In this document: positions 1-64,000 of the stretch, piece by piece | Layout: every line of letters starts with the position of its first letter | How positions within the stretch are numbered: the stretch's first letter is position 1 | Origin: a bacterium | GTDB taxonomy: Bacteria; Myxococcota; UBA727; JAUIJE01 | Length of the DNA stretch: 64,000 bases | Direction of reading: 5' to 3' | NCBI GenBank assembly: GCA_030431455.1 | Contig: JAUIJE010000018.1 | Location: 12,115 to 76,114, forward strand | Translations under genes and position numbers: made by a program | Notes under the pieces: generated by a model | Told to the model about the DNA's origin: nothing | Databases searched by the model: none | The model's input: the letters and a program-made list of their open reading frames with translations, nothing else

Positions 1-17
1 TGGTTAAGCTGGGTGGT

Positions 18-383
18 ATGGATTACTTCGACGCCGGCATAGGTCCGGCCGAGCCCGAGGAGGATTACGGGTCTGTCGACGAAGAGATCGAGGGCCCGAA
101 CCCTGTGGGAGGGGTGAAGCGACGACGACTGGTAATCGCAGTGGTCAGCGGCGAGCACATGGCCGATGAAGAGGTGGACGTCTGGAGCAGCGCCCTGTAT
201 GCGCCTCATCTCGGCGAGTTCTCGGTGTTGCTTGACGTCGATGTCACGAACGGGCCGGCGCACATCGCCGAGGCTCTGAAGCAGCTTGGGCGGGGACTGT
301 TCGGGGGCGAGTTGATGGAGAGTGCGGACTCACCGAACGCTGACGACGAACTCCCCCTCGCTGGCGAGCCACCGAAGGCGTAG
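18..383 (+). CDS. hypothetical acidic protein (121 aa)
   Basis: ATG-started ORF with mostly G/C third positions. No recognisable motif. Confidence 0.4.
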   Translation: MDYFDAGIGPAEPEEDYGSVDEEIEGPNPVGGVKRRRLVIAVVSGEHMADEEVDVWSSALYAPHLGEFSVLLDVDVTNGPAHIAEALKQLGRGLFGGELMESADSPNADDELPLAGEPPKA

Positions 384-632
384 CGCAGCCTGCACCTCGT
401 CCTCGGCCCAGCCGCAGATCTCTACGCGGCCGAGGGCCTGCCCGAGGGCGAGAGCGTCGCGTGCCGTCACCAGCGCGCCGTCCACGTCGTAGGCGCCAAG
501 GGGCGACGCCCCGCCCGCACCGAGCGGTTGCCAGCCTGCGCGGCGTGCATGCCACCGCAGGGTGGCCCAGAGATCTGCATCGAGCTCAAGCGCAACGGTC
601 GGTGCCGCCGAACGTAGGGTGACTGTGGGCAT
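330..632 (-). CDS. hypothetical protein (100 aa, internal ATG of the 358-aa track ORF)
   Basis: The MPTVTLRS... segment has protein-like composition and G/C-rich third positions. It overlaps the 3' end of 18..383 by 54 nt, so one of the two may be wrong. Confidence 0.25.
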   Translation of the reverse strand: MPTVTLRSAAPTVALELDADLWATLRWHARRAGWQPLGAGGASPLGAYDVDGALVTARDALALGQALGRVEICGWAEDEVQAALRLRWLASEGEFVVSVR

Positions 633-712
633 TGAAAAGTATCCGGGCGAAGCGTGGGCGAGTTGCATCTTGCCTACATGTGCACACGTCGTGCCCGGGA
701 GCGAGGTGTGGG

Positions 713-1042
713 ATGTGCAACTGCAATGAGGCGCGCGAGCTGCGGCAGCGCGTGGAGGATGGTGAGTTCGAGCGCGGCGAGATGCAGGCGCGCCTTGGCG
801 CGCTCGAGGATGCCGTGTCGCAATGGCGGGACGTCGTTGCGCGAGCGGGACGAGCCGAGCGTTCAAAGCCAAAAAGAGATGAGACAGCGGCCCATACGGC
901 GCAGCCGGATGGGGGAGGCGGCGCCCCGCGTCGTGCGTTAGGCGCAGCAGCTTCAGCGCCGCAGGTAGCGCACAGGCGCGCGGGGGTGGGCGAAGCCGGC
1001 ACCCCGCGAGGGATGGCCAAGGGGCAAGATCGAAGCGGTTGA
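713..1042 (+). CDS. hypothetical small protein with coiled-coil-like N-terminus
   Basis: ATG at 713 (MCNCNEARELRQRVEDGEFERGEMQARLGALEDAV...). Codon bias is good only in the first half. Confidence 0.2.
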   Translation: MCNCNEARELRQRVEDGEFERGEMQARLGALEDAVSQWRDVVARAGRAERSKPKRDETAAHTAQPDGGGGAPRRALGAAASAPQVAHRRAGVGEAGTPRGMAKGQDRSG

Positions 1043-1392
1043 GGGCACACGATCCGGAACGGGAAGGCCGTGGTGTGTGAAGTAGGAATAGCCCGGTGAT
1101 CCCAATCTGAAAATGGGGGTCCGTTTGGGCGAAAGTTCTCTTTTGTCCTCTTTTCTCCAGATGAGTCGTTTTTGTTCCACACCTGACAACGCGGGCTTTG
1201 GACAAAGCGGCGTAAGCCCCCGGAATCAGTGCGGGGACATAGTTGCGTAACTTTTGGGCAGGGTTTCTCGCTGGGACCCCCTCCCCCTTGTCCCGCCCTC
1301 GAAGAGCACAAACCGCCGCCCTCAAGGGCGCGCACAATTTTGGTGCTGAACGCCGTTTCCGACGGTGGAATGCGGCCCGGCAAGGCCGCGTG

Positions 1393-1755
1393 ATGCGATG
1401 TGGCATGTGCTACATCCCGCCAAAGCCCGCGCCCCGAAGGCCCCGGCCTCCAATGCCACGGCTTCCCCCGAATCCGAGGATCAGCGAAAGCGGACGGGTC
1501 TCGTACCCCTGCGACCTTTGCCGCGCTGACGCCGTCACCGAGGCACACGCGCTTTGCCGCGACTGCACCTCGTTCCTCAGGCTGGCCGCGGTGAGCGGCG
1601 GTGCCTCTGTCGGGTTCCGGCCAGCGTGGGGCCAAGAACCTGTTGCAGACCCGGCGCCCGCGCCGCGCATCGACGGCGGCACCATCAGCTCGGCACCCGT
1701 CCCACCTCGCCGGCCAGTGCCCCCGCCCGACCCCCACATCACACTCACGCGGTGA
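1393..1755 (+). CDS. hypothetical Cys-rich/Pro-rich small protein
   Basis: ATG at 1393. Paired CxxC-like cysteines (CDLCRADAVTEAHALCRDC). Ends 37 nt before the portal gene. Confidence 0.25.
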   Translation: MRCGMCYIPPKPAPRRPRPPMPRLPPNPRISESGRVSYPCDLCRADAVTEAHALCRDCTSFLRLAAVSGGASVGFRPAWGQEPVADPAPAPRIDGGTISSAPVPPRRPVPPPDPHITLTR

Positions 1756-1791
1756 CCCCCGCCGCAGCTTGGCCCCGCGCGACCTTGGGGC

Positions 1792-3144
1792 ATGGGCCTG
1801 CTCTCCGACATCGGTGACAGCATCACCCGGGCCTTCGGCATCGGGGGCGTCCCCGCCGACCTCGCGGCGGTGCTCGGCTATGAGCTGCAGGTCATCACCG
1901 GCGGCCGCCCCCCGCGTCGTGGCACCGGCGAACTCATCGAGGCCTACCGCAAGATGCCCTGGCTGCACGCGACCGTGCGCCGGCGCGCGGAGGCCGTCGG
2001 GGGCGTCGAGTGGGAGCTGTACCGCCGCGTGAAGGCCAAGCCGCCCCGCGGCCTGCGCTCCGGCGAACACGCCACCCGCTCCAAAGCCATCGGGCTCGGC
2101 CTACAGGCGGGCACGCTCGAGCGCGTTCACGAGCACCCGCTGCTCGACCTGCTCGCGCGCCCGAACCCCGCGATGACCGGTCGCAGCTTTTGGGAGCTCA
2201 CGAACAAACACCAGGACCTCGTCGGCGAGTCGTTCTGGGCGATGGACTCCGACGACCGCGGCCGCCGTGTGCTCTGGGCGGTGCCCCCGTCGCAGGTGCT
2301 CAACACCCCGACGATGCGCGACCCCGTCTACCAAGTACGCACCGCCGAGGGCACGCTGCGCATCCCCGCCGGCGACATGATCTGGATTCGCCAGCACGAC
2401 CCGAACGACCCGTACCGTGGTCGGGGCACCGGCGTCGCCCAGGCCCTCACCGACGAGCTGCAGACGGACGAGTACTTCGCCGAGCTCGGCATGGCCTACG
2501 GCTATAACGGGTCGATGCCCGCCGCCCTCGTCGAGCTGCAGGGCGCCAAACAGGATCAGATCGACAAGTTCAAGGCGCTCTGGGACGCGAAGAATCGTGG
2601 GCCCCAGAAGGCCGGCCGCACCCACTTCACCAGCACCGCGTCGAAGGTGCACATGCTCGGCCGGAATATGGTGGAGAGCGACTACATCGCCGCCCGCCAG
2701 ATGTTCCGCGACTTCTGCCTGCAGGTGTTCGGGACGCCCCCCGAGATGCTCGGTGTCCTCGAGAACGCCAACCGGAGCACCATCGACGCGGCCGAGGTGC
2801 TGTTCGCCCGCTACTCCACGCTCCCCGCGCTCGAGCGCTACTGCTCTGAGCTCGAGTGCTGGGTGGTGCCCCACTTCGGGCGCGACCTTGTGCTCGGCTT
2901 CCCCAGCCCCGTCCCCGACGACGTCGAGGCTCAGCGCAAAATGATGGTCGCGCTCCCCGGCGCGTTCAAGGTCGACGAGATTCGCGCCCGCGCCGGCGAG
3001 GACCCGCTGCCTGATGGCCAGGGCCAGCAGCTCATGACCGCGCCCGGCGCACCCCGCATCCCCGTCGAGGAGACCCCACAGGGCGCCAAGCCTGGCCTCG
3101 TGCCGGTGTCCGATGACGACGACCCGAAGGAGATTGCCGCATGA
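1792..3144 (+). CDS. phage portal protein, HK97 family
   Basis: 450 aa. Position and sequence style fit HK97-type portals (PWLHATVRRRAEAVGGVEWELY, NPAMTGRSFWELTNKHQDLVGESFW, GTPPEMLGVLENANRSTIDAAEVLF). Confidence 0.85.
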   Translation: MGLLSDIGDSITRAFGIGGVPADLAAVLGYELQVITGGRPPRRGTGELIEAYRKMPWLHATVRRRAEAVGGVEWELYRRVKAKPPRGLRSGEHATRSKAIGLGLQAGTLERVHEHPLLDLLARPNPAMTGRSFWELTNKHQDLVGESFWAMDSDDRGRRVLWAVPPSQVLNTPTMRDPVYQVRTAEGTLRIPAGDMIWIRQHDPNDPYRGRGTGVAQALTDELQTDEYFAELGMAYGYNGSMPAALVELQGAKQDQIDKFKALWDAKNRGPQKAGRTHFTSTASKVHMLGRNMVESDYIAARQMFRDFCLQVFGTPPEMLGVLENANRSTIDAAEVLFARYSTLPALERYCSELECWVVPHFGRDLVLGFPSPVPDDVEAQRKMMVALPGAFKVDEIRARAGEDPLPDGQGQQLMTAPGAPRIPVEETPQGAKPGLVPVSDDDDPKEIAA

Positions 3145-3689
3145 GCCCCGAAGACAAACCGAAGTGGATCGGCCTCGCCGCCGTCCTCGTCGCCATCGCC
3201 GTCGTGCTCTCGCCGTTCAGTGCGTGCGCCGCGACCGCCGCCTGGCTCCGTGCGGACAGCGCCGCCGAGGCGCTGGCCATCGAGAACACCGCGCGCACCG
3301 AACAGGTCCGGCAGCTCGCCGCCATCGTCGAGAAGCAGACCGAGATCCTCGAGAAGCAGACTCAGGCGCTGGAGTCCATGGCCGACGGGATGTGCCCGCT
3401 GCTCTCGAATCCGGTGCGCATGATCTCGTGGCGGCAAACGGTCAGCGCCACCACGAGCACCCTCATCAGCCCCGACGCCGGCGTGACGAAGTTGCTCACG
3501 TGGGCGTGCAAGGACACGGCAACCGGCGGGGCCACGGCGTACGTTGGCAGCGCCGGCGTGACCAACAGCGACGGCGCCTCCGAGGATGCGGACAGCTATT
3601 TCGGCGGCGACGCATCGCAGGCCTACATCTACTTCACCTCGGGCCCGGTGACCCTGGAGTGCAAGGGCGGCGTTCGGGATGGGGCATAG
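3141..3689 (+). CDS. membrane-anchored coiled-coil protein (182 aa)
   Basis: ATGA start/stop overlap with portal. N-terminal TM helix (WIGLAAVLVAIAVVLSPF), then a heptad-like region (EQVRQLAAIVEKQTEILEKQTQALE). Confidence 0.6.
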   Translation: MSPEDKPKWIGLAAVLVAIAVVLSPFSACAATAAWLRADSAAEALAIENTARTEQVRQLAAIVEKQTEILEKQTQALESMADGMCPLLSNPVRMISWRQTVSATTSTLISPDAGVTKLLTWACKDTATGGATAYVGSAGVTNSDGASEDADSYFGGDASQAYIYFTSGPVTLECKGGVRDGA

Positions 3690-5862
3690 CATGCGGCTGC
3701 TCAGCAACATTGCTGGCGCGCTGTTCGCTGCCGGCGCTGCTTGCTTGACCGTGGGGCCCGCGGCGGCCGGCTCGCTTGAACCGGCGGTGAGCTCGCTCGA
3801 GCACGGGGCGCTCATGGGCGGGGTGCTTCAGCCTCGGAGCGGCGGCAGTGCTGCCCCGTTCTTCACCTACTACGACCGCAACTTCCGCGCCCAGGCAGCA
3901 AATGTCGGCACGTTGCCGACCTGTACCGCGGCAACCAGCTGCGTGATGCAGTGCTACGCAGAGACAGGCGACGCCTGGACCTGCGTGGATGAGACCGGCG
4001 GCGCCATGACCGTCACCGACGGCACCGGACAGGCGACCTACCTGTCGCCCTTTGGCTACGCGCTCGACGACACCACCGATGCCAGCGCCCCAACCCTCGA
4101 GCCACCACCCAGCGCCGTCAACAGCGCGCTCGCGCCGGGCAGCGCGTGGACCGTCGTGCTCACCGGCAACTCGGGCGAGGCCGGCGCGACGTCGTGGATG
4201 GGTTGGACGTTCGACGGCAGCACCGGGGACTACATCTGGATGCGCAACGTTGGAGCCGGCTTTCAATGCCGAGCCGGAGGCGTCATCCCGTCGGTCTCGC
4301 CCTCCGGCGCGTACCGCGGCCTCAAGGGTGGATGGGGTATGCACAGTTGCCGGTGGGATGGGGTCAATACTCTCACGGTGCGCGCCCACGGGACGCAAAC
4401 GTCGGCGACCGGGAGCTACACCGCCCCCGGGGGGACGCTCGTGCAGTACTTCGGATCGTCCTGGCTGACCCCCTACCCGGCCCGCGGAGGCATCCAGAGC
4501 GTGACCATTTTCGCCGAGGAGAAGACCGACACCGAGATGGCGCGGTACGAAACCGAGTGGTGGGGTGGGGTCTACGAAGCCGACGACGACCCGCTCGACA
4601 ACCCGCGGGCCGGTGAACAGTACGTCATCGCCAACGGGCGCGCCGAGCACTATCACCACAGCGTCGGCATCATGGACGCCACCAACGGCCTAAGCCTCGA
4701 CGGCGGCGGCAACGACGCCAATCCGGCGGGTTCCGGGTTCGCGGCAGACGCGCTCGACGTCACGACGTGGACCGATATCGGGTCACCCGTCGAGACAGCC
4801 AATGCCGCCGCGGGCCTGTTCGCCGACTGGAAAAAGGGAAGCGGCGGGACGGAAATGGCGCTTGTCGAGGACGACGACGGCGCGGTCGGCGAGGGGCACA
4901 GCGGAACACTGAACTGTGGCGACGCGGGCACCGAGACGGGTTGGTTTACGATGAGCTGCTACGCCGCGGCCGGCTCCATCGACCAAATGCGCGTGGGCAT
5001 CACCACCAACGGGACAATCACGTCGGGAGCGGCGGAGTGTTCGCACACCGGGCTCACCACCTACACGGGGCCCGGAGACGTCGAGCGCTACTCGTGCACG
5101 ATGGAAATCGGCGGCTCGCCAACGTCGACCAAAGGCTACTACCTCGTGGGCGATGACGACACAGATACTGGTACGCTCTACATCAATCAATGCCAATGCG
5201 AGCCCCGAGGGCACGCCAGTAACCCCAAGCCGATCCAAGTCAGCACCCGCGCGATTGCCGAAGACGCTTGGACCATCCACGCCGACGAAACGGCCACCTG
5301 GCCCGACGGTGTGACCGACGGCGGCGACGTCGAGGTGGTGTTCAAACTGCCCTACGCCTACCCGACCTATGCACAGTTCACCGAGTTGTTTCTTGACGTG
5401 CACAACAACGGGGCCGGGGCGGCGTCTTCTGACCATTCAATGTTTCTCACCCTGGCGTACACCACCAACGTTGACCCGCCGTCGCTCAAGCTCGCCACCC
5501 ACGACCCGGTTGTGGCCGGCGCTGATTGCCACGACGCGGGTGCCTCCGCCACCGACACGGAATGGACCATGGCCGGCGCCCTGTCGGCTGACACTTGGTA
5601 TGTGGCCCGCGGCGTCTACACGCCGGCCGGGACGTCGGGTGGCTACCCGGTAGTCACGCATCAGCTGTACTTCGACACCTGTAGCGACCCAGACACTTGC
5701 CACGCAACCACATTGCGGGCCACGGGGTCGGACAAGTGCGCCCCCAACGGGTCTTTTGACACGGCCTATTTTGGTCGTCGAATCGGGACCAACAACCGCC
5801 GCACCACCGGGCACATTGCGCGCTTCGGGGTGAGCGGCACCACGGCGGGGTACACCCCGTGA
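3679..5862 (+). CDS. exported 727-aa protein with LamG/jelly-roll-like features
   Basis: Signal-peptide-like N-terminus (LLSNIAGALFAAGAACLTVGPAAAG). The C-terminal end ...TGHIARFGVSG resembles LamG-type lectin folds. An alternative ATG lies at 3691. Confidence 0.65.
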   Translation: MGHSMRLLSNIAGALFAAGAACLTVGPAAAGSLEPAVSSLEHGALMGGVLQPRSGGSAAPFFTYYDRNFRAQAANVGTLPTCTAATSCVMQCYAETGDAWTCVDETGGAMTVTDGTGQATYLSPFGYALDDTTDASAPTLEPPPSAVNSALAPGSAWTVVLTGNSGEAGATSWMGWTFDGSTGDYIWMRNVGAGFQCRAGGVIPSVSPSGAYRGLKGGWGMHSCRWDGVNTLTVRAHGTQTSATGSYTAPGGTLVQYFGSSWLTPYPARGGIQSVTIFAEEKTDTEMARYETEWWGGVYEADDDPLDNPRAGEQYVIANGRAEHYHHSVGIMDATNGLSLDGGGNDANPAGSGFAADALDVTTWTDIGSPVETANAAAGLFADWKKGSGGTEMALVEDDDGAVGEGHSGTLNCGDAGTETGWFTMSCYAAAGSIDQMRVGITTNGTITSGAAECSHTGLTTYTGPGDVERYSCTMEIGGSPTSTKGYYLVGDDDTDTGTLYINQCQCEPRGHASNPKPIQVSTRAIAEDAWTIHADETATWPDGVTDGGDVEVVFKLPYAYPTYAQFTELFLDVHNNGAGAASSDHSMFLTLAYTTNVDPPSLKLATHDPVVAGADCHDAGASATDTEWTMAGALSADTWYVARGVYTPAGTSGGYPVVTHQLYFDTCSDPDTCHATTLRATGSDKCAPNGSFDTAYFGRRIGTNNRRTTGHIARFGVSGTTAGYTP

Positions 5863-6287
5863 GGCTGCTCGCGTTCGCCCTGCTACTCCTCGCCGGCTGC
5901 ACCGACCCCGTGCCTGGGTGGGATACCCGCATCGCCGGCGGCCTGCCAGGCGCCGACTCTCCCGCCGAGGTCGGCGCGATGCTCGACTGCATCTATGCCC
6001 CCTTCGCCTCGCCCCAGGTGCGCCATCTCCTCGACGAACAGGTCGTGACGTTCACGCCCTCGGTGTGGGACGGGTTCCGCGGCAAGAACATGGCCGGCCT
6101 GTGGAACGAGCTGCGCGACATCCGCGTGGCCACCAGCGGGGCGCAGTCCATCGGAGACACCGCGCTCGCCCACGAACTCACCCGCGTTGTGCACTACGCC
6201 ATCACCGGCCGCTCGCTCTCGTCGACCGACCACGCGCGCACGTACGTGGAGATCATCGATCACTGCAACCGGGAGGCGCGGCAATGA
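5859..6287 (+). CDS. phage-encoded lipoprotein (142 aa)
   Basis: GTGA overlap with the upstream gene. Lipobox LLLLAGC near the N-terminus. Confidence 0.6.
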   Translation: MRLLAFALLLLAGCTDPVPGWDTRIAGGLPGADSPAEVGAMLDCIYAPFASPQVRHLLDEQVVTFTPSVWDGFRGKNMAGLWNELRDIRVATSGAQSIGDTALAHELTRVVHYAITGRSLSSTDHARTYVEIIDHCNREARQ

Positions 6288-6598
6288 GCGAACCGAAGAA
6301 AGCGATCGTGCCCGACTGGTTGGCCAAGGTGATTCTCCCAACCATCCTCGGTGCCATGTCCACGGGCGTCGCCGGCTACTTCACGTTCCAGGCGGTGATC
6401 ACCGAACAAGTCGGGGCGCTGAAGGAGGACATCGTCGAGGTCCGCAGCGAGGTCCGCGCCAACACCCGCGCCATCGTCGACAACGCCAAGGACATCGCTC
6501 GCAGCGAAGAACGGCTCAACAGCAACTTGACCCGGGTGCTCGCTGACCTCGACTACATCCGCAAACGCGTTGACCGCATCGGCGGGGGGCGGCGATGA
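6284..6598 (+). CDS. single-pass membrane protein with coiled-coil ectodomain (104 aa, i-spanin-like topology)
   Basis: ATGA overlap at 6284. TM helix VILPTILGAMSTGVAGYFTF, then heptad-like VGALKEDIVEVRSEVRANTRAIVDNAKDIARSEERL. Confidence 0.55.
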   Translation: MSEPKKAIVPDWLAKVILPTILGAMSTGVAGYFTFQAVITEQVGALKEDIVEVRSEVRANTRAIVDNAKDIARSEERLNSNLTRVLADLDYIRKRVDRIGGGRR

Positions 6599-6822
6599 AC
6601 GTCACGAACGGCGTTTGGTACGTCGCCGGTCTCACCGCAGCCGGCATCACGTGGTGGGCCGCGGTTGCCTACTGTGAAAAGCGCGCGGCCCAGGCGGCGA
6701 CGGACGGCGTCGAGAACTGGGAAGACATCTACTGGGCGCGCATGTTGCGACGCCTTTCACGCAGCCGCTTCGCCGACTTGAAGCGGCGGATGGAGAACGA
6801 CAATGGCGACCCTGAAGATTGA
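6595..6822 (+). CDS. small single-TM protein (75 aa, holin-like architecture)
   Basis: ATGA overlap. TM helix VWYVAGLTAAGITWWAAVAY followed by a charged C-terminus. Confidence 0.5.
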   Translation: MNVTNGVWYVAGLTAAGITWWAAVAYCEKRAAQAATDGVENWEDIYWARMLRRLSRSRFADLKRRMENDNGDPED

Positions 6823-7081
6823 AGTCCCCCCCAACACCAAAGCCGCGCTCGTCGTCTTCGCTGGCGACGGCGACGGCGACGGCGTCCCCGGCATCACGTC
6901 GAAGGTGCTCGTCGATCTGCCGTTCGACGGAGACGACGACCTCGAAGAGGTGCTTTCGATCGAGGAGTTTGAGCCGGTGCAGCCGGCCACTCTCGGCGCC
7001 CTGGCGGCCGAAATCACCAAGCGCGCCGCGCCGCTGGTCGATGCGGCCGCGAAGCTCTGGGCCTCGCTTCCCCTCGGCTGA
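6803..7081 (+). CDS. small acidic protein (92 aa)
   Basis: ATG overlaps the upstream gene by 20 nt. Acidic composition (GDGDGDGVPG..., DGDDDLEEVLSIEEFE). Lies immediately upstream of the protease gene. Confidence 0.45.
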   Translation: MATLKIEVPPNTKAALVVFAGDGDGDGVPGITSKVLVDLPFDGDDDLEEVLSIEEFEPVQPATLGALAAEITKRAAPLVDAAAKLWASLPLG

Positions 7082-7114
7082 CGCCCCAGCTTGAGCGGCC
7101 CCTAGCGTCCGGGC

Positions 7115-7921
7115 ATGTACTTGACGCGACGGGCCGCCCAGGCCGCCATTCAGCAGCGCGAGGCCGACGGGGACATCCTCGACATCAGCCTCGTCCGGGT
7201 CACCGAGGCCCCCAGCCTGCGGCGCGACCCCTCCGACGACGAGCTCGCCAAAGCCCGTGAGGCGCTCGGCGACAAGGCCCTCGAGGGCGCCCGCGTCGTC
7301 CCCTTCGTCATCAGCACCGAGAAGCGCGCGAGCGATGGACACACCATCGCGGCCGAAGGTTGGGACCTCGAGCAGTACCGGAAGAACCCGGTGGTGCTCT
7401 GGGGCCATGAGACCTGGGCGCCGCGCATCGGTGACTCGGCCGTGTGGGTGGACACCGGCGACCCGGGCAAGCGCGTGCTGCGGGCCGCCGCCGTGTTCTT
7501 CCCCCGCGAGGTGTCGGAGCTCTCGCACACCCTCGGCGAAATCTCCGCTCTGCGCGGGCACGCCGCGTCCGTCGGCTTCCGCATCCTCGCGGCCAACCCC
7601 GCCGAGGAGGCGGTGCGCGACAAGCTGCCGTGGGCCCTCGACATCGTCTCCGCGCGCTTGCTCGAGTGGTCGCTCGTCAATGTCCCTGCGGACCCCGACG
7701 CCATCGCCGAGGCTCGCGAGCGTGGCATCGATACCCAGCCGCTGGCCCGGGCCCTCGACCGCCTGTGCGACCTCCTGAGCGCGCAGGACCGTCCCCCCGA
7801 CCTCGAGGCCGCCCGCGCGGCCGCCGCGCCCCAACAGGGCACCACGTTCGACCTCGGCGCATTCCGGGCGGGCCTCTCGGCTCAGCTTGGCGAGGTCGCA
7901 CAAAAGCTCACGGGCCGCTGA
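7115..7921 (+). CDS. HK97-family prohead protease
   Basis: GWDLEQYRKNPVVLWGHE and WSLVNVPADP are typical of peptidase U35/S78 prohead proteases. Lies directly upstream of the capsid gene. Confidence 0.85.
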   Translation: MYLTRRAAQAAIQQREADGDILDISLVRVTEAPSLRRDPSDDELAKAREALGDKALEGARVVPFVISTEKRASDGHTIAAEGWDLEQYRKNPVVLWGHETWAPRIGDSAVWVDTGDPGKRVLRAAAVFFPREVSELSHTLGEISALRGHAASVGFRILAANPAEEAVRDKLPWALDIVSARLLEWSLVNVPADPDAIAEARERGIDTQPLARALDRLCDLLSAQDRPPDLEAARAAAAPQQGTTFDLGAFRAGLSAQLGEVAQKLTGR

Positions 7922-7948
7922 CGGCCGGAACCCCTTGGAGGCCAGCAG

Positions 7949-9493
7949 ATGGATCCCAAAGAACTCGAAGAAATCCTCAAAGCCCTCCGGGGCGAACTCG
8001 GTGAATTCGGCAAGACCCTCCTCGAGGACCGCGAGAAGATGGTCGCGCGTCTTGACGAGATCGACGGGCGAATCAACGACCTGCCGTCTTCCGGTTCGGA
8101 TGGCCAACTCAAACACCGCTGGGGCAACCCGGTCGCCGCCATTGCCGCCGGCAACCCCCTGGCCGCCAACCCCGAGGGCACCGCCGAGGAAGCGGTCGAG
8201 GAGCTGCGCGAGCGCGTGTCGAAGGAGCGCTCCGGCCACTTCGTGATGATGCCCAACGGCACCTTCGTCCCGGTGCTGAAGCGGTTCAGCGCCATCCGTG
8301 GCTCGCAGGTTCCCGCCCAGCAGCGCAACGCGCTCATGGCCGTCCGTCAGATGCGCGCCCTCGCTCTCGCCGTCTCGCAGGGCCGCGAACCCAGCGCCGA
8401 GAGCGCCCTCGCCGCCGCCCGCGGATGGGGTGACCCCGAGCTCCTCGGCGCGCTCGAGCACGCCCGCGACATGGTTCGCGGTCTGCGCTCGGGAGACCGG
8501 GAGCAGCGCGAAGCCTCCGAGCGCGCGCTTGGCACCGCCACCCTCGGTTCGGGCGCCAGCTTCGTGCCCGGCGAGTACTTCGGCGAGGTCATCGACTACC
8601 TCCACGACATGTCCGTCGTCCGGAGCTCCGGGCCCAGCATCCTGCCGATGTCCCGAGGGTCGCTGACCATCCCGTTCGTCGACAGCGCGGCGCAGGCCAC
8701 CTACGTCGGTGAGAACGCCGGCAGCAACGCCACCACGCTCGGCGACGCCGTGTTGAAGCTCGTGCGCAAGAAGCTGCAAATCATCTTCCCGCTGAGCAAC
8801 GAACTGCTCGCCGAAGCCAGCTATGCGGTCGATGCCTTCGTGCTCCGGCACATGGGCTACGTCGCTGCGGCGCGCGAGGACCTCGCGTTCATCCGCGGCG
8901 ACAAGACCGAGCACACGCCCGGCGGAATGAAGTACTGGGCCGAGCAGTCCAGCGCGGGCGGCGATGCTCACAACTTCAACCGCACCCTCGACACCGGCGC
9001 GCCCACCGTCCAGACCATCACCAACGACCTCATCAAGGCGCTGCGCATCCTCGAGGACTCGAAGGTCCCACTGATGATGGTGACCTGGTTCATGAGCCCG
9101 CGGGACTTCTGGGGCCTGGTGGCCAAGCGCGGGACCTCCACCGACACCGAGGTGTTCGCCGAGATGCGCGGCGGGACCCTCTACGGCCAACCGGTCAAGC
9201 GCTCGACCCAAATCCCGAAGACCCTCGCCGGCGACGCGTCGGGCACCGGGACCGGGAACAAGTCCGAGGTCTACTGTGCGGCGATGGGCAACAATGTCAT
9301 TGCCGAGAGCGACGGCGCCGAAATCACCGCGCAGAACGGTGTGGCGTACAAGAACGCGAGCGGCGTCGTCACCGCAGGCTTCACCGAAGACCAGACCGTG
9401 ATGAAGATGAACCGCTACCACGACTTCGGCGACCTCTACCGGGGCGCGTCGAACGTGCTCATCGAGTCCGTCGACTGGGGCGCCACCGCGTAA
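7949..9493 (+). CDS. major capsid protein, HK97 family
   Basis: 514 aa. N-terminal coiled-coil delta-like domain (MDPKELEEILKALRGELGEFGKTLLEDREKMVARLDEIDGRINDL). Position after the protease. Confidence 0.85.
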   Translation: MDPKELEEILKALRGELGEFGKTLLEDREKMVARLDEIDGRINDLPSSGSDGQLKHRWGNPVAAIAAGNPLAANPEGTAEEAVEELRERVSKERSGHFVMMPNGTFVPVLKRFSAIRGSQVPAQQRNALMAVRQMRALALAVSQGREPSAESALAAARGWGDPELLGALEHARDMVRGLRSGDREQREASERALGTATLGSGASFVPGEYFGEVIDYLHDMSVVRSSGPSILPMSRGSLTIPFVDSAAQATYVGENAGSNATTLGDAVLKLVRKKLQIIFPLSNELLAEASYAVDAFVLRHMGYVAAAREDLAFIRGDKTEHTPGGMKYWAEQSSAGGDAHNFNRTLDTGAPTVQTITNDLIKALRILEDSKVPLMMVTWFMSPRDFWGLVAKRGTSTDTEVFAEMRGGTLYGQPVKRSTQIPKTLAGDASGTGTGNKSEVYCAAMGNNVIAESDGAEITAQNGVAYKNASGVVTAGFTEDQTVMKMNRYHDFGDLYRGASNVLIESVDWGATA

Positions 9494-9568
9494 CCAATCC
9501 CCCGGCCCGCCCGAAAGAGCGGGCCAGCTTTCCCCCTTTGAGAGGCGCCGGGCGCCGAGGAGATCACC

Positions 9569-10039
9569 ATGGAACGAAACATCGCCGGCCTGCTCTCGCT
9601 GAAGTTCGGCGCGACCGCCTCGCAGGTGGCCGCCGGCGCGGGCGACAACACCGAGGTCGACGGCACCGGCATCGACCGCCAGGGCGCCATGTCCGCCGCC
9701 ATCTGCGTCGTGGCCCGCTCCGTCCTGCAGGCGACGGAGACCAACACCATCAAGATGACCATCCAGGAGTCCTCGGACAACAGCAACTGGACGGACATCG
9801 CCGCAGCGCTGCAGCCGGAGGGTGCGGCCAACTCGACCATCCTCACCCAGCTGGGCGGGTCGGGCGGCACCACCGAGGAGGACGTGTACAAGCTCGCCTT
9901 GGACCTCTCCTCGCTCAAGCGCTACATCCGCGTGCAAATCCTCCCCGACCTGTCCGCGTCCGGCACCGACACCGCCGTCGTCGCGGCCGCGGTCGTCCTC
10001 GGTGGCCTCGACGTCGCCCCCGACACCGTCTCGCAGTAA
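9569..10039 (+). CDS. hypothetical head-module protein (156 aa; decoration-type position)
   Basis: Good RBS (GGAGGAG) 6 nt upstream of the ATG. Followed by a strong intrinsic terminator. Confidence 0.6.
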   Translation: MERNIAGLLSLKFGATASQVAAGAGDNTEVDGTGIDRQGAMSAAICVVARSVLQATETNTIKMTIQESSDNSNWTDIAAALQPEGAANSTILTQLGGSGGTTEEDVYKLALDLSSLKRYIRVQILPDLSASGTDTAVVAAAVVLGGLDVAPDTVSQ

Positions 10040-10065
10040 GCGCTGCCCACACATTGCTTACGCGG

Positions 10066-10104
10066 GGGCGCGGGCTGGTTTCGACATAGCCCGCGCCCTT
10101 TTTT
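10066..10104 (+). terminator. intrinsic terminator/attenuator inside the late operon
   Basis: An 11-bp perfect stem, GGGCGCGGGCT (10066-10076) / AGCCCGCGCCC (10088-10098), followed by TTTTTT. Confidence 0.6.
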
Positions 10105-10126
10105 CTGACCAACAGGAGGGCCCGTC

Positions 10127-10429
10127 ATGGCCAAAAAGGAAGCAACCAAGAAGGTCCCCGCGCTGCGCGCCCTGCGGCAGTTCGAGTGCTACAACGCCGG
10201 CGACGTGCTCTCGCTGCCGGAGAACGAGGCCAAGCGGGCGCGCGACCGCGGCCTCGTCGAAGACGTCCTCGTCGAGGTGCCCGGCGGCGCGGTGCACTCG
10301 GTGCCCAAACCCGAGCCGAAGCCGGAAGCAGAGGGCGGTGGCGACGGTGGCGACGGCGACCCGCCCAAGACCCCGACGGGCTCGGCCAACCGCGAGGACA
10401 CCAGCACGGCGAGCACCGCACGGCGGTAG
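10127..10429 (+). CDS. hypothetical phage protein (100 aa)
   Basis: RBS AGGAGG upstream. Lys-rich N-terminus and Gly/Asp/Pro-rich C-terminus. Confidence 0.5.
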   Translation: MAKKEATKKVPALRALRQFECYNAGDVLSLPENEAKRARDRGLVEDVLVEVPGGAVHSVPKPEPKPEAEGGGDGGDGDPPKTPTGSANREDTSTASTARR

Positions 10430-10432
10430 TCC

Positions 10433-11101
10433 ATGACCCTCTCTGATCGCGCCCTGGTGACGCTGGCGGATGTCCTCGACGAGCTGAACAAAAGCTCCGA
10501 CAGCGGCACCGTCGACGCGCGCCTCGAGCGCTACATCGAGGAGGCAAGTTCGCTCTGCGCCCGGTATTGCGATCGGGCGTTTGAGCGAGACCCCGCCATC
10601 AGCGAAGCCGTCGCCCCCCTCGGCGGCACCAAGCTGTATCTCAAACGCGGGCCCATCAACGCGGTGACCTCCGTGACCGTCGACGGCGCCGTGCTCGACT
10701 CCGGCGACTACGACCGGCGCCTCAACCGCTTCGGCGAGGGCGAATGCCTCTACCGCGCTTCGGGCTGGCCATGGCCCGCGGGCGTCGAGCCGAGCCCAGG
10801 CTATCCGCAGATTCCCGACACCGAGGACGAGACCATCACCGTCGTCTATGACGGCGGCTACATCACGGGCGGGCAGAGCACGAACGGGCACGCCACCTAC
10901 AACGGTCAGACCCCGACGGTCCCCGCCGACCTCGCCGGCTCGGTGCTGCAGATGGTGTGCACCCGGTGGCATGGCCGCGGGAAGGACCGCCGCATCACGC
11001 AGGAGACCCACGAGGGCGCGACGTACACCTACGGCGGCGTCCCGCTCCCCGTCGAGGTCACCGCGGTCTGGGACTTCTACCGGCACTGGGGCCAGGCGTG
11101 A
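10433..11101 (+). CDS. head-tail connector (gp6-like) protein
   Basis: The N-terminus TLADVLDELNKSSDSGTVDARLERYIEEASSLCARYCDRAF matches the style of gp6-like head-tail connector proteins. Position fits. Confidence 0.6.
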   Translation: MTLSDRALVTLADVLDELNKSSDSGTVDARLERYIEEASSLCARYCDRAFERDPAISEAVAPLGGTKLYLKRGPINAVTSVTVDGAVLDSGDYDRRLNRFGEGECLYRASGWPWPAGVEPSPGYPQIPDTEDETITVVYDGGYITGGQSTNGHATYNGQTPTVPADLAGSVLQMVCTRWHGRGKDRRITQETHEGATYTYGGVPLPVEVTAVWDFYRHWGQA

Positions 11102-11517
11102 GCCTGCACCTCGGCGTCGACCTGCGCGGCACCGACGTCCGCGCCCGCCGCGACATCGAAGAGGCTGGCGACGCTGTGCGCGAGGCGTGGAAGGTCGCCC
11201 ACTTCCGGCTGGCCGAGGACATCATCGATGCCGCGCTGCGCGACGTCCCCGTGCGCACCGGCCGGCTCAAGCGCTCCCGCTTCGTCGAGCGGCGCCATCC
11301 CGTGCCCTTCGGCTTCAGCGCCGAGTACGCGTACACCGTGCACGAGCTCCACCGCGGCCGCGGCAAGAAGTACCTGCAGCATGCGATCAGCACCGCCCAC
11401 GGCACTGCGCAACGGACCCTGGCAGCTCACTTCCGACGCGCGCTTGCCACCGGTGAGACGCTTGCCAGCATTTCCGGCCGTCATCCGTCACGGCCCGTCG
11501 AGGGTGGTGCCCGATGA
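11098..11517 (+). CDS. HK97 gp10-family head-tail joining protein
   Basis: GTGA-coupled GTG start. The motif DVPVRTGRLKRS resembles the PVDTGxLRxS signature of the gp10 family. Confidence 0.65.
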   Translation: MSLHLGVDLRGTDVRARRDIEEAGDAVREAWKVAHFRLAEDIIDAALRDVPVRTGRLKRSRFVERRHPVPFGFSAEYAYTVHELHRGRGKKYLQHAISTAHGTAQRTLAAHFRRALATGETLASISGRHPSRPVEGGAR

Positions 11518-11963
11518 CCGTCTCCACCCCCGCCTTCGCCGGCGACCTCATCGCCCGCATCGCCACGCTCAACCCGGGCCCGGGGGACTGGTTGCTCTCG
11601 GGCATCGGGCGGAACCTCTGGGCGCACCCCGAGCGGCCGGCCGGCGGCGACATCGGGCACGAGGCGCTGTTCGTGGACCCGTCGGGGGGCGCGCGGTTCA
11701 ACCTTCACGGTGACGGCCAGTGGCGCGAGCACGACGCCCAGCTGCTCTACCGCTACCCCCTGGCCGACTACGGCACCGAGGAGGAGGCGGCCACCGCGGC
11801 GTGGGCGAGGATGTCGCGCCTGTTCGACGTCCTGCATCTCTCCGGCGACTTCGTCGGCGCCGTGTCGTCTGCGGCCTACCAAGACATCCGAGCCATCGAC
11901 GCCGCGCGGCTGCTCCCGAACCACTACTGCGTTCTCAACGTCACCGCCTGGTACGACTCATGA
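11514..11963 (+). CDS. tail completion/terminator-position protein (149 aa)
   Basis: ATGA coupling. Assignment is by position between gp10-like and tail tube genes only. Confidence 0.5.
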   Translation: MTVSTPAFAGDLIARIATLNPGPGDWLLSGIGRNLWAHPERPAGGDIGHEALFVDPSGGARFNLHGDGQWREHDAQLLYRYPLADYGTEEEAATAAWARMSRLFDVLHLSGDFVGAVSSAAYQDIRAIDAARLLPNHYCVLNVTAWYDS

Positions 11964-12253
11964 AAACCCCCAACAACACCGCGGCCCTGGCCGTGCTCGT
12001 GCCCCTCGTCGACGCCATCGCCAACGGCCGCGCCGACGTGGTCTCGCTGGCCACTGCGGACGGCGAGGACGACAAGGCCGAGGTCGGCATCGTGTGGCGG
12101 CAGTGCGTGCCCCCGGCGCCGAGCCCCTACGTGCCCCCCGTCCATGCCGATGACCCGCGGTTCTGCCGCGACTGCGGTGGAGAGGCCCAGCACCTCGCCG
12201 AGGGCTACTTCTGCACCGCGTGCGGCACCAACTGGCCTGATGCCCCAGCTTGA
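11960..12253 (+). CDS. hypothetical phage protein with C-terminal zinc-ribbon-like CxxC pairs (97 aa)
   Basis: ATGA-coupled ATG at 11960. FCRDCGG...FCTACG. Confidence 0.45.
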   Translation: MKTPNNTAALAVLVPLVDAIANGRADVVSLATADGEDDKAEVGIVWRQCVPPAPSPYVPPVHADDPRFCRDCGGEAQHLAEGYFCTACGTNWPDAPA

Positions 12254-12290
12254 GCCCGGGCGACGTTGAGGGTTGTAGGAGGTCGCGAAA

Positions 12291-12704
12291 ATGGCAACTG
12301 GACTCGGACGCCTTTCAGAGGTCTACATCGGCACCAGCAGCCCGGCGACGACCAAGCTGACGCAGATCACCGACCCGTCGGAAAGCCTCGACCACAAGCG
12401 CGCTGACACCACGACCAACGACAGCGGTGGGGACGAGGAACACGTCGTCACCCACAAGAGCGGCTCGATGAGCCTGAAGATCCTCTGGGACCCCGCGTCC
12501 CCGACGTGCCAGTCCCTGATCACCCATCACCAAAGCGGCGACCCCATCTACATCCGGCATCGCCCCCACGGGACGAGCAGCGGCTACATCCAGCACGACT
12601 TCCAGGCCACCGTCGTTCTCAAAGACAGCGCCCCCGTCGGCGGCGTGTCGACCATGGACGTGACCTTCACGCGCACCGGCGCGATGACCCCCTCCAACCA
12701 ATAG
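12291..12704 (+). CDS. major tail (tube) protein
   Basis: 137 aa. Position directly upstream of the chaperone pair and tape measure. Sequence style of TP901-1/phi13-type tail tube proteins. Confidence 0.65.
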   Translation: MATGLGRLSEVYIGTSSPATTKLTQITDPSESLDHKRADTTTNDSGGDEEHVVTHKSGSMSLKILWDPASPTCQSLITHHQSGDPIYIRHRPHGTSSGYIQHDFQATVVLKDSAPVGGVSTMDVTFTRTGAMTPSNQ

Positions 12705-12741
12705 GGCATAGCCCACAACCCGCACCACGGGAGGCCACAGC

Positions 12742-13110
12742 ATGGCTCGCGCACAACTGGAGCTCGACGGCAAGACGCTCGAACTCCTTCTCAACTGGAA
12801 CTCGGTCGACGCCATCGAGGGGGAACTCAAAACCTCGCTCGAGGACGGCCTGCGTTCGCCCGGCTTTCGCTACATCGCCACCGTCGCCAGCGCCTGCATC
12901 CGCGAGGCGAAGCCCAACGAGAAGATGCACCGGCGCCGCTTCGGCACGCTGCTCAAGCGCAGCCCCGACGTGAGGTTCGAGGACGTCCGCAAGGTCGTGA
13001 TCAAACTCATCGAGGACCACATGCGCGAGGCGGGGACGCTCGACGCTGATGACCTCGGCGAGGAGGACGACACGCCGGACCCTCGACGAGGGGACGCATC
13101 GCCCGAATAG
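12742..13110 (+). CDS. tail assembly chaperone (G-like)
   Basis: 122-aa acidic-tailed protein between the tube and tape measure genes. Confidence 0.55.
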   Translation: MARAQLELDGKTLELLLNWNSVDAIEGELKTSLEDGLRSPGFRYIATVASACIREAKPNEKMHRRRFGTLLKRSPDVRFEDVRKVVIKLIEDHMREAGTLDADDLGEEDDTPDPRRGDASPE

Positions 13111-13142
13111 CGGGCCGCTACGGCGTCCCCGTCGCCGACCTC

Positions 13143-13415
13143 ATGCCGCTCGACGCCGCCGAGACCGCCGAGTTTTTGAAGGGCGCAAGGGCCCGCGAGG
13201 AGGCCAACGCCTACTGGTTTGCCCGCATCGAAAGCCTCCTACTTGCGGCGCTCGGCGGCGAGCACGTCGAACCAGCTGAGATTGTCACCGGTGAGCGCAG
13301 TCATCAGCGCGGAGACATCGACTTTGCGGCGAAGGCGGCCGAGGTGCGCCGCCTCGAGGACGAGAAGGACGAGCGTTGGTGGCGTGCTTGGCGTCGTCGT
13401 AGGGGTAAAGAATGA
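13143..13415 (+). CDS. tail assembly chaperone T-like segment (possibly expressed as a -1 frameshift extension of 12742..13110)
   Basis: Lies in the -1 frame relative to the G-like ORF. That frame is open from 13050 across the G stop at 13108-13110. No good RBS before the ATG at 13143. Confidence 0.4.
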   Translation: MPLDAAETAEFLKGARAREEANAYWFARIESLLLAALGGEHVEPAEIVTGERSHQRGDIDFAAKAAEVRRLEDEKDERWWRAWRRRRGKE

Positions 13416-15586
13416 GCACACGCGTCGGAGCTGTCACCGGTGTTCTCGAGGGCGAGGACCGCGGCTTTTCAGAAGCCGTCGAGATGGTCACGCGCATGCT
13501 CGACAAGATGAGCGAGTCCGCGAAGGCGAATGCGGCAAAGCTGAAGGAGCTCACGGCGGCAAGCGAAGGCACCGAGAAGGCCTCGCGAAAGATGAGCCAG
13601 AGCGCGAAAGCAAACGCCGAGAAGGTGAAGCAGCTCACCGACCACATGGACCACCTCGACGATCGGGCGACGCGTGTCCAGACGGCGATCAGTGGTGTGG
13701 CCTCAGCACTCGGGTTTTCCGGGACGCGCATTGCGGACCTCGCAGGCGGCGTCGCCGACCTCGCCATGAACTTCGCCTCGGGCGGCTTGCTGCTGACGGG
13801 CATTTCCCTTCTGGGCGTGGCCGTGGCTGCCGCCTATGCACATTTCAAAGACCTCAAGTCCGGGATCGAGGAGGCATCGTCCGCGCTCGACGAATACTTC
13901 GTGAAGATGCTGGACGACGCGAAGAGGAAAGCCGACGACGCCGCAGAGGCAGTCCGCAACTTTGGGAAGAGCGCAACGCAGGCTGCGATGGACGCGGTCA
14001 AGGCCGAACGCTCACAGGCGGAGGCAATTGAGAGCGGAGCTCTGCGCATGCGGCAGCTGGCTTCCCAATACCTCACGAAAGTCCGTGGGAAGAACCAGGC
14101 GCTTGCCGGTGCGACCGCCCAAGAGATCCTCGACATTGTCTCTGGGGTAACGGCGGCGCCCGGTCTCACCAAGGGGATCAACGTTGCCCAAACGAAGGTC
14201 TGGGCGGAGCAATACCTGCTTGCTGAGAAGCGGCTTGACGGCGTCCGCAATGCGCTGCCCGAGATTCTTCGTCGCGAAGCGGAGCTCGCCGAACTGCTCA
14301 AGAAACAGAACGAGGAACGGAAAACAGCCGCGGCCTTGGCGGCGAAATCGTTCAATCCAAACCTGAACTACACGTCGGACCCTGGCACGGCGGCAGGCCT
14401 TGCGATTCTCGGACAAACTCAGTTGCGGCTGGGGATGGACGAGACCCCTGCGGATAAGGTCCGAGAGAGCGCCAGCGACGAAGCGATTCGCAGGGTCATT
14501 GCCAACGACGAGCGCGTGACGGAAAAGCTCCGGCAGGACACCTTCAATCTGTCGGAGGCCAGCAAGGACACAGCCAGGAGCCTTGAGAATGTGCGCACGG
14601 CTTTCGACGCTGTCACTCCCAGCCTCCGCGTCTTCGACGCTGCGCTGGCCGGAAGAGGGTTTGAAGGGGCTGGCGCCGAAGTTGGTGCCATGGCCGGCGG
14701 CGTCGTGGGTTCTTTCTTTGGCGGAGCGGCAATTGGTGAGGCGATCGGCGGTGCTCTCGGTGCCGTGGCGGGCGGAGCAATCGACAGCCTCGTGGGGGTA
14801 CTTGGGACTCTGACCCCGCTATTCGATGCGTTCGGCGTCGTGGTCAAGGCGCTGTCGCCGATCTTCATCGTTCTGAAATCGATCTTCCAGGAGTTCGGCG
14901 ACCTCTTCATCATGGCCCTTGTCCCGGGCGTCCACGCTTTCGCAGAGTCAATTGCCATTGTGCTGATCGGCGCCCTCCGATTTCTGCAAGTGGTCGGTCC
15001 GTTCGCTGCACTCATCATTGGCGGAGTTCTTAATGCGCTCTACGGATTTACGGAGGGCCTCGCCCAGGTGTTGATCTTCGTCGACAATGTCGCCCTCAGG
15101 CCCCTCGCCAACGGCGCGCGCGACGTGGCGAACATGCTCATCACTTTTCAAAACGTGCTGATCGACTGGATCCGCGCGACGATTCCCGGGCTTCAAGAGT
15201 TCGGGATCAAGCTCGAGCAGCTCGACGTCGTCGGCCACTCTTCAGCGATCGCAGACTTTGCCACGTCGCTCGACGAGATCCGCGCCTACGGCGAGGACCA
15301 GGTCGACGCCACCGAGGACAACACCGAGGTGATGCGCGAGTTCACCCGCTCGCTCACCAACATCCCCAACGGCTACCGCATCCGCCTCACCGAGTTCCGC
15401 ACGCAGCCTCTCCAAGAGGGCCAACTCTCCGCGGGCGGCATGGGCACCACCATCAACGGCGGCATGCACCTCAACCTCGGCAACCCCGGCGTTGAGCAGC
15501 AGCTCGCGCGCTCCGCGGTGCGTCGGAACGGGTCCGTCACCGGTGGCGCCAATCGTCGACGGAACGGCGGGGCAGGGTCCAACTGA
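13412..15586 (+). CDS. tail tape measure protein
   Basis: 724 aa, helical and Ala/Lys/Glu-rich. Contains a Gly-zipper hydrophobic block (GAMAGGVVGSFFGGAAIGEAIGGALGAVAGGAI). Canonical position. Confidence 0.8.
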   Translation: MSTRVGAVTGVLEGEDRGFSEAVEMVTRMLDKMSESAKANAAKLKELTAASEGTEKASRKMSQSAKANAEKVKQLTDHMDHLDDRATRVQTAISGVASALGFSGTRIADLAGGVADLAMNFASGGLLLTGISLLGVAVAAAYAHFKDLKSGIEEASSALDEYFVKMLDDAKRKADDAAEAVRNFGKSATQAAMDAVKAERSQAEAIESGALRMRQLASQYLTKVRGKNQALAGATAQEILDIVSGVTAAPGLTKGINVAQTKVWAEQYLLAEKRLDGVRNALPEILRREAELAELLKKQNEERKTAAALAAKSFNPNLNYTSDPGTAAGLAILGQTQLRLGMDETPADKVRESASDEAIRRVIANDERVTEKLRQDTFNLSEASKDTARSLENVRTAFDAVTPSLRVFDAALAGRGFEGAGAEVGAMAGGVVGSFFGGAAIGEAIGGALGAVAGGAIDSLVGVLGTLTPLFDAFGVVVKALSPIFIVLKSIFQEFGDLFIMALVPGVHAFAESIAIVLIGALRFLQVVGPFAALIIGGVLNALYGFTEGLAQVLIFVDNVALRPLANGARDVANMLITFQNVLIDWIRATIPGLQEFGIKLEQLDVVGHSSAIADFATSLDEIRAYGEDQVDATEDNTEVMREFTRSLTNIPNGYRIRLTEFRTQPLQEGQLSAGGMGTTINGGMHLNLGNPGVEQQLARSAVRRNGSVTGGANRRRNGGAGSN

Positions 15587-16455
15587 TGCCGCACATGTCC
15601 ATCAACGGCATCACCTTCGCCACCGCGTCCGATGCGGTGTTCGACGAGCCCGAGTTCGTCGGCGAGATCGGAGAGCGGTCGGTGAACGGCACCTTCGTCG
15701 GGACCGAGATCGTCGAGAAGGACGTGTTCCGCGGCCGCACCGTCTATGCCCTCGCGGCGACCGCTGAGGCCTGGCGATCGTTGATCAACGGCGACGGGCA
15801 CGCGTTCCACTTCGAGAACAACGACGCATACAGTGACAAGGGCCTGGCTCCGAGCGCGGGAACCTACACGACACCCTCTGGGACGGCGAAGCATGGGACG
15901 CGGTCCCTTCTCGTCGCCTCTGGGCAGTCCATCTCGTACGCCCTCGCCGGGAAAATGGGGCGTCCCGGGTGGACCTACGCCGATGGGTGGACGTTCGTCG
16001 GCTGGAAGCACGAGGGCTCCTCGTTCGCCCACTACATCGCGACCGGCAAGGCCATCGCCGCAGCCGGCGTCGAAGACCCTGCGGGCATCACGCAATACGA
16101 GGACGGCGTCGCCGGCACCTACGGCCTCGGCTACTGGCTCGACGTCCTCGCGACGGACACGGTGACGCTCAAGGGCCGCGACGGTGCCAACGCGGGCACC
16201 AACTGCTACTTCGATGACTTTGCCTTCTGGCCTTTCGAGATGCCCGCGGCCTGGGCGCCGCAGCTCTACACCTGGCACAATGCAAATGCACTACCGACCC
16301 AGCCGCGCGTCATTGTCGCGGGTGACGTGACGGAGCGCAGCGCCGGTGTCGAGTGTCGCGGCCGCGTCACCAGCATCACCCAAGGCAACGCCCGGATCGA
16401 TGGCGCGCACCGCAACAACGCGCGCATCCTCGAGTTCGCGCTTTTTGAGCGGTGA
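15586..16455 (+). CDS. distal tail protein-position gene (289 aa)
   Basis: Start overlaps the tape measure stop. Assignment is by position only. Confidence 0.5.
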   Translation: MPHMSINGITFATASDAVFDEPEFVGEIGERSVNGTFVGTEIVEKDVFRGRTVYALAATAEAWRSLINGDGHAFHFENNDAYSDKGLAPSAGTYTTPSGTAKHGTRSLLVASGQSISYALAGKMGRPGWTYADGWTFVGWKHEGSSFAHYIATGKAIAAAGVEDPAGITQYEDGVAGTYGLGYWLDVLATDTVTLKGRDGANAGTNCYFDDFAFWPFEMPAAWAPQLYTWHNANALPTQPRVIVAGDVTERSAGVECRGRVTSITQGNARIDGAHRNNARILEFALFER

Positions 16456-16458
16456 GCC

Positions 16459-19221
16459 ATGGGCCGCGCCCTCCACACCCCGCACCAGGCCCTCACCCTC
16501 GCAGCCGGCGACAACGACACCATCGCGCTGTTCCTCTGCGATGAGAGCACGCTTGGCGATGGAATGCTCGAGGAGGTCAGCGGCAACAATGCCACCGACG
16601 CCTTTGGCGGTACCGAGGTCGCCGGTGGGTTGTTCGCGGTCCCGCAGGGGAGCACTGGTGCACGGGTCTTCACCGGCACGGAATACCAAACGCTCAACAG
16701 TGACAACCCCACCCGCGCCGCCCTCGTCGCCGACGACCTCACCTTTGAGGCGTGGGTGCGGCCGGACGCCCTCGGGGGCACGCAAGTCGTGCTCGAGCAC
16801 GGCGCCGCGGGGGAGACGGAAGCAGCCAACATCCTGATTCAGGTGGCCTTTTCGGGCTCAGAGCTTCGTTGGCTTTGGGAGACGGGCGCGGGGACGAACG
16901 TCTCTGGCACGACCAGTGGCGCCGCGTTCACCGACACCTTTGTCTACCACGTGGCCGTCGTGCGGCGCACCGCCGCGAGCGGAACCGCCGACAAGGTCGA
17001 CGTCGACGTGTTCGTCAACGGCGGGCTCTACCAGCAGTGGACCGACCAGGACGCGCCGAGCGGCGGCACGCTGACCAACTGGACCATCGCGGCGAATGTC
17101 TCCGGCGGAGACCTGTACGAGGGAGCGGTCGACGACATCCGGCTTTCGTCGTTCGCTGCCGAGCCCGAGGCCATCCGCGAAACCTACGCCGCGGGCATCC
17201 GCGACTTCGACGAGGCCGCCGTCCTCGACTGCGACACCTATGCGAGCTTCGACCGGGTGCGCGTGCTCACCGACAACGGATGGGTTGACCTCTCCAATCT
17301 GCGCGGCGTCGACTTCGTGCATAGCATCGAAGACGGCAGCGACACCGACGACACCGACGCCTATTGCACGGTGACGCTGTTCCGGCGCCGCGCGGATGTG
17401 AGCGTCGCCCCAATGATGGACGGTTCGGTGGTGAACGCCGTGGACGCGGGCGGCACGCTCCTCACGCTGCGCTCGCGCGTGCTCGTCGAGTCCGCGGTGG
17501 TGCCCGAGGGCTGGGCGTTCGGCCAGGTCGGCCCGCATTGGCGCGTGGTGTTCGACGGCGTGATCGGAGGCTACGAGCCGGCATCGAACTACATCGACGT
17601 GCGGGTGGTGACCGCCAAAACTGAGTTGCACGAGACGTTCATCGAGCCCGACCGCGGGTCCTCGCCGCCCATTGACCGCGAGTACGGTTCCTCCGGTGGG
17701 ACCGCAGTCGAGGGCGAACTGCAGGACATCATCGACGACAATGAGCCTGCAGCAGGCTACAACCGCCCGCAGCTTCTCTACACGCCCTCGTCGCCCGGGT
17801 GGAACGTCCTCGAGTTCGTGACCCCGCCGACCATGACCGTGGGGCAGGAACTCGACGAGGTCGCCCGGTCGATTGGCTGGCTCATCAAAACGATCTGGGA
17901 CGACCGGCGGAAGCTTCACCGGCTCACGTTCTACGAGCCCGACCGCGCAACGGGTTGGACCTCCGGCGACCTCGAGCTCACCCCTGACCGTGTGCTCGCG
18001 ACGAACCGGTTTGAAACTGACTTCGCCTACACCCGCAACGCGGTCGAGGTCGAATACGGGGACAGCGCCTCGACCGACAACACCGGAACCATCGAGCGCG
18101 CCACCGTGCTCGTCGAGGATGCTGCATCCATTGCGAAGTGGGGGCGGCGCTACTGCCGCATCGGCATCGCCACCACCGACCGGCTGAACAACGTCACCCA
18201 AGCCACCGAGCTCGCCAACAACGTCCTGTCCGACCTCAAGGACCCGCTCATCGAGGCCGAGGTCGACATCCGCTACAACCCCACCGTCGAGCTGCACGAC
18301 ATGGCCCGCTACTACGCGGACAACCTTCGGCTCGACTCGGACATCGATCTCGCGGTGGTGGGCTACCGGCACCGGCGCTCCGCGGACGAGCGGCGCACGA
18401 CCCTGACGCTGCGCGGCGCCAAGCCCGCGGGCCACGTGCGCCGCTGGTTCGACGACGGCATCGTCGCCGCCGGTCACATCGACGGGCTGCAGACCCGGCC
18501 CCCCGACCAGCCAACCAACCTCACGGTCGCGGGCATCGCCACCGGCCTGGCCGTGGCCTGGGACCACCCCGCAAACCGCGGGTTCCGTGACGTGCAGCGC
18601 ACCGAGGTCCACGTCTCGACGTCGAACGGCTTCACCCCTTCGTCGTCGACGCTGGTGGCCGTGGCCGACACGAACTCCATCGTCATCCAGGACCTCGACC
18701 CGGAGCAGGGGCCCTACTACGTAAAGGTGCTCCTGCGCGATTCGGCGAACAACGTGTCGGCGCCGAGCGCCCAGGCCGGTGCAGGGGTTTACTTCACCGC
18801 GGCCATCCCCCGCTTCCGAGCCCGCGTGACCACCGCGTCGTCGACGACCTACACCACGACGCCGGCGCACCTGGACCCCACCGCGGGCTCTGGCGCTGCA
18901 ACCGAGGACTACGACGTCGGCGCCAACCTGGCGGCGGACTGGACGTTCACCGCGCCCGTCGACGGGCAATACCGGTTTAGCGTGTACCTGCCGTTCGATG
19001 GGGCCGCCACCGGAACGAGCGCGCACCTCTACGCGGACAAGGGCTCGGGGTATGCCCTCGAGATCGCCGGCCCATCGTTCGCCGGCACGAATTGCATGGT
19101 CACCGGCACCATCGACCTGCGAGCCGGCGACACCGTGCGCGTCTACGCTGCAGCGTCGGCGGGTTCCCGCGTGCAACTCGGCGCACGCTTTGAGGGTGAA
19201 CTCATCGGAGACGCGACATGA
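16459..19221 (+). CDS. tail fibre / host-specificity protein (LamG-like N-domain, FN3, C1q-like C-terminal jelly roll)
   Basis: LTFEAWVRPD...YEGAVDDIRLS is LamG-like. PDQPTNLTVAGIATGLAVAWDHP...YYVKVLLRDSANNVS is FN3-like. The C-terminal DGQYRFSVYL...LRAGDTVRVYA is a C1q/TNF-like signature. Confidence 0.7.
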   Translation: MGRALHTPHQALTLAAGDNDTIALFLCDESTLGDGMLEEVSGNNATDAFGGTEVAGGLFAVPQGSTGARVFTGTEYQTLNSDNPTRAALVADDLTFEAWVRPDALGGTQVVLEHGAAGETEAANILIQVAFSGSELRWLWETGAGTNVSGTTSGAAFTDTFVYHVAVVRRTAASGTADKVDVDVFVNGGLYQQWTDQDAPSGGTLTNWTIAANVSGGDLYEGAVDDIRLSSFAAEPEAIRETYAAGIRDFDEAAVLDCDTYASFDRVRVLTDNGWVDLSNLRGVDFVHSIEDGSDTDDTDAYCTVTLFRRRADVSVAPMMDGSVVNAVDAGGTLLTLRSRVLVESAVVPEGWAFGQVGPHWRVVFDGVIGGYEPASNYIDVRVVTAKTELHETFIEPDRGSSPPIDREYGSSGGTAVEGELQDIIDDNEPAAGYNRPQLLYTPSSPGWNVLEFVTPPTMTVGQELDEVARSIGWLIKTIWDDRRKLHRLTFYEPDRATGWTSGDLELTPDRVLATNRFETDFAYTRNAVEVEYGDSASTDNTGTIERATVLVEDAASIAKWGRRYCRIGIATTDRLNNVTQATELANNVLSDLKDPLIEAEVDIRYNPTVELHDMARYYADNLRLDSDIDLAVVGYRHRRSADERRTTLTLRGAKPAGHVRRWFDDGIVAAGHIDGLQTRPPDQPTNLTVAGIATGLAVAWDHPANRGFRDVQRTEVHVSTSNGFTPSSSTLVAVADTNSIVIQDLDPEQGPYYVKVLLRDSANNVSAPSAQAGAGVYFTAAIPRFRARVTTASSTTYTTTPAHLDPTAGSGAATEDYDVGANLAADWTFTAPVDGQYRFSVYLPFDGAATGTSAHLYADKGSGYALEIAGPSFAGTNCMVTGTIDLRAGDTVRVYAAASAGSRVQLGARFEGELIGDAT

Positions 19222-19733
19222 CCATGGTTTGCAGTGACATCGAGGCGCTCATCGAGCCTTTCCGCGCACAGGCCCGCGCCCTCCTCGAGGAGCTCCACCG
19301 CAAGCGCATCCCGGTCAAACCGTTCGAGACGCACCGCGCGCTGCAGCGCTCTGCGTTCCTGTGGACGTTCGGCCGCGAGGGGAGGCGGCGGCACCTGCTC
19401 AAACGGACCAACGCAAAGCCGGGCGAGAGCGCCCACAACTGGGGCCTCGCACTCGACTGCGTGCTCGACGTGAAGGTGGTGCCCGTGCGACTCCGGGCGT
19501 GGCGCGGGCGCCGGGTCCCGGACGCGTGGGACAATGAGACCCCCGCGGCCAAAGAGGTGTGGGAGGCGTACGGGGGCGTGGTCCAAGCCCGCGGACTGGT
19601 GTGGGGCGGGACGTTCAACATCGGCGGCCGCCCCGACTTGCCGCACTGCGAGATGCCCAACTGGCGCAAGCACCGGCCGGAGAACTGGCGCCTCGAGGTT
19701 CAACGCGTGTTGAAGGCCGCGGGCGCAGCTTGA
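19218..19733 (+). CDS. endolysin, peptidase M15 (VanY/L-Ala-D-Glu peptidase-like)
   Basis: SAHNWGLALD (SxHxxGxAxD zinc-ligand motif) and a distal LPHCEM histidine. ATGA coupling to the fibre gene. Confidence 0.75.
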   Translation: MTMVCSDIEALIEPFRAQARALLEELHRKRIPVKPFETHRALQRSAFLWTFGREGRRRHLLKRTNAKPGESAHNWGLALDCVLDVKVVPVRLRAWRGRRVPDAWDNETPAAKEVWEAYGGVVQARGLVWGGTFNIGGRPDLPHCEMPNWRKHRPENWRLEVQRVLKAAGAA

Positions 19734-19747
19734 ACCGGTCGTAGCGT

Positions 19748-20110
19748 GTGGCCATGAGCACCCAACCCACCGCCGAGGTCGTCTGCGCCCAGGGCTGCCG
19801 CCATGGGACCCACGTTGTCCCCGCGTGGCGGGTTGCGTTGCCCGTCACCGTCGCGGCCGCGCTGGTGGAGCAGGGCAAAGCGTCCGCGCTCGAGCTCAAG
19901 ATCTACGGCGGCGGCGATGCGAAGGCGTTCGCGGCACCAGTGAAGGCGCTGAAGGCCGCGCAAAAGAAGGCTCTGGAGGACGCCGCTGCAGCCGCTCAGG
20001 CCGCGGAGCAGGCGGAGGCCGAGGCGAAGGCTGCCGAGGAAGCTGCAGCGGCTGAGGCGGCCCAGGAAACGCCCGAGGAGCCGGCAGCGGAGCCGGACGA
20101 GAAGGAGTAG
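19748..20110 (+). CDS. hypothetical protein with Ala/Glu-rich tail (120 aa)
   Basis: ORF with good codon bias. No TM helix and no recognised motif. Confidence 0.45.
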   Translation: MAMSTQPTAEVVCAQGCRHGTHVVPAWRVALPVTVAAALVEQGKASALELKIYGGGDAKAFAAPVKALKAAQKKALEDAAAAAQAAEQAEAEAKAAEEAAAAEAAQETPEEPAAEPDEKE

Positions 20111-20113
20111 CCC

Positions 20114-20473
20114 ATGCCCGCGTCCACCGTCGCTCTCGCCATCCAGACGTTCGACCATCCCCTCGACGGCGCCCTCGTCACGTCAGCGGCGGCCGCGGCC
20201 GGGAACAACTGCGGCCCCATCAGCAGCAAAATGCGGCTGTTCCTCTGGAATACCGGCGGCGTCTCGCGGACGGTGACCTTTTACGTCGACAAGTTCGGGG
20301 CCGAGGTGACGCTCAAGGTCATCACCCTCACCGCCGGCCAAAAGCTGGTGCTTGGCCCGTTCGACACCAAGGACTTCGCGAACCATGACACCACGGACGA
20401 CGCGGTCACCGGCAACCTGATGTTCCAGTCGAACTCGACCGACGTCCACATGGCGCCGTTCGAGCGGCCCTAG
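20114..20473 (+). CDS. hypothetical protein (119 aa)
   Basis: Starts 4 nt after the upstream stop. Beta-rich composition. Confidence 0.5.
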   Translation: MPASTVALAIQTFDHPLDGALVTSAAAAAGNNCGPISSKMRLFLWNTGGVSRTVTFYVDKFGAEVTLKVITLTAGQKLVLGPFDTKDFANHDTTDDAVTGNLMFQSNSTDVHMAPFERP

Positions 20474-20623
20474 ACAGCCGTTCAGTTTCGAACCGGCGAT
20501 TAGCACTCTGTGGGGTCGAGTGCCAATTTTAGAGAGCTATTCTGGAGCATTGCAGCAACGTTTTGCGTGCGATCCCAAACGTGACTATCTTGCCCCTAAG
20601 ACAAAAAGAACAGTGGGCACAAC

Positions 20624-20848
20624 ATGAGCAAAGACTTTCGGTCTCGGTTTCGGCGCGGGCGTCCCTTCTCGGAGGGAATCGCGTCAATCCTCGACGTGCT
20701 CGGCGCCGACGACCGCGACTTTGAAGACCTGCGCAAACTGAAGGACGACAGCGACGAAGAGCGGCTGGCGGCCGATTGGCGCCGAGTCGGCGCCGATGGA
20801 CACCGTGCGTTTGGCCGCTTCGCAAGCGAGCAGCCCGCGCATCGATGA
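20624..20848 (+). CDS. hypothetical small charged protein (74 aa)
   Basis: First gene after a GC-poorer spacer (20474-20623). ATGA-coupled to the next gene. Confidence 0.4.
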   Translation: MSKDFRSRFRRGRPFSEGIASILDVLGADDRDFEDLRKLKDDSDEERLAADWRRVGADGHRAFGRFASEQPAHR

Positions 20849-21324
20849 GCAACAAGAAGATCCGCGCGGACAAGGCCAAGAGTGGCCTCACCAAGCAGGC
20901 GCCGACCAAAACCAGAGACGCCGACTCGTCACCTCCGCAGCCAAGCGGGGAGTATTCGGCGCGCATGCGTCTCGAGCAGCAGAGCACAAACGGGTTTCTC
21001 CCGCCCCCAATGATGCTGCGTCAGTACGAAGAGGTCCTTGAGGGCTCCGCCGACCGCATGATGAAGATGTGGGAGAGCGAGGTGAGCAGTCGCCAGGAGT
21101 ATGATGACAAGCTCGCCACCGGCTACATGGCCAAGGTGAGGCGAGGGCAGTGGTTCGGGTTCATTGTCTGCCTGACGGCGATTGGCGCCGGAACGGTGCT
21201 CTCGCTGATGGGCTATCCCTGGGTTGGCGGAGGTTCACTGCTCACGGGCGGCGCCATCATGGCCACGGCCTTCCTTCGCGACATGCGCCATCGCGACGAC
21301 GACGACACCGACGAGTCGGCCTAG
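20845..21324 (+). CDS. DUF2335-like membrane protein (159 aa)
   Basis: LPPPMMLRQYEEVLEGSADRMMKMWESEV followed by two TM helices matches my recollection of the DUF2335 pattern (PPPxxLxxYExxxPGxAxRI). Confidence 0.55.
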   Translation: MSNKKIRADKAKSGLTKQAPTKTRDADSSPPQPSGEYSARMRLEQQSTNGFLPPPMMLRQYEEVLEGSADRMMKMWESEVSSRQEYDDKLATGYMAKVRRGQWFGFIVCLTAIGAGTVLSLMGYPWVGGGSLLTGGAIMATAFLRDMRHRDDDDTDESA

Positions 21325-21377
21325 AAGCACTTCTGAGCCTGGATTCGCAGCCGTTCCAGTTCGAGTCGCCAGGCTGG

Positions 21378-21719
21378 CTATCCGCCGTACCGCTTCTTGA
21401 AGTCGCCCTGCTCGACGGCCGCTATCGGCTTCTGGGACGGCACGGCCGCCAAATACATCCAGACCACCACCGGTGAAACAACGAGACCCAGCAAGACCGA
21501 CGCAATGGGACTGTACCCCTTCTTGTCTGCGACGAGGAAGTTGAGCGCCGACAGCACGATCGCACCGAGCACGACGGGGGTCGACATCCACGCCGGTGCA
21601 CTGAGCCAGGCGAAGGCGATCGCAATCGACTCTCGCTGAATGATCAACATCACGGCCAAGAGCCCAAGTAAGGAGATCAGAATCAGCGGGTTCGTCCCGC
21701 GCTTGTCATTCTCAGCCAA
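21378..21719 (-). CDS. small polytopic membrane protein (113 aa, 3-4 TM)
   Basis: TTG start preceded by GGGGGGGG. Hydrophobic helices PLILISLLGLLAVMLII, PVVLGAIVLSALNFLV and IASVLLGLVVSPVVVWMYLAAV. Last gene of the repressor operon. Confidence 0.55.
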   Translation of the reverse strand: MAENDKRGTNPLILISLLGLLAVMLIIQRESIAIAFAWLSAPAWMSTPVVLGAIVLSALNFLVADKKGYSPIASVLLGLVVSPVVVWMYLAAVPSQKPIAAVEQGDFKKRYGG

Positions 21720-21730
21720 GGTCCCCCCCC

Positions 21731-22060
21731 CTAGAAACAGTTCGCTTCCTGGACGCGAAGGCGCTCCAGGGCGCTCTCGTACTCCTGTTTTTTTCGTAGC
21801 GCGCTCGTGCCAGACGCCACATCCCTTGAGAGTTCGGCAGCGCGCAGGGTGAGCTCTGCCGTCTCCAGCGCCAACTCAGCCATGCGGATTCTGTGTTGTT
21901 GTGCGCCAACCGTCTCTGCGGCGTCTCGGCACGGGCCCAGTCCTACCGTTGCCCCGACCCTGGCGGGCCCCGCAAATGCCAACACGGCGATCGCAGCGCC
22001 GGCGATGGCCGCAACAATGAGGACGCCGGTGTTGCCACGCCCCGTGCTCTCGTCAGCCAA
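21731..22060 (-). CDS. single-TM coiled-coil protein (109 aa from TTG at 22060)
   Basis: The track ORF extends to 22126 but overlaps the repressor gene. An in-frame TTG at 22060 carries the same GGGGGGAC(C/T)TTGGCTGA initiation context as the downstream gene. TM helix VLIVAAIAGAAIAVLAFAG. Confidence 0.45.
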   Translation of the reverse strand: MADESTGRGNTGVLIVAAIAGAAIAVLAFAGPARVGATVGLGPCRDAAETVGAQQHRIRMAELALETAELTLRAAELSRDVASGTSALRKKQEYESALERLRVQEANCF

Positions 22061-22295
22061 AGTCCCCCCTTTCAGCCTCTTCCATGACCTCGCGATAGTC
22101 CTCGCCCGCGACGGCCGCGAGCGCAATCAGCACCATTGGATGGATCGGTGACTTGCCAGTTTCCCACAGGGATACCGTTGTAGGTGTCGTGCGAAGCTCG
22201 CGGGCCAGCCGGGCCTGCGACCACTCAAGCTTCGCCCGTAAGGCCTTGAATGCCTGAGGTGGCGCAGCACTGTACCCGTCGGCAATTCTCACCAT
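22053..22295 (-). CDS. XRE/cI-type HTH repressor
   Basis: LRAKLEWSQARLARELRTTPTTVSLWETGKSP is a typical HTH_3 motif. Divergent from the early/excision operon. Confidence 0.75.
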   Translation of the reverse strand: MVRIADGYSAAPPQAFKALRAKLEWSQARLARELRTTPTTVSLWETGKSPIHPMVLIALAAVAGEDYREVMEEAERGDFG

Positions 22296-22358
22296 CAGAA
22301 CGTAAGCCCGCTTGGTGTCTAGGGAAAATATTCCCCCACGTTGATTTTGCGGGTTGTC

Positions 22359-22387
22359 TTGACTTTCTTAAATGGTTTTATCACTAT
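22359..22387 (+). promoter_or_regulatory. candidate sigma70-type rightward promoter
   Basis: TTGACT (22359-22364), a 17-nt spacer, then CACTAT (22382-22387). The TTCGAG array begins about 4 nt downstream. Confidence 0.25.
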
Positions 22388-22390
22388 CGA

Positions 22391-22450
22391 TTCGAACCTA
22401 TTCGAGTTTTGACGAGTTTGTTCGAGTTCATTCGAGTTTGTTCGAGACTG
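22391..22450. promoter_or_regulatory. six tandem 10-bp units with a TTCGAG core (candidate operator/iteron array)
   Basis: TTCGAAccta TTCGAGtttt GACGAGtttg TTCGAGttca TTCGAGtttg TTCGAGactg, exactly phased at 10 bp, in the repressor/early divergent region. Confidence 0.6.
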
Positions 22451-22504
22451 TACAACCTTGTAAGTCCTCGAAATAACTGTTGAAATCCAAGGAGGCCTCG
22501 CGCT

Positions 22505-22612
22505 ATGAAAAGGTGGTGGGCACATCTCGAAGTCAAATTTTGGGGACACTGGACGATCGTTTTCGGGATCGCCCGGCTCCCACAAAAACAGGGAGATCTC
22601 GTTTTGAGTTGA
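22505..22612 (+). CDS. candidate 35-aa Trp-rich micro-ORF (MKRWWAHLEVKFWGHWTIVFGIARLPQKQGDLVLS)
   Basis: AAGGAGG at 22489-22495, 9 nt before the ATG at 22505. Below the length cutoff of the ORF track. Confidence 0.3.
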   Translation: MKRWWAHLEVKFWGHWTIVFGIARLPQKQGDLVLS

Positions 22613-22730
22613 CGAGTTAGGACCGCCCGCCGCACGCGCCCCGGCGGCTGAACGGATCCACAAAAGAACCGGCCGTCTCCCGCCTGGCAGCAATCGACGA
22701 CCGGTCACTGAGCCCAAGAAAGGGGCTGGG

Positions 22731-23021
22731 ATGCAGGGTAAGCAGGAAGAAGCGGATGCACAAGAGCGAAAGCAGAGGAAGCGATCGCGGCCTACCATTG
22801 GGCGCGACGGCCGGCGCTTCGGCGACCCTGACTTCATGGGGGACGCCGAGGTCGCAGAGATGTTCGGCGTTCATGTCGAGACGGTGCGCAAATGGGCGAA
22901 TGACGGCGTCATCCCTCATACCCGGCTGGGGATCGTCTACATCTTCTCACGTAGGCAAATGGTCGAGGCGTTCGACGCCCGGGCCCTTGCGGAGCAGGAG
23001 AAGCGGCGAGGTGAGCCATGA
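22731..23021 (+). CDS. excisionase-family/MerR-like HTH protein (cro-position early regulator)
   Basis: AEVAEMFGVHVETVRKWANDGVIPHTRLG is an HTH_17-like motif. Confidence 0.6.
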   Translation: MQGKQEEADAQERKQRKRSRPTIGRDGRRFGDPDFMGDAEVAEMFGVHVETVRKWANDGVIPHTRLGIVYIFSRRQMVEAFDARALAEQEKRRGEP

Positions 23022-23251
23022 CCCTCGCCTGGACTCACGACGAGCACGGCAACGCCGTGGCCACCACCGACGATGGCGTCACCTTCCGGGCTGAGCCGCT
23101 ATCCCCAGTTTGGCGCCTGATCGCCGTGCACCCGCAACACGGGCGGCTGATGCTGGGCCGACACACGTTCCTGCCCGACGCCAAACAGCACGCCGAGGAG
23201 CCGCGCAATTGGTCGTTGCTCTCGCGCCTCGGCGCAGCGGGGGGTTGGTGA
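23018..23251 (+). CDS. hypothetical early protein (77 aa)
   Basis: ATGA-coupled ORF. Confidence 0.4.
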   Translation: MTLAWTHDEHGNAVATTDDGVTFRAEPLSPVWRLIAVHPQHGRLMLGRHTFLPDAKQHAEEPRNWSLLSRLGAAGGW

Positions 23252-23445
23252 TGGAACCGATGAGCCCCGAGGACCTCGCCGAGGTGACCAAGGCGTTTGA
23301 GCCGACCAGTGCCGAGCCCGGCGCTGCGCGTGCTCAACGAGCCCGCCGACCCGTCCAGGCACGTCATCAACGACCTCAAGGCGAGCAACGCCTTCTTGCG
23401 ACAGCTGTGCCTGCGCCTCATCGGGATGCTGGAGGGCCGCGATGA
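23251..23445 (+). CDS. hypothetical early protein (64 aa)
   Basis: The ATG at 23251 overlaps the upstream TGA by 1 nt. Composition is weak. Confidence 0.3.
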   Translation: MEPMSPEDLAEVTKAFEPTSAEPGAARAQRARRPVQARHQRPQGEQRLLATAVPAPHRDAGGPR

Positions 23446-23660
23446 CTGACCTCCAACTCATCGAATCCGACGACGCTGCAGGCGCCAGCCTGATGACCTT
23501 CAAGCAGGTCGCCAAGCGCTTCGGCGTGTCCGAGGGGACCGTGCGCAACCTGGTGAAGCGCGGCGCACTCGAGATCGTGTGGCTCGACGGCATCCCGCGC
23601 TTCGACCCCGTCGACGTCGAGGCGTACATCCAGCGCAACAAGAAGAAACGGAAGAAGTGA
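23442..23660 (+). CDS. xis: excisionase (HTH_17 family)
   Basis: FKQVAKRFGVSEGTVRNLVKRGALEIVWLDGIPRFDPVDVEAYI. Immediately upstream of, and overlapping, the integrase start. Confidence 0.7.
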   Translation: MTDLQLIESDDAAGASLMTFKQVAKRFGVSEGTVRNLVKRGALEIVWLDGIPRFDPVDVEAYIQRNKKKRKK

Positions 23661-24754
23661 TGGGACGCGTCTACTCTCGCAAGAACTCGCCGTTTTGGTG
23701 GATAGCGTACGTCGACGCCCAAGGCGTTGAGCAGCGGCAGTCCTCCAAGTGCCGGGCGAAAGCCCAGGCCAAGGCGCTCCTCGTCGAAATCGAAGCGCGG
23801 GAGCAACGTCGCATGCGCGGGCTCGAGCCCGCCTCGCGCAACCCCGAGGGGCTGGTGCTCCGGGAGGTCGTTGAGAAGTGGATGGCCGAGCTGCCCGACG
23901 ACAGCCGGGAACAAACCACCTCCACGCTGCGCAAGCATGTGCTCTCTCACCGCGTCGCCGACGAGGACCTCGAGCACCTCACCACCGGCGCGCTCGAGGA
24001 CATGCGCCGCGAGCTCCTCGGCCGCGGCCTCTCCGCGGAGACCACCAACAAGGTCCGCACCTACCTCACCGCCGCCATCAACGGCGCCATCCGCCGGCAG
24101 CAGTTCTTCGGCGAGAACCCCGCGGCTCGGATGAAGCGGCTGAAACACGAGTCGCCCACGTTCGACTTCCTCACCACCGGCGAGATCCTCGCCGTCCTCG
24201 AGAGCCTCGACAGCTTTTGGGCTGCGTTCTTCGCCCTCGGCTCGTTCGGGTGCATGCGCCGCGACGAAATCCGTACGGCGCGGTGGGGCTCGAGCGTGTC
24301 GCCCGACCTGCGCACCGTCACCATCACCAAGACGAAGAGCAAGCGCCCGCGCCGCATTCCCCTCGTCGACCTGGCGCAACCGTTCCTCCGGGCCCAGCTC
24401 GAGGCCACGGAGGGCAGGGGGCTCATCTTCCCGTCGCCGGCCACGGGTAAGCTCCTGCACAAGACCGTTCCCGTGGCCAAGCGGCTGCGCGATGCCCTCG
24501 AGACTTTGGGCATCGAAAAGAACTGCCGCTTTCACGACCTCCGTCACAGCGGGGCGAGCATCCTGCTCATGGGTGGCGTGAGCCTTCCGACGGTGCAGGA
24601 CATCCTTGGGCACTCGAGCCCGAAGATCACATCGAACACCTACGCGCACACGACCCTCGAGGCGCAGCGCGCGGCGATGAACGCGGCCTTTGAGAGGGAC
24701 TTGGAAACCGCACAAAATCCGCACACCCCCAAAAAGAAAGGGCTCGCGAAATGA
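23660..24754 (+). CDS. int: tyrosine recombinase / phage integrase
   Basis: C-terminal catalytic signature HDLRHSGASILLMGGVSLPTVQDILGHSSPKITSNTYAH. Upstream Arg in FGCMRRDEI. Confidence 0.9.
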   Translation: MGRVYSRKNSPFWWIAYVDAQGVEQRQSSKCRAKAQAKALLVEIEAREQRRMRGLEPASRNPEGLVLREVVEKWMAELPDDSREQTTSTLRKHVLSHRVADEDLEHLTTGALEDMRRELLGRGLSAETTNKVRTYLTAAINGAIRRQQFFGENPAARMKRLKHESPTFDFLTTGEILAVLESLDSFWAAFFALGSFGCMRRDEIRTARWGSSVSPDLRTVTITKTKSKRPRRIPLVDLAQPFLRAQLEATEGRGLIFPSPATGKLLHKTVPVAKRLRDALETLGIEKNCRFHDLRHSGASILLMGGVSLPTVQDILGHSSPKITSNTYAHTTLEAQRAAMNAAFERDLETAQNPHTPKKKGLAK

Positions 24755-24775
24755 ACGCAAGCCCTTGGAATCTTT

Positions 24776-24852
24776 TGGCGGGGCGGACGGGACTCGAACC
24801 CGCGACCTTCGGCGTGACAGGCCGATGTTGTAACCAACTCAACTACCGCCCC
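24776..24852 (-). tRNA. tRNA-Asp (anticodon GTC)
   Basis: The reverse complement is GGGGCGGTAGTTGAGTTGGTTACAACATCGGCCTGTCACGCCGAAGGTCGCGGGTTCGAGTCCCGTCCGCCCCGCCA. Acceptor stem GGGGCGG/CCGCCCC, D stem GTTG/CAAC, anticodon stem TCGGC/GCCGA with loop CTGTCAC, T loop TTCGAGT, discriminator G, encoded CCA. Length 77 nt. Confidence 0.9.
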
Positions 24853-24891
24853 AAGCGGTGGACTGACATGTATGGAACGCGGGGGCACGCG

Positions 24892-25845
24892 TCAAGAGCG
24901 AAAGCGTTTGGAGCGTTTCTTTGCTTTTTTCGCCACCTGGGCGCGCCGCTTCTGCTTCTTCTTGTCCGACGGGGCGCGGCCCTTGCCGGGCGGTTGCTCG
25001 TCGTGGTGCTCGTCGATCGAGCCCGGGGCCAGGCCCAGGTCGAACACCGCGACCTCCCGTTTGCCCCGGTCGCCGAGCCGAAACGGGAACACGCTCGCGC
25101 CGACCCCCGCGCCGACGTAGACCGCGCCCGCCCCGCGGTCGCCGTACAGGCCGTGCACGTACCGGTGGCCGGCCAAGCGCCCGACCGCGAGTTCGTGCAG
25201 GCGGGCGACCGTGAGCTGGCCCGCGTGGGTGTGGCCGGACAGCACGAGGTCGACCCCGCCGGGCCACAGCCGGTCCGCTTCCTCTGCGATGTGCGACAGC
25301 CCGAGCGTGGGGATGCGCTGGTCGAGCCCCTTCAGGGCTTTGTCGACGTCGGCGTGCCCCGTGTAGGCGTCGTCGAGCCCGAGCACCTGCAAGCGCTCCC
25401 CGCGCACGGTGATGGTGGTGTGCGCGTTGTCGAGCAGCTCGACGCCGGCCTGCTGCAGGGCCCAGCGGACCTCGTCGGCCCCCGCCCAGTGGTCGTGGTT
25501 GCCGAGCACCGCGAAGGCGGGCGCGTCGAGGCCGGACAAGACCTCGATCAGCTGGTCGAGATAGAGCTGGCTGTGGGCGACAAAGTCGCCGGTGAGCGCG
25601 ACCACGTCCGCCTCGGTGAGGTTGGCGAGGGTGACGGCGTCGAGCTGGGCGGTGTGGGGCGTGACCCGGCCGACGTGTTGGTCGGTGATGTGCGCGACGC
25701 GGATGGGGCTGTCCCAACGTTGGCAGAACCGGTGCGGGCCGGCGAACCGGCGCAGGGCAAAGGACCGCGGAATGTCGCGGATGTGCTCAACCAAGACCGG
25801 GTCCTTCTTTGGCAGCCATGTCACCCACCTTAACAAACCGTGCAT
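24892..25845 (-). CDS. calcineurin-like metallophosphoesterase with Lys-rich C-terminal tail
   Basis: HITDQHVG, LTGDFVAH, GNHDHW and SGHTHAG motifs. Start chosen at MHGLLRWV; the track ORF extends to 25914. Confidence 0.75.
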   Translation of the reverse strand: MHGLLRWVTWLPKKDPVLVEHIRDIPRSFALRRFAGPHRFCQRWDSPIRVAHITDQHVGRVTPHTAQLDAVTLANLTEADVVALTGDFVAHSQLYLDQLIEVLSGLDAPAFAVLGNHDHWAGADEVRWALQQAGVELLDNAHTTITVRGERLQVLGLDDAYTGHADVDKALKGLDQRIPTLGLSHIAEEADRLWPGGVDLVLSGHTHAGQLTVARLHELAVGRLAGHRYVHGLYGDRGAGAVYVGAGVGASVFPFRLGDRGKREVAVFDLGLAPGSIDEHHDEQPPGKGRAPSDKKKQKRRAQVAKKAKKRSKRFRS

Positions 25846-25926
25846 CCGCCTTCGCTGCCACCGAGGGCTTGCCCTGAAGCTAACCAGCGGTGGCCGGTGG
25901 ACAACCGTTCGCAATGATAATGGATT

Positions 25927-27870
25927 CTACCCGTCGAGGCCGAGCTCGAACACCGATCGGTAGTGGCCCCGGGCGATCACGTCCTCGAACAGCGCCCCCC
26001 AGGTGGCGTGGCCGCCCAGCGTGGCCGAATCGCCGATGCCCACGAAGCACCGCTGGGCCCGGGTCAGGGCCACGTTGAGCCGGCGGTCGTCGTCGAGGAA
26101 CCCGATGTCACCCTCCGGGTTCGACCGGGTGGCGGAAAAGACGATCGCGGCCTTTTCCCGCCCCTGAAAACCGTCCACCGAGTCGACCTCGAGCCCGGCA
26201 TCGAGCGCGTCGGTCAGGCGCCGGGACAACAACGCGACCTGGCCCGCGTAGGGGGTGATCACCCCGATGTCGGCCGCGGGCAGGCCCGCGTTGATCAAGT
26301 CCCGGACCACCCGCGTAACGAGCCGCGCCTCCATGTCGTTGTGCCGCGACACGCTCCCCTCGGCCTGGGCCTCGTCATAACCCGCCCCCGCGGTGTCGAT
26401 CCACTCCAGGGGCTGCGCGGGCCGCACGATCGTCGTCGGGGACAAGGAGAGGTCCGCGAGCGTCCAGTCGCGGACGGTGTCGTGCGCGACGAGCGCGCCG
26501 TCGTAGAACCTCGACGAGGGGAACGCCATGATCGCTTCGTTCATGCGGTGCTGGACGCGCAGCATGTGCCCGTAGCCGGCGGCGTCTTCGCGCTCCGCGA
26601 GCGCGTCGAACGCGGTCCGCGCCAACCCCGCCGCCTCCGCCGCACGGCTCAGCACCGTCGGGGGCAGCTGCTTGTGGTCCCCGGCCAGCACCACCCGGCC
26701 CACCCGGGGCAGGGCCATCAACAGGGCCGGGGTCAAAGCTTGGCTGGCTTCGTCGACGACCAACGTGTCGAACCCTTGGTCCCTGGGCAGCTCCCGCCCA
26801 AACCCGGTCAGGGTGCCGCACACCACCTGGGTCTTGCGCAAGACCTCCTCGGCGGCCTGACGCTCCAGCTGCCGGGCGTCGGCGAACAGCTTGCCCGCCT
26901 CCACCCGCGCCTCGCGCTCGCGGCGCCAGGCCTCGCGGCCCCGGTCCGATCGTCGACGAGCGTTGGCCAAAAGTTGGAACGCCTCGTCGAAGAGCTTCTT
27001 GGCCAACTTCCGCCGCTCGTGGTTTTCGGTCAGCGCGCTGAGGGTCTTTTTCTCCAGTCGCTCGTCGATGCGGGCCACGTTGCCCACCCGGGCGAGGGCG
27101 AGCTTTTCGTCCGCGGACGCCAACGAGAGCGCCACGTGATCTGCAGCGGCATTGGACGCGCACAGGGCGAGGACCTTTTCGCCTCGGCCGACGCACTGCC
27201 GGATGACCTCGACCACCACCCGGGTCTTGCCCGTGCCCGGGGGGCCGTGAATCAGCGCCACGTCGGGCGCGCGCACGCCATGCCAGGCCGCTCGCACCTG
27301 GTCCTCGTGCAGCGCGGGGTCCAACATCACCAACGGCGCGCCCGCGGTGGGCTCGGGATCACGCACCCCCAAAACCGTGGCGAGCAGTGTCCGGGCCCGC
27401 CCCTCGGCGTGTCGGGCTTCGGCCACCGCCTTTTGCAACCGCTGCAATGTCACTTCATCATCGAGCAACAAGAGGTCGATGCGCCCGTCTCGCGCCACCG
27501 GCTGCTCATCGAACACGACCTTGAGCGTACGCCCCCGTCGCTGGGCGACCACCCCGCGCACGCCCTCCACCACCCGGCCGCTCTCGTCGTGGCCCCGCAC
27601 GACCACCACCGCCCCCGGGCGGGCGGCAAACCCGGCCAGCCGTTCACTCTTGTCGTCGTCTTCACCGAGGGTGAGCGCCACCCGACCCATCAGCGCCGGC
27701 CGCTCGTCCACGACCAACGCCCGCGACAAGAACACGCCCTCCTCGATGAGGTCCGCGTCGCTCTTGCCCGCCTTGTGTTCTTCTCGTCGGCGACGCTGCT
27801 CGTCACCCTCGGCCGCGAGCCCCCGCTCGAGAGCATCCAGCGCCGTGGCGAGGTCTGTGTCGGAGGCCAC
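25927..27870 (-). CDS. superfamily 1 helicase, Upf1/DNA2/IGHMBP2-like
   Basis: Walker A GPPGTGKT, motif II VVDEASQ, VDGFQGREK, RRLNVALTRA. An N-terminal region of about 190 aa has no recognised motif. Confidence 0.85.
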   Translation of the reverse strand: MASDTDLATALDALERGLAAEGDEQRRRREEHKAGKSDADLIEEGVFLSRALVVDERPALMGRVALTLGEDDDKSERLAGFAARPGAVVVVRGHDESGRVVEGVRGVVAQRRGRTLKVVFDEQPVARDGRIDLLLLDDEVTLQRLQKAVAEARHAEGRARTLLATVLGVRDPEPTAGAPLVMLDPALHEDQVRAAWHGVRAPDVALIHGPPGTGKTRVVVEVIRQCVGRGEKVLALCASNAAADHVALSLASADEKLALARVGNVARIDERLEKKTLSALTENHERRKLAKKLFDEAFQLLANARRRSDRGREAWRREREARVEAGKLFADARQLERQAAEEVLRKTQVVCGTLTGFGRELPRDQGFDTLVVDEASQALTPALLMALPRVGRVVLAGDHKQLPPTVLSRAAEAAGLARTAFDALAEREDAAGYGHMLRVQHRMNEAIMAFPSSRFYDGALVAHDTVRDWTLADLSLSPTTIVRPAQPLEWIDTAGAGYDEAQAEGSVSRHNDMEARLVTRVVRDLINAGLPAADIGVITPYAGQVALLSRRLTDALDAGLEVDSVDGFQGREKAAIVFSATRSNPEGDIGFLDDDRRLNVALTRAQRCFVGIGDSATLGGHATWGALFEDVIARGHYRSVFELGLDG

Positions 27871-27876
27871 CGCGCC

Positions 27877-30800
27877 CTACTTCTTGCCCTTGGCCTCTTT
27901 GGCCGCCTTGATGCGGTCCATGACCTTCTGCAGTTTTTCGCGGGTCTTTTTGTAATCGTCCTGCAGCGCGTCGTAGCGCTCCTTGAACTTCTTCTGGTCC
28001 GCGGCGCGTTTTTGCACCGCCTCCTCGTACTTCGACTTGTACTCGTCGCCCGCGCCTTGCTGGGCCTGTGCCTTTTGCAGCAGCTCCTGGCCTTTTTGTT
28101 TGAGCGCTTTGTTTTTTTCGCGGAGGTCCATGACGTCCTGCGAGAGCTTGGCCACGCGCTCCTCTTTTTCCTGCACCGCGGCCTTGAGCTGGATGAGCTC
28201 CTCGTCGTTGGCCGCCTTGGCCTGGTCTTTGGCCGCCCGCAACGCGGCCTTGAGCTTGTCGACTTCGGCCTTGGCCTTGGCCCGCTCCCGTGCGCGTTGC
28301 TCCTTCTCCTCGCCGAGCTCCCCGGCGACCTTTTTGACCCGCTCCTCGAGCTTGCCCTTGAGATCCTTGGCCTGGCCCACGAGGTCGTTGTACTTGCGCT
28401 TGACCATGACGAGGTTCTTCTTTTGCTCGTCAGCGGATTTCTGCGCTTCGTCCCGGGCCCGCTTCAGCGTCGACAACTCGTCGCCAAGCCGTGACTTGTC
28501 GTCCTCGGCGACCTTCTTGATCTGCTCGAGGTCGCGCACCAACGTGCTCTCGCGTTGGCTGCCCTGGTCCTCGAGCTGCGCGGCCTTGCGCCGGAACAGG
28601 TCGCGCTCTTTTTGCGCCTTTTCCGCCAGCCCTTTGACCCGCACGTTCTCGTCTTGGAGCTCCTCGGACCGGGTCTTGGCCGAATCGAGCTCGGTGTCGA
28701 GCACCGCGACCTTGTCCTCGAGCGCGGCCGCGCGGCGTTGCTCGGCGTCGAGATTGGCCCGGGTCTCGCCGAGGTCGTGCTCGGTGCGGGACAGCCGCTC
28801 CTCGGCCGCGGCCAGGCTGCCCTCGGTGGCGGACAGCTTTTTGGCCACCTCCTCGAGCCGGCTCTGGAGCGAGTCGACCTGGGCGGACGCCTTTTGGCTG
28901 GTCTGGGCCAACGCGCTGTCGCGGTTGAGCACGTCGCGCTGGTGTTCTTCGCGTTCGTGGTTCAGCTCGGCGGACAGACGCGCCACCTGGTCCTGTTCGC
29001 GTCCCAGGGCGTCTTCGAGATCGCCGATGCGCGCTTTTGTCTCGGCCAGCTCCGCCCGCAGGGTCTCGCCCTCGGCTTCTTTGCGGCGCAGGCGGCCGGT
29101 GAGGTCCGCGATCTTCTCGCGGCTCTCGGTGACCTGCGATTCGGACTCGGCGAGTTTGGCCCGGGTCCGGGCGAGGGCACCGTCGAGCTCTTGGCCTTCT
29201 GCAGTGGCATTGTCAAGCGCCTGTTGGAGGCGGGCCTGCTCCTGGTGGGCGGCCCGCTCCAGTTCGTGCATGCGCGCCTTCTGGGCCTCGAAGCTCTGTT
29301 CCCACTCGCCGATGCGCCCGTCGCGGTCGGCGACCTCGCGTTGGCGGGCATCGATCTCGGCTTCGAGGCGCGCGGTCAGCTCGGTGAGCTCGAGCCCCCG
29401 GGCTTCGAGCTCCTGGGTGCGGCGGTTGGCCCGTTCGCGTTCGGACTCGAGCGACGCGTGGGTCTCGGCGAGGCTGGCCTCGAGCTGCGCGACCTTCTCT
29501 TGAAACGCGGCGGTGGTCTGGGCGAGGTGATCGCGGGTCTTTTGCAGCTCGCCTTCGAGGGAGCGAATGCGGTTTTCGGCTTTCTCGAGCGTCGCCCGGG
29601 TGCCGGTGAGCTGGGAGTCGAGGCGGGTGCGTTCCTCGCGCACCTCCGCGAGCATTTGCTGCGACTCGTCGAGCTCGAGGGTGAGGTTCGCGCCCCGGGC
29701 TTCGGATTGGTCAAGGCGCATCGAGAGGTCGGTGCTGTGGCTTTGGGCCTCGGCGAGCTCGGACGAGAGATCCGTGACCTGCAACCGCGCGTCGGCGAGT
29801 TGTTTGGACCTCTCCTCGAGGGCGGTGCGGGTGGAGCCGAGTTGGTCCTCGAGCAGCGAACGCTCCGACGCGAGTTCCTTGAGCTGCCCGTGCAACTCCT
29901 CGAGCTGGGTGGCGGATTTCTGCTCGCCCAGCGCCTTTTCTTCGCGGAGTTTTTGCAGCGAGGCCGCGATCCGGTCGGCGTGGGCGGTGGTCTCGTTGAG
30001 GCTGGCGACGGTGTTCTCGAGCTGGACGTCGAGCTCGGCGATCTTGGCCTTGAGCCCGGCCGAGATCTCGGCGGCGAGGGCCTTGTCCGCCTCCGCTTGT
30101 TGCATGCGGTTGGCGAGGTCGTCGCGGGTGGAGCGGAGCTCGACCTGGAGGTCTTCGACCTCGGCGTTTTTGGTGGATAGCGTCGACGCGTGCGCGGTCT
30201 GCTCGGCTTCGAGCGCGGCCTGGACCTCGGCCCGGCGCTGCTCGAGAGCGGACAGTTGGTGCTCGTGATGGTCCTGGGCGTCCTCGAGCTCCTGGGCCAG
30301 CGCGCCCTTTTCGCGCTCCAGCCGTTCGGCCCGTTCGCGGCCGATCTCGACGTCGGCCTTGAGGCTGCCGATGTTGTCCTCGGCGGTGGTCAGTTGGGCG
30401 ACGAGGTCCTCGCGCGCCTTCTTGGCCCGGTCGAGTTCGCGCCCCTGGAGCTCGGCTTGGTTTTGCAGCTGGGCAAACTCACGCTCGCGCTCGGTCCACA
30501 GCTCCTTGGCGTGCTTGAGGTCGGTCTCTTTGATCGTGAGGTTGTGGCGGAGCGATTCGAGCCGCCCCTCGAGGCCCTTGGCTTTGGGCGGCGGCGGGAG
30601 GTTGGCCCCCGCGCGCGCTTTCGCCAAAAGCTCGTCGAGGGATGCGCCACCGCGGGGGGTGGAGGGCATCTTGGGGGGGCCGCCACGTTTTTTGAGCGCG
30701 GGCGGTTTGCCCGGTGCGCCTTCCCCGCTTTTGAGAGGAGGCGGTCCGCCGTCAGCGGGGGGCGCGTCGGCCACGGCGGCGGCGGCGCCGGGGACGAGGG

Positions 30801-31179
30801 CGCCGTTGAGAAGTTTTTCGATGGTGCCGGCCAGCACCTCCATGCCGAACGGCTTCGAGAGGTAGGCGTCGGCCGGGGTCTTGGACGCGCCGTGCCGCGA
30901 GAGGGCCTCGGGGGCGGCCGCGCCGCTGGTGAGGATGATCGGGATGTCTTTGAGCTCGGCGTGCTTTTTGAGTTTGTTGCACTCGGAAAAGCCACTCGAT
31001 GGTCCGCGCGGCAGCTCGAGGTTCAGCACCACCAGCTGGGCGGACACACCGCGCACAAAGTCGACCACGCTTTTGCTGCCGTCGTCGATCTGGGCGGTGA
31101 GGCCGAGGGAGCTGATCGCCTGCTCGACGTTGCTGGCGAAGTTGGCGTCGGGATCGATGATCGCCACGACATGAGACAC
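27877..31179 (-). CDS. FrzS/AglZ-type protein: N-terminal pseudo-receiver plus about 900-aa coiled coil
   Basis: The receiver fold retains T (PIILTSG) and K (YLSKPF), but the phospho-acceptor position reads LVVLNLELP (Asn instead of Asp). A Pro/Gly linker follows, then continuous E/L/A/Q/R heptad sequence to the C-terminus. Confidence 0.8.
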   Translation of the reverse strand: MSHVVAIIDPDANFASNVEQAISSLGLTAQIDDGSKSVVDFVRGVSAQLVVLNLELPRGPSSGFSECNKLKKHAELKDIPIILTSGAAAPEALSRHGASKTPADAYLSKPFGMEVLAGTIEKLLNGALVPGAAAAVADAPPADGGPPPLKSGEGAPGKPPALKKRGGPPKMPSTPRGGASLDELLAKARAGANLPPPPKAKGLEGRLESLRHNLTIKETDLKHAKELWTEREREFAQLQNQAELQGRELDRAKKAREDLVAQLTTAEDNIGSLKADVEIGRERAERLEREKGALAQELEDAQDHHEHQLSALEQRRAEVQAALEAEQTAHASTLSTKNAEVEDLQVELRSTRDDLANRMQQAEADKALAAEISAGLKAKIAELDVQLENTVASLNETTAHADRIAASLQKLREEKALGEQKSATQLEELHGQLKELASERSLLEDQLGSTRTALEERSKQLADARLQVTDLSSELAEAQSHSTDLSMRLDQSEARGANLTLELDESQQMLAEVREERTRLDSQLTGTRATLEKAENRIRSLEGELQKTRDHLAQTTAAFQEKVAQLEASLAETHASLESERERANRRTQELEARGLELTELTARLEAEIDARQREVADRDGRIGEWEQSFEAQKARMHELERAAHQEQARLQQALDNATAEGQELDGALARTRAKLAESESQVTESREKIADLTGRLRRKEAEGETLRAELAETKARIGDLEDALGREQDQVARLSAELNHEREEHQRDVLNRDSALAQTSQKASAQVDSLQSRLEEVAKKLSATEGSLAAAEERLSRTEHDLGETRANLDAEQRRAAALEDKVAVLDTELDSAKTRSEELQDENVRVKGLAEKAQKERDLFRRKAAQLEDQGSQRESTLVRDLEQIKKVAEDDKSRLGDELSTLKRARDEAQKSADEQKKNLVMVKRKYNDLVGQAKDLKGKLEERVKKVAGELGEEKEQRARERAKAKAEVDKLKAALRAAKDQAKAANDEELIQLKAAVQEKEERVAKLSQDVMDLREKNKALKQKGQELLQKAQAQQGAGDEYKSKYEEAVQKRAADQKKFKERYDALQDDYKKTREKLQKVMDRIKAAKEAKGKK

Positions 31180-31369
31180 GCGCTCCTCCTTGGCGCCGGC
31201 TGCCGCCGCCGCCTGGACCCTCTTTGCGGAGAGATCACCCCGGGATTTAAGCAGCTTTTGGGGGCCGAAACGAGTTCTCAGCGGACTGCCCCGTCCCGGT
31301 TATGTGCCCGGTTGTCCGACATGTTTTCGTATGGCAAGTCGGTAACAGCACCCACGCCCCCTGGAGGCA

Positions 31370-33154
31370 ATGATGCGATCTGCTGCGCGCCTGTTGACCA
31401 CTTTTATCCCCGTTGTGCCCTTGGCCCTGAGCCTTGGTTGCCCGGACGGCGACGTGACATCCATCGCCCCGACCATCAACGTGGACGTGTGTGCAACGCC
31501 AGCAGACGTCCGCAACTCCGCCGGCGACATCATCGGCGGCACCGACGACTGCGTGTTGGACTTCGGGGTGCAAGACATCTCGGTGCGGGTGCAACGAGAA
31601 ATCACGGTGTCGAACATCTCGACCATCGACCTGCGCGGCGCCGGCACCACCGCGTCCTCGTTCGAAGACCTCGACATCCAGCTCACCACCGACAGCGACC
31701 CGGCGTTCCAGATTGAGCTGAAGCCAGTGGTCGTCGAGTCCGGCCTGTCCAAAAAGATTTTGATCTCGTTCCGGCCCACGCTGGAGTCGGAGGTCACCGG
31801 GCGCTTGATCATCAGCTCCGATGCGGAGAACGTGCCCGCGGGCCAAGACGTGGTCATCGAGCTGACCGGCACCGGCGTCGACAACGGCGTGCCCGACATC
31901 CTGGTCTCTCCGCTCGAGTGCGACTTCGGCCGGGTGGCCGAAGGCAACGTCAAAGAGTGCAAGGTCGACATCACCAACAACGGGGGCCGCGACCTCGTGT
32001 TTGACGACGTGTTCTTGAAGACCTCGCGCCCCGACCCCAACGACCCCACCGAGACCGAGATCCTGCCCAAGGTGCCCCAGGGCTCCACCGGCGAGATCTT
32101 TGGCTTTTTCGGTCGGCCGCCGGCCCGCGACGACGTCGTGCCCGCGCCCCCCGAGGACAACACGGTGACGTTGACGTTGCGCTTTTCGCCCGACGCCCTG
32201 GGCAACTACTACAGCGAGGTGTCGATCCTCTCCAACGACCCCGACACCCCCGAGATCACCGTGCCGCTCATCGGCATCGGCGTCGACCCGCCGAGCTGCG
32301 CGGTCCGGATCAAATCCATCAACGGCATCGAAGGGGCGGGCACCATCGAGCCCCTCGACGACGTGATCCTCACCGCCGAAGACTCCGCGGCCCCGACCGC
32401 GTCCGGCACCATCGAGGAGTACCGCTGGGAGATCCTCGAAAAGCCGCCCTCCTCGACGGTGGTGCTCAGCGATCCCGCCGGCACCACGACCGGGTTTACG
32501 TTCGACAACGGCGACGACCTCGGGGTCGATTTCTCCGGCACCTACAAAGTGCGGCTGACCGTGGTCGATGACCTGGGCACCGAGAGCATCAACGAGTGTG
32601 AAGTGGAGTTCGAAGCGATTCCCAAGGACTCGTTCCTGATCGAACTCTCCTGGGACACCTCCGTCAACGACATGGACCTCCACCTCACCAAGCGCGACAG
32701 CGGTGGCCAGTACTGCCCGTCGAGCGTGGACCCCGGCCCCTTGGCCGACTCGTGCAGCTCGGAATACGAGGACTGCTACTTCGGGTCGTGCAAGGCGACC
32801 AAGTTCGACGGCACCCCCAACGAAGACCGCCCGGACTGGGATGGCATCGGCGGCGGGTCCTCCGAAGGCGACCCCAGCCTCGACATCGATGACCTCTCCG
32901 GCTACGGCCCGGAGAACATCAACATCGACCAAGCGGTCGAGGGCGAGTACCTCGTCGGGGTCGACTACTGGGGGGGCAGCGGCACCGTCGGGGCCACCAT
33001 CCGCATCTACATCTACGGCCAGCTCGCGGCGGAGTTCTACAAAGAACTCCAGCCCTCCGACTGGTGGGAAGTCGGCGTGCTTCACTGGCCGGCTCCCGGC
33101 AACGGTGCGCCCTGCCTGCAAGACCTGAGCAATCCCGCTTCGCAGTGCAACTGA
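31370..33154 (+). CDS. lipoprotein with ASH/PapD-like and PKD-like Ig domains and a C-terminal jelly-roll domain (594 aa)
   Basis: Lipobox LSLGC. Repeated ...CDFGRVAEGNVKECKVDITNNG... style domains. C-terminal ELSWDTSVNDMDLHL...GEYLVGVDYWGG. Confidence 0.7.
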   Translation: MMRSAARLLTTFIPVVPLALSLGCPDGDVTSIAPTINVDVCATPADVRNSAGDIIGGTDDCVLDFGVQDISVRVQREITVSNISTIDLRGAGTTASSFEDLDIQLTTDSDPAFQIELKPVVVESGLSKKILISFRPTLESEVTGRLIISSDAENVPAGQDVVIELTGTGVDNGVPDILVSPLECDFGRVAEGNVKECKVDITNNGGRDLVFDDVFLKTSRPDPNDPTETEILPKVPQGSTGEIFGFFGRPPARDDVVPAPPEDNTVTLTLRFSPDALGNYYSEVSILSNDPDTPEITVPLIGIGVDPPSCAVRIKSINGIEGAGTIEPLDDVILTAEDSAAPTASGTIEEYRWEILEKPPSSTVVLSDPAGTTTGFTFDNGDDLGVDFSGTYKVRLTVVDDLGTESINECEVEFEAIPKDSFLIELSWDTSVNDMDLHLTKRDSGGQYCPSSVDPGPLADSCSSEYEDCYFGSCKATKFDGTPNEDRPDWDGIGGGSSEGDPSLDIDDLSGYGPENINIDQAVEGEYLVGVDYWGGSGTVGATIRIYIYGQLAAEFYKELQPSDWWEVGVLHWPAPGNGAPCLQDLSNPASQCN

Positions 33155-33223
33155 TCTCCTGATCGTTTGTGGCGCCGCCCCCGCGCGGCGCGTGCGCGAC
33201 CGCGCCATGAAAGGCACTTCATC

Positions 33224-36217
33224 ATGACCGTGCGACTTCCTCTCCTCGTGGCCATCCTGGGCCTCACCGCCGCTGCCTGCGACGGCAGCGATGGCGTTCG
33301 CATCCCCCCCGACCCCACGCCCGGGTGCGAGACGCAAGAGGAGTGCGGCGACGGCTATGTCTGCGACGCGACCCAATGCGAAATCGGCGAGTGCGTGGCC
33401 GCGACCTATGTCGTGTGTGGGATGCCCATTCTCGACGAGAACAACGAGCCCATGGTCGACGAAGACGGCAACCCCCTGACCGTGACCACCAACTGCTGCC
33501 GCGAGTGGGAGTTCTGCAACTTCGACCGCACCTGCCAGCCCGACCCCAACAGCCCCATCGGCATCGACTGTGAAGTGAATGAGGACTGCACCGGCATCGG
33601 CGAGTTCTGTTCGGGCGGGACCTGCTACGACAGCAACGAGCAGACGCCGTGCACCGCGACCTACCAATGCCCCACCGGGGAGCGCTGTGACCAGACCGCG
33701 TCGTTGTGTGTGCCCGACGTCGGCGGCTGCAGCTTCTGCGGCTCGGCCTTCCCCGAGCTGTGCTGCGAAGAGGACTTCTACTGCGACGAAGAAGTCGATC
33801 GCTGCATCGAGATCGACGCGGAGCTTGAGTGCACCCCCGCCACCGTGCAGGAGGATTGCCTCCCGCTCGAGCTGTGCAACGAAGCCGGCCAATGCGTTCA
33901 GTGCATCACCACCGCCGACTGTGGGCCGGGTCTGACCTGCCGCGAGGACGACGGGGTGTGCATCTCGGAGGCCAACCAATGCCAAAGCGACGCGGACTGC
34001 ACCGGGGACAAGCGCTGCGCCCCGGTGAGCGGCGAGTGTGTGATCCCCCTGTGCGAGACCGACAGCGACTGCGCGGTGGATTTTGACCCGCGTTGGCAGT
34101 GCAACCTCGGCAGCTTCGCCTGCTTCTTGCCCCCGCCCAACTGCGGCGCGCTCGACATGCCCGAGCCCAACAACTCGCTCAACGAGGCCATCGACCTCGG
34201 CGGCCTGACCGGCGACGGGGTGTTGTGCCGCCAAGACAGCGACTACCTGAAGTTCCCCATTCTCGCCGACAAGCGGTACGCGGTGCAGATCATGTTCGCG
34301 GACTACAACGTCAAGGACAACAAGGTCTCCCTCCTGCGCCAAGACGGCATGCTCATCGACGAGATCACGCTGCCCAACACCGCCAACTCCGCCACCCTCG
34401 TGGGCATCACCGCCGAGGACGAGGCGGACACCGAATGGTACGTGCGCATCACCGGCTCGGGCGTCGACGCTGACATCTGGCCGTACACGGTGTTGATCGA
34501 AGAAGACGACGCGCCCGACATCACCACCTGTGAGGACGAGATGGCGATGGGCATCGAGCCCAACAACACCATCGCCACCGCCACCGAGACCATGCCGGGG
34601 ACCCACGTGTTCGCCCGCTGCGACAGCTCCGACGTCGACTACTACCGGGTCGAGGTCCCGGTGCAGCACGGCATCGACGTCACCCTCACCCACTTTGTGG
34701 CCGACGGCGACCTCACCTTGAGTCTGTACGACAGCAACGGCGACCTCATCGACGACAACGACACCCTCAACTCCACCAAGTCGGTGGACGCGCCTGAGGG
34801 CGAGACCGTGTTCTACGTCGGGGTCGAGCTCTACTCGCAGAACGTGCCCAACATCGATGGCCAACAGTACACCCTCGACATCGACGCCACCCCCCGGCCC
34901 GCGGTGTGCGACGACGACCCCGGCGAGCCGGCCAATGACCTGTTCGCCACCGCGATGGTGTTCCCGGTCAACACCCCCACCGACGCCCTGCGCTGCGTGA
35001 ACGAAGACGTCGACTACAACCAGTTCACCGTGCCGGCCGACGAGGGGGCCAAGCTGGACGTGACCTTCACCCACAGCCAAGGCAACATCCGCGTCGACCT
35101 GTACGACGACAACGAGACATTGGTGGGTTCGTCTGACTCCTCGACCGGGGCCAACGGGGTCGAGAGCATCGAGATCCCGTTCAGCGGCCAAGACGAGACC
35201 TACGTCGCCAAAGTGAGCCTCTCGACCACCTCTGGCCAGGTCGGCCAAGCGTACTCCATGGTGGTCAACACCTACGACGCGTCGACCTGCGTGGCCTCCG
35301 AGCCGGTGCCCAACAACACCTTCGTGACCGGCCGGTGCATCGGCACCCCGATCACCGACCTGACCTGCGAGGGGGCGCCTTTGCCCAACCCCGTGATCGC
35401 CCCCGCGTTGGCCACCTGCAGCACCACCCCCGACACCGTCGGCTGTGGCTCGACCTGCGGCGCCCTCGACGAGGACTGGTACCGGGTGGGCAAGCTCAAC
35501 GACGGCCAGCTTTTGGCCGCGACCTTGACCTACGATCACGCGGCGATGAACGGCCGCCTCGGCCTCGCCTTGGTCCGTGCGTCCGGCGACTACGAGACCA
35601 TCAACTTCATCAACTACGACCCCAACACCGAGGGCAACAACACCATCACGTTGGCGCTCAACGCCTCCACCGTGAACCCCGCGTTCGCGCGGGAGTACGG
35701 CGTGGTCGTCATGCCCGAAGGGAGCGAAGGCTTCGCCGCGCTGCCCTACACCCTCGACGTCGAGGTCGGTCCGCCCTGCCAGCCCGACGCCTGGGAGCCC
35801 AACAGCAACCCGTCGCAGTCGCACCTCATCCGCACCACGGGCATGCCCGGGGTCGCGTACAACCAGACCTTCGACCAGACCCTGTGCGGCTTCGACACCG
35901 ACGTGTACGAGCTCATCCTCTTCGTGGGCGAGACCCTGACCGTCCGCTACGCGGGGCCGGAGACGACCACGGTCAACATCGGGGAGCGGCCGGACGACAT
36001 CGAGGACGAAGCCGTCACCTTGCTGCCCAGCGGCGAGGGCATGGACCTTTCGCCTTGCACCATCACCCCGCCGGGGGCGTCCCCCAACGAAGTGTGCGTG
36101 CAAGCGACCTGGACCACGGCCGAGATCAAACAGACCTACCTCACCATCAAACGTGAGTCCGGCACGTCGGGGGCGACGATCGGTCCCTACCGCCTGGTGG
36201 TGGACGTCACCCCGTGA
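33224..36217 (+). CDS. large lipoprotein: Cys-knot repeats followed by about five PPC (pre-peptidase C-terminal)-like domains
   Basis: Start chosen at MTVRLPLLVAILGLTAAAC (lipobox). About six Cx3(D/E)Cx2Gx2C... repeats. PPC openers EPNNSLNEAIDLG, EPNNTIATATE, EPANDLFATAM, EPVPNNTF, WEPNSNPSQS. Confidence 0.7.
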   Translation: MTVRLPLLVAILGLTAAACDGSDGVRIPPDPTPGCETQEECGDGYVCDATQCEIGECVAATYVVCGMPILDENNEPMVDEDGNPLTVTTNCCREWEFCNFDRTCQPDPNSPIGIDCEVNEDCTGIGEFCSGGTCYDSNEQTPCTATYQCPTGERCDQTASLCVPDVGGCSFCGSAFPELCCEEDFYCDEEVDRCIEIDAELECTPATVQEDCLPLELCNEAGQCVQCITTADCGPGLTCREDDGVCISEANQCQSDADCTGDKRCAPVSGECVIPLCETDSDCAVDFDPRWQCNLGSFACFLPPPNCGALDMPEPNNSLNEAIDLGGLTGDGVLCRQDSDYLKFPILADKRYAVQIMFADYNVKDNKVSLLRQDGMLIDEITLPNTANSATLVGITAEDEADTEWYVRITGSGVDADIWPYTVLIEEDDAPDITTCEDEMAMGIEPNNTIATATETMPGTHVFARCDSSDVDYYRVEVPVQHGIDVTLTHFVADGDLTLSLYDSNGDLIDDNDTLNSTKSVDAPEGETVFYVGVELYSQNVPNIDGQQYTLDIDATPRPAVCDDDPGEPANDLFATAMVFPVNTPTDALRCVNEDVDYNQFTVPADEGAKLDVTFTHSQGNIRVDLYDDNETLVGSSDSSTGANGVESIEIPFSGQDETYVAKVSLSTTSGQVGQAYSMVVNTYDASTCVASEPVPNNTFVTGRCIGTPITDLTCEGAPLPNPVIAPALATCSTTPDTVGCGSTCGALDEDWYRVGKLNDGQLLAATLTYDHAAMNGRLGLALVRASGDYETINFINYDPNTEGNNTITLALNASTVNPAFAREYGVVVMPEGSEGFAALPYTLDVEVGPPCQPDAWEPNSNPSQSHLIRTTGMPGVAYNQTFDQTLCGFDTDVYELILFVGETLTVRYAGPETTTVNIGERPDDIEDEAVTLLPSGEGMDLSPCTITPPGASPNEVCVQATWTTAEIKQTYLTIKRESGTSGATIGPYRLVVDVTP

Positions 36218-37035
36218 TCGGCGGGGTCCGCACCCTCCCGGCGGCGCTGGTTGTCGCCGGGATGTGCCTGTCCGTCGGGTGTGTCCACAACACGCTGGGG
36301 CAGCCGCCGACGCAGTTTGAGCTGCGCAACGACGGCACCCCTGAATCCAAAAACCACCTCTACAACCGCTACAAGGTCACCTACGCCGACGGCTACTTCA
36401 GCCGGCCATACTCATTGGAGTACTCGTCGGAGGCCACCTCCGACGCGGCGCTCAACTACCTCACCGACTCGGCGGAGGCCGAAGAAGAGCTCGCCACCTT
36501 GCCGGTGGCGCTCGACCGTTTCCACCAGTCGGCGTCGTTTTACGCCTCCATCGTGGGGGTGTTCATGGCCATGGGCACGGCGGTGGGCATGTACTCAAGC
36601 CTGTCCCAGGGGGCGTTCGCGGACATCATCGCCGGGGGCAACCAGAGCGTTCAGGGTGCACAATCATTGGCGCTGTTTATGGTGTCGGGGATGGCCGCGG
36701 GGTTGATCGCGTCGCTCCCCATCCTGCTCATCGCCGAAATCACGATCAAACCCATCGTGCGGTCGGTCGCGGGACCGAGCTACCGGGCCAGCGCCCGGGC
36801 CTACAACGAGGACCTGTCGCGGCGCATCGACGCCGCCGTCGACGACACCCTGCGGCGCCAGCGCGCCCATCCCCCGGTGTCCGCGCCCGCGGCGCCAGGG
36901 GGAAAAGTGCCTCTCGACCCCGCGCCCCCCGACCCCGCGCCCCCCGACCCCCCGCCGGGGCCCAGCAGCCAGCCCACCCCCGACGCCGAGGGCCCACCGG
37001 AACTGCCCCCCGCGGCGGGCGGCGATCCTGTTTGA
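36214..37035 (+). CDS. lipoprotein/membrane protein with Pro-rich C-terminus (273 aa)
   Basis: GTGA-coupled. Lipobox LSVGC. Two later hydrophobic helices. The tail is APPDPAPPDPPPGPSSQP. Confidence 0.6.
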   Translation: MIGGVRTLPAALVVAGMCLSVGCVHNTLGQPPTQFELRNDGTPESKNHLYNRYKVTYADGYFSRPYSLEYSSEATSDAALNYLTDSAEAEEELATLPVALDRFHQSASFYASIVGVFMAMGTAVGMYSSLSQGAFADIIAGGNQSVQGAQSLALFMVSGMAAGLIASLPILLIAEITIKPIVRSVAGPSYRASARAYNEDLSRRIDAAVDDTLRRQRAHPPVSAPAAPGGKVPLDPAPPDPAPPDPPPGPSSQPTPDAEGPPELPPAAGGDPV

Positions 37036-37050
37036 TTGGGTGAGGGCGGC

Positions 37051-37575
37051 TCAGCCTTGGCCGAGCCGCTGCGCCACCGCGTGGAGCCGGGACGCGCTGA
37101 ACAAGTAGAAGATGCGATCGCCGAAGCCCAGGGCGTCGCCGTCGGCCACCGGAGACTCGCCGCCGGTGGGGACCGCGGCCCCGTTGACCTTGGTGCCGTT
37201 GCGGGACCCGGCGTCGGCGATGAACAGCCCCTCCGGCCGGATGAACACCCGCGCGTGGAGTTTGCTCACGTTGGGGTCACGAATCTGGACGTCGTTGGAC
37301 GAGGCGCGGCCGACGAGCACGGTATCCATAAAAGCGCCCTTTTTGGCTTTTCGGAGCGCCCAGCATTGGTCGTGGCCGTCGATCAGAATCGGGTCTTCGC
37401 CGGGCCGGGTCTGCAACGACTTCAAGCTCCCGGTGCGGAACGACCAGTCGTTCTCGTCGAGGGCCGGGCTGCCGACGAGAAACCAGTCGCCGTGCCGCTC
37501 GGCAAACTGCGCCGCCGTGGTGGCCAGCGCCTCGGGGATGAGGCTGGCAAGCTGCAGCGGATCAGTCTCGACCAT
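37051..37575 (-). CDS. FHA-domain protein (174 aa)
   Basis: VLVGRASSNDVQIRDPNVSKLHARVFIRPEGLFIADAGSRNGTKVNG is a canonical FHA signature. ATG at 37575; the track ORF extends further upstream. Confidence 0.75.
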   Translation of the reverse strand: MVETDPLQLASLIPEALATTAAQFAERHGDWFLVGSPALDENDWSFRTGSLKSLQTRPGEDPILIDGHDQCWALRKAKKGAFMDTVLVGRASSNDVQIRDPNVSKLHARVFIRPEGLFIADAGSRNGTKVNGAAVPTGGESPVADGDALGFGDRIFYLFSASRLHAVAQRLGQG

Positions 37576-39277
37576 GGGGGTGCTGTCCCGGTTCGTCTGG
37601 GGTTTCGCTGAGAGCTTGCACCAACGAACGCAGCGAATCCACCTGCTGGCGTTGTGAGGCAAGTTCCTCCTCGGCCCGGCGGCGGTCGGTGAGGGCGGCG
37701 GCGAGCTTCTTGCGCGTGTGTTCCGCCTCGGCGCGGTGCAGCTCCGCGCGCCGCCAGGTGTCGGCCAGGGAGGGCAGGTCATCGTCGTCGCCCGCGTGGG
37801 AGGCGAGCACCTCCTCCAGCCGCGCGGCCGTGACCCGGTGGGCGGCGGCCTCCTCGTCCAGGGCGCGCTGCGCTTGTTCGGCTTGGTGGCCATCGGTGGC
37901 GAGGGCCGCGAGCCGCGTCTCGAGGGCGGCGACCGCCGCGCGCAACCCGTCCCGGTCGCGCGTGATGTCGTCGAGGGCGAGCTTCAGCGCGTCGCGGTCG
38001 CGGCGGGCCAGCTCGAGCTGGTGCATGGTCTCGGCGTGGTGTTTGCGCTCGGTACGCAGGGCTTCGTCGTCGGGGCTGGGCGGGGGGCGGGACAAGAGCG
38101 CAGCGAGTTCGTCCTCGAGCTCGCCGATGCGGCGCTCGGCTTCGTCGCGCTCGAGCAGCGCGTTTTCGAGTTCGGACACGAGGTCGTGTTTGACCTGGGC
38201 GTTGGCCGGCCGGTCCCACAGGCCGGGGATGTCGTCGGCGTCCACGCCCGCCTCGGCCTTGAGCACCGCGCGCATCTTCTCGACCTGGATCAAGCTGGCG
38301 CGGTACCGCTTGTACAGGTCGTCGAGCTCGTTGAGTTTTTCGGCGTCCGCCTCGCGCTGGGCCAGGGCCTCCTCGGGGTCGACCACGCCGATCTCCAGCG
38401 TCGAGCCGAACGACGCGTCGAGGTCCTCGCTGACAAGCGCGTAGGGGGCCCGTTCGTGCTCTACGTCGGCCACCCGGATGAGGCGGGTCTCGAGCTCGCG
38501 CCGCTGGGTGCGCGCGTTTTTGAGTTTGCGCTGGAGCTCTTCGCAGGCCTTTTCGGTCAACCGCAGCTGGGCATCGCGGTCGCGCAGCTGGCGCCGCAGG
38601 TGTTGGTTCTTTTTCTTGAGCGCTTCTTTGCCCTCGAGCAGGCGGTCGCGTTCGGTGATCGCGTCCAGGGCTTGTTGGCGAAACACCGCCGTGCCTTGGT
38701 CGGTCTGGGCCCGCAGGGCTTTGACCTTCTGCTCGGACGCGGCCAAGGCGGTGCCGAGCGCGATGATGCGTTGCGCGTCGCTGGAGTCCCGCACCCCGTG
38801 CGCGGACTCGACGTCGAAGCTCCGCGCGCGCATCTCCTCGAGGGCGTCGGCCAGGCCCCGCGGCTCGAGCACCATGTCGATGGCCGCGACCAGATCCTCG
38901 CTCCGGGCGGGCAGGGGGAGCACGTCCCGGGCCCCGGCGTTGAACGCGCGGCGGTAGGCCTCGTCGAGCTCCGCCGGCACCAGCGCGATCACCGGCGCGC
39001 CGGCCGACGTACGCCGGGCGAACAGCAAGATCGCCTCGGGGGGGCGGCCGGTCGCGGAGAAGTCCAGCACCAACGCGTCCACCGTGGCCCCGGCCGAGAA
39101 CAGCTCGCTGGCCTCGTCCCCGTCTTGGGCGCACAGCAGGGTGTACCCGGTGCGCTCGACAAGCTCCCGGTGGAGCAGGGCTTGCCCGCCGACCAAGGCC
39201 ACGGTGTACCCCGCGCGCTCCCACAGGTCGCTGTCGGGCGGGCCGTCGTCGAACCGGTCGTCGGCGGAGGCGCTCAT
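37562..39277 (-). CDS. degenerate receiver domain plus coiled-coil protein (571 aa)
   Basis: The receiver-like N-domain lacks the acidic pair (ALVGGQ), the conserved T/S (IALVPAE) and the K (DVLPLP). A long heptad-rich region follows. The stop overlaps the FHA gene start by 14 nt. Confidence 0.7.
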   Translation of the reverse strand: MSASADDRFDDGPPDSDLWERAGYTVALVGGQALLHRELVERTGYTLLCAQDGDEASELFSAGATVDALVLDFSATGRPPEAILLFARRTSAGAPVIALVPAELDEAYRRAFNAGARDVLPLPARSEDLVAAIDMVLEPRGLADALEEMRARSFDVESAHGVRDSSDAQRIIALGTALAASEQKVKALRAQTDQGTAVFRQQALDAITERDRLLEGKEALKKKNQHLRRQLRDRDAQLRLTEKACEELQRKLKNARTQRRELETRLIRVADVEHERAPYALVSEDLDASFGSTLEIGVVDPEEALAQREADAEKLNELDDLYKRYRASLIQVEKMRAVLKAEAGVDADDIPGLWDRPANAQVKHDLVSELENALLERDEAERRIGELEDELAALLSRPPPSPDDEALRTERKHHAETMHQLELARRDRDALKLALDDITRDRDGLRAAVAALETRLAALATDGHQAEQAQRALDEEAAAHRVTAARLEEVLASHAGDDDDLPSLADTWRRAELHRAEAEHTRKKLAAALTDRRRAEEELASQRQQVDSLRSLVQALSETPDEPGQHPHGRD

Positions 39278-39348
39278 CGGCCCCCACCATAGCCAAACCG
39301 GCGGCCCAGCGGTTGCACAACCTCCGGTGGCTGGTTCAGACTGAGGGC

Positions 39349-40005
39349 ATGCGCGTACACATCGTGAGTTGGCTCCTGCTGTGCGGGGCACCGGCCTTGG
39401 CCCAGGATGCGGGGCTGGACGCCGGCCTGGATGCGGGGTTGGACGCCGGCCTCGACGCCGGCATCGACGCGGGCTTGGACGCCGGCATCGACGCGGGGCT
39501 GCCCGATGTCGACCCGGGCCTGCCCGACGCGGCCATCAACCTGCCCGACGCCGCCCTCGATCTGCCCGACGCGGCCCTCGATCCCCCCGACGCGGCCCTC
39601 GATCTGCCCGACGCGGCGGTCGATCTGCCCGACGCCGCGATCAACCTGCCCGATGCCGCCGTCGACCTGCCCGACGCCGCGATCAACTTCCCCGACGCCG
39701 GCGATGGCCTGGTCGACGGGGGCGATGGACCGCCGCCCCCGCCGCCCCCGCCGCCGCCCGATCCCTGCACCCCTGGGTGCATCGACGGCACCACCGCCTC
39801 GCTGTGCAGCGAGAGCGGCCAGACCATCGCCCTGGTCTGTGACCTCGACCAGGTCTGCCAAGACGGCGACTGTGTGGCCGGGCTCGCCGGTGGGCCCGGC
39901 GGGTGCCTGTGCGCGGGCTCTTCCGCCGATGTCGCCAGCGCGGGCGGGCTGCTCGCGATGTTGTTCTGGCTGCGCCGTCGCCGACGTGGGAGAAGGCGGG
40001 GGTGA
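39349..40005 (+). CDS. secreted repeat protein with MYXO-CTERM-like sorting tail
   Basis: Signal peptide VSWLLLCGAPALAQ, 8 x DAGx, 10 x 7-aa PDAAxxL-type repeats, a P10 run, a Cys-rich module, then GGCLCAGSS...GGLLAMLFWLRRRRRG. Confidence 0.7.
   Translation: MRVHIVSWLLLCGAPALAQDAGLDAGLDAGLDAGLDAGIDAGLDAGIDAGLPDVDPGLPDAAINLPDAALDLPDAALDPPDAALDLPDAAVDLPDAAINLPDAAVDLPDAAINFPDAGDGLVDGGDGPPPPPPPPPPDPCTPGCIDGTTASLCSESGQTIALVCDLDQVCQDGDCVAGLAGGPGGCLCAGSSADVASAGGLLAMLFWLRRRRRGRRRG
39406..39711 (+). repeat. coding tandem repeats: 12-bp x8 (DAGL/I) then 21-bp x10 (PDAA[ILV][ND][LPF]-type)
   Basis: Read directly from the DNA and its translation. Confidence 0.85.
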
Positions 40006-41168
40006 CCGACCGCCGCATCCTCCTGCTCGATGACGAGCCCGCGGTGCTCGGGGTGTTGTCGGACTACCTCGCCGCCCCGGGCATCGAAATCTTCACCTGC
40101 CAAGAGATCGAGGCGGCGGAAGCCATCCTCGGCGCCCAGCGCTTCGACGTGGTGGTCACCGACCTGCGCGTGTCGGAGCTCGGTGGCCTCGAGGGCATGC
40201 GCCTCATCCGGTACGTGGCCACGCACTTCCCCGAGACCACGGTCCTGGCCATGAGCGGCTACGTCAACGACGACGTGCACGCCCTCGGCCGCGCGGTGGG
40301 GGCGACGGCGATCCTTGAAAAGCCGATCGATCTGCGCCGCCTCCGCCGCTACATCCACGGCGACGAAGGCCCCAGCACCGAGGGCGAGGACGGCGCGGTC
40401 TGGCAGATCGAGCTGCTCGACGACTTCCTCGAAAAGCGCGTGATCCGGGCGTTGCTCCAGCCCATCGTGAACATGACCACCGAAGGCCCGCCCTTCGTCG
40501 CGCACGGTTACGAGTCGTTGGCCCGGGCCCCCGCGGGGACACCCTTGCGCAACCCCGAGATCTTGTTCGCCTACGCGTCGCTCAAGGAGCGGCTGTTCGA
40601 GACCGATCTGCTGTGCATCGAGGCCGCGCTCAAGGAGGGCGCCACGCTCACCCCGGGGAGCAAGCTATTCATTAATACCCAGCCCCGCTCGATGACCAAC
40701 CGGATGTTCGTCACCCGGGTGGAAGAACTCATCGACGCGTCGGGCCTGGGCCGCGATCGCATCGTGTTCGAGCTCACCGAGCAACAGACCATCGTCAATC
40801 CCCAGGCCTTCGCCAAGACGCTGAGCAAGCTCCGCGAGGTCGGTTTCGGCATCGCGCTCGACGATTACGGGGTCGGGTTCGCCAACCTGCAGTTGGTCCA
40901 AGACCTGCGGCCGGACTACATCAAGATCTCCGGCTATTTTTGCAATAACATTGAGAACGACGAGTTCAAGCAGACCGTGCTCCGGAGCACCGCGGAGATG
41001 GCCGGGCGGCTGGGCATCCCCACCATCCTGGAGAACGTCGAGACCAAGTCCGAGCTCGAGGTCGTGGCCTCGCTGGGCGTGACCTACGGGCAGGGCTACT
41101 ACTACGCGCGGCCGGCGCCCTGGGATGAGCTGTGCGCGACAGATCGGTTCGTGGGGCCGCCGACCTGA
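40002..41168 (+). CDS. response regulator (canonical REC) with EAL phosphodiesterase domain
   Basis: REC motifs: LLLDDE, VVVTDL, LAMSG, LEKP. EAL motifs: YESLAR, FINT, ELTE, DDYGVG, ENVE, GQGYYY. GTG start in a GTGA overlap with the upstream stop. Confidence 0.85.
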   Translation: MTDRRILLLDDEPAVLGVLSDYLAAPGIEIFTCQEIEAAEAILGAQRFDVVVTDLRVSELGGLEGMRLIRYVATHFPETTVLAMSGYVNDDVHALGRAVGATAILEKPIDLRRLRRYIHGDEGPSTEGEDGAVWQIELLDDFLEKRVIRALLQPIVNMTTEGPPFVAHGYESLARAPAGTPLRNPEILFAYASLKERLFETDLLCIEAALKEGATLTPGSKLFINTQPRSMTNRMFVTRVEELIDASGLGRDRIVFELTEQQTIVNPQAFAKTLSKLREVGFGIALDDYGVGFANLQLVQDLRPDYIKISGYFCNNIENDEFKQTVLRSTAEMAGRLGIPTILENVETKSELEVVASLGVTYGQGYYYARPAPWDELCATDRFVGPPT

Positions 41169-41404
41169 GACCGGCATGGCGTCGCGCGTCCCCGTCGTGG
41201 GGGCGCCCGGTGGTGCCCGACGACAGGCGATCGCAGGTATACAAAAAACGCGCCGGTTCGCTCGTTTTTGATTGATTTCCATCTGGGGATGACTAACCTC
41301 CGCCACGTGAGAGTTGGCCCGGATCGGGCAAGCCCCCCCAGCGGACCGCCAGGCCTGGCACCTTCTGGAGAAGGGGGCCAGGCCCAGTGTTGGGGGAGCG
41401 AAAA

Positions 41405-41923
41405 ATGCGTTTGTACCGTCGAATCATCCCGAAAATCGCCCGCGAAATCGTGCGTTCGTTGCACTCGAAGCAACAGATCGAGGTCGAAGACGGCCGCATG
41501 GACGAGGCCGAGCTCGACTTGGCCGCGGTCATGGTCGAGTACATGAACGAAGAAGAGCGCATCGTGAACGAGGCGAAGGACACCATCGCCCGGCGCGGGT
41601 TCTCGCAGGACCGGTTCGCGCAGGTGAAGAAAAGCCTGGCCGAAGCGCGCGGCTTCAAGATCGGCGACGACGGTCTCGAGCACGTGCTCGCCCAGATGCT
41701 CGAGGCGCTGTTCGTCTCGCGCAACATCGCCGAGGTGTACGCCGACGACGCCGAGCTGCGGAAGTTCATGCGCGAAGTGGTGGACAAGTACACCTCGGTC
41801 AACGACGAGCTCGACCGGGAGGCGCGCAACCGCCTGAAGAACTTGCGCGAGGGCACCCCCGAGTGGGAGATCGAGTACCCGCGCATGATCGCGCACCTCA
41901 AGCGGCAAAAAGGGCTGATCTGA
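41405..41923 (+). CDS. DUF507-family protein
   Basis: MRLYRRIIPKIAREIVRSLHSKQQIEVEDGRMDEAELDLAAVMVEYM matches the DUF507 N-terminal pattern as I recall it. Confidence 0.6.
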   Translation: MRLYRRIIPKIAREIVRSLHSKQQIEVEDGRMDEAELDLAAVMVEYMNEEERIVNEAKDTIARRGFSQDRFAQVKKSLAEARGFKIGDDGLEHVLAQMLEALFVSRNIAEVYADDAELRKFMREVVDKYTSVNDELDREARNRLKNLREGTPEWEIEYPRMIAHLKRQKGLI

Positions 41924-41962
41924 GCGGTCCCGCTGGCGGTCCCCGCGGGCCGCAGACAAAAC

Positions 41963-41990
41963 AAAAACCCCGCTTCGGCGGGGTTTTATT
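41963..41990. terminator. bidirectional intrinsic terminator
   Basis: AAAAA-CCCCGC-TTCG-GCGGGG-TTTT, between convergent genes. Confidence 0.65.
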
Positions 41991-42040
41991 GTTTGGCCCG
42001 TCACCGACCCCAGGGGGGTACGGCCGGTGCACGGGCCGCC

Positions 42041-44005
42041 TCAGCGGTCGTCGGCGTTGACGAACTCGAGCACGGTCTCGGTCTCGTTCAGCTCGATCAG
42101 CCGGCCGGTCGCCCCCGACACCCCGATGAACACCCGCCGGACCGGGCGCGGGGGGTCGTTGTCGTTGACCCCGGGCAGGAACACCTCGGCCCCGGCGGCG
42201 GCGGTGAGCACCAGCCCTTCGCGATCGAAACCGTCGAGGTTGGTGAGGGTTTGTTCTTGCGCGAAGAACACGTCGATGGGCTGCACGTTGGACGCGAGCT
42301 CGGCCACGACCTGGCTGCCGAGGTCGGGGGGGCCGCCGGCGGCCCGTTGGAGGGAGAAGTCCATGTGGGGCTGGACCAACACCCGCGGTTCGCGGTCGTC
42401 GTCGTCAAAGTGGAGCCGGCCGAGGTAACCCGCCTCGCTCGAGGTGACGGTGAAGGCGTCGTCGACGAACACGCTGGCGGTGAAGGGGCCGTACAGCTGG
42501 AGGCAGGCTTGCTCGTCGGGGGTGAGCCCCACCAATGTCACGTCATCGCCGACCACGTCCGCGATCGGCTTTTGCAAAAACCCGTCTGCGGGGCAGCGGT
42601 CGTCGTCGCTGGCGACGGGAATGAACAACAGGTCGCCGGGCAGCACGTCACGCTGCTCGAAGGGGCGGCCGTCGTTGTCGATGACGATGGCGCCCATCGA
42701 ATAGGACGCGGTGCGGCCGCGGGTCCGCGGCGGGCTGCCGCCGTAGGTGAACGTCAGGGTCAGGCCGGGCTCGACAAAATCGAACCGCGGCGGTTCGCCC
42801 AGAGTGTCGCGCTCGCGCTGGATGAGCGTGGGCGCCCGCGCGGTGTCGTCGCTGCTGGTGAGGAAGGCCGGGTTGGCGCCGCCGTCGCGCTGGGCGTAAC
42901 CAGGGCCGGGGGGAAAGGTGTCGATGAGCCGGAACACCCCGCGGCGCCCGTCGGGGCGTTCGCCGTCGAAGCGCAGGTATTGCCCGTGGCCGTTTTCGGA
43001 CAAGACCAGGGCCCAGGCCTTGGTCGCCTCTTCGTCGGGGAAGCCGACGGAGGGCGGGCAGCACACCGTGGGGTCGGTCTCGGCGGTGTCGGCGGCGTCG
43101 GGGATGTAGACCGCGGCCCCGTACTCAAACAGCTGGGCCGAGCCGAGCACGGCGTACGCGTCCTCGCGGTAGGTCGGGCGCAGCAGGCGCAACGCCACCG
43201 CCCGCGGCTCGTCGCGGCGCAGGACGATGGCGACCGGGCCCAGCCCGTCGCCCGGGTCGACCAGGCCGGTCGCGACCTCGACGGTGGGGCCGCCCACGTC
43301 GAGGGAGCGGTCGTAGGTGCTGTCCTGGGCCCGAATCACGTGCACGGTGTCGAGCAAGGCATCGGTGACCACCACCGCGTCGCCGGTGGGATCGACCGCG
43401 AGGCGCGCGGGGTGCGCGCCGGTGGGCAGCTCGACGACCGCGTCCGCGAGCAGGGCGCCGTCGCGCGGGTCGAGGTCGAACACTTCGACGTGGCCCGGGT
43501 CGGGCACGGCCACGAACACCCGCAGGGTCTCGTCCACCAGCACCGCGGTGACGTCGGACGGGGCGCGGCCGGTGCGCACCCCCGCGCCCACGTAGGTAAA
43601 CGCGTCGCCCCGGCTGTCGCCGGTGGTGCGCAACAGGTGGACGGTGTCGTCGTGGCTGTCGAGGGTGACGACCCGGGTCTGGTCCCCGGGGGCGACCGCC
43701 AGCTGGGTGGTCATGGGGCCGGTCTGGACCGCGAGCGGAAAAAACCCGTTGGGGCTTTTGACGAAGGTGCGGTTGTACGCATCGTAGATGCGCAGCTGCC
43801 GGATCTCGGGGTTGGCGGTGACGACGTAGACCGGCGGGGGCACGCCGATGTCCACCGGGCGCACCACCACGACGTCCCCGACGCGATCGATGTCGCCGCG
43901 GAAGGAGTCGTTTTGGTTTTGTTGGCAGAAGGGGACCTGGCCCATGCCCCCGAACAGCAGGGGACAGAGCGCGAAGAACAAGCGGGTGCGCGTGCGGCGG
44001 GTCAT
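42041..44005 (-). CDS. exported protein, beta-propeller-like (654 aa)
   Basis: Signal-like N-terminus RLFFALCPLLFGGMG. Repetitive beta-strand-rich sequence with recurring D-x-V-x-V/L-D motifs. ATGA-coupled to the upstream gene. Confidence 0.6.
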   Translation of the reverse strand: MTRRTRTRLFFALCPLLFGGMGQVPFCQQNQNDSFRGDIDRVGDVVVVRPVDIGVPPPVYVVTANPEIRQLRIYDAYNRTFVKSPNGFFPLAVQTGPMTTQLAVAPGDQTRVVTLDSHDDTVHLLRTTGDSRGDAFTYVGAGVRTGRAPSDVTAVLVDETLRVFVAVPDPGHVEVFDLDPRDGALLADAVVELPTGAHPARLAVDPTGDAVVVTDALLDTVHVIRAQDSTYDRSLDVGGPTVEVATGLVDPGDGLGPVAIVLRRDEPRAVALRLLRPTYREDAYAVLGSAQLFEYGAAVYIPDAADTAETDPTVCCPPSVGFPDEEATKAWALVLSENGHGQYLRFDGERPDGRRGVFRLIDTFPPGPGYAQRDGGANPAFLTSSDDTARAPTLIQRERDTLGEPPRFDFVEPGLTLTFTYGGSPPRTRGRTASYSMGAIVIDNDGRPFEQRDVLPGDLLFIPVASDDDRCPADGFLQKPIADVVGDDVTLVGLTPDEQACLQLYGPFTASVFVDDAFTVTSSEAGYLGRLHFDDDDREPRVLVQPHMDFSLQRAAGGPPDLGSQVVAELASNVQPIDVFFAQEQTLTNLDGFDREGLVLTAAAGAEVFLPGVNDNDPPRPVRRVFIGVSGATGRLIELNETETVLEFVNADDR

Positions 44006-45339
44006 CGTCCGTCCTCCGGGGGGGGCGCGGGCAACCCGATGCGGCCCTTGGGGGCCAAGCGGACCTCACCCTCGTCGTCGACGAGATCGAGCACGCTCAC
44101 GGAGTTGTCGAGGAAGTTGCTCACGTAGACGACCGGGGTGGGGCCGGCGTCGTCGACCACAATGTCGTAGGGCCCGCGGCCGAAGTCGGCGACTTGGTCG
44201 GTGACCGACAATGTATAGGGATCGAGGGCCATCACGGTGTCGGAGGAAAAACAGGTGACCAGGAGGCGGTCGACGACCTCGCCCCGGGCGTTGGTCTGCC
44301 GGATGGTCCGCGCCGCGATGGGCTCGCGGCAGCTCGGGCCCACCCCCCCGAGGGAGATGTCGAGGTCGTTGCCGTCGCGCACAAGATCGAGGCGCACCAC
44401 CGCGTCGGGGGCCCGGGTGAGCACAAACAGCGCGTCCCCGTCGGGGCTGGCGGCCAAGGCCCGGGCGGACTCGGCCCCGGTCTCCGCGTACAGGTCGAAG
44501 CGGCGGATGACGGTGTCGTCGCCGGCCGCGGGGTCGAACCAGTAGATGAGCGCGGCGGTGCGGGTCGAGCTCAGGCGGATGCGGTCGGCGCTGGCCAGCA
44601 CCAGGGGGCGGTCGCCGGGCAGGCCCACCGCGGCGCGGGTCCCGATGATGTCGTCGCCCACGGTCTTGCGGAACAGCCGAATGCGGTCGTCGCCGGTGCG
44701 CTCCGGTCGCAGGAAAAAGAACACCAAGTCGGGTGAGCGCAACAGCGCGGCCACGCCGGAGATGAGCGTCGGGGTCTGCTCGTACAGCACCAGGTCGAAG
44801 GGGTCGTTGCCGGGCAGGGCGGCCGCGTACGGCGTCTGGCCACAAAGCGGGGCGGCTTGCCCGGGCTCGGCGTCGACCCCGCAGGACAGGTCGAGCGATC
44901 CGCCGGCGGCGTCGATGAGCACCTCGGCGAGGAGGTTGTCCTCGCGGATGGCGGTGAGCATGTGGCCGCCGTCGTCGGTGATCACCGGGCGGTTGCCAAA
45001 GGAGGGGAACAGCACCGCGCTGTCGTAGGCGTCGTCGACGACCGCGATGTCCGGGTCGGGGGCGTCGGCCAACATCGCGGCCACTTTGTCGAGGTCGGCG
45101 ACGAGCAGCGCGCCGGTGTTGTAGCGCAGGTCGTAGTTGCTCGAGACCACCACCAGGGCGCGCTCGGTGGTGTGCAGGGCCATGCCGGTGGGGAACGAAG
45201 GCTGGTCGAGGGGGACGTCGGACCCGGTGTTGGCGGGATCGATGCCGCTCCCGGCACAGCCGACGAGGGCGAGGGTACAGACGAGGGGGGACAGCAGGCA
45301 GCGCACCAAACCGCTATACAGATTTTTGGCGGGATGCAA
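44002..45339 (-). CDS. lipoprotein, YncE/beta-propeller-like (445 aa)
   Basis: Lipobox LALVGC. GRGPYDIVVDDAGPTPVVYVSNFLDNSVSVLDL resembles YVTN/LVIVD-type propeller blades. Confidence 0.6.
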   Translation of the reverse strand: MHPAKNLYSGLVRCLLSPLVCTLALVGCAGSGIDPANTGSDVPLDQPSFPTGMALHTTERALVVVSSNYDLRYNTGALLVADLDKVAAMLADAPDPDIAVVDDAYDSAVLFPSFGNRPVITDDGGHMLTAIREDNLLAEVLIDAAGGSLDLSCGVDAEPGQAAPLCGQTPYAAALPGNDPFDLVLYEQTPTLISGVAALLRSPDLVFFFLRPERTGDDRIRLFRKTVGDDIIGTRAAVGLPGDRPLVLASADRIRLSSTRTAALIYWFDPAAGDDTVIRRFDLYAETGAESARALAASPDGDALFVLTRAPDAVVRLDLVRDGNDLDISLGGVGPSCREPIAARTIRQTNARGEVVDRLLVTCFSSDTVMALDPYTLSVTDQVADFGRGPYDIVVDDAGPTPVVYVSNFLDNSVSVLDLVDDEGEVRLAPKGRIGLPAPPPEDGR

Positions 45340-45446
45340 AACGCTCCCGTCGCGATTGTCGGGGAGCCTTTGTTGCTTTTGCCCGAGGGCTGGTAACGTC
45401 CCGGGCCACGATCGCCCGCGACGTGCAGGGAGGAGGACCGACCGCC

Positions 45447-48400
45447 ATGGCGGTGCGCTTCGGCGACTTCATGCTCCAGCAAGAGCTCGGCACGTCCGAC
45501 GTGGCGGAGCGTTTTCGGGCCATGCACGACAAGCTTGGCGGTCCATATTTCGTCAAGCGGTACCACGGTCTCGACGGCGCGTTCCTGCACGACCTCGCGT
45601 TTCGGTGTGAACGCTTGATGTCGGTCAAGCACCACGCGCTCGCGCCCCACCTCGGCCACGGCGAGGTGGACGGCGTCGTGTTCGTCGTGTCCCCGATGCT
45701 CGACGGCATCGACCTCGCAAGCTTCGTCGACAGCCTGCGCGAACGGCGCGTGATTCTGCCCGTCACCGCGATCTTGTACATCCTGCGCGAGGTCGCGCTC
45801 GCGGTCGACGCGCTCCACCGCGCCGACCGCGCGCTCGCCCACGGCGACGTCACCGCCCGTCACATCCGGCTCGGCCCCGCGGGCGAGGTCTGGCTCACCG
45901 GGCTGACCACCCCCCGCGGCGACGGTCCCGGCGTCGCGTGCGACCCCGTGTGGGACGGGGCCGGCATCGGCGCCACCGTCTACGACCTGATCGGCCTGAC
46001 CCGGCCCCAACGCGAGCGCCCTCCGCTGCCGCACGCCCTCGACCGGCTGGTCCGGCGCGCGCTCGGCATCGGCGCCCCCTCCGACCGCGTCTCCGCCCGG
46101 GAGCTGGCGGAGGGCCTGGAGGAGGTCGCCGCGGGCATGAACGCGAAGCTGCACCCGGGCATCCTCGCAGAGGTCGCGCACCGCACCATCGAGGCCGTGC
46201 GCCGGGCCCGCGCGCACACCGCCGCGGACCAACTGCCCACCCTGGAGCCGATCCCCGCCGCCGCCGATGCCCCGGCCGCGCCGCCCCCCGACGAGGCCCC
46301 GGCGGCCCCGCCCGCGCCCCCCGCCCCGGCCGAGGTGGCGCCCCCGCCGGCCGCGGCCGCGCCCCCGCCCGCGCCCCCCGTCGACGAGGCCCCGCCGTCG
46401 GCGGACGCGCCGGTGACGTCCCCGGCCTTCCCGGTGCCCGGCCTGCGGGCGAAGGGCTCGCCCCCGCTGCCCAAAAAGCGGCGCAAGCCAGACCCCGCCC
46501 CCGAGGCGCCGCCGCCCGCCCCCGCCGCCTCCGTCGAGGGCCCGGCCGAAGACCTCGTGCCCCCGCCCACGCCGGACTTCGCCGACGCGGCCGACTTTTT
46601 CGAGAGCAACGCGACCTCGCAGACCTCGCCCGAGCTGTTGGCGCTCGTCGAGGACAAGACCCTCCCGCTGGGCATGCCCGACGCGACGAGCAAAGGGTCG
46701 GGGGACAACACCGTCGAGGTGCCGCTGCCACCCAAGATTCCGTCGGAGTCTCCCCCCCCGCGGCGCCGGCCGAAAAAGACCCCTTCGCTGGCCGACCTGC
46801 CGCCCGACATCGATCCCATCTTCCGGCCCCAGCCGCTCGCGGATGTGTCCGACGAAGCCGACCACGGGTTCGACGCGATGTTCGGCGGGTTGTCGGAGGT
46901 CGCGGCCGAGCGTCCCAAACGCCGCGGCGGCGGCCTGCTCGTCGACCCCCTGACCACCGATGGCGCCGCGCTCCTCGACGGTGGACCGCCCACCGTGCCG
47001 GTCAAGCCCCTCGGCGCCGCCGACAAGACCGACGAGGTCGGCGCCGAGCCCGACGCCTCCCCCGTCGAGGCCCGCACCGCGTTGGCCGACGGCGCGGGCT
47101 CCACCGACGAGACCTCGTCACCCTCCCAGGCCGAGCCCGACGTCGACCCGTCGTCCAGCGACGAGCCGCCCCCCGCCCCCGCCGACGCGCTCCCCCCGCC
47201 GCCGGTGGGCGGGCTTGTCGATCCCCCCGGCCCCGCCGACAACGACCTCGGCGCAGGGCCCAAAACCGGCACCTACGATCTCAACCCCACCGACGACCGA
47301 GCGGTGGCCGCCCTGCTGCGGCGGGGGCGCATCACCCACGCCCAGCTGGAGTCGGCCAAAGGGTCCCAGTCCCAGCGGGGGGGGCGCCTGGTCGACGTGC
47401 TCGTGTCCGAGGGGGTGGTGACCGAGACCGCGATCGCGGACATCCTCGCCGACGAAGCGGTCAAGCAGCGCATCTCTGCAGAAGCATTGGACAAGCGGGT
47501 GCCGTCGCCGGACATGACCCGCCGGCTCCCCGAGACCTTCGCGTCCTCCCGTCGCATTTTGCCCCTGACCGCGCCCGCAGATGGGCCGCTGGTGGTCGCG
47601 GTGGCGGACCCGTTCGACGACGCGTCCATCGACGAGGTCCGCCGCATTTACAAAAAGAAGCTGGTGCAGGTGCACGTGGCCGAGCGCAGCGCCCTCAGCC
47701 GCGCCATCGCCCGGGCGTACGGAGCGTCGGCGAGCGGGCCGCTTCCCGGGGTGTCCCAGGGCCAGCAGGTGGTGCTCCTGTGTCTCGACGACGACGCGCT
47801 GCTGCGGCGGGTGGGGGCCCGGTTCGTCGACGAGGGCTTCGCGGTCGAACACGCCGCCAGCGGTCACCTCGCCCAACGCATCCTCGAGAAGGGCTCGCCC
47901 GACGCCGTGCTCTGTGCCTACACATTGCCGGGCGAAGTCGGCGGCGAGGACGTGTTGCTGACCACCCGGCAAAGCCCCCAGCACGACGACACCCCGTTCT
48001 TCATGTTCGGTGAGGACGCGGAGGGCGAACTCGAAGCCAAGGTCCTCGACCTCGGCGCGGACGATTTTTTCACCGCCCCCTACAACCTCGACGTGATGGT
48101 GCGGAAGCTCCGCCGGGCCATGGGCAAACACTCGCGCAAGATGCGGCCCGCGCCGGGGCCGGGGGCCGAGGTGCCGTACCCCGAGCTGTCCGTCGATGAG
48201 ATGGCCGGGCTCGCGAGCGCGCCGGTGGGCAATCCCCTCGACGACCCGTTCGGGGCGGTGGTCACCGATGTCCCCGCCGAGCCCACCGGGGTGATGGGCA
48301 CCCTGCGCCAGATGGCGGTGTCCGAGATCGTGCAGTCCCTCGAGCTGGGGCGGAAGACGGCGCGGGTCGAGCTGGTGCCCAACAACGGCGACGGGGGACG

Positions 48401-48611
48401 GTTTTGGTTTCGGCTCGGGCAGATCGTGTACGCGGAGTGCGGCGACCTGCTCGGCGAGGAAGCGTTCTTCGCCCTCGCGCGCAACACCCAAGGGTTCTTC
48501 CGCATCTCGTACGGTGACGACGCGGAGGAGACCAACATCGAAAAACCCACCACGTTCTTGTTGCTCGAGGCCATGCGCCGCATCGACGAGGACATCGCGC
48601 CGGACGCGTAG
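45447..48611 (+). CDS. multidomain scaffold: pseudokinase (STK-like) - Pro-rich linker - T2SSE_N/MshEN - pseudo-receiver - DUF4388 (PATAN)
   Basis: The ATG at 45447 is preceded by GGGAGGAGG. The kinase-like fold reads AHGDVTARH for HRDxKxxN and LTGL for DFG. The MshEN-like stretch is RLVDVLVSEGVVTETAIADILADE. The REC-like region has LDDD but AVLCAYTLPG (no Asp) and FFTAPY (no Lys). DUF4388-like: GTLRQMAVSEIVQSLELGRKTARVEL. Confidence 0.8.
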   Translation: MAVRFGDFMLQQELGTSDVAERFRAMHDKLGGPYFVKRYHGLDGAFLHDLAFRCERLMSVKHHALAPHLGHGEVDGVVFVVSPMLDGIDLASFVDSLRERRVILPVTAILYILREVALAVDALHRADRALAHGDVTARHIRLGPAGEVWLTGLTTPRGDGPGVACDPVWDGAGIGATVYDLIGLTRPQRERPPLPHALDRLVRRALGIGAPSDRVSARELAEGLEEVAAGMNAKLHPGILAEVAHRTIEAVRRARAHTAADQLPTLEPIPAAADAPAAPPPDEAPAAPPAPPAPAEVAPPPAAAAPPPAPPVDEAPPSADAPVTSPAFPVPGLRAKGSPPLPKKRRKPDPAPEAPPPAPAASVEGPAEDLVPPPTPDFADAADFFESNATSQTSPELLALVEDKTLPLGMPDATSKGSGDNTVEVPLPPKIPSESPPPRRRPKKTPSLADLPPDIDPIFRPQPLADVSDEADHGFDAMFGGLSEVAAERPKRRGGGLLVDPLTTDGAALLDGGPPTVPVKPLGAADKTDEVGAEPDASPVEARTALADGAGSTDETSSPSQAEPDVDPSSSDEPPPAPADALPPPPVGGLVDPPGPADNDLGAGPKTGTYDLNPTDDRAVAALLRRGRITHAQLESAKGSQSQRGGRLVDVLVSEGVVTETAIADILADEAVKQRISAEALDKRVPSPDMTRRLPETFASSRRILPLTAPADGPLVVAVADPFDDASIDEVRRIYKKKLVQVHVAERSALSRAIARAYGASASGPLPGVSQGQQVVLLCLDDDALLRRVGARFVDEGFAVEHAASGHLAQRILEKGSPDAVLCAYTLPGEVGGEDVLLTTRQSPQHDDTPFFMFGEDAEGELEAKVLDLGADDFFTAPYNLDVMVRKLRRAMGKHSRKMRPAPGPGAEVPYPELSVDEMAGLASAPVGNPLDDPFGAVVTDVPAEPTGVMGTLRQMAVSEIVQSLELGRKTARVELVPNNGDGGRFWFRLGQIVYAECGDLLGEEAFFALARNTQGFFRISYGDDAEETNIEKPTTFLLLEAMRRIDEDIAPDA

Positions 48612-48631
48612 GGCGGGCTTTGGCCAGGCAC

Positions 48632-48662
48632 AAAAAAGCGCGGGACCGGCCCGCGCGTTTTT
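48632..48662. terminator. bidirectional intrinsic terminator
   Basis: AAAAAA-GCGCGGG-ACCGG-CCCGCGC-GTTTTT, between convergent genes. Confidence 0.6.
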
Positions 48663-48679
48663 GTGTTTGTCGTCGTCGA

Positions 48680-50326
48680 TCAGCGGATGGAGCGGATCGA
48701 GTTCATCGCGTTTTGGTGCAGCATGTTCATGATGTTGGACAGCGCTTGGAGCACCTGTTGGATGTCCTGGGTCATGGACTTGATCTCTTCGGCGATCAAC
48801 GTGCGGCTGCGGTGCACCTGGTTGGTCGACTGGTCGCCGTAGTCGGCGTTGGGCGCGTCCGGGGTCGGGGCGGCGTCGGTGGCGGCGGCGGCGTCGGTCT
48901 TGGGGCCCGCCGACCGCGCGGCTTTGTCGCCCTCGGCGTGCTGCATCACGATGTCGGAGGCGGTCTTGAGCCCCTTCATCTTGGTGCCCAGGTCTTCGTC
49001 CTTGTTGGTGAACACATCCACAATGTAACTGGCCAACTTGCCGGGGATGCCCTCCGCCCCGCGCAGGGCGCCGGCCAAGGGGCTGTTGGCGGACTGGGCC
49101 TCGCCCGGATCGATCTTCTTCTCGATGTCGACCTCGACGTCGTACTGCTTGAGCACTTTTTGGCCCCACTCGAGGATGGGCCCGAGGTCGCTGTTTTTGC
49201 CCGCGGGCAGGTCGGGGGACGACAGCAGCGCGTGGGTGATCGACGCGGCCATCAAGTGGTCGGCGGGGGGCCCCACCACGGTGAGCTCTTCGAGCTTGCT
49301 CGCGATGCGCATCGCTTCGTTGCGGTTGATGATGCCCTCGCCGTGTTTGCCGATGTACTCCATCTGCGGCCGGCCGTCGGGGCCGCGCAGCACGTTGCCC
49401 TGGTCGTCCTTTTTGACCCGCGCGGTTTCGTAGTCGCGCTTGAGCGCGGTGTCGGCGGCGTTGACCACCTTCTGGACCACCTGCGCGGTCTGGCCCGCGA
49501 CGTGTTCGTCAAAGTCGGCCACCCCGAGGGTGGTGTCGAGTTGGTCTTGTTGCTCTTGTTTGACCTGGGTCTTGTTGAGTTCGCGCTTGTTGAGCTCCTC
49601 GTCGACGCGCTGGAGCTCTTTCATCTTCTCGGCCATGTCCATTTCCATGTTGGCGACCATCATCAACATGAACGCGGCGAGGATGTCCTCGAAGGTGCCG
49701 CCCTCGGCGAGCAGCTTGGACAGGCGGGCGGCGTAGGGATTCTGCGGGCGCGCGGTCTGGATTTCTTCGAACTCGCCCATGGTCTCGCGAATCTCGGGCT
49801 CGGCCATCTTTTTGCGCATCGGTGCGCGGGCGTTGGTGTCGAGCTTGATGTCGCCGTCTTTGCTCGCGCCGAACACCGCGTCGGTCAGCAGCGCCTGCAA
49901 AAACGGGGGCGCCGCGTCCATGGCGGTGAACAGCTCCTGCAGCAGCTTTTTGGTCACCCGCGGGGCCTTGGTGAGGACCTTGAGCGAGTGCTCGAATTGG
50001 GTCCGGCGTGACTCGACCCCGGCTTGGTCGAGGACCTCGCCCGGGCTGAGATCCCGGACGGGCACATTGAGCGACTCGGCGAACAGCGCGCGGGTGTCGT
50101 CGTCGACAACGAACAGGTCCTGTTGCAGCGCGAGCTTCAGCCCGTCGACGACCAACGCCTTGTCGGCCGCGGGCAGGGCGTCGAGGCCCTGGAGCATGGT
50201 CTGCGCTTCCGCCTTGGTGACCTGCTTGCCGCCGGCCGACCCCTCGTCGACCGCGATGCCCAACTTCTCCAACGTGGTGGTGAGGTTGGCCAGGTTCTTC
50301 ATCATGTTTTGTGGGGGGATGCGCAT
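48680..50326 (-). CDS. hypothetical all-alpha protein (548 aa) with Met-rich hydrophobic segment and Q/N-rich amphipathic C-terminus
   Basis: ATG at 50326 (MRIPPQNMMKNLANL...). Internal ILAAFMLMMVANMEMDMAEKM. The C-terminus is QQVLQALSNIMNMLHQNAMNSIRSIR. No family recognised. Confidence 0.6.
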   Translation of the reverse strand: MRIPPQNMMKNLANLTTTLEKLGIAVDEGSAGGKQVTKAEAQTMLQGLDALPAADKALVVDGLKLALQQDLFVVDDDTRALFAESLNVPVRDLSPGEVLDQAGVESRRTQFEHSLKVLTKAPRVTKKLLQELFTAMDAAPPFLQALLTDAVFGASKDGDIKLDTNARAPMRKKMAEPEIRETMGEFEEIQTARPQNPYAARLSKLLAEGGTFEDILAAFMLMMVANMEMDMAEKMKELQRVDEELNKRELNKTQVKQEQQDQLDTTLGVADFDEHVAGQTAQVVQKVVNAADTALKRDYETARVKKDDQGNVLRGPDGRPQMEYIGKHGEGIINRNEAMRIASKLEELTVVGPPADHLMAASITHALLSSPDLPAGKNSDLGPILEWGQKVLKQYDVEVDIEKKIDPGEAQSANSPLAGALRGAEGIPGKLASYIVDVFTNKDEDLGTKMKGLKTASDIVMQHAEGDKAARSAGPKTDAAAATDAAPTPDAPNADYGDQSTNQVHRSRTLIAEEIKSMTQDIQQVLQALSNIMNMLHQNAMNSIRSIR

Positions 50327-50490
50327 GTGATCCTCGTGCAGAAGGGGACGCGGTGTATTGCGCCCAGGGGCCGATTTTGGCCGACGGGACGCGCCCACAT
50401 CAGCCTACAATAGAGTGTCGGCGGCCCGGGGGCGGGGTTGTGTGCTTATACTCCCTTGAAAAAAAGGGAAAATCGGCGGACACCGCGGCC

Positions 50491-51456
50491 ATGGCCAAGC
50501 CCGACCTCTCCGAGGTGCTCGATCTCGCGTACGCCGCCCTGGCCCACGGGGAGGTCAAAGAGGCGCGCCGCCAGCACGCCGAGGCCTGCCGGCTGGGGGC
50601 CGGGGATCGCGACGTCGCCATCCTCGAGGTGGATCTGCTCGAGGCGGAGGGCGCGCTCGAGGAGGCGGTGGCGGCCTGCGAGGACCTCCATGAGCGGCTC
50701 GTCGACGACCCCACGGTGGCGTTTCGGTTGGCCACCCTGCTGCTGGACGCGTTTGATGACGTCGAGGCCAGCGAGGACCTGTTGCGCAGCGCCGACGACC
50801 TGCTCGCCGACGAGGACGAAGAGGACGCCCAGAGCTTGCGCGTCGAGGTGTTGGTGACCCTGGCCGACTGTTGCGCCGCCGCGGGGAAGGTCAAAGCCGC
50901 CCAAGACGCGGCCGCCCGGGCCCGGGAGATCGCGCCCGAGGACCCGTCGGTGCGCTTGTGTTGGGCATCGACCCTGCTCGACAGCGGCTCGCTCGACGCG
51001 GCCCTGACCGAGGTCGAGGCCTTGCTCGCCGGCGCCCCCCCGTCGCCGGACGCGCTGTGGCTCAAGGGCCGGGTGTTGACCGCGCAAGGCGACGACGCCG
51101 CCGCCGACGTCGCGTTCGAGCGCGCGGTGGAGCTCGACCCCGAGCGCTTCGCGGCGCCGTTGGTCCTGTCCGACGACGACTGGGACCAGGTGCTCGAGGA
51201 GGTGCAGGACGCGGCCGAGGGCTCGTTGTCCGGCCTGCTCGACAGCGCGCGGTGGGAGATCTTGCCCGCGCCCCGGCCCGAACACCTGGGCAAAGGCCGC
51301 TCCCCCTCGATCCTGTGCCTGGTCAGCGGCCCCGCCGAGGACCCCACGGTCACGATCTTTGCCCGCAACCTCGCCATCGCCGCCCAGGACGAGGACGACC
51401 TCCGCGCCCTGCTCCTCGACGCCCTCGCCGACGAAGCGGCCGCCTTCAGGGACTGA
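50491..51456 (+). CDS. TPR-like repeat protein (321 aa)
   Basis: ATG at 50491. Ala/Leu/Asp/Glu-rich helical repeats (ALAHGEVKEARRQHAEACRLG...). Confidence 0.55.
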   Translation: MAKPDLSEVLDLAYAALAHGEVKEARRQHAEACRLGAGDRDVAILEVDLLEAEGALEEAVAACEDLHERLVDDPTVAFRLATLLLDAFDDVEASEDLLRSADDLLADEDEEDAQSLRVEVLVTLADCCAAAGKVKAAQDAAARAREIAPEDPSVRLCWASTLLDSGSLDAALTEVEALLAGAPPSPDALWLKGRVLTAQGDDAAADVAFERAVELDPERFAAPLVLSDDDWDQVLEEVQDAAEGSLSGLLDSARWEILPAPRPEHLGKGRSPSILCLVSGPAEDPTVTIFARNLAIAAQDEDDLRALLLDALADEAAAFRD

Positions 51457-51457
51457 C

Positions 51458-51880
51458 TCAGTTGCTTTCGATGTCGGGGATCGGGAGCTTGGCGAAGGGC
51501 ACGCCCTCGTCGGCCAAGGCCTGCTCGTCGTCGGCGGTGGTCGAGCCGTAGATCGCCCGCAGCGGGGCTTGGCCGCGGTGCATGGCCCGGGCGGCGTCGG
51601 CGAAGCCATCGCCGACGTCCTCGTGGGTCGCGCGCACGTGCTGCACCACCTTGGCCAACGCCTTTTGCACCTCGAGGGGCATGGCCGCGGGGGCGCTCTG
51701 GCGGGCCGCGGTCTTCGCGGTCTTGATCGTGCCCGTCGACAGATGCTGGATGACGTGGACCGACTCACACAGCGGACAGGTCAACTCGCCCTTGTTGCGA
51801 ATCGACGTGTACTCGGCGTGGCTGTCGTACCACCCCTCGAAGCGGTGTTGGTTGTCGCATTCCAGGTCGACGATGAACAT
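51458..51880 (-). CDS. DUF1178-family zinc-ribbon protein
   Basis: MFIVDLECDNQHRFEGWYDSHAEY...LTCPLCES matches the DUF1178 N-terminal pattern. Confidence 0.6.
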   Translation of the reverse strand: MFIVDLECDNQHRFEGWYDSHAEYTSIRNKGELTCPLCESVHVIQHLSTGTIKTAKTAARQSAPAAMPLEVQKALAKVVQHVRATHEDVGDGFADAARAMHRGQAPLRAIYGSTTADDEQALADEGVPFAKLPIPDIESN

Positions 51881-51993
51881 GACCCCAATGTCCCGTCGTG
51901 GATCGCGCCGCGCAAGCGGCGTGTGCGCGGGGGCGGTTTTTTTGGAGCCGGCGGGGGCCACCGGTAGCCTGGCGGGGCAGCAAGGAGGCGTCG

Positions 51994-52428
51994 ATGGTCG
52001 CTGTGCAATGCCGGGATGTGGTCGCTCAAGGGGCGAGACAAGATGCTGAAATTATTGGTTTTTTGGACCGGCTGGACGAAGGCCGGGCCGCGGTCCGGGC
52101 CGCGCTGCGGCTGCCCTGTTGGCTGATGGAGCCCGATCAGAGCCGGCGCGGCTTCGTGTCCGACCTGTCGTCCACCGGGGCCCGGGTCTCGGGCATGCGG
52201 CCGGTGGCGATCGGGACCCGCCTGCTCTGCAAGGTCGATTTTGGGCGCCACGGTGGGCCGCTGACCACCTTCGCCCAGGTCGTGCGGCACCACGGCGAGG
52301 GGCCGGGCGCGGAGGCGGGGCTTTTGTTTTTGGACCCCCCGTTTGGGTTTTGGAACCTCGTCAACCAGCTCTCGATCCGCGCCCACCAACGCCACGCGCG
52401 GCGCCGTCGCGCCACGCCCCCGCGCTGA
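51994..52428 (+). CDS. PilZ-domain c-di-GMP receptor
   Basis: RAALR (RxxxR) and DLSSTG (DxSxxG) at canonical spacing. AAGGAGG RBS upstream of the ATG at 51994. Confidence 0.75.
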   Translation: MVAVQCRDVVAQGARQDAEIIGFLDRLDEGRAAVRAALRLPCWLMEPDQSRRGFVSDLSSTGARVSGMRPVAIGTRLLCKVDFGRHGGPLTTFAQVVRHHGEGPGAEAGLLFLDPPFGFWNLVNQLSIRAHQRHARRRRATPPR

Positions 52429-52475
52429 GCACCCACGGGCCGCCAGCCTGCTAACGTCGCGCGCGGAGGTGCACG

Positions 52476-53630
52476 ATGAGTCTGGCCCCATTTGATTTTG
52501 CCGGCGCTGGCCGGGTGATGTTTGCCCCCGGCAAGGCCAAAGACCTCGGCAAGGTCGGGCCGCTGCGCAAAGCCCAGCGGGTGGTGTTCGTCTCGGACCA
52601 AGGGCTGTCGAAGGCCGGTCTCGTCGACGAGGTCAAGGCCGGGCTTGGCACCAAAGTGGTGCACACCGACCTCGACGCGGTGCCGGACGCGTCCGTGCCC
52701 CACGTCGACGCGCTCGCTCAGGCCATCGTCCAGCACGACGCGGACGCGGTGGTCGCGCTGGGGGGCGGGTCGGTGCTCGACACCGCCAAGGCCGCGGCCG
52801 CGGTGGCGAAAAAGGGCGGGTCGGTGCGCGACCTCGTGGGGTTCGCCACCGTGCGGGCGCAGCTGTTGCCCATCGTGGCGGTGCCGACCACCGCGGGCAC
52901 CGGGGCCGAGGCCACGCAGTTTGTCGTGGTCAAAGACCACGACAAAGGCATCAAGCTCATCTTGATGGACACCTCGATGGTGCCGGCCCAGGCGGTGCTC
53001 GACCCCGAGCTGTGCACGTCGTTGCCCGAGACGGTCACCGCCCACAGCGGGGTCGACGCGCTCACCCACGCGGTGGAGGCGCTCGCCTCCCGGCAGGCCA
53101 ACCCCTTGGGCGATGCCTATGCATTGCGCGCGGTGCAAATGATTGTGCAAGAGGACGCGCTGGCCCAGAGCCTGAGCGAGCCCGGCGACGTCGATGCCCG
53201 GGGCCGCATGATGGTGGCCGCGCACCTCGCGGGCCAGGCCATCACCACCAACATGCTCGGGGCCTGTCACGCCTTCGCCCACGCCTTGGGCGCGGCCCAC
53301 GGCACCCCGCACGGGTTGGCCAATGGGCTGTTCTTGGCCCCGACCATGCGGCTCAACCTCGAGAAGGCCACCCGCAAATACGCGCTGCTCGGTCGGGTGC
53401 TCGGCGGCTCGGGCTCCGACCGCGCCCTGGCCGAGCACGCCATCGCCGAGGTGGAGCGCGCCGTGCACCAGGTGGCGAAAATTCCAGAGACATTGTCGGC
53501 GCTGGGCATCACCGCCGACGACGTGCCCCGCCTGGTCAAGCTCACGATGAAGGACCCGGACCTGATGACCAACCCCGTCCAGCTCCAGGACCCTGACCGC
53601 GCCGCCGAGATCATCGGCAGCCGGCTCTAG
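52476..53630 (+). CDS. iron-containing (group III) alcohol dehydrogenase
   Basis: GGGSVLDTAKA and the His-rich metal-site region CHAFAHALGAAHGTPHG. Confidence 0.85.
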   Translation: MSLAPFDFAGAGRVMFAPGKAKDLGKVGPLRKAQRVVFVSDQGLSKAGLVDEVKAGLGTKVVHTDLDAVPDASVPHVDALAQAIVQHDADAVVALGGGSVLDTAKAAAAVAKKGGSVRDLVGFATVRAQLLPIVAVPTTAGTGAEATQFVVVKDHDKGIKLILMDTSMVPAQAVLDPELCTSLPETVTAHSGVDALTHAVEALASRQANPLGDAYALRAVQMIVQEDALAQSLSEPGDVDARGRMMVAAHLAGQAITTNMLGACHAFAHALGAAHGTPHGLANGLFLAPTMRLNLEKATRKYALLGRVLGGSGSDRALAEHAIAEVERAVHQVAKIPETLSALGITADDVPRLVKLTMKDPDLMTNPVQLQDPDRAAEIIGSRL

Positions 53631-53636
53631 AACACG

Positions 53637-53898
53637 TCTCAAAATCGCCTTCGGCGCTTTCGAGCCGGGCCTGCTTCGCAGCGCATGGCGTCGATGGGAG
53701 TCTGCTCGCTCGGCGCGCATGTTGGCCATTCCACAGGAATGGCTTGAGCAACGCAAAGCGTTGCCACGCCTCGCCCACGTCGGAAACCTGTGTCGTTTTG
53801 TTTGGGGATCCGCCCGGTCGCTCGTGGCGCCCTCGCTCGCCCCCCGCCTATTCGCCTCCCTTGAACCCGCGAAATGCAGTGACCAGGCGATTTTGAGA
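53637..53898. repeat. inverted-repeat-flanked structured intergenic element (MITE-like or sRNA)
   Basis: TCTCAAAATCGCCT (53637-53650) has a perfect inverted copy, AGGCGATTTTGAGA (53885-53898). Internal perfect hairpins are GCCATTCC-ACA-GGAATGGC (53725-53743) and GCAACGC-AAA-GCGTTGC (53748-53764). Confidence 0.4.
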
Positions 53899-53917
53899 TG
53901 TGCATTAGCCGCGTGCT

Positions 53918-55297
53918 CTAATCGAACGCGGCTTCGAGGGCTTCGTCGAGGGTTTTGACCGGCAGGAGGACGAGGCCGTCGGGCACGTCCAGGCGGTCGG
54001 CGCCGGCGGCGGGAACCAGCGCGCGGGAAAAGCCCAGGTCGCGGATTTCGCGCAGGCGCTCCTCGGCGCGGAACACCCCGCGGATTTCTCCGGACAGGCC
54101 GACCTCGCCAAAACAGACGAGCCCGTCGTCGACGGGGCGGTTCTTCAGGGAACTGGCGATGCTGAGCGCCACCGGGAGGTCGGCCGCGGTCTCGTTGACC
54201 TGCACGCCCCCCGCGATGTTCACGAACAGGTCTTGGCCTTGCACCGACAGCCCGCAGGCGCGCTCGAGGACCGCGGCGAGCAGGGCGCACCTCGTCGAGT
54301 CAAAGCCGAGCGTGGTCCGGCGCGGCTGCCCGAACGGGGCCTCCACGCAAAGTCCCTGCACCTCGACCAGCACCGGGCGGGAGCCTTCGATCACCGAGCC
54401 CACCACCGAGCCGGGTTTGCCCGCGGGGCGTTCGGCCAGAAAAAAGGCCGAGGGGTTGTCGACCTCGCGGAGGCCGTCGCCGCGCATCTCGAACACCGCG
54501 AGCTCATTGGTCGAGCCGAACCGGTTCTTGTGGGACCGCAGCACCCGGTACGGCCCTTGTCGGGTGCTCTCGAACTGCAGCACGGTATCCACCATATGCT
54601 CGAGCGTTCGTGGCCCGGCGATGGCCCCGTCTTTGGTCACGTGCCCGACGACAAAGGTGCTCACCCCCCGCACCTTGGCCAGCTGCATCAGGCGCGAACA
54701 CACCTCGCGCACTTGGTTGACCGACCCCGGCGCGCTGGGCACGTCGGGCACGAACACCGTCTGCACGCTGTCCACGATCAGCGCCCGGGGGCGCTCCTTT
54801 TCCACCGCGGCCCAGATGACGTCCATGTCCGTCTCGGGCAGGAGCAACAGCTTCTCGTCGAGGGCGTCGAGCCGCTCGGCCCGCATCTTGGTCTGGACCG
54901 CGGACTCTTCGGCGCTGACGTAGAGTGTGCGCTGGCCGGCCTGGGCCAACCGGTACGCGGCGGTGAGCAACAGCGTGCTCTTGCCCACGCCGGGCTCGCC
55001 CCCGATCAGCACCAAGCCGCCGGGCACCACCCCGCCGCCGAGCACCCGGTCGAACTCGCCGATGCCGAGCGGCACCCGCGCCACGTCCTGCATCTCGACC
55101 TCGGTGATCGGCACCGCCTGGCGCAGCCCTTCGCCACGGCCGCGGCGCGAAACGCCGCTGTTGCCCTTGGGGCCCGCCGGCGCCTTGTATTCGACGAAGC
55201 TGTTCCACGCGTTGCAGCCCGGGCAGCGCCCGTGCCACTTGCTCGCGTCGTATCCGCACGCCTCACAGACGAAGGACACCTTGGCCTTTTTCGCCAT
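53918..55297 (-). CDS. radA: DNA repair protein RadA/Sms
   Basis: N-terminal zinc finger FVCEACGYDASKWHGRCPGC, Walker A GGEPGVGKST, KNRFG motif, and a Lon-like C-domain. Confidence 0.92.
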   Translation of the reverse strand: MAKKAKVSFVCEACGYDASKWHGRCPGCNAWNSFVEYKAPAGPKGNSGVSRRGRGEGLRQAVPITEVEMQDVARVPLGIGEFDRVLGGGVVPGGLVLIGGEPGVGKSTLLLTAAYRLAQAGQRTLYVSAEESAVQTKMRAERLDALDEKLLLLPETDMDVIWAAVEKERPRALIVDSVQTVFVPDVPSAPGSVNQVREVCSRLMQLAKVRGVSTFVVGHVTKDGAIAGPRTLEHMVDTVLQFESTRQGPYRVLRSHKNRFGSTNELAVFEMRGDGLREVDNPSAFFLAERPAGKPGSVVGSVIEGSRPVLVEVQGLCVEAPFGQPRRTTLGFDSTRCALLAAVLERACGLSVQGQDLFVNIAGGVQVNETAADLPVALSIASSLKNRPVDDGLVCFGEVGLSGEIRGVFRAEERLREIRDLGFSRALVPAAGADRLDVPDGLVLLPVKTLDEALEAAFD

Positions 55298-55410
55298 CTT
55301 CCCTCCTCCATGACATCCGAAGCCGCCCCCGCGCGGGTTGCGGTGGGCGGCTTGGAGTGCGCCAAAAGTGACGCAAAAACAGATGCTTATCCGGGCGGTG
55401 GCCCGCCGGA

Positions 55411-55896
55411 TCAGTGGTGGTGACCGCCCGGGCCGTGGATGTGGCCGTGGGCGACTTCCTCTTTGCTCGCTTTGCGAATCTCCGCGACCTTGATCTCGAA
55501 GGTCAGGACCTTGCCCGCGAGCTCGTGGTTGAAGTCGACGGTGACCTCTTTGGCTCCAATGAGACTGATTCGCGCTTCCATCTCGCGGCCGTCGGGGCTC
55601 TGCGCCACCACCCGGTCACCGACGTCAAACTGCGCGCCCGGCCCGAACTGGCTCTTGGGCACCAGGTGCACGAGGTTGTCGTCCCGCACGCCGTAGCCGT
55701 CCTCGGGCTGCACCGTCACGGTCTTCTCGGCGCCCACCTCGAGCCCTTCGAGTTCGCGCTCGAGGCCGGGGATGATGTTGCCGAACCCGTGCAGGTACCA
55801 CAGAGGGTGGCCCGGCTCGGACTGGTCGACCACGATGTCGCCTTCGATGGTCAGCTTGTAGTCGATGGCGACGGCTTTTTCTTTTCCGATTTGCAT
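55411..55896 (-). CDS. slyD: FKBP-type peptidyl-prolyl isomerase, SlyD-like
   Basis: AIDYKLT...GNIIPGLERELEGLEVGAEKTVTVQPEDGYG...VDFNHELAGKVLTFEIKV and a His-rich tail. Confidence 0.85.
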   Translation of the reverse strand: MQIGKEKAVAIDYKLTIEGDIVVDQSEPGHPLWYLHGFGNIIPGLERELEGLEVGAEKTVTVQPEDGYGVRDDNLVHLVPKSQFGPGAQFDVGDRVVAQSPDGREMEARISLIGAKEVTVDFNHELAGKVLTFEIKVAEIRKASKEEVAHGHIHGPGGHHH

Positions 55897-55955
55897 GCCC
55901 GAGCACTAGCCGGTGCACGGCAAAGCCAAAAGACCATTCCGCAAAATCGGGTCGC

Positions 55956-56501
55956 TCAGAAGAGCAGCAGGCGAGTCAGCCACGAGGCGGCGAGCAGCCC
56001 GGCGAGGTCGGCCAACAGGCCGGCGTAGAGCGCGTGGCGGATTTTGCGGATGCCGACGGAGCCGAAGTAGACCGCGAGCACGTAGAACGTCGTCTCGGTG
56101 CTGCCCCCCATCACCGCCGCGGTGGTGGCGGGCAGGGTGTCGACCCCGTGGGCCTCGATCGTCTCGACGAGCACCCCGTCGGCGCCGCCCCCCGACAGCG
56201 GGCGGATGAGCCCCATGGGCAACGTCTCCGCGGGCACGCCCACGAGGCTGAGCACGGGGCGCATCACGTCGGCGAGCAGGTCGAGCAGGCCCGCGGAGCG
56301 CACCATGCCCACCGCCACCAGCACCGCCACCAGGTAGGGGATGATGCGCACCGCGACGTCGAAGCCTTCCTTGGCCCCCTCGACGAACACCTCGTAGACC
56401 GGGACCTTCTTCACCGCGCCCACGAGCACGATGAACGCGATGACGAACGGGATCGCCCCCGCGCCCACCGCCCGCGCGACCAGCTGCAACCCCTCGGTCA
56501 T
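55956..56501 (-). CDS. spmB: nucleoside-recognition/spore maturation protein B-like membrane protein
   Basis: ATG at 56501. IRPLSGGGADGV and GGSTETTFYVLAVYFG motifs. Overlaps the spmA-like stop. Confidence 0.7.
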   Translation of the reverse strand: MTEGLQLVARAVGAGAIPFVIAFIVLVGAVKKVPVYEVFVEGAKEGFDVAVRIIPYLVAVLVAVGMVRSAGLLDLLADVMRPVLSLVGVPAETLPMGLIRPLSGGGADGVLVETIEAHGVDTLPATTAAVMGGSTETTFYVLAVYFGSVGIRKIRHALYAGLLADLAGLLAASWLTRLLLF

Positions 56502-57175
56502 GGGGTGGCCTCCGCCGGCGGGGTGCCGGTCTCGTCGTCGTCGAGGGAAAAACGCGGCCCGAGCAGCTTGGCCACCAACACCGCCACCACCGTCGAGCAC
56601 AGGGTGGCGAGCAGGGTGGGCAGCAGGATCGCCACCGGGTCGGCGCTGTCGTACTTGGCGCGCATGGCGATGACGCGGATGGGGATGAGGGTCAGGCCCG
56701 AGGTGTTGATGGCCAAAAACAGCACCATGGCGTTGCTGGCGAGGTGTTTTTTGGGGTTGAGCTCTTGGAGGTGGCGCATGGCCTCGAGCCCGAGGGGGGT
56801 GGCGGCGTTGCCGAGGCCGAGCATGTTGGCGGCCATGTTCATCACCATCGCGCCCATGGCGGGGTGGTCGGGGGGCACGTCGGGGAACAGCCGGGTCATC
56901 ACCGGGCGCAACAGGCGGGCGAGCATGGCCACCAGCCCGGCGCGTTCGGCCACGCGCAGAAGGCCCATCCACAGGGCGAGCACCCCGATGAGCCCGATGG
57001 CGAGGCTGACCGCCGACTCCGCGCTCTGGATCGCGCCATCGGTGAGCAGCTTGAGGTGCACGGCCACGTCGTCGGGCTGGCCCGGCGGCCGCAACGCGGG
57101 GAGCACGCCGACATCGCAGAGCAGGGCCACCGCGAAGGCGAGCAGAATCAGGCCGACAAACACGCGGTTCACCAC
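56498..57175 (-). CDS. spmA: nucleoside-recognition/spore maturation protein A-like membrane protein
   Basis: Polytopic membrane protein paired with the spmB-like gene. NMAANMLGLGNAATPLGL motif. Confidence 0.7.
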   Translation of the reverse strand: MVNRVFVGLILLAFAVALLCDVGVLPALRPPGQPDDVAVHLKLLTDGAIQSAESAVSLAIGLIGVLALWMGLLRVAERAGLVAMLARLLRPVMTRLFPDVPPDHPAMGAMVMNMAANMLGLGNAATPLGLEAMRHLQELNPKKHLASNAMVLFLAINTSGLTLIPIRVIAMRAKYDSADPVAILLPTLLATLCSTVVAVLVAKLLGPRFSLDDDETGTPPAEATP

Positions 57176-57244
57176 AAAAGGCTACCGCCCGCTCGAGAGG
57201 GTTCGAAATTTCCCGCCTGCCCGACCGTTGACCCCGGGGCGTAC

Positions 57245-58066
57245 ATGCGAAAAAACCGTTCGGTGACCCGCAGACTCGTCGTCGCGTTGGTGTTGTTGGT
57301 GGTGGGCATCGCCTTGCCCGTGGCCGCGGTGAAGACGTTCGGGGCCCCGTGGGGGTTCGGGGATCGGGCCGCGGTGGTGCTCGAGAAGGTGGGGGTGGCC
57401 GAGCTCTACCCGGGGCCCAAGCACCCCGACCGCCGCACCCAGCCGGTGACGGCCGAGACCGACCTGCTCGCGGGCGATGAGGTGCGGGTGTCGTCGTTGG
57501 TCTCGATGGTGCGGTTCAAGCACCGGCGGGGCGAAGCGCAGCTGTCCACCGGCGGGCGGATGGTGTTTTTCGACGACCGCTTCGAGCTCGAGCGGGGGCG
57601 CATGACCGGGACGGTGGGGGTGGGCCCCATGCTGGTCGACGTGGGCCAGGTGGGATCGGTCGAGTTCGACCAGGGGGCGTTTGTCGTCGTCGCCGACGGG
57701 CAGGGTCACGCGTTGGTCAAAGCCGAGACCGGCGGTTTTCGGGTCGCGAAGAAGGGCGGCTCGTGGCTCTCGGGGCGGGCGGGCGAGGTGGCGGTGCTGC
57801 GGCGGGGGGAGGAGCCCGAGGTGCCGGCCGCGGTGGCCAAGCTGACGCTCAACGCGTCGTGCAAAAAGATCGATCAGACCAATGTGATTGTGCGCGGGCG
57901 GGCCCCGTTGTTGAGCGAGGTGTTGGTGGCGGGGCGGTTGGTGTTCCCCGACGCGGGCAATGTGTTTGAGCTGACCCTGGCCCGGCCCGACAGCGGGCAG
58001 GTCAAGCTCTTCGCCCGGGACGCGGCCGGGGAGACCACCCGGGCGGTGGCGCGCTGCGGGACCTGA
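57245..58066 (+). CDS. membrane-anchored FecR-like domain protein (273 aa)
   Basis: ATG at 57245. N-terminal TM helix LVVALVLLVVGIALPVAAV. Beta-rich ectodomain. Confidence 0.5.
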   Translation: MRKNRSVTRRLVVALVLLVVGIALPVAAVKTFGAPWGFGDRAAVVLEKVGVAELYPGPKHPDRRTQPVTAETDLLAGDEVRVSSLVSMVRFKHRRGEAQLSTGGRMVFFDDRFELERGRMTGTVGVGPMLVDVGQVGSVEFDQGAFVVVADGQGHALVKAETGGFRVAKKGGSWLSGRAGEVAVLRRGEEPEVPAAVAKLTLNASCKKIDQTNVIVRGRAPLLSEVLVAGRLVFPDAGNVFELTLARPDSGQVKLFARDAAGETTRAVARCGT

Positions 58067-58791
58067 TGGCGGGCGCACGGCGAGGACCCAAAAAGACCGG
58101 GAAAAAGACCGGCAAGAAGACGGGCGAGAAGAAGTCCGGGACGGGCAAGTCCTCGTCGGGGTTCGTCAAGCGCGGCAACGCCCGCTACGACCGGCACGAC
58201 GCGTACTACAAAAAGGCCAAGCGCGAAGGGTTCGTGGCCCGCTCGGTGTACAAGCTCGAAGAGATCGACGCGCAGTATCATTTGCTGCACAAAGGCGACA
58301 AGGTCCTCGACCTCGGGTGCGCGCCGGGCAGTTGGCTGCAATACGTGCAGAAGAAGCTCGACCCCGCCCGGGGGGGGCAGGCGGTGGGCATCGATCTTCT
58401 GCCCACCCACACCGGGTTTCCGTCGTGGGTCGAGACCCGCATCGGCGACATCTACGACGAGGACGCGCAGGGCCTGCTCCCCGATGGGGTGGACGCGTTC
58501 ACGGTGGTGCTCAGCGACATGGCCCCCAACACCACCGGGGTGCGCACCGTCGACCAGGCCCGCTCCATGGCCCTGTGCGAGCATGCGCTCTATCTCGCGG
58601 AGGAGCTGCTCGCCCCCGGGGGACGGTTCTGCGTCAAGGTGCTCGAGGGCGGGGACATGCCACAGTTTTTGACCCGGTGCCGAGAGGTGTTCGACACCGT
58701 CAAGATCAAGCGGCCCAAGGGCACGCGGGACACCAGCAGCGAGACCTACGTGGTGGGCTTGGACCGGAAAAAGCGCTCTAGCGCGGGGTGA
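58066..58791 (+). CDS. rlmE: 23S rRNA 2'-O-ribose methyltransferase RlmE (FtsJ) with Lys-rich N-extension
   Basis: RSVYKLEEID, VLDLGCAPGSWLQY, VLSDMAPNTTG, KVLEG. Confidence 0.85.
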   Translation: MAGARRGPKKTGKKTGKKTGEKKSGTGKSSSGFVKRGNARYDRHDAYYKKAKREGFVARSVYKLEEIDAQYHLLHKGDKVLDLGCAPGSWLQYVQKKLDPARGGQAVGIDLLPTHTGFPSWVETRIGDIYDEDAQGLLPDGVDAFTVVLSDMAPNTTGVRTVDQARSMALCEHALYLAEELLAPGGRFCVKVLEGGDMPQFLTRCREVFDTVKIKRPKGTRDTSSETYVVGLDRKKRSSAG

Positions 58792-59932
58792 GCACGAGCT
58801 TGCCCCCGGGCTCGTCCAGTTCCATTTTGAACCGCGACAAGAAGGACAGGCCGAGCAGGCCATCGATGCTGTCGTCGAGGTTCTTCACCACCACGACCTC
58901 GACGCGCGCGGCCTTCGCCCCCACGAGCTGGATCTCGTCCGCGTGGGTGGTCTGGCCCGAGGTCACCCCGTTGGCGGTCTTGAGCAGAATGCGGCGCCCC
59001 CCGTCGGTGGACAGCCCCGCCTGCGCGGCGAACCCCGGGGTGACGCTGACCAAACTCGCGCCGGTGTCGACGAGGAAGCGGCCCTTGTGGCCGTTGATCT
59101 TGGCCGTCACCGGGATGGTGCGGCCGGGCACAAACTTGACCACGGTCTTGGCCCCGCTGGTCCGCTCTCCACATTTTCCCGCGGATTCCAGGCGGTTGAG
59201 CCGGGCCACGATCTTGGGGCGGCCGGCGTACTCCGGGTGCATGTGGATGAGGTGCTCGATGGGGAAGAGCCCGTCACACGGGCGGCCCAGCTTTTCGTAG
59301 GCCTTGGAGAGGTCGAACGGACAAGAGGTCGCGGTGGGCAACAGCAGCAGGCATTGCTCGTAGTCGGCGGCGGCCTTTTCGTGATCGCCCATCAAGGTAT
59401 AGGCCTGACCGCGCCACCAGTAGTAGTCCTGGTCTTCGGGAACCTCGTCGACGAGCACGGTGGCTTCGCGCACCGCCTGGTCAAACTCGCTGAGCTGTTT
59501 GTGGGCGTGGTAGGTCACCCACCGCATCCGGGGCAAGGCGCCGCACTGCTCCCAAAAGGCGTGCGCGGTGTTGATCGCGCCGCGGTAATCGCCAGCGCGG
59601 TTCTTGGCCTCCCCGAGTTGGATCGCGGCGCGCCGATCACACGGCTCGCGCTCGATGATGTCGCTGAGCTTGCGGACGTCGGCCGCGTGACGGCCGTAGT
59701 CGAACGGCCCTTCGATCTGGGTCAGGGCAAAACCCGCGCCCCCCAAAAGCCCCACCGCGGCCACCGCCGCGAGGGCGGTGCGGACCTTGGCCCGCTTGCG
59801 CCGGACGAGGAGGCATTCGGGGCACACCGTCTCGACGCCGCTGAGCATCTGGCAGGCGTCGCAGATCGGGCGCACACACTCGGCGCACAGCCCGCGGGCT
59901 TCGGTATCACGGTGGCGGTGGCAGCGTTCCAT
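58778..59932 (-). CDS. membrane protein: N-terminal zinc-ribbon, TM, TPR-like region, retropepsin-like (clan AA) aspartyl protease domain
   Basis: CHRH...CAEC...CDAC...CPEC cysteines. TM helix ALAAVAAVGLLGGAGFAL. FLVDTGASLVSVT is a D-T-G-A motif. Confidence 0.65.
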   Translation of the reverse strand: MERCHRHRDTEARGLCAECVRPICDACQMLSGVETVCPECLLVRRKRAKVRTALAAVAAVGLLGGAGFALTQIEGPFDYGRHAADVRKLSDIIEREPCDRRAAIQLGEAKNRAGDYRGAINTAHAFWEQCGALPRMRWVTYHAHKQLSEFDQAVREATVLVDEVPEDQDYYWWRGQAYTLMGDHEKAAADYEQCLLLLPTATSCPFDLSKAYEKLGRPCDGLFPIEHLIHMHPEYAGRPKIVARLNRLESAGKCGERTSGAKTVVKFVPGRTIPVTAKINGHKGRFLVDTGASLVSVTPGFAAQAGLSTDGGRRILLKTANGVTSGQTTHADEIQLVGAKAARVEVVVVKNLDDSIDGLLGLSFLSRFKMELDEPGGKLVLTPR

Positions 59933-60040
59933 GCCCCAAGATGGGATGAGGCGATGCCCCGGTCAACGGGGGGCGGCGAGGCGGGCCGACGTTCGATATC
60001 GTGCGGCCCGAGCGCGGCGGGTGCCGGGACGGAGGCTCTG

Positions 60041-60313
60041 ATGATTCTGGTGTACATCGCGATCCCGTTTTTGCTGGTCGGGGGCACAATGTTTGTGCGT
60101 GGGTGGGTCTACACGATCTGGCCCGATGGCAAGATGGCGGACAAGCGGAAGCGGCGGAACCTCAAGATCGGCTTCCCCACGGACATGAAATTCTTCGGGC
60201 GAAAGGTCCGGCGCCTCGGGCTCATCTTGTTGCTCGTCGGGGGCGGCTTGATCGGTTGGCACTATTCGAGCCCCGAAGCGTCCCCGGGCGAGGTCCCGGT
60301 CGAAGGGGCGTGA
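60041..60313 (+). CDS. small two-TM membrane protein (90 aa)
   Basis: Internal ATG at 60041 of a long spurious-looking track ORF. Helices ILVYIAIPFLLVGGTMFV and LGLILLLVGGGLIGW. Confidence 0.4.
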   Translation: MILVYIAIPFLLVGGTMFVRGWVYTIWPDGKMADKRKRRNLKIGFPTDMKFFGRKVRRLGLILLLVGGGLIGWHYSSPEASPGEVPVEGA

Positions 60314-60322
60314 GCGAGACAC

Positions 60323-60372
60323 AAAAAATCCCCTGAGGGCATGCGCGCGATGGCCAATCGCGCCCTCAGGGG
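60323..60372 (-). terminator. intrinsic terminator (functional orientation: minus strand)
   Basis: The minus strand reads CCCCTGAGGGC...GCCCTCAGGGG, an 11-bp outer stem with further inner pairs, followed by ATTTTTTGT. There is no T-tract on the plus-strand side. Confidence 0.6.
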
Positions 60373-60665
60373 GCGGTGGTAGAGGGGTTGCCTCGCACCA
60401 TTTTTTTGGGCGGTGTTGCCGTCGTGGCTATCCCGACGGGGACCGCCTACGCGGGAGGACCCGCGCATCTGGCTGGCGCTAGGACGCCACCACCTCACAG
60501 GCCATAGGGTTACTACCAGACACTGGATCACCTCCCTTCGCGGCGTAGGCGAGACGCCCTTTTTCGTCTCCCCGCCCTCGCGCCGCCGGTGCACGAACAC
60601 GGGACCGCCGGACTGATTTCCGACTTGGGGTGCGTGTCCCACCCCTCGAACCCCCAGCCTACCAA
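60373..60665 (-). ncRNA. candidate structured non-coding RNA of unknown class (5' end approximate)
   Basis: No credible ORF. Nested long-range helices: 60445-60458 with 60531-60550, 60569-60577 with 60672-60680, and 60378-60389 with 60649-60663. Local hairpins at 60551-60570 and 60627-60645. Own terminator downstream. Confidence 0.4.
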
Positions 60666-60729
60666 TCGACCGGGCGGGGAGCCAAAACCTGTCTCACACG
60701 CCACTGGCGCGACACGTCCCCGGGCGGGG

Positions 60730-62589
60730 CTACGGAAGCGGAAGCTGGGTGAGGTTGAGCACGTAGGCGCCCTCGTCCCCCGCGTCCCGGCCGTCGACGA
60801 CGATGTAGTAGGTGCCCGGCGCCAGGTCCTCGTCGAGGTGGTCGGGGTCCGACGATTTGAACAAGGCGTCCTCGCTCGAGCCACACACCGGGCTCAGGTA
60901 CACCTCCGGGTGTTCGTAGGTGGCGATGAGGTCGAGCACCACGCGGGTGGGCGCGGTCACCTCGATGGCGTACACCTCGTCGCCGGCCGCGCCGCGTTGT
61001 ACCCGGGGCGCGAACTTGGAGGGCAGGCCGCCGGTGTTGCCGCTGACGTTGGTGTTGCCGGTGAGCAAGGTGGCGCCGCTGCACAATGTGACAGGATCGG
61101 CAATGGCCGCGGTCGCGACCGGGCCCCCCGGGTCGGCGGTGTAGCCGAGCTCCTTGGCCACGATGTATTCGCCAGCATCGAGCAGGCCCTGGGGAAAGGG
61201 AAACGGAACCGCGCCCAGCGGGTCACACCCGTCGAGGAGCACGAGGTCGCCTTGGGTGGTGGGCACGTCGAACAGAACCACCGACGGCTCGGTCAGGCTG
61301 AGGGAAAACAGCGCCTCGTCTTTGCCGTAGCTGGGGCGACAGTCGCCCAGGGCGTTGGTGCGCCCGGGCTCGTCCGCGGCCAACGCGAACGTGCCGCCGG
61401 CGGAGACATCCACCGCGAGGTCGCAGGCGAGGGCCTCGGCGGGTTCGAGGGTGGGGGTGAGCTGAAACTCGTACGGCGCGTCGGGAATCCCGGGAAAGCC
61501 GCGCGCAGCGGTGACGGTCACGATGTGGGTACCGGCCTCGAGCCGTTCGCAGCTTCGTTCGGTGGTGGGGAGCAAGCAGAAGAAGGAGCCGCATGAAAAA
61601 CAAGTCTCGGCCGGGGCGGCCGCGTCGCAGCTGTCGGTGACCTCGACGTAGTACACCGCTTCGTCGAAGTTCCCGTCGCCGGGGATGGCCTCGAGGTCGA
61701 GGGCGAGGTTGAGCACGGACGGTTCGGTCACGTCGATGTCGAAGTAGACCGCCCACCCACAGCTGTCGGACGGCTCGCCCCCGGCGGTGGACTGGCCCAC
61801 GGTCTGGCCCGAGGTGAGCGGGCTGGCGCTCTCGCACTGTCCATTGTCCACCGCGCACGCGGGATCCGCGGCGTTGGCCACGCCGTTGCAGTCCTCGTCG
61901 CCGAGCAGGTCGCAGTCCTCCGCGGGCGCGGGCACGGTGGGGTCAAGGTCGTCGCAGTCGTTGCCCCCGCACACGGGTGCATCGACATTGTCGCCATCGA
62001 TGTCGCACGGGTCGTAAAAGTAACACGTGCCCTCGAAACAGTAGTCTTGGGTGCCCAGGTCGCCGTCGTCACAATCTTCATCGCCGGTGCACGCGTCGTC
62101 GCCGTCGCCGTCGCCGTCTCCATCTCCGTCTCCGTCTCCGTCTCCGTCACCGCCACATTCGGCCGCGTAGTCCGCGCAACAATCGCCGAGCTGCACACAC
62201 TCCAGGTCACATTGGCATGGGGCCCCGTCGACGAAGGTGCCGCACCGGCCGGCGCAGCTCAGGTCACCATCCCCGTCACCATCCCCATCCCCGTCGCCGT
62301 CGCCGTCGCCGTCGCCGTCTCCATCTCCGTCCCCGTCGCCATCACCATCTCCATCTCCGTCGCCGTCGCCGTCGCCGTCGCCGTCTCCATCTCCGTCACC
62401 ATCACCATCACCATCTCCATCCCCGTCGCCGTCGCCGTCACCGTCTCCATCACCATCTCCGTCACCGTCACCGTCACCATCTCCATCGCCCACGGCGTCC
62501 CCCGTGCACGCGGGGACGGCCCAGCACATCATCAGACCACACAGGAGCAGGACAAAAGCACGCACCAACGCCACGGCGCCTCCCAACAT
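60730..62589 (-). CDS. secreted protein: (GD)38 tract, somatomedin-B-like 8-Cys module, second (DG)n tract, MopE-type Cys/Asp motif, PPC-like jelly rolls
   Basis: Signal peptide with [80 protein letters not shown]-terminal [22 protein letters not shown]. Confidence 0.75.
62263..62490 (-). repeat. 228-nt uninterrupted Gly-Asp dipeptide-coding repeat (38 units) with scrambled synonymous codons
   Basis: On the plus strand every triplet alternates (GTC|ATC) with (ACC|CCC|GCC|TCC). A second, shorter tract lies at 62095-62154. Confidence 0.9.
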
Positions 62590-62717
62590 CGTTCTTGGGG
62601 TGAGACGTGCAGTTGGTGCTTCGTGGCCGAAAACCGTTCAAAGGATCGTCGCACAGTGTGCGAGATCTTCGGGCCGGGCCACAATGGTACTGTCTTCGTT
62701 CGGGGGGTGGGCCCGGC

Positions 62718-63140
62718 TCAGGCGCGCTCGAGCCACTGTTGCATCTGGGCCGCGGGCACGACCCCCGACTGCTCGAACACCGGCGCCCCGTCTTTGAACA
62801 CCATAAAATGCGGGATGCCGCGGATGCCGTAACGTTGGGACAAGCCCGGGTGGCGCTCGGTGTCGACCTTGAGCACCAGGGCGCGTCCGCCCATGGCCTG
62901 CGCGGTCTTTTTCACCTCGGGGGCGGCCATGCGGCAGGGGCCGCACCACGATGCCCAGAAGTCGACCAAGACCGGCACCTTGGCGTGCCCGGTGATGTCA
63001 GCGAACGCGGCCTCATCGACGTCGATGGGGCTGTCCATGGCCGGGAGCGGACGGCGACACGCGCCGCACTTTCCGTCGTCGGCCAGGTGGGCCGCGGGCA
63101 CGCGGTTCTTTTTGTGGCAGTGGGGGCAGCTTCTCAGCAT
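62718..63140 (-). CDS. trxC: thioredoxin 2-type (N-terminal zinc finger plus WCGPC thioredoxin fold)
   Basis: CPHC...CGAC, then [12 protein letters not shown] and [17 protein letters not shown] at 63140. Confidence 0.85.
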
Positions 63141-63190
63141 CACAGACCTCCCTGTCTCACACCGTGCGCACCCCCCGGGGGGCGACAAGC

Positions 63191-63883
63191 TCAGCGGCGG
63201 CGGTAGAGGTACGCGGTCTCGGGGCCCCAGCTGGTGACGATCGTTCGCTGCGCCAGGGGGTCGAGCGCGTGGCTCCGCGCGGGGTGGGTGAGGGTGGCCA
63301 CCACCGCGCCGGCGGGCAGGTCGGCGCACCGCGCGTCGAACTTCGCCCGGGCTTCGTCGGGCAGCCCCGTCCAACACACGTACACGTGGGTCGCGGTCAG
63401 CCACTCGTCGCCCTGGCTGCCATCGCCCGCGCGCAACGTGGCGCCCAGCCCCGCCACGATCGCCCGGCCGTGCGCGACGTGGGGCGGCCGCAGTTCGATC
63501 CCCGTCGACGTGGCCCCGGTGGCCCGCGCCCCGAGCACCACGCGCCCGCGCCCGGCGCACGGGTCCAAAAACCGCGCGCCGGGTCCGAGCCCGTGGGGGC
63601 GGAACAGGCCGAGCACGACGAACACGGGGGTCTCGCCGTACTCGACCGAGCCGCGCGATTGGCCCGCGGCGCGCACCGCGTGCAGCGATTCGTAGTCGGT
63701 GGCCGGCCGGTAGGGGGAGCTGCGGTACCGCGCGAGCCACAGCCGCAGGTAGGCCCAGAGCGCCCGCGGCCGGGTCGCGAGCACCGCGATGTCGACGGGC
63801 CGGGTCAGGGCGCCGAACAAAAAGACCCGCCCCCGGACGAGGGCCTCGTCGAGCCAGGTGCGGGGCTGTGGTGGCGCGCTCAC
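63191..63883 (-). CDS. class I SAM-dependent methyltransferase-like protein
   Basis: Motif I-like FLDPCAGRGRVVLGA, then TGIEL (motif II acidic residue). Confidence 0.55.
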   Translation of the reverse strand: MSAPPQPRTWLDEALVRGRVFLFGALTRPVDIAVLATRPRALWAYLRLWLARYRSSPYRPATDYESLHAVRAAGQSRGSVEYGETPVFVVLGLFRPHGLGPGARFLDPCAGRGRVVLGARATGATSTGIELRPPHVAHGRAIVAGLGATLRAGDGSQGDEWLTATHVYVCWTGLPDEARAKFDARCADLPAGAVVATLTHPARSHALDPLAQRTIVTSWGPETAYLYRRR

Positions 63884-64000
63884 CGTCGAGAGCCTACTGC
63901 ACCGCGCCGCGGGGGCCGCGTGACGCAGCGTCCCAAATGGCCACTGGCGCAGCGGAAGGCCATACCCACGAGGGGGGCGAGGCGCTAGGGTCCTGCGCTC

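Follow-up and report, generated by a model that had tools for sequence, protein, structure and literature searches.

The present work shows that six plus-strand genes, most of them encoding exported or membrane products, are inserted between the portal and prohead protease genes of a prophage, at positions 3141–7081 of the window (the whole stretch of 64,000 nucleotides that we analyzed). The family to which the largest product (ORF2) belongs recurs beside lysis or packaging genes, and the proximity of ORF2 relatives to lysis genes in several other phages makes the cell envelope, at the close of infection, the most probable target of the block. We tentatively favor, with slightly less than even confidence, the reading that the block is a late-expressed envelope/lysis-accessory cassette in which ORF3/ORF4 are spanin-like and ORF5 is holin-like. 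The functions that we assign to the products of the block are all inferred.

The block fills the 3,970 nt (3.97 kb) between the stop of the portal gene (1792–3144, + strand; Pfam Phage_portal 6.7e-41, phrog_2662 1.9e-62) and the start of the prohead protease gene (7115–7921, + strand), which is followed by the capsid gene (7949–9493; Phage_capsid 1.5e-19). It comprises ORF1 (3141–3689, 182 aa), ORF2 (3679–5862, 727 aa), ORF3 (5859–6287, 142 aa), ORF4 (6284–6598, 104 aa), ORF5 (6595–6822, 75 aa) and ORF6 (6803–7081, 92 aa), all on the + strand and all linked by overlapping or abutting starts in a chain that begins at the portal stop. The first-pass annotation had described this chain, and its junctions can be read in the sequence: ATGA at 3141 (where the portal stop overlaps the ORF1 start), 6284 and 6595, GTGA at 5859, and the ORF6 ATG at 6803, 20 nt ahead of the ORF5 stop. 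The 11-nt overlap described at 3679 holds if ORF2 starts at the ATG at 3679, 11 nt ahead of the ORF1 stop, and is lost with the alternative ATG at 3691 (MRLLSN..., 723 aa), which leaves a 1-nt gap after ORF1 and is the start used by the database copy of ORF2 (P0010). Purine-rich motifs precede ORF1 (AAGGAG, 9 nt before the start), ORF4 (GGGAGG) and ORF6 (GGAG). GC3 in these frames is 0.80–0.91 for the six ORFs (ORF1 0.91, ORF2 0.83, ORF4 0.86, ORF5 0.80, ORF6 0.85) and 0.91 for the portal and protease; because it is strongly biased in all six, they are real genes and chance ORFs are excluded.

A scan of positions 1000–10000 with the sigma-70 consensus, which may not suit this host, found no promoter or terminator inside the block and only two hairpins, outside the block or antisense. 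Given its translational coupling to the portal, its run into the protease and the absence of promoter- or terminator-like signals, strong, late expression of the block is expected, probably by co-transcription with the head genes, and none in the lysogen. The two runs that contain the sequence are both DNA metagenomes, with no RNA run among them.

Comparison with related prophages shows that the block is an insertion. The portal is 46% identical to that of the G001 prophage, and the protease, which matches the PHROG head maturation protease family (phrog_80, 5.9e-07) and phrog_617 (7.6e-13) and, weakly, Peptidase_S78, is 43% identical to the gene directly after that portal. In the G001 prophage, as in a G034 fragment, portal and protease are adjacent; tblastn of the six genes against the G001 prophage found none of them, and 11 other structural or lysis genes do match. 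The side-by-side head genes and the absence of all six genes in these relatives mark the block as an insertion at the portal/protease junction, present in one phage and absent from its relatives at the same site, as a moron would be; the variability that the first-pass annotation had proposed to look for is thus real. Because the G001 prophage appears to be a complete phage without the block, this lineage can lyse without it. Searches for further related loci by portal or ORF2-family alignment found almost nothing, and literature searches on portal-protease insertions and on myxophage lysis found nothing relevant.

ORF2 is the only one of the six products with demonstrable relatives. It consists of a Sec signal peptide, about 30 disordered residues and three LamG/ConA-like jelly rolls, with 17 Cys. 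The AF2 model (pLDDT 84, pTM 0.85) shows three LamG-type domains, and Foldseek matches it in the PDB to laminin LG, neurexin LNS and lectin-like domains (probability 0.8–1.0) and in BFVD to multi-LamG phage proteins (E down to 1.6e-16), so that the LamG-like features noticed on first pass are confirmed as a predicted jelly-roll fold. In sequence comparisons, the Pfam Laminin_G_3 profile does not match ORF2 itself and is matched by 7 of 39 ORF2 homologues (best 1.4e-05), and an ORF2-family profile run against the PDB gave only matches to sialidase lectin domains at E 0.11. The 920-aa fiber of the same phage also bears a Laminin_G_3 domain and has no sequence similarity to ORF2. Tandem LamG jelly rolls are common to ORF2 and the phage multi-LamG (Laminin_G_3/ConA-like) proteins, examples from BFVD being the LamG protein of Synechococcus phage S-SKS1 and a putative adhesin of Pseudomonas phage PaBG; two domains superpose with a TM of ~0.6 on the target, at a sequence identity of only 9–14%. 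What sets the ORF2 family apart from these proteins are its conserved Sec signals or lipoboxes, its many conserved cysteines and the absence of an N-terminal virion-attachment domain.

The ORF2 family is unnamed and comprises about 76 cluster representatives. A signal-like N-terminus is present in 60 of 67 full-length members, AxA-type signal peptide sites (e.g. ADA followed by Q) are conserved, some members carry lipoboxes, and each has 10–28 Cys, several of them invariant. A tblastn search of 50,697 deposited phage genomes found no member. The family is nonetheless mostly phage-borne and mobile: its genes follow the portal in four contexts and tail genes in two, lie shortly before terminase genes in two, and have an M15 endolysin as neighbor in one. 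A small exported protein is usually encoded ahead of the LamG gene, and small membrane or coiled-coil proteins after it; in at least 7 of the 13 contexts with downstream sequence, the gene directly 3' of it encodes a small TM or TM-coiled-coil protein.

In several of these contexts, lysis or packaging genes lie nearby. At L013, a small exported protein and the LamG member are followed by a 30-aa TM protein, a 136-aa TM-coiled-coil protein, a 96-aa protein, a 32-aa TM protein, three small genes and an M15 endolysin that is 57% identical to the endolysin of the G001 prophage and 38% identical to that of the window. L039 has a P22-type portal, a small exported protein, the LamG member and then 86-aa TM-coiled-coil, 91-aa TM and 94-aa TM proteins. 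L010 has the LamG member, a 128-aa coiled-coil-TM protein, a 75-aa TM protein, a 62-aa acidic protein and a 194-aa protein with weak TIGR02594 or tail-lysozyme resemblance; the identity of this last protein, and of a 187-aa protein at L039, as endolysins is weak or unsupported. Upstream of terminase genes, the LamG member is followed by a Cys-rich protein, a lipoprotein, HNH, TerS and TerL at L032, and by a TM-coiled-coil protein and TerS at L035. At L033, the gene for an M23 peptidase with a TM anchor is found 0.7 kb downstream.

The remaining five products of the block are orphans; no profile comparison linked them to the analogous small proteins of other cassettes, and searches of Pfam, PHROGs and NCBIfam with all six products gave no usable match. 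Clear export signals are found on ORF1, ORF2 and ORF3, as hydrophobic N-termini and, on ORF3, a lipobox. The initial product descriptions were mostly right: the signal peptide of ORF2, the lipobox of ORF3 and the acidity of ORF6 stand, and the membrane segments of ORF4 and ORF5 proved moderately hydrophobic and are called from hydropathy alone. ORF1 (pI 4.5) begins with a signal peptide or signal anchor, a 28-residue uncharged segment (residues 9–36, KD19 2.4), followed by about 57 Pro/Gly-free residues, presumably helical, and a beta-rich C-terminal domain, with 4 Cys in all. A search of 5.8 billion clusters found only ORF1 itself, the Atlas returned nothing, and hhalign against two 'upstream partner' alignments was negative.

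ORF3 is a lipoprotein with the lipobox MRLLAFALLLLAG followed by C (LLAGC), and also carries a DTALAHELTRVVH motif. It is the sole lipobox ORF, in any frame, over positions 1–24800 of the window, the 12 kb that precede it and the 20 kb examined in the G001 prophage, and its mature form has 128 aa. A word-index homologue search found only itself, the Atlas gave only unnamed clusters, with faint hints of BSP and PhageMetallopep, and a weak resemblance (BLAST E 0.064, 31% in MAFFT) links it to a 201-aa HELAH-motif lipoprotein encoded after the LamG gene in the G075 prophage. Against 401 genomes of the phylum, ORF1 and ORF3 gave chance-level matches and one broken match in G335 (E 1.7e-5). The AF2 model of ORF3 (pLDDT 47) is unusable and was not used for a fold search. 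ORF3 is a candidate outer-membrane partner.

ORF4 has a short basic N-terminus (KK), one probable TM segment (20 uncharged residues, 16–35, KD19 1.47) and then about 55 Pro/Gly-free residues predicted to be helical, which suggests an N-in/C-out, i-spanin-like topology. It weakly matches the Pfam LPP leucine zipper (0.019), and a profile comparison with the TM-coiled-coil alignment of the other cassettes was negative. ORF5 has one probable membrane segment (22 uncharged residues, 6–27, KD19 1.34) and a charged C-terminal tail rich in Arg, Lys, Asp and Glu; hhalign against the 'TPxDD' family was negative. Its likeness to a holin is limited to size and shape. ORF6 is acidic (pI 4.1) and soluble, with a DGDGDGDG run, no hydrophobic segment and no family match in Pfam, PHROG or NCBIfam. 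In L010 the corresponding place is taken by the 62-aa acidic protein, which has a DSDGD run, and BLAST detects no similarity between the two.

The host genome has seven Omp85 matches, indicating a diderm host, and lysis therefore needs an outer-membrane step. ORF3, ORF4 and ORF5 are the only spanin- or holin-like candidates that we found in the prophage. The M15 (VanY-type) endolysin gene (19218–19733, + strand; Pfam VanY 1.6e-08, Peptidase_M15_4 1.8e-07) lies about 12 kb (12.4 kb) from the block, and its product has no signal or TM segment by hydropathy. In line with the reported lack of an adjacent TM protein, the products of its two downstream neighbors have uncharged stretches of at most 12 residues.

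The pair formed by ORF3 and ORF4 resembles two-component spanins (lambda Rz/Rz1; T4 PseT.3/PseT.2) in that a lipobox protein, with the outer-membrane lipoprotein signal of an o-spanin, is directly coupled to a small, putative type-II TM coiled-coil protein in a phage of a diderm host, and in its combined size of 246 aa, about 250 aa being typical (PMC6139136). It differs from them in gene order, since the lipoprotein gene (5859–6287) is ahead of the TM gene (6284–6598), whereas the i-spanin gene comes first in embedded, overlapped and separated architectures alike (PMC6139136). It also differs in its distance of 12 kb from the endolysin, in an ORF3 that is predicted helical and is not proline-rich, in lacking membership of a known spanin family (the Rz-like PHROG match of ORF4, to phrog_739, is chance-level at E 0.017, and ORF3 has none) and in the absence of such a pair from the closest related prophage. 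No embedded lipobox ORF of the o-spanin kind was found inside ORF4 or its analogues. No recognizable spanin was found in 91 of 677 genomes of phages on Gram-negative hosts, about 1 in 7 (PMC6139136). ORF5 neither lies beside the endolysin nor matches a Pfam, PHROG or NCBIfam family, holin families included.

Canonical holin-endolysin-spanin cassettes share with the block their small membrane proteins chained by overlapping start and stop codons within a late operon, and the homologous core cassette abuts the M15 endolysin at L013 or precedes the terminase genes at L032 and L035. The site just upstream of terminase is the classical lambdoid lysis position. The block differs from such cassettes in its place between portal and protease, apart from the endolysin, and in its two large exported proteins, ORF1 and the triple-LamG ORF2, for which known cassettes offer no equivalent; we found no precedent for an exported lectin-like protein in lysis. 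The earlier reading of a displaced holin/spanin-type cassette thus gains comparative support from the contexts of ORF2 relatives and from the coupling to ORF4 of the only lipobox protein in the scanned parts of the prophage, and loses ground through the reversed gene order, the lack of spanin or holin family membership and the lack of detectable homology between ORF4 or ORF5 and the small proteins of other cassettes.

A model based on our data is that the cassette was acquired horizontally, came to share transcription and translational coupling with the late head genes, and sends its products to the cell envelope and not into the virion. Its core would be the Sec-exported, cysteine-rich ORF2, preceded by the small exported ORF1 as in nearly all relatives, with ORF3 as an outer-membrane-type lipoprotein and ORF4 as a protein of the inner membrane whose helical rod extends into the periplasm. 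ORF5 could open the inner membrane to the M15 endolysin, which has no signal of its own, ORF3/ORF4 could bridge and disrupt the outer membrane, and ORF1/ORF2 could attach to an envelope glycan, periplasmic or at the outer membrane, to help dismantle the outer layers or to stop progeny from sticking to debris. The block would then serve the closing step of the lytic cycle, the one directed at the envelope. A broader proposal, which we regard as somewhat unlikely, is that small exported and triple-LamG proteins, together with membrane-anchored coiled-coil proteins, take a so far unrecognized part in phage release from high-GC diderm hosts, as a lectin-like module of the periplasm or outer membrane that replaces or assists spanins, or neutralizes receptor-bearing debris. 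The module would travel as a cassette, reaching unrelated types of phage and different insertion points.

Envelope proteins that block receptors are encoded inside the late regions of several phages (T5 Llp, phi80/N15 Cor, lambda Lom and Bor). An unlikely reading is that our block is likewise a surface-modifying or superinfection-exclusion moron, in which ORF2, with ORF1 and ORF3, binds, masks or alters a surface receptor glycan and protects the lysogen or the progeny. The exported or lipid-anchored products and the presence of the block in only some related prophages fit this reading, as do the GC3 of ORF2 and ORF5, below that of the flanking head genes, the family members placed right after tail or receptor-binding genes (L002, L018) or in cellular-looking, non-phage-looking surroundings (L016, L033), and the Laminin_G_3 domain of the phage's own fiber. 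However, ORF2 and that fiber lack sequence similarity, no promoter or terminator of its own was seen for the block, within the limits of a sigma-70 scan in this host, and its coupling to the portal and run into the protease predict late, strong expression; the recurrent TM-coiled-coil or small TM genes and the proximity to endolysin or terminase genes in other phages would also be left unexplained. Llp, Cor, Lom and Bor are likewise exported or lipoprotein products encoded among structural genes and variable between related phages, but they come from single small genes, often with their own promoters, whereas the block has six coupled genes including one for a 727-aa lectin-like protein. Coupling to the portal and the missing promoter and terminator signals weaken the earlier suggestion of an envelope-modifying moron.

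It is likewise unlikely, in our view, that the block is not one unit, ORF1-ORF2 being a mobile two-gene module that inserts at permissive junctions, e.g. after the portal, and ORF3-ORF6 unrelated small genes, some lysis- and some head-related. The small-protein and LamG pair does occur alone, without membrane genes, between portal and scaffold at L011 and L037, the small downstream proteins of the cassettes belong to several unrelated sequence families, and the structural module of the G001 prophage contains a coiled-coil-TM protein and no LamG gene. Yet the six genes are overlap-chained and jointly absent from relatives, and the frequency of a small TM or TM-coiled-coil gene directly after the LamG gene also argues for a single unit. 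Very improbable is the reading of ORF1 and ORF2 as virion proteins (fiber, adhesin, decoration or ejection) whose hydrophobic N-termini are not export signals: the viral proteins nearest to ORF2 in structure carry the annotations structural protein, tail fiber or putative adhesin, the Atlas neighbors are viral Laminin_G_3 clusters and the genes lie within structural modules, but tailed-phage virions are assembled in the cytoplasm, and the classical AxA-type signal peptides and occasional lipoboxes of the family, and its cysteines with invariant positions, typical of oxidized extracytoplasmic proteins, speak against it. Internal ejection (pilot) proteins, an earlier alternative, are disfavored by the same Sec signals and cysteines, and head-morphogenesis, scaffold or Mu-F proteins are rejected, since we found no Pfam or PHROG homology to these or to ejection-protein families and ORF1-ORF3 carry export signals.

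To our knowledge, hardly any lysis genes are known for phages that infect high-GC diderm bacteria of soil. The block defines an unnamed, signal-peptide-bearing family of three-LamG proteins, none of whose cluster representatives is in deposited phage genomes and which hops among the portal, tail, terminase and endolysin neighborhoods of different phages together with small membrane proteins. For LamG proteins in phage genomes, annotation as tail fibers should therefore not be automatic. If the block does serve envelope disruption or progeny protection, phage lysis and release would gain a new class of protein; were the block an exclusion or surface factor, it would show that such genes can be hard-wired into the late head operon. 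Either way, it provides a concrete, testable gene set.

The six genes of the block (ORF1–ORF6, 3141–7081) lie on one strand between the portal gene (1792–3144) and the prohead protease gene (7115–7921) of a prophage, in a metagenome-assembled genome of 7.7 Mb that is 97% complete. In the assigned frames their GC3 is 0.80–0.91, which marks them as genuine genes and excludes chance open frames in a sequence of 68% GC. The first-pass annotation had named portal and protease as the flanking genes, and these identities hold; an HK97-type capsid gene (7949–9493) follows the protease. The junctions it described were read again from the sequence and agree: start and stop codons overlap as ATGA at 3141, 6284 and 6595 and as GTGA at 5859, and ORF6 starts at 6803, sharing 20 nt with ORF5. 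Its start for ORF2 at 3679, with an 11-nt overlap, is possible, the alternative being 3691, where the database copy starts and which gives a 1-nt gap. Shine-Dalgarno-like motifs precede ORF1, ORF4 and ORF6.

Another genome of this order (G001) carries a syntenic prophage whose portal is 46% identical to that of the window; the two also match in protease, capsid, head-tail genes, tail tube, tail fibre and M15 endolysin, and in the gene that follows the endolysin. The protease start lies 2 nt past the portal stop there, and none of the six block genes was detected in that prophage by tblastn; portal and protease are likewise adjacent in a prophage fragment of G034. Judged by this gene order, the block is an insertion between portal and protease. 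By consensus scan, 1000–10000 contains no promoter-like site and the coding strand of the block no terminator-like one, so that the block looks co-transcribed with the head genes; it is not built like a classical moron, which brings a promoter and a terminator of its own.

The prophage begins upstream of the window, where the small and large terminase genes lie (L004:8635–9123 and L004:9126–10496), and ends at an integrase gene (23579–24754) that abuts tRNA-Asp. The 3.4 kb between large terminase and portal (L004:10496–13905 and window 384–1791) hold four small ORFs, a 1.4-kb stretch without a clear coding frame and a terminator-like hairpin at 1127–1148; this gap has no Rfam match, and a comparable gap of ~1.3 kb in the G001 relative has no sequence similarity to it. 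Downstream of the endolysin region the prophage encodes a further predicted membrane protein, of 182 aa (20776–21324), which has a DUF2335 domain (4e-12) and one strong hydrophobic segment.

ORF2, a 727-aa protein with a signal peptide, is the sole handle on the function of the block. When 1.84 billion representatives were scanned in full with HMMER, 76 relatives emerged, mostly full length at 620–750 aa; none was found in 50,697 deposited phage genomes. A signal-like hydrophobic N-terminal segment is present in 60 of the 67 full-length members, and several exceptions resemble miscalled starts: for member P0011, starting at an upstream ATG yields MSWRVRASLILSLFAILSSSAQA|G and creates an ATGA overlap with the gene before it. 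Members carry 10–28 cysteines, several of them at invariant positions. Several lines of sequence evidence (signal-like N-termini, apparently miscalled starts among the exceptions, cysteines) thus show the family to be exported. The AlphaFold2 model of ORF2, built on a 39-sequence alignment (pLDDT 84, pTM 0.85), has disordered residues 1–56 followed by three beta-sandwich domains. Foldseek against the PDB returned laminin LG, neurexin LNS and sialidase lectin modules and a clostridial receptor-binding lectin-like jelly roll, and because whole-chain TM-scores do not exceed 0.26, each match covers the fold of a single domain only, that of a binding module and not of an enzyme. In BFVD the model matched multi-LamG phage proteins (E down to 1.6e-16), 7 of the 39 homologues match Pfam Laminin_G_3, and the Atlas neighbours of ORF2 are viral Laminin_G_3 clusters. 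The 920-aa tail fibre of the prophage (16459–19221) also carries a Laminin_G_3 domain (residues 87–239, E 1e-13), and no sequence similarity was found between it and ORF2.

Among the other products, ORF1 (182 aa) has a 28-residue uncharged N-terminal segment, predicted to serve as a signal anchor or as a signal peptide cleaved at ACA|A, then 57 residues free of Pro/Gly and a beta-rich domain. ORF3 (142 aa) carries a textbook lipobox, LLAG|C, and is the sole lipobox ORF found in any frame of both strands of window 1–24800, 12 kb upstream and 20 kb of the G001 prophage. ORF4 (104 aa) has a KK-containing N-terminus, a 20-residue uncharged segment and 55 residues free of Pro/Gly, and ORF5 (75 aa) a 22-residue uncharged segment and a strongly charged tail; hydrophobicity of both segments is moderate only, and membrane insertion of both proteins is probable. 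ORF6 (92 aa) is acidic and has no hydrophobic segment. The predicted structure of ORF3 was too poor for use. Its weak alignment with a 201-aa lipoprotein of G075, around DTALxHEL, is at sequence level a lead only, HELAH there facing HELTRVVH in ORF3. The G075 protein (L032:8484–9089, minus strand), which has an HExxH motif, is a possible small lipoprotein metallopeptidase and follows a LamG gene right before HNH, TerS and TerL.

The ORF2 family occupies varied genomic contexts. Members follow a portal gene in this window, in L039, where the portal is P22-type, and in L011 and L037, where the upstream gene aligns with the L039 portal's C-terminal half (7e-7 and 1e-8). L013, L010 and L033 have a cell-wall hydrolase nearby, that of L010 being a weak candidate. 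L013 runs, in order, from a 207-aa exported protein and the LamG member through proteins of 30 aa (TM), 136 aa (TM-coiled-coil), 96 aa and 32 aa (TM) and three further small genes to an M15 endolysin, 57% identical to that of the G001 prophage and 38% to that of the window. In L010 the member precedes proteins of 128 aa (coiled-coil-TM), 75 aa (TM), 62 aa (acidic) and 194 aa, the last resembling TIGR02594 and tail lysozyme only weakly. Two cassettes stand right upstream of terminase genes, which is the lambdoid lysis position: a small exported protein, LamG member, 213-aa Cys-rich protein and the 201-aa lipoprotein before HNH, TerS and TerL (PDB 6z6d at 9e-33) in the G075 prophage (L032), and a LamG member and 94-aa TM-coiled-coil protein before TerS (Terminase_2 at 1e-34) in L035. 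Members also follow tail genes (L002, L018) or TerL (L034). In L033 (G141, 1060–12652) the LamG member comes after a 2602-aa protein and a small exported protein, and a TM-anchored Peptidase_M23 (8e-19) lies 0.7 kb downstream of it; the set adjoins riboflavin biosynthesis genes. L016 (1679–11379) is a cellular-looking cluster of secreted proteins adjoining Mur ligase, Band_7 and response-regulator genes, in which five signal-peptide proteins around the member share an N-terminal motif, A-T-T-I-G-x-D-I-x-T-x-G.

In almost every context a gene for a small protein (110–210 aa, hydrophobic N-terminus) lies directly 5' of the LamG gene, often overlapping it by ATGA; by sequence these partners split into two or more unrelated families (A5, A6), neither of which ORF1 matches. 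Downstream, the TM-coiled-coil proteins of L002, L013, L039 and L035 align mutually (A3), and in three phages they are followed by a 'TPxDD' family of 91–98 aa (A4; L002:12375–12671, L013:3830–4120, L039:6644–6919), always in this position, whose members share a hydrophobic helix at the N-terminus and the motif T-x-T-P-x-D-D-x-I. This conserved family is unnamed in Pfam, PHROG and NCBIfam and may be of holin or antiholin type. ORF4 and ORF5 match neither A3 nor A4. What ORF1 and ORF3–ORF6 share with other cassettes is therefore position and topology, not homology. Between its connector genes and its major tail gene, the G001 prophage encodes a 75-aa coiled-coil protein with a TM segment at the C-terminus (L009:10784–11011, minus strand), so that structural modules of this phage group do contain small coiled-coil proteins with a membrane anchor.

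The host genome has seven Omp85-family genes, which a control search matched only in diderm genomes, so lysis must deal with an outer membrane. The prophage endolysin is an M15 peptidase without a signal and, as previously noticed, its neighbouring genes encode no membrane protein; within the late operon, all small membrane proteins that were found, and the one lipoprotein, belong to the block. Because of this gene content, the recurrence of ORF2 cassettes beside endolysin or terminase genes and the late-gene coupling, our leading reading is that the block may hold the membrane-acting lysis functions of the phage: ORF3 and ORF4 would be a spanin-like pair and ORF5 a holin-like protein, accompanied by an exported lectin-like pair (ORF1/ORF2) that would act in the envelope. 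ORF3 and ORF4 total 246 aa, close to the ~250 aa typical of a combined spanin pair (PMC6139136). Since the contrary evidence is substantial, we hold this reading tentatively, at somewhat under an even chance: the lipoprotein-first order of ORF3 and ORF4 is no described spanin architecture, the block is dispensable to the G001 relative, L011 and L037 have the LamG pair but no membrane genes with it, L016 and L033 have it outside phages, and family membership could be demonstrated for none of the putative lysis proteins of the block.

The block could instead be an exclusion, receptor-masking or surface-modifying gene set, or a mobile two-gene LamG module could lie fortuitously beside unrelated small genes; we consider both readings unlikely, and about equally so. 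That ORF1 and ORF2 are virion proteins is very unlikely, as conserved Sec signals and cysteines speak against it. Ejection proteins were rejected given the Sec signals and conserved cysteines, and head-morphogenesis proteins because no homology was found and the products carry export signals. The triple-LamG family, its partner and the coiled-coil companions are unnamed in Pfam, PHROGs and NCBIfam and absent from deposited phage genomes, and what is new in the window is an exported triple-LamG family, its partner gene and the membrane coiled-coil proteins that travel with them.

Follow-up and report, generated by a model that had tools for sequence, protein, structure and literature searches.

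Does the 25-kb stretch at positions 27877-52428 of the window, the 64,000 nucleotides of contig JAUIJE010000018.1 analysed here, encode one molecular machine or several? A first-pass annotation proposed that all of its 12-15 genes form a single envelope/polarity machine whose degenerate scaffolds, modulated by c-di-GMP and phospho-threonine, would join cytoplasmic coiled-coil filaments to surface proteins. The reading favoured here, with moderate confidence, is a lineage-specific, signalling-rich chromosomal neighbourhood in an uncultured Myxococcota bacterium, made up of about five independently conserved modules, together with genes that have no evident signalling link, and not one machine, since the stretch splits into these modules in related genomes and they are mixed with housekeeping genes. 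Which domains are present, the state of their catalytic sites and the block-wise pattern of conservation are matters of direct observation; how the proteins work together is discussed conditionally. Genes were called by third-codon-position GC and checked against the database gene calls of the same contig (Table 1). Switches of orientation divide the genes into about ten transcription units, with strong bidirectional terminators at two convergent junctions (41964-41987 and 48638-48656), and the gaps between paired signalling and exported genes are short (35-190 bp). The stretch as originally delimited leaves out the helicase gene, which lies 6 bp from its first gene and is co-directional with it, as well as the YaeI-like phosphoesterase gene that ends this unit after a further gap of 12 bp.

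Table 1. Genes discussed in the text, with window positions, strand and basis of assignment
Positions	Strand	Product	Basis
24892..25914	-	YaeI-like metallophosphoesterase	Pfam Metallophos; NCBIfam YaeI 108 bits, under cut-off
25927..27870	-	IGHMBP2-family SF1 helicase	TIGR00376 421.7 bits (cut-off 348.9); AAA_11, AAA_12
27877..31179	-	FrzS/AglZ-like protein, 1100 aa	Pseudo-receiver, Pro-rich linker, ~900 aa coiled coil
31370..33154	+	Lipoprotein 1	Ig-like (choice-of-anchor D, ASH/HYDIN-type) and PKD-like domains (Pfam, NCBIfam matches); lipobox LSLGC
33167..36217	+	Lipoprotein 2	Cys-rich N-terminal part, repeated PPC domains (Pfam PPC); signal LTAAAC
36214..37035	+	Small lipoprotein 3	Lipobox LSVGC; internal hydrophobic segments, Pro-rich tail
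37051..37575	-	FHA protein, 174 aa	Pfam FHA E=4e-15; GR, SxxH, NG motifs readable
37562..39277	-	Pseudo-receiver and coiled coil, 571 aa	Pfam Response_reg only 19.6 bits
39313..40005	+	MYXO-CTERM-like exported repeat protein	Signal peptide, acidic tandem repeats, small Cys-rich domain, MYXO-CTERM-like tail
40002..41168	+	Predicted REC-EAL c-di-GMP phosphodiesterase	Pfam EAL 8e-45, REC 3e-16
41387..41923	+	DUF507 protein	Pfam DUF507 3.5e-28; widely conserved family
42041..44005	-	YVTN-type beta-propeller-like exported protein, 654 aa	Family profile vs 1L0Q E=3.6e-11, three stretches
44002..45339	-	YVTN-type beta-propeller-like lipoprotein, 445 aa	Lipobox LVGC; family profile vs 1L0Q E=2.2e-7
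45447..48611	+	Pseudokinase-MshEN-pseudoREC-PATAN scaffold, 1054 aa	Domain searches, residue check, fold model
48680..50326	-	548-aa protein without family match	Conserved extreme C-terminal helix (...MHQNAMNSIRSIR)
50491..51456	+	TPR protein	TPR matches only, in window copy
51458..51880	-	DUF1178 zinc-ribbon protein	Pfam DUF1178 3e-38; widely conserved family
51898..52428	+	PilZ protein, single-domain	Pfam PilZ E=3e-10; intact RxxxR, DxSxxG

Three receiver domains had been flagged for substituted phospho-chemistry, and alignment to CheY and PhoB bears this out, all three being pseudo-receivers. In the FrzS/AglZ-like protein Asp57 is replaced by Asn and the second acidic residue by Pro, Ser and Lys being retained; in the 571-aa protein the acidic pair reads Gly-Gly, Thr is Val and Lys is Leu, with Asp57 retained; in the scaffold Asp57 is Ala, Thr is Gly and Lys is Ala. 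Orthologues share the substitutions, the Asn being kept in five orthologues of the first protein and the changes of the second recurring in L086, L090 and L091 (L numbers denote loci in related genomes), so they are not sequencing noise. The kinase fold said to have lost the DFG Asp and the catalytic-loop Lys and Asn has LTG in place of DFG and HGDVTARH in place of HRDLKPxN; its AlphaFold model (pLDDT 86) matches PknI, PknA, GAK and STRAD in Foldseek at TM ~0.6, and phmmer aligns scaffold residues 1-260 with PknE at 1e-5. Judged by sequence and predicted fold, this domain is a pseudokinase. The one protein annotated as enzymatically competent, REC-EAL, keeps that appearance at the residue level, its receiver being canonical (DD, D, S and K all present) and its EAL site, aligned to active BlrP1, complete (ESLxR, N, ELTE, DDYG, K, ENVE, QG), so that every catalytic residue is in place; it would be a phosphorylation-gated enzyme hydrolysing c-di-GMP. 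The binding modules listed beside these (FHA, PilZ, MshEN-like and PATAN) are all present, with a reservation for the MshEN-like domain, as both of its 24-residue motifs carry Val at the motif's conserved Gly position and the scaffold scores 34.8 against the NCBIfam c-di-GMP motif model, below the cut-off of 38. The exported proteins are likewise all there, the lipoproteins numbering four by their lipoboxes and not three (31370-33154, 33167-36217, 36214-37035 and 44002-45339). As first reported, no MotAB/TolQR, CheA/CheW or PilB/PilT gene was found among the scanned ORFs of the window, which comprise all but a few small ones in the prophage and in the last 1.4 kb.

The first block of genes that recurs in related genomes comprises two lipoprotein genes and, transcribed away from them, the genes of the FrzS-like coiled-coil protein, the helicase and the phosphoesterase. 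The receiver of the coiled-coil protein has FrzS (2GKG) as its top PDB match, at E=1.2e-11 as against 1e-5 for ordinary receivers, and its rod is matched, as coiled coil, by rod models of SMC and crescentin; we infer a FrzS/AglZ-type pseudo-receiver protein that would work through protein-protein contacts and not phosphorylation. Its gene is probably co-transcribed with those of the helicase and the phosphoesterase across gaps of just 6 and 12 bp. At all five orthologous loci (L086, L088, L090, L091 and L092) the helicase gene stands downstream of it on the same strand, separated by 9-95 bp in four of them and by a 110-aa ORF in L091, which makes this pairing the most constant adjacency of the whole region; in L086 and L091 the helicase is in turn followed by the phosphoesterase gene. 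Such constancy speaks for the alternative, in our view quite unlikely, that the 1100-aa protein is a nucleic-acid or chromosome partner of the helicase and metallophosphoesterase instead of a motility or polarity scaffold. However, its receiver is specifically FrzS-like, no ATPase head or DNA-binding domain was found in it, its SMC and Rad50 matches being coiled coil only and far under the cut-offs, and co-directional adjacency can join unrelated functions. The same gene is divergent from lipoproteins 1 and 2 at five of seven loci, probably six, the five being those that also have the helicase, and it would share a divergent promoter region with a lipoprotein operon of two or three genes. Lipoprotein 2, which likely starts at 33224 (the database calls a protein of 997 aa), follows lipoprotein 1 at all seven loci. 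Lipoprotein 1 has ~55 full-length homologues, all in MAGs, and the small third lipoprotein, with no Pfam or NCBIfam family match, has its sole recovered orthologue in L090.

The second block sets the FHA gene, which shares 14 nt with the end of the pseudo-REC coiled-coil gene upstream of it and has orthologues in L091 and L008-L010, together with that gene in divergent orientation to the MYXO-CTERM-like, REC-EAL and DUF507 genes. The expected MYXO-CTERM protein was recognised by eye from its tail (GGCLCAG, a hydrophobic helix and RRRRRGRRRG), the NCBIfam scan of this protein giving no MYXO-CTERM match, and DNA tandem repeats lie inside its gene at 39405-39705. Directly upstream of REC-EAL, on the same strand and with the same protein layout, this gene recurs at five of six loci (L086, L091 and L008-L010), and the two are probably co-transcribed. 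Orthologues of REC-EAL are 71-75% identical and those of DUF507, whose gene is followed by the terminator at 41964-41987, 75-88%. Beside REC-EAL and the MYXO-CTERM-like protein, a presumed surface protein, sit a predicted reader of phospho-threonine, the FHA protein, and a second pseudo-receiver coiled-coil protein.

The third block consists of two YVTN-propeller genes divergent from that of the four-domain scaffold, which is the most novel single item of the region. This protein runs from the pseudokinase (1-260) through a ~350-aa Pro-rich linker, the MshEN-like domain (E=1e-16) and the pseudo-receiver to a C-terminal PATAN/DUF4388 domain (E=1e-20), and only 23 full-length homologue protein clusters and nine GTDB species loci were found for it. 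It may bind c-di-GMP through the MshEN-like domain, and contacts made by its PATAN and pseudokinase domains would then relay the signal. Both of its divergently transcribed exported neighbours, annotated earlier as propeller-like, match the YVTN propeller 1L0Q. The larger, whose first 4 nt are shared with the end of the gene upstream, has no Pfam or NCBIfam family; the smaller reaches 27.5 bits against TIGR02276, under the cut-off of 27.85, and its single-sequence AlphaFold model failed (pLDDT 35). This divergent arrangement of propeller pair and scaffold gene recurs at five of seven informative loci (L003, L005, L009, L010 and L011).

Two smaller blocks complete the stretch. The gene for the 548-aa protein, which has no match in Pfam, NCBIfam or PDB, is convergent with the scaffold gene across the terminator at 48638-48656 and divergent from that of the TPR protein, a pair also present in L005 and L008-L010. 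Orthologues of the TPR protein carry a Zincin_1 metallopeptidase domain (2e-22 to 2e-25) ending in HEVGHYLGL, where the window copy reads DEAAAF and HExxH is lost; the 548-aa protein would be paired with a TPR-zincin whose metal site has been lost in this strain. The last block is DUF1178 divergent from PilZ, both with orthologues in L003 and L005. The PilZ gene may start at 51994, and its product is a predicted c-di-GMP receptor.

Conservation was compared across 16 loci from ~14 genomes, all uncultured Myxococcota MAGs of one clade, with synteny seen over 10 kb on each side of anchor genes. The proposed 12-15 genes do not co-occur as a set: none of the ~14 genomes has them together in the recovered loci, and no locus holds all blocks. 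Only the two closest genomes preserve the gene order between the first gene and the propellers: L086/L003, which also has the scaffold but from which FHA, lipoprotein 3 and the 548-aa/TPR pair are missing, and L090, where the locus ends inside the first propeller gene. L088 and L092 have the helicase, the coiled-coil protein and two lipoproteins only, followed by unrelated genes, and L087 has only two lipoproteins and DUF507 of the set. L005 keeps DUF507 through PilZ, REC-EAL, FHA and lipoproteins being absent within 5.7 kb upstream. The scaffold gene stands amid unrelated genes, without propellers, in L007 and L012, and in L006 it has unrelated genes downstream, the contig end cutting off the upstream side. 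Conservation breaks off at block boundaries, which lie behind lipoprotein 2 in L087, L088 and L092, behind REC-EAL in L091 and L005, and behind the scaffold in L003.

A single machine could be argued from the dense interleaving of signalling scaffolds and exported proteins, from the order kept through the propellers in L090 and L086/L003 (the latter alone showing the scaffold gene as well), and from L008-L010, where the blocks are still adjacent after one inversion relative to the window. It is nonetheless very unlikely, as the complete set was seen together in no other genome, subsets occur in the otherwise unrelated contexts just listed, and the genes form ~10 transcription units, with terminators between blocks. 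Absent from the region are a motor, a channel, an ATPase, an active kinase and a diguanylate cyclase. Housekeeping genes, moreover, are interleaved with the candidates or as syntenic (DUF507, DUF1178 and the IGHMBP2 helicase), and in L005 the synteny of the flanking genes Fe-ADH, RadA and SlyD equals that of the candidates, so that synteny at this depth says little on function and conserved order mostly reflects shared descent.

Some observations count against the neighbourhood reading all the same. With four proteins that contain a receiver, and FHA, PilZ and EAL besides, the ~18 genes look enriched; a high density of c-di-GMP and receiver domains is usual in the phylum, given that M. xanthus alone has up to 22 MshEN genes and an MshEN-REC fusion is already known (PMC5013675). 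The blocks of L008-L010 stayed together through their inversion, and the comparison covers one uncultured clade at 10 kb per side. A signalling gene is paired with exported-protein genes three separate times, a pattern that pure descent would not predict, and these conserved pairings are the part of the machine proposal that stands. They leave room for two or three separate small cytoplasm-envelope modules, of similar design, in each of which a catalytically dead scaffold or REC-EAL would share regulation and a functional tie with the exported proteins next to it. The possible pairs are the FrzS-like protein with the lipoproteins, the pseudokinase-PATAN scaffold with the propeller proteins and REC-EAL with the MYXO-CTERM-like protein. 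We hold this as a tentative, rather unlikely alternative: the frequencies given above (five or probably six of seven, five of seven and five of six loci) and the short intergenic gaps speak for it, but divergent neighbours may not interact, the partners lie in different compartments with no membrane-spanning link encoded, except perhaps the small lipoprotein with its hydrophobic segments, and the lipoproteins occur without the FrzS-like gene in L087, as does the scaffold without propellers in L007 and L012.

The stretch most likely represents separate lineage-specific modules, some of which would read or degrade c-di-GMP. These modules may share a c-di-GMP pool, and their physical linkage would mostly be a matter of descent, decaying block by block.

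The region covers 18 genes, 16 of them between positions 27877 and 52428 and two just outside (table below). Because the GC content of the window is 63-75%, genes were called by third-position GC and cross-checked with the database gene calls for the identical contig. The FrzS-like gene, the helicase and the phosphoesterase follow one another at spacings of 6 and 12 bp, strong bidirectional terminators mark two block boundaries, and the right flank carries Fe-ADH, RadA and SlyD. A promoter scan returned no sigma-70-like sites, as expected from the GC content and the phylum. Diguanylate cyclases, histidine kinases and active kinases are not encoded in the region, and its inputs must therefore come from elsewhere in the genome. 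A prophage occupies the first 24.7 kb, next to a tRNA-Asp gene, and its insertion is strain-specific, since a LysM protein takes its place in the relative L086. Beyond the region lie a TPR protein with a C-terminal retropepsin-like aspartyl protease domain and a 635-aa protein with Somatomedin_B, an unusual domain for a bacterium.

Features of the window and their coordinates (window positions)
Feature	Position	Strand	Remark
Prophage	1 to ~24.75 kb
Prophage portal	1756-3144
Prophage major capsid	7922-9493
Prophage LamG-domain tail protein	16456-19221
Prophage M15 endolysin	19200-19733
Prophage integrase	23450-24754
tRNA-Asp	24776-24852	-	adjoins prophage
YaeI-like phosphoesterase	24892-25914	co-directional with FrzS-like gene
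IGHMBP2 helicase	25927-27870	co-directional with FrzS-like gene	TIGR00376 above cut-off
FrzS-like protein, REC-like domain and coiled coil	27877-31179	-
Lipoprotein 1 (Ig-like)	31370-33154	+
Lipoprotein 2 (PPC)	33167-36217	+
Lipoprotein 3	36214-37035	+
FHA protein	37051-37575	-	Pfam FHA
Second REC-like domain and coiled coil	37562-39277	-
Exported repeat protein, MYXO-CTERM-like	39313-40005	+	230 aa
REC-EAL	40002-41168	+
DUF507	41387-41923	+
Bidirectional terminator	41964-41987
Propeller-like protein	42041-44005	-
Propeller-like lipoprotein	44002-45339	-
Four-domain scaffold	45447-48611	+
Kinase-like domain of scaffold	45447-46226		N-terminal 260 residues
Bidirectional terminator	48638-48656
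Unknown protein, 548 aa	48680-50326	-
TPR protein	50491-51456	+
DUF1178	51458-51880	-
PilZ	51898-52428	+	Pfam PilZ
TPR protein with retropepsin-like domain	58778-59962
Somatomedin_B protein	60730-62637

The first-pass annotation had proposed this stretch as a candidate envelope/polarity machine and had named co-occurrence of its 12-15 genes in related genomes as the test. Gene neighbourhoods were compared over 10 kb to each side of two anchors, the scaffold and the Ig-like lipoprotein, in ~14 genomes searched with all window proteins. Among the loci recovered, none of these genomes holds the full gene set together; conservation is by blocks, small gene modules conserved independently of one another, and the breakpoints recur between the same blocks. 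L086 and L003, from the same genome, keep the whole order from the phosphoesterase to the scaffold, without the FHA protein, lipoprotein 3 or the 548-aa/TPR pair. L090, a locus that ends in the first propeller gene, keeps the order from the helicase up to that point and is devoid of the FHA, phosphoesterase and MYXO-CTERM-like genes. The order in L091 persists up to REC-EAL with unrelated genes beyond, L088 and L092 have the helicase, the coiled-coil protein and two lipoproteins followed by a true kinase and metabolic genes, and L087 retains two lipoproteins and DUF507. On the other side, L005 runs from DUF507 to PilZ and on through Fe-ADH, RadA and SlyD, the left half being absent within 5.7 kb upstream, and L008-L010 show a single inversion of the DUF507-to-TPR segment. 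The scaffold gene is found amid unrelated genes (e.g. those for a periplasmic binding protein and glycogen phosphorylase) in L007 and L012, and with unrelated genes downstream in L006, where a contig end cuts the upstream side. Synteny is as strong for the housekeeping neighbours as for the candidate genes, and gene order among these moderately related MAGs, extending as it does to RadA and SlyD, is therefore on its own weak evidence for shared function. With the full set found in none of these genomes among the loci recovered, and housekeeping genes equally syntenic, it is very unlikely that all the genes form one machine. That they form several small cytoplasm-envelope modules is a tentative reading, to which we give somewhat less than one chance in four.

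The resemblance to the Agl-Glt gliding machinery, type IV pili and Frz chemosensory systems of Myxococcus xanthus is only general, consisting of scaffolds, an FHA domain with a weak GltG match, and lipoproteins. Unlike these systems, the region has no TolQR/MotAB-like channel or motor, no PilB/PilT ATPase and no CheA/CheW in the window ORFs covered by the Pfam scan, as the first-pass annotation had also found. Every domain type in the region is already known. Conserved pairings with exported proteins, each of them small, are specific to this lineage. How the blocks may work, we infer from the states of their domains.

The most constant unit pairs the FrzS-like protein with the IGHMBP2 helicase and is divergent from lipoproteins 1 and 2. 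In all five orthologous loci the coiled-coil gene has the helicase gene downstream of it, directly adjoining in four, and in two loci the YaeI-like phosphoesterase follows further downstream. Aligned to CheY and PhoB, the receiver of the FrzS-like protein has Asn in place of Asp57 in the window and in five orthologues, and its top PDB match is FrzS (2GKG, E=1.2e-11), ordinary receivers reaching 1e-5. A Pro-rich linker, read from sequence at residues 125-200, is followed by residues ~200-1100, which match coiled-coil models only (SMC, crescentin rod, CALCOCO1); an SMC/Rad50 identity was rejected, as these matches reflect the coiled coil and fall far under the cut-offs. The receiver fold with no acceptor Asp, the Pro-rich linker and the long C-terminal coiled coil are shared with FrzS and AglZ, the pseudo-receiver and coiled-coil polarity/motility scaffolds of M. 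xanthus, in which FrzS is without the conserved Asp phosphorylation site (PMC1974792) and, its phospho-acceptor missing, works as a polar scaffold (PMC1974792, PMC9811614). The window protein differs in having Asn where FrzS has Ala, in a length of 1100 aa that fits neither protein, and in sharing a conserved unit with a helicase. Near it there are none of the MglA, SgmX, Frz, pilus (pil) or Agl-Glt genes, the window as a whole being free of mglA, sgmX, pil and glt, and it has no NCBIfam equivalog match; the likeness to FrzS/AglZ does not amount to established orthology with either. Judged by its FrzS-like receiver, the 1100-aa protein would be a phosphorylation-independent coiled-coil scaffold, whereas its constant link to the helicase is the basis of a rival reading, under which it would act with the helicase and phosphoesterase on nucleic acids or the chromosome.

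Two other receivers also lack part of the residue set of a phosphorylatable receiver (acidic pair, acceptor Asp, Thr/Ser and Lys). At the positions corresponding to those of CheY, the second coiled-coil protein reads GG, D, V, L and the REC of the scaffold DD, A, G, A, each pattern being conserved in its family. Because the substitutions are conserved in orthologues, all three are genuine pseudo-receivers, and alignment to CheY and PhoB bears out the defects first noted in them: an Asn acceptor in one, no acidic pair, Thr or Lys in the next, and no acceptor Asp, Thr or Lys in the third. The REC-EAL protein, which the first-pass annotation had singled out as enzymatically competent, is so by its residues, with a canonical receiver (DD, D, S, K at CheY positions 12, 13, 57, 87, 109) and, aligned to active BlrP1, a complete set of catalytic and metal residues (ESLAR, INTQP, FELTE, DDYG, KIS, ENVE, QG). 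It shares this order of canonical receiver and complete EAL active site with PvrR/RocR-type phosphodiesterases and spans the PvrR model end to end (residues 2-372), although at 69 bits it is far under the equivalog cut-off of 580. As an enzyme of this type it would lower c-di-GMP once its receiver is phosphorylated, and unlike PvrR and RocR it is probably co-transcribed with an exported protein, the MYXO-CTERM-like gene being directly upstream in five of six loci. The FHA protein and the second pseudo-receiver coiled-coil protein are variably present beside this pair, with DUF507 sometimes downstream.

Among the binding modules, FHA, PilZ, MshEN and PATAN all have clear Pfam matches, as had been proposed. 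The FHA protein (Pfam FHA 4e-15) retains the Arg, Ser, His and Asn of the fold in readable GRASS, SKLH and RNGT motifs; a GltG identity was rejected at 31 bits against a cut-off of 650. The PilZ protein (Pfam PilZ 3e-10), from which DUF1178 is divergent in two loci, has the RxxxR and (D/N)xSxxG receptor motifs, readable as RAAVR and DLSSTG, and would read c-di-GMP, as possibly would the MshEN-like domain of the scaffold.

The exported proteins named by the first-pass annotation, namely lipoproteins, a MYXO-CTERM-like protein and two propeller-like proteins, are present, and lipoboxes are readable in four proteins, one more than the three lipoproteins it listed. The Ig-like lipoprotein has ~55 homologues (clusters); for the PPC lipoprotein, three aligned sequences used as query against metagenome contigs brought up one uninformative 2-kb locus. 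In the window and five orthologues, the MYXO-CTERM-like protein has by eye an N-terminal signal peptide and a C-terminal Cys-containing motif, hydrophobic helix and Arg-rich tail; the NCBIfam scan gave it no MYXO-CTERM match. Orthologues lie at 16972-17778 of L086, at 17473-18060 of L091 and in L008-L010. The acidic tandem repeats of this protein evolve fast (LDAG and LPDAAxD in the window, GEGE or DAGEPPV in relatives) and are followed by a small conserved Cys-rich domain, and the repeat length at 39442 differs by 12 bp in a near-identical biofloc strain. A strain ~99% identical over window positions 24801-48700 occurs in biofloc and aquaculture metatranscriptome libraries of 2025 and metagenomes of 2021. 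Metatranscriptome contigs from biofloc samples have a flat depth of roughly 4-18 over the region and run across divergent promoters. Carry-over of DNA may account for them, they are uninformative on operons, and expression cannot be judged from such flat and low coverage.

The four-domain scaffold, with its order of pseudokinase, MshEN, pseudo-REC and PATAN, appears to be a new architecture confined to a small uncultured clade, with every enzymatic domain inactivated. Its homologues, 23 full-length clusters and nine GTDB species loci, all come from MAGs of uncultured Myxococcota or "Deltaproteobacteria". The kinase-like domain matches PknE at 1e-5 in sequence, and its model (pLDDT 86) has the kinase fold and matches PknI, PknA, GAK and the pseudokinase STRAD. 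As in Hanks-type kinases and pseudokinases, the fold is bilobal and the beta3 Lys and HxD histidine are retained; unlike in Hanks-type kinases, the Gly-rich loop is degenerate (GTSDVA for GxGxxG) and the catalytic loop lacks its Lys and Asn (HGDVTARH for HRDLKxxN). DFG is replaced by LTG, which is invariant in the family, whereas the Asp of HGD is not. By its residues the domain is no active Hanks-type kinase although its fold is that of a kinase, and the loss of the DFG Asp and catalytic-loop Lys/Asn reported earlier is confirmed.

At residues ~620-770, the MshEN-like domain (Pfam MshEN 1e-16; family profile matching PilF at 2e-25, PilB and MshE) has two 24-residue motifs with a spacer of exactly five residues, the layout described by Wang et al. 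(PMC5013675), in which two copies of RLGxx(L/V/I)(L/V/I)xxG(L/V/I)(L/V/I)xxxxLxxxLxxQ stand 5 residues apart. Motif 2, RLVDVLVSEGVVTETAIADILADE, has Val for Gly3 and Glu for Gln24, and motif 1 is more degenerate. Because Gly3 of both motifs is Val in the window (the family has Leu or Val there) and the score of the NCBIfam c-di-GMP motif model NF053729 is just under the cut-off (34.8 against 38), binding of c-di-GMP is plausible but not assured. The domain shares its two motifs and exact spacer with the MshEN (GSPII) receptors of MshE, PilB and Thermus PilF; unlike them it has no ATPase attached. Myxobacteria typically have fusions of MshEN to REC, and their repertoires of MshEN and PilZ are typically large (PMC5013675).

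The PATAN/DUF4388 domain beside a receiver recalls PixG and other PatA-type PATAN-REC regulators of cyanobacteria, as well as the M. xanthus proteins MXAN_3211 and MXAN_4965. The scaffold differs from PatA-type regulators in the order of REC then PATAN, the dead receiver and the extra pseudokinase and MshEN domains. The window has no pilus genes. Cyanobacterial PATAN-domain regulators act on the pilus apparatus, and the M. xanthus PATAN proteins, which remain uncharacterised, co-occur with the pilus activator SgmX (PMC11580455); this gives a lead to the output of the scaffold, and no more than that.

The scaffold gene is divergent from two propeller genes, overlapping by 4 nt, in five of seven informative loci. 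In family profiles, the products of these genes match the YVTN propeller 1L0Q at 3.6e-11 (in three stretches) and 2.2e-7, with YVTN blades recognisable and a borderline TIGR02276 score. A single-sequence structure model of the 445-aa propeller-like lipoprotein was unusable (pLDDT 35). Scanning of genome contigs with the 654-aa propeller protein as single query returned no matches, where a scan with the scaffold-family alignment succeeded.

The 548-aa protein, divergent from the TPR protein in four loci, has no Pfam or PDB match. A word-indexed search returned only the query, its relatives being too divergent, and an exhaustive HMMER search recovered ~25 full-length, unannotated representatives. 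Some 40 other proteins of 85-670 aa share only its last ~45 residues (SRxxMFEExK...LQQxxQALSNxLNxMHQxAMNxIRxIR), some with an additional FEDLVAAFM helix and some with Gly-rich spacers; the shared C-terminus may be an assembly or sorting module. A link to type III secretion was rejected, the C-terminal helix being only loosely needle-like and devoid of Pfam or PDB support. In its orthologues, the TPR protein has a Zincin_1 metallopeptidase domain at the C-terminus that ends in HEVGHYLGLDEEDL, whereas the window protein reads DEAAAFRD there, has lost both His ligands and gives no Zincin_1 match. This dead zincin is a further inactivated domain, absent from the first-pass annotation.

It is possible, though we consider it unlikely, at about one chance in seven, that the scaffold and the divergent YVTN-propeller pair, perhaps with the 548-aa and TPR-zincin proteins, form an undescribed module of this one clade, in which an entirely non-catalytic scaffold would couple c-di-GMP to an envelope structure; more broadly, the pairing of dead scaffolds with exported proteins would be a repeated design principle of this lineage. 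The scaffold, built of inactivated or binding domains only, is the most interesting item of the region. The result also cautions that synteny among moderately related MAGs is by itself a poor guide to common function. If conservation by independent blocks is the right account, the region is a useful catalogue rather than a discovery, and an uncultured lineage of Myxococcota would keep the FrzS-like, REC-EAL, PilZ and PATAN components of the model myxobacteria, recombined in its own way.

Follow-up and report, generated by a model that had tools for sequence, protein, structure and literature searches.

A kinase-like, MshEN, receiver and PATAN fusion protein of uncultured Myxococcota as a candidate non-enzymatic docking adaptor

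A gene from an uncultured Myxococcota lineage appears to encode a cytoplasmic, enzymatically inert adaptor that acts by protein docking and has its C-terminal PATAN domain as the likely output, a reading to which we assign a probability of roughly 0.6. The gene lies in a 64,000-nucleotide stretch of DNA (the window), and its 1054-residue product joins a kinase fold, a Pro/Ala-rich linker, an MshEN module, a receiver (REC) domain and a PATAN (DUF4388) domain in that order. An initial annotation of this DNA had proposed that every signalling module of the protein has been turned into a binding module. The proposal comes out strengthened, with the MshEN module now looking degenerate as well, and the part of it that kept MshEN as a binder of c-di-GMP is not supported. 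The features discussed below are as follows, with coordinates in the window.

45428..45437, + strand: Shine-Dalgarno-like sequence GGGAGGAGGA, 9 nt 5′ of the start codon, read off the sequence
45447..48611, + strand: target gene; ATG at 45447, stop at 48609-48611, 1054 codons plus stop (1054 aa)
45447..46229, + strand: Hanks-type pseudokinase domain, residues 1-261, from phmmer, a family profile, AF2, Foldseek and a motif table
46221..46256, + strand: conserved short linear motif AADQLPTLEPIP, residues 259-270, at the linker start; family pattern AD.(I/L)P.L.P(V/I)
46230..47297, + strand: Pro/Ala-rich linker, residues 262-617, about 355 aa, 23% Pro and 16% Ala, poorly conserved
47298..47456, + strand: MshEN_N subdomain, residues 618-670; motif 1 RAVAALLRRGRITHAQLESAKGSQ (618-641), spacer SQRGG, motif 2 RLVDVLVSEGVVTETAIADILADE (647-670)
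47457..47741, + strand: MshEN_C (T2SSE_N1-like) subdomain, residues 671-765; full-length alignment to XpsE 2d28 and PilF 6f8l
47772..48125, + strand: pseudo-receiver (REC fold), residues 776-893; Pfam PF00072 E 6e-9 and PDB alignments
48126..48278, + strand: REC-PATAN linker, residues 894-944; conserved (F/L)DDLP(D/E)L motif in orthologues
48279..48596, + strand: PATAN/DUF4388 domain, residues 945-1050; Pfam PF14332 E 1.4e-20, AF2 pLDDT 90
48638..48656, no strand assigned: hairpin resembling a bidirectional intrinsic terminator, between the target gene and its convergent downstream neighbor

The open reading frame is real and under purifying selection. The N-termini of orthologues line up with the ATG at 45447, third-position GC is 0.87, and strain variants recovered from metatranscriptome contigs carry 14 synonymous versus 3 nonsynonymous changes. 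The gene is monocistronic, with a divergent upstream neighbor and a convergent downstream one, and the synteny around its orthologue is conserved in five MAG loci. Its family comprises about 40 cluster representatives, all from uncultured Myxococcota, and the relatives are MAG proteins labelled solely “DUF4388 domain-containing protein” or “response regulator”; no characterized protein with the same architecture was found among them.

The domain order given by the initial annotation is borne out by Pfam matches and, for the N-domain, by AF2 and Foldseek. Searched with the full protein, Pfam places MshEN at residues 680-762 (PF05157, E 1e-16, 61.2 bits versus a cutoff of 23.1), Response_reg at 778-888 (PF00072, E 6e-9, 36.5 bits versus 30.2) and DUF4388 at 951-1048 (PF14332, E 1.4e-20, 74 bits versus 25, covering profile positions 2-120 of 122), the last of which agrees with the DUF4388-like C-terminus noted before. 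The disordered, Pro/Ala-rich linker behind the kinase fold exists as described, at a measured length of about 355 rather than about 250 residues, and ranges from 197 to 376 residues across orthologues. Its AADQLPTLEPIP motif forms a conserved island in otherwise variable sequence and was found in 20 of 20 orthologues. The second linker, between REC and PATAN, has only a weak form of the (F/L)DDLP(D/E)L motif in the query (SVDEMAGL, about residues 914-921).

A protein-kinase fold with degenerate catalytic motifs is confirmed for the N-domain at the level of its predicted structure. The AF2 model is confident (pLDDT 92, pTM 0.89), and the best 50 of 1,995 Foldseek matches in the PDB (E <= 0.001) are all protein kinases with TM of 0.63-0.72, GAK (6e-14) and PknI (6e-13) among them. 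Sequence comparisons agree, with phmmer matching the N-domain to PknE at E 1e-5, where AHGDVTARHIRL stands opposite THRDVKPENILV, and the family profile matching PknI at E 1e-4. Pfam Pkinase (PF00069) gave no match at E up to 1 for the whole protein or up to 10 for the N-domain alone and likewise left six clade-B members unmatched. The motif strings quoted in the initial annotation do occur where it read them, and its view of a kinase-like domain with degenerate motifs is upheld by alignment to active Hanks kinases, in which the HRD-Arg, Asn, DFG-Asp and αC-Glu positions are all substituted. A motif table of 40 family members against active kinases gives the details. The Gly-rich loop GxGxxG is reduced in the query to LGTSDVAE, which keeps the first Gly only; this Gly is present in 31 of 32 clade-A members and in none of 8 from clade B, the second has become Ser or Thr, and the third Ala, Glu or Asp. 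The β3 Lys (K37) is kept in 38/40. At the αC-Glu column, whose assignment is alignment-dependent, all nine active kinases have Glu and all 40 family members have Arg (R53 in the query). The catalytic loop HRDxKxxN reads HGDVTARH (H132-G133-D134, H139), with HRD-Arg replaced by Gly and the catalytic Asn by His throughout the family (40/40 each) and the catalytic-loop Lys by Ser, Thr or Gly; H132, G133 and H139 are invariant, and position 134, the catalytic Asp column, is acidic in most members and varies among D, E, A and N. DFG has become G152-L-T, its Asp being Gly in 39/40, with TPRG (155-158) directly behind it and no activation loop. Compared with active kinases and with P0038, which represents the Stigmatella aurantiaca PKN11 type, some 22 residues have been deleted from the stretch that joins “DFG” to the P+1 “TP”. 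The N-domain lacks residues that productive Mg-ATP binding requires, as well as an activation loop.

The receiver fold, matched by 41 PDB receivers at E <= 1e-4, has lost its key residues. Alanines occupy the positions of the acceptor Asp (A824, CheY D57) and of Lys109 (A877), as the initial annotation had observed, and Thr87 is lost too (G855). The acceptor Asp is present in 2 of 33 clade-A and 0 of 8 clade-B members, the Lys in 1/33 and 2/8, respectively, and Thr has become Gly in 31 of the 33 clade-A members. The residue pattern predicts a domain that cannot be phosphorylated at the canonical Asp.

The state of the MshEN module is where our reading departs most from the earlier one. Both of its subdomains, the N-terminal four-helix and the C-terminal α/β one, align with the structures of XpsE, PilF, PilB and MshE, and both tandem 24-residue motifs with their 5-residue spacer are present in the query. 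The initial annotation had correctly picked out RLVDVLVSEGVVTETAIADILADE at 647-670, which matches 8 of 11 strict positions, and had overlooked the first 24-mer at 618-641 (7 of 11) along with the SQRGG spacer. The c-di-GMP receptors of Wang et al. carry Arg1, the Leu2, Leu17/Leu21 hydrophobic triangle and Gln24 in each motif; in the query, motif 1 has R at position 1, A at 2, L17, K at 21 and Q24, and motif 2 has R at 1, L at 2, I17, L21 and E at 24, where Gln is not conserved in clade A. Both motifs carry Val (V620 and V649) in place of the position-3 Gly. Wang et al. found that the backbone NH of this Gly bonds guanine O6/N7 and leaves a side chain no space, and even their relaxed search motif still fixes it (PMC5013675). 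In Vibrio cholerae MshE, c-di-GMP binding is undetectable with G11L, abolished with G11I and 72-fold weaker with G40I; G40E is blamed for its loss in Dgeo MshEN-III, and XpsE (G11V, I19R, L29R, G40L and others) is a non-binder (PMC5013675). Nor is c-di-GMP bound by the GSPII-A domain of PilF, in which one motif is degenerate (PMC11731258). In 32/32 clade-A members neither motif has Gly at position 3; in 7/7 clade-B members, which have the same architecture, and in P0038, both do. Because Gly3 is replaced in clade A and kept in the sister clade and P0038, and in view of the published Gly mutants, c-di-GMP binding has probably been lost in clade A. The Gly3 change that the initial annotation had accepted in proposing c-di-GMP binding is the critical one, and it affects both motifs. 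Since the domain is still conserved across orthologues (RGGR..EILV), it was presumably retained for another role.

Three alternative accounts were weighed. At 70% GC, spurious long open reading frames are common and every enzymatic motif here is degenerate, as a decaying pseudogene or chance frame with mere loss of function would have it. About 40 full-length relatives nevertheless share the identical domain order, the identical specific substitutions and many invariant residues. This conservation pattern effectively refutes the account, and the 14:3 ratio among strain variants, the gene's own Shine-Dalgarno sequence and terminator, the confident AF2 models and the third-position GC also speak against it. 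We further consider it very unlikely that the N-domain works as a kinase of an atypical kind or as a nucleotide-dependent switch (CASK-like and Mg-independent), which would make the protein a genuine signalling enzyme under the control of its C-terminal modules. The β3 Lys, the invariant H132, G133 and H139, the mostly acidic position 134 and a mean column identity of 64% would all fit such a domain, and its structural neighbors include CASK and STRADα, nucleotide binders without canonical motifs. Retention of the β3 Lys and of the usually acidic catalytic-loop residue, as in those two proteins, is an observation that counts against an inert adaptor. The catalytic Asp is nonetheless Ala in 4/40 members and Asn in one more, an invariant Arg stands in place of the αC-Glu, both Mg ligands (Asn and DFG-Asp) and the second and third loop glycines are missing, nothing is left of the activation and P+1 segment that would lie between “DFG” and “TP”, and Pfam Pkinase gave the domain no match at E up to 10.

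More weight, though still short of making it likely, goes to the model of the initial annotation, in which the protein is a c-di-GMP receptor, its binding perhaps weaker or altered, that switches PATAN while the pseudokinase and pseudo-receiver serve as accessory docking modules. The complete 53-residue layout with its spacer, Arg1 in both motifs and the strict-position matches all speak for it. NCBIfam NF053729 (c-di-GMP_motif, cutoff 38 bits) scores 41.7 bits on the isolated 53-mer, and some deviations from the MshEN consensus still bind (Wang et al., PMC5013675; also PMC11731258). Canonical motifs in the Pkn11-type cousin and in the sister clade favor it as well, and make c-di-GMP sensing the probable ancestral function. 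A REC-EAL gene that looks catalytically competent lies 4.3 kb upstream of the target, and one is also found near the orthologue in three MAGs, hinting at a c-di-GMP link. The tandem layout, both Arg1 residues, Gln24 of motif 1 and most of the hydrophobic positions, all kept in the query, count with the isolated score against an inert adaptor, as does the REC-EAL gene, and on the motif evidence MshEN may have residual or altered nucleotide binding. Against the receptor model stand the loss of Gly3 from both motifs (Gly in 0/32 clade-A members), the mutants and natural non-binders described above, the search motif that fixes this Gly, the Glu at position 24 of motif 2, and NF053729 itself, which gives 34.8 bits for the full-length query and 21.7-35.7 bits for the other clade-A members tested, versus 51-63 bits for clade B and P0038.

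The PATAN domain, the presumed output of the adaptor, is better conserved than any other region of the protein and has many invariant columns. It can be aligned to the DUF4388 domains found in REC-DUF4388-TPR proteins, and its AF2 model has no fold relative, enzyme or otherwise, among PDB structures. In cyanobacterial PatA-type regulators, PATAN binds PilC and the pilus-extension ATPase PilB, the latter at its N-terminal region, which contains MshEN (bioRxiv 10.1101/2021.06.11.447907). As an adaptor, the protein would act solely through protein-protein contacts, with PATAN as its output module, the role that PATAN has in those regulators. Its own MshEN may be a ligand-independent interaction module, either in the manner of the XpsE/GspE N-domain or by pairing with PATAN in cis or acting as its decoy, and the pseudokinase and both conserved linker motifs could offer docking sites for upstream inputs such as active Ser/Thr kinases. 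The likely target would be a type IV pilus, a machine of the type II secretion kind or a polarity module. The choice of target, and with it the link to a pilus-type machine suggested by analogy with cyanobacterial PATAN proteins, is the least certain step, and the finding of no pilus, secretion or MglA/B genes in the 64-kb window or the conserved neighborhood counts against it.

A bolder scenario, which we hold to be improbable, derives the family by stepwise conversion of a c-di-GMP-responsive, Pkn11-like Ser/Thr-kinase regulator into a non-enzymatic scaffold. The kinase and receiver would have died first, in both clades, and clade A would then also have lost c-di-GMP binding with the MshEN fold kept. 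The retained module, a copy of the PilB N-terminus, would serve as the in-cis partner of PATAN. If true, the protein would be a self-contained PilB-mimic switch between a closed MshEN-PATAN state and one with PATAN free for a pilus or secretion motor, set by whatever docks on the pseudokinase or linker motifs and not by a small molecule.

Closely related architectures have previously been catalogued, and the target is a variant of them. The initial annotation did not recognize the architecture from characterized proteins; that much stands, and the design is not wholly unheard-of, with “Pkinase-MshEN-UNK-REC” (Stigmatella PKN11) and “MshEN-HD-GYP-REC-DUF4388” (MXAN_2809) listed in Suppl. Table 4 of PMC5013675 and the co-occurrence of DUF4388 and GspE_N pointed out by Han et al. 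P0038 is collinear with the target (BLASTP: kinase 1e-8, MshEN 4e-8, C-terminal REC 2e-6), shares a Pro-rich linker between kinase and MshEN, and already has a non-Asp residue (Glu) at the REC acceptor position. Its kinase is intact (Pfam Pkinase 1.2e-35; HRDVNPSN, DFG and a full activation loop), whereas that of the target is dead, and its MshEN motifs are canonical (RLG/KLG...Q), whereas the target has Gly3 in neither. P0038 also has an unknown region of about 330 residues between MshEN and REC and no PATAN, while the target lacks that region and has gained a C-terminal PATAN. Assignment of the target to the Pkn11 type was rejected on the degenerate kinase and MshEN motifs and the extra PATAN. 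The MXAN_2809 type of the Myxococcales has the C-terminal logic MshEN ... REC - DUF4388 in common with the target and by its description (PMC5013675) is set apart by carrying an HD-GYP phosphodiesterase domain and by lacking the kinase-like N-domain.

The PatA-type regulators (PixG, PixE, LsiR and PatA) likewise have PATAN (DUF4388/PF14332) adjoining REC, and their PATAN output, binding the N-terminal region of PilB1 and the N-terminal domain of PilC, is the sole experimentally supported PATAN mechanism. Their order is PATAN-REC, the reverse of the target's; their REC is phosphorylatable and works in chemotaxis-like systems, in contrast to the pseudo-receiver here; and they have neither MshEN nor a kinase-like domain and belong to an unrelated lineage. 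The target was rejected as a PatA-type response regulator on its reversed order, its REC without an acceptor and a gene neighborhood without che/tax genes. The XpsE/GspE N-domain (PDB 2d27/2d28) aligns over its full length with query residues ~612-765 (E 6e-8) and shares with query motif 1 the changes of Gly to Val, of position 11 to Arg and of position 21 to Lys/Arg. XpsE has lost more positions (R38G, L54H, L58C, Q61V), whereas Arg1 and the Leu/Ile positions are still there in motif 2 of the query. The XpsE domain is also the N-terminal part of a secretion ATPase, whereas the query MshEN is joined to none. Mycobacterium tuberculosis PknI (PDB 5m06-5m09, 5xka), some of whose PDB constructs include engineered catalytic-loop mutants, is the closest bacterial neighbor of the N-domain in both structure and sequence (profile E 1e-4, 24% identity, TM about 0.7). 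Its Gly-loop is also non-canonical, reading LGASAMGEVY and resembling the family's LGxSAVADRY. PknI has retained more of the activation segment, belongs to the membrane receptor kinases and contains no MshEN, REC or PATAN.

The initial annotation placed a reading frame for a 1054-aa protein at 45447-48611, and the frame stands as drawn, with an ATG at 45447 and a stop codon at 48609-48611. This target and the features that surround it are as follows.

Features of the target gene and its surroundings
1 to ~24000, + strand: phage-derived block with phage domain matches
27877-31299, − strand: 1140-aa protein; an N-terminal REC (E 8e-8) is the sole recognisable domain and the other ~980 aa are unannotated
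37562-39535, − strand: weak REC-like N-domain (NCBIfam E 3e-5) without the acidic pair, and ~400 aa of predicted coiled coil
39903-41168, + strand: REC-EAL gene with intact receiver residues and the EAL signatures ESLAR, ELTE, DDYGVG, ENVE and QG
42041-44005, − strand: first gene of an overlapping pair, divergent from the target, with weak YVTN/PQQ β-propeller repeat matches
44002-45339, − strand: second overlapping gene, likewise divergent and with weak YVTN/PQQ β-propeller repeat matches
9 nt 5' of the target ATG: strong Shine-Dalgarno sequence, GGGAGGAGGA
45447-48611, + strand: target gene
48638-48656: GC-rich hairpin with T-runs on both strands, directly past the target stop
48680-50398, − strand: 572-aa protein convergent with the target, with abundant charged, helical-looking sequence

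The target is a functional protein-coding gene. Its third-position GC is 0.87 in DNA of 70% GC, orthologue starts fall within 1-3 residues of its Met, and a ~99.5%-identical strain recovered from public metatranscriptome and metagenome runs carries 17 variant sites within it, 14 of them synonymous; the other three change the protein, as V77I and at two linker positions. With a divergent gene upstream and a convergent one downstream, the target stands alone. Transcription is weakly supported, since the metatranscriptome contigs that tile the gene have a low depth that is equally flat across its neighbours and DNA carry-over is possible. A scan of the 107-nt divergent intergenic region, of a kind uninformative for Myxococcota, returned no sigma-70 promoter. 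The locus or the ~99.5%-identical strain was present in aquaculture biofloc samples (biofloc/aquatic metatranscriptome runs X3-X5 and metagenome runs X1-X2), a candidate source habitat for enrichment work or for expression analysis from raw reads.

Pfam assigns three domains to the protein, MshEN at 680-762 (E 1e-16), Response_reg at 778-888 (E 6e-9), and DUF4388, or PATAN, at 951-1048 (E 1.4e-20), and has no Pkinase match, whether for the full sequence or for the isolated N-domain at E up to 10. Residues 1-261 have a protein-kinase fold by phmmer, profile search, AlphaFold2, and Foldseek. With phmmer the N-domain found Mycobacterium tuberculosis PknE (E 1e-5), with AHGDVTARHIRL opposite THRDVKPENILV, and a 15-sequence profile matched PknI (E 1e-4). 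The AlphaFold2 model has a pLDDT of 92 and a pTM of 0.89, and all of its top Foldseek matches are kinases, including GAK (6e-14) and PknI (6e-13, 24% identity, TM ~0.7). The four modules are joined by disordered linkers that hold two conserved short motifs. The linker between the kinase fold and MshEN (residues 262-617; 23% Pro, 16% Ala) spans ~355 aa rather than the ~250 aa first estimated; it is poorly conserved and varies from 197 to 376 aa across orthologues. One motif, AD.(I/L)P.L.P(V/I), follows the pseudokinase at residues 259-270 (window 46221-46256) in 20/20 orthologues. The other, (F/L)DDLP(D/E)L, lies in the REC-PATAN linker just before PATAN in most orthologues and is weak or degenerate in the query. 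Both are conserved islands amid variable sequence and are candidate docking motifs.

An exhaustive HMM search with the N-domain profile was run against 1.84 billion representatives, replacing a word-index search in which the N-domain had matched two partial proteins only. It yielded 21 clusters at E <= 1e-30, then a small second tier, and after that generic kinases. Second-tier proteins share the architecture of the query, with no Pkinase match and then MshEN, REC, and DUF4388. The kinase-like N-domain and PATAN are combined in 43 proteins. Two clades are distinguished, that of the query (clade A) and a sister clade of the same architecture (clade B). A Pkn11-type cousin with an active kinase, P0038, served as a collinear reference.

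The kinase motifs of 40 family N-domains were tabulated against active kinase domains from the same search and against P0038. This alignment bears out the motifs that had been picked by eye, namely ELGTSDVAERF for the Gly-loop, AHGDVTARH for the catalytic loop, and LTGL for DFG. The β3 Lys (K37) is retained in 38/40 domains. Of the Gly-loop glycines just the first remains, and in clade A alone. The αC column holds Glu in 9/9 active kinases and Arg in all 40 family members. HRD has become HGD, with Gly throughout the 40, and the HRD Asp position varies among D, E, A, and N, so the catalytic base is not invariant. The catalytic-loop Lys is replaced by Ser, Thr, or Gly and the Asn by His (40/40), and Gly stands in for the DFG Asp in 39/40. 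The activation segment, ~22 residues that would separate "DFG" from the P+1 "TP", has been deleted, such that the query reads ...WLTGLTTPRG.... The assignment as a pseudokinase is well supported at the level of sequence because the domain lacks both ligands for Mg, the Lys-Glu pair, and an activation loop. The domain may bind nucleotide independently of cations in the manner of STRADα or CASK, both of which are among its weaker structural neighbours.

The receiver domain has also lost its chemistry. Against solved receivers, LCAYTLPG of the query falls on ICDVLLPG, MFGE on MLTA, and TAPY on AKPF/TKPF, and therefore A824, G855, and A877 occupy the positions of the acceptor Asp, Thr87, and Lys109. 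The domain thus has neither acceptor Asp nor Lys, as originally proposed. The acceptor Asp is found in 2/33 clade A proteins and in none of the 8 from clade B, where Glu appears in 4/8; the Thr position is Gly in 31/33 of clade A, and the Lys is kept in one of 33 and two of 8, respectively. A relaxed MshEN motif match at residue 788 (RVGARFVDEGFAVEHAASGHLAQR) was judged to be chance because it lies in the α1-β2 region of this domain.

It was the MshEN module on which the initial annotation based its proposal of c-di-GMP binding. The 24-residue motif that it cited is present at residues 647-670, but this motif is only half of the 53-residue c-di-GMP-binding unit defined by Wang et al. 2016 (PMC5013675). 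In the query, motif 1 is RAVAALLRRGRITHAQLESAKGSQ (618-641), the spacer is SQRGG, motif 2 is RLVDVLVSEGVVTETAIADILADE (647-670), and the MshEN C-terminal subdomain follows. By simple count, 7/11 strict positions match in motif 1 and 8/11 in motif 2. Position 3 (Gly3; G11 in motif 1 and G40 in motif 2 of MshE) is Val in both motifs, and this residue weighs heavily against a c-di-GMP receptor. In MshE the backbone NH of this Gly bonds guanine in a space too tight for any side chain; G11L makes binding undetectable, G11I abrogates binding and has the strongest in-vivo defect, and G40I binds 72-fold more weakly (PMC5013675). Lost binding in Deinococcus geothermalis MshEN-III was blamed on G40E, XpsE is a natural non-binder with G11V, I19R, L29R, and G40L, and even the relaxed search motif of Wang et al. 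fixes Gly3 (PMC5013675). GSPII-A of Thermus thermophilus PilF, with a single degenerate motif, also does not bind (PMC11731258). The query MshEN and XpsE align along the whole domain (E 6e-8), and the likeness in motif 1 extends to three common changes (Gly to Val at position 3, Arg at position 11, and Lys at position 21). NF053729, the curated NCBI model of the c-di-GMP motif with a cutoff of 38 bits, scores the query at 41.7 bits as an isolated segment and at 34.8 bits in full-length context. A census by motif count or HMM would therefore class the isolated segment as a c-di-GMP receptor despite its missing decisive residues. The only hint of a c-di-GMP connection is the REC-EAL gene 4.3 kb upstream of the target, and it counts for the receptor model. 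Its product is probably an active, phosphorylation-controlled c-di-GMP phosphodiesterase because its receiver residues and EAL signatures are intact, and a ~71% identical homologue lies near the target orthologue in three MAGs (L004-L006), on the opposite side relative to the window. On balance, we regard the c-di-GMP-receptor model as improbable, and useful residual binding by the query seems unlikely.

The same position separates the two clades. Neither MshEN motif has Gly at position 3 in 32/32 clade A proteins, whereas both do in 7/7 clade B proteins and in P0038. NF053729 scores are 51-63 bits for clade B and P0038 and 22-42 for clade A, in which the query is highest. Kinase and receiver degeneracy are common to both clades. 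The most economical reading is that the common ancestor would already have had a dead kinase and a dead receiver, with c-di-GMP binding lost later, in clade A only. The clade A MshEN appears to be retained for some other role, because the domain is still strongly conserved (RGGR..EILV).

The C-terminal 105 residues, PATAN, are the most conserved part of the query, with many invariant positions. The AlphaFold2 model (pLDDT 90; β-α-β3-α-β-α) has no significant relative in a PDB fold search (best E 0.1, TM ~0.3), so there is no sign of a hidden enzyme and no mechanism to borrow from a solved structure. PATAN is widespread as an output domain but little characterised, with a link to the control of type IV pili. 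The sole experimental knowledge of PATAN (DUF4388, PF14332) is cyanobacterial: it binds PilB1, the ATPase of pilus extension, at the N-terminal half, where MshEN lies, and PilC at its N-terminal domain, and PATAN alone suffices for phototaxis reversal (bioRxiv 10.1101/2021.06.11.447907). [quoted passage not shown]

Judged by its residues, no module of the query is equipped for catalysis, phospho-acceptance, or, in clade A, c-di-GMP binding. We infer that the protein is an adaptor. PATAN would dock onto a PilB/PilC-type or GspE-type machine, and the pseudokinase and linker motifs would take input from other proteins. The PilB-N-like MshEN could contact the usual partners of such domains, or it could act as an in-cis decoy or autoinhibitor by binding PATAN. 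The link to pilus machinery is suggested by analogy only, and no pil, gsp, or mgl genes occur in the window or the conserved neighbourhood.

The order DUF507, two β-propeller-repeat proteins (−), target (+), 572-aa protein (−), TPR protein (+), DUF1178, Fe-ADH, and RadA is kept in several Myxococcota MAGs. Target orthologues there are only ~42% identical; identity is 66-80% for RadA and DUF507 from these loci. The synteny may be nothing more than vertical inheritance because these housekeeping genes are equally syntenic in the block, and the conserved neighbours were rejected as a key to target function for the same reason. The two overlapping divergent genes, neither with a Pfam match, have counterparts in synteny with the target orthologue, at 31-38% identity, in five MAG loci (L001, L005-L008); the 44002-45339 product has a hydrophobic, Cys-containing, lipoprotein-like N-terminus. 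The 572-aa protein has no Pfam or NCBIfam match and is conserved in position at only 24-30% identity. The layout of the 37562-39535 product is similar to that of FrzS and AglZ, regulators of M. xanthus motility; its REC-like domain has no Pfam match, and no homologues were found within the fetched flanks of related loci. The block at 1-~24000 is probably a prophage or prophage remnant by its domain content. Phage_portal is matched at 1756-3144 (E 7e-41) and Phage_capsid at 7922-9493 (E 1.5e-19), and the 921-aa Laminin_G_3 protein encoded at 16456-19221 may be a tail fibre.

[quoted passage not shown] Clades A and B form a natural paired experiment, identical in architecture, with canonical motifs in one (7/7) and both critical glycines replaced in the other (32/32). 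Whether Gly3 is an absolute binding determinant outside MshE and what a ligand-blind MshEN does thereby become testable in vitro, in a clean and cheap test of MshEN determinants and PATAN-MshEN interplay. In-vivo work needs a heterologous host because all family members come from uncultured Myxococcota.

Degenerate-module multidomain regulators are common in myxobacteria, and a specialist's surprise at the target would therefore be moderate. Homology searches and a genome-contig scan with clade A-specific patterns found no member in a cultured or named organism, and source names are limited to "DUF4388 domain-containing protein," "response regulator," and similar; none of the members is a characterised protein. 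A separate, larger REC-DUF4388 group of metagenome proteins (P0021-P0037) includes one member from Anaeromyxobacteraceae, and about half have Pfam-detected TPR repeats (700-1100 aa). These share the REC-then-PATAN order with the target but have a canonical-scoring REC (P0024, E 2e-26). No paper in our literature search mentions MshEN alongside a pseudokinase. The architecture had at first gone unrecognised, and its exact order, pseudokinase-MshEN-pseudoREC-PATAN, is indeed not among listed architectures, but close ones are: "Pkinase-MshEN-UNK-REC" (Stigmatella PKN11) and "MshEN-HD-GYP-REC-DUF4388" (MXAN_2809) are both catalogued in Supplementary Table 4 of PMC5013675. The building plan of the target is thus close to catalogued architectures, and a Pkn11-type protein is collinear with and homologous to it across three modules; the clade-specific loss of both motif glycines is a new observation.
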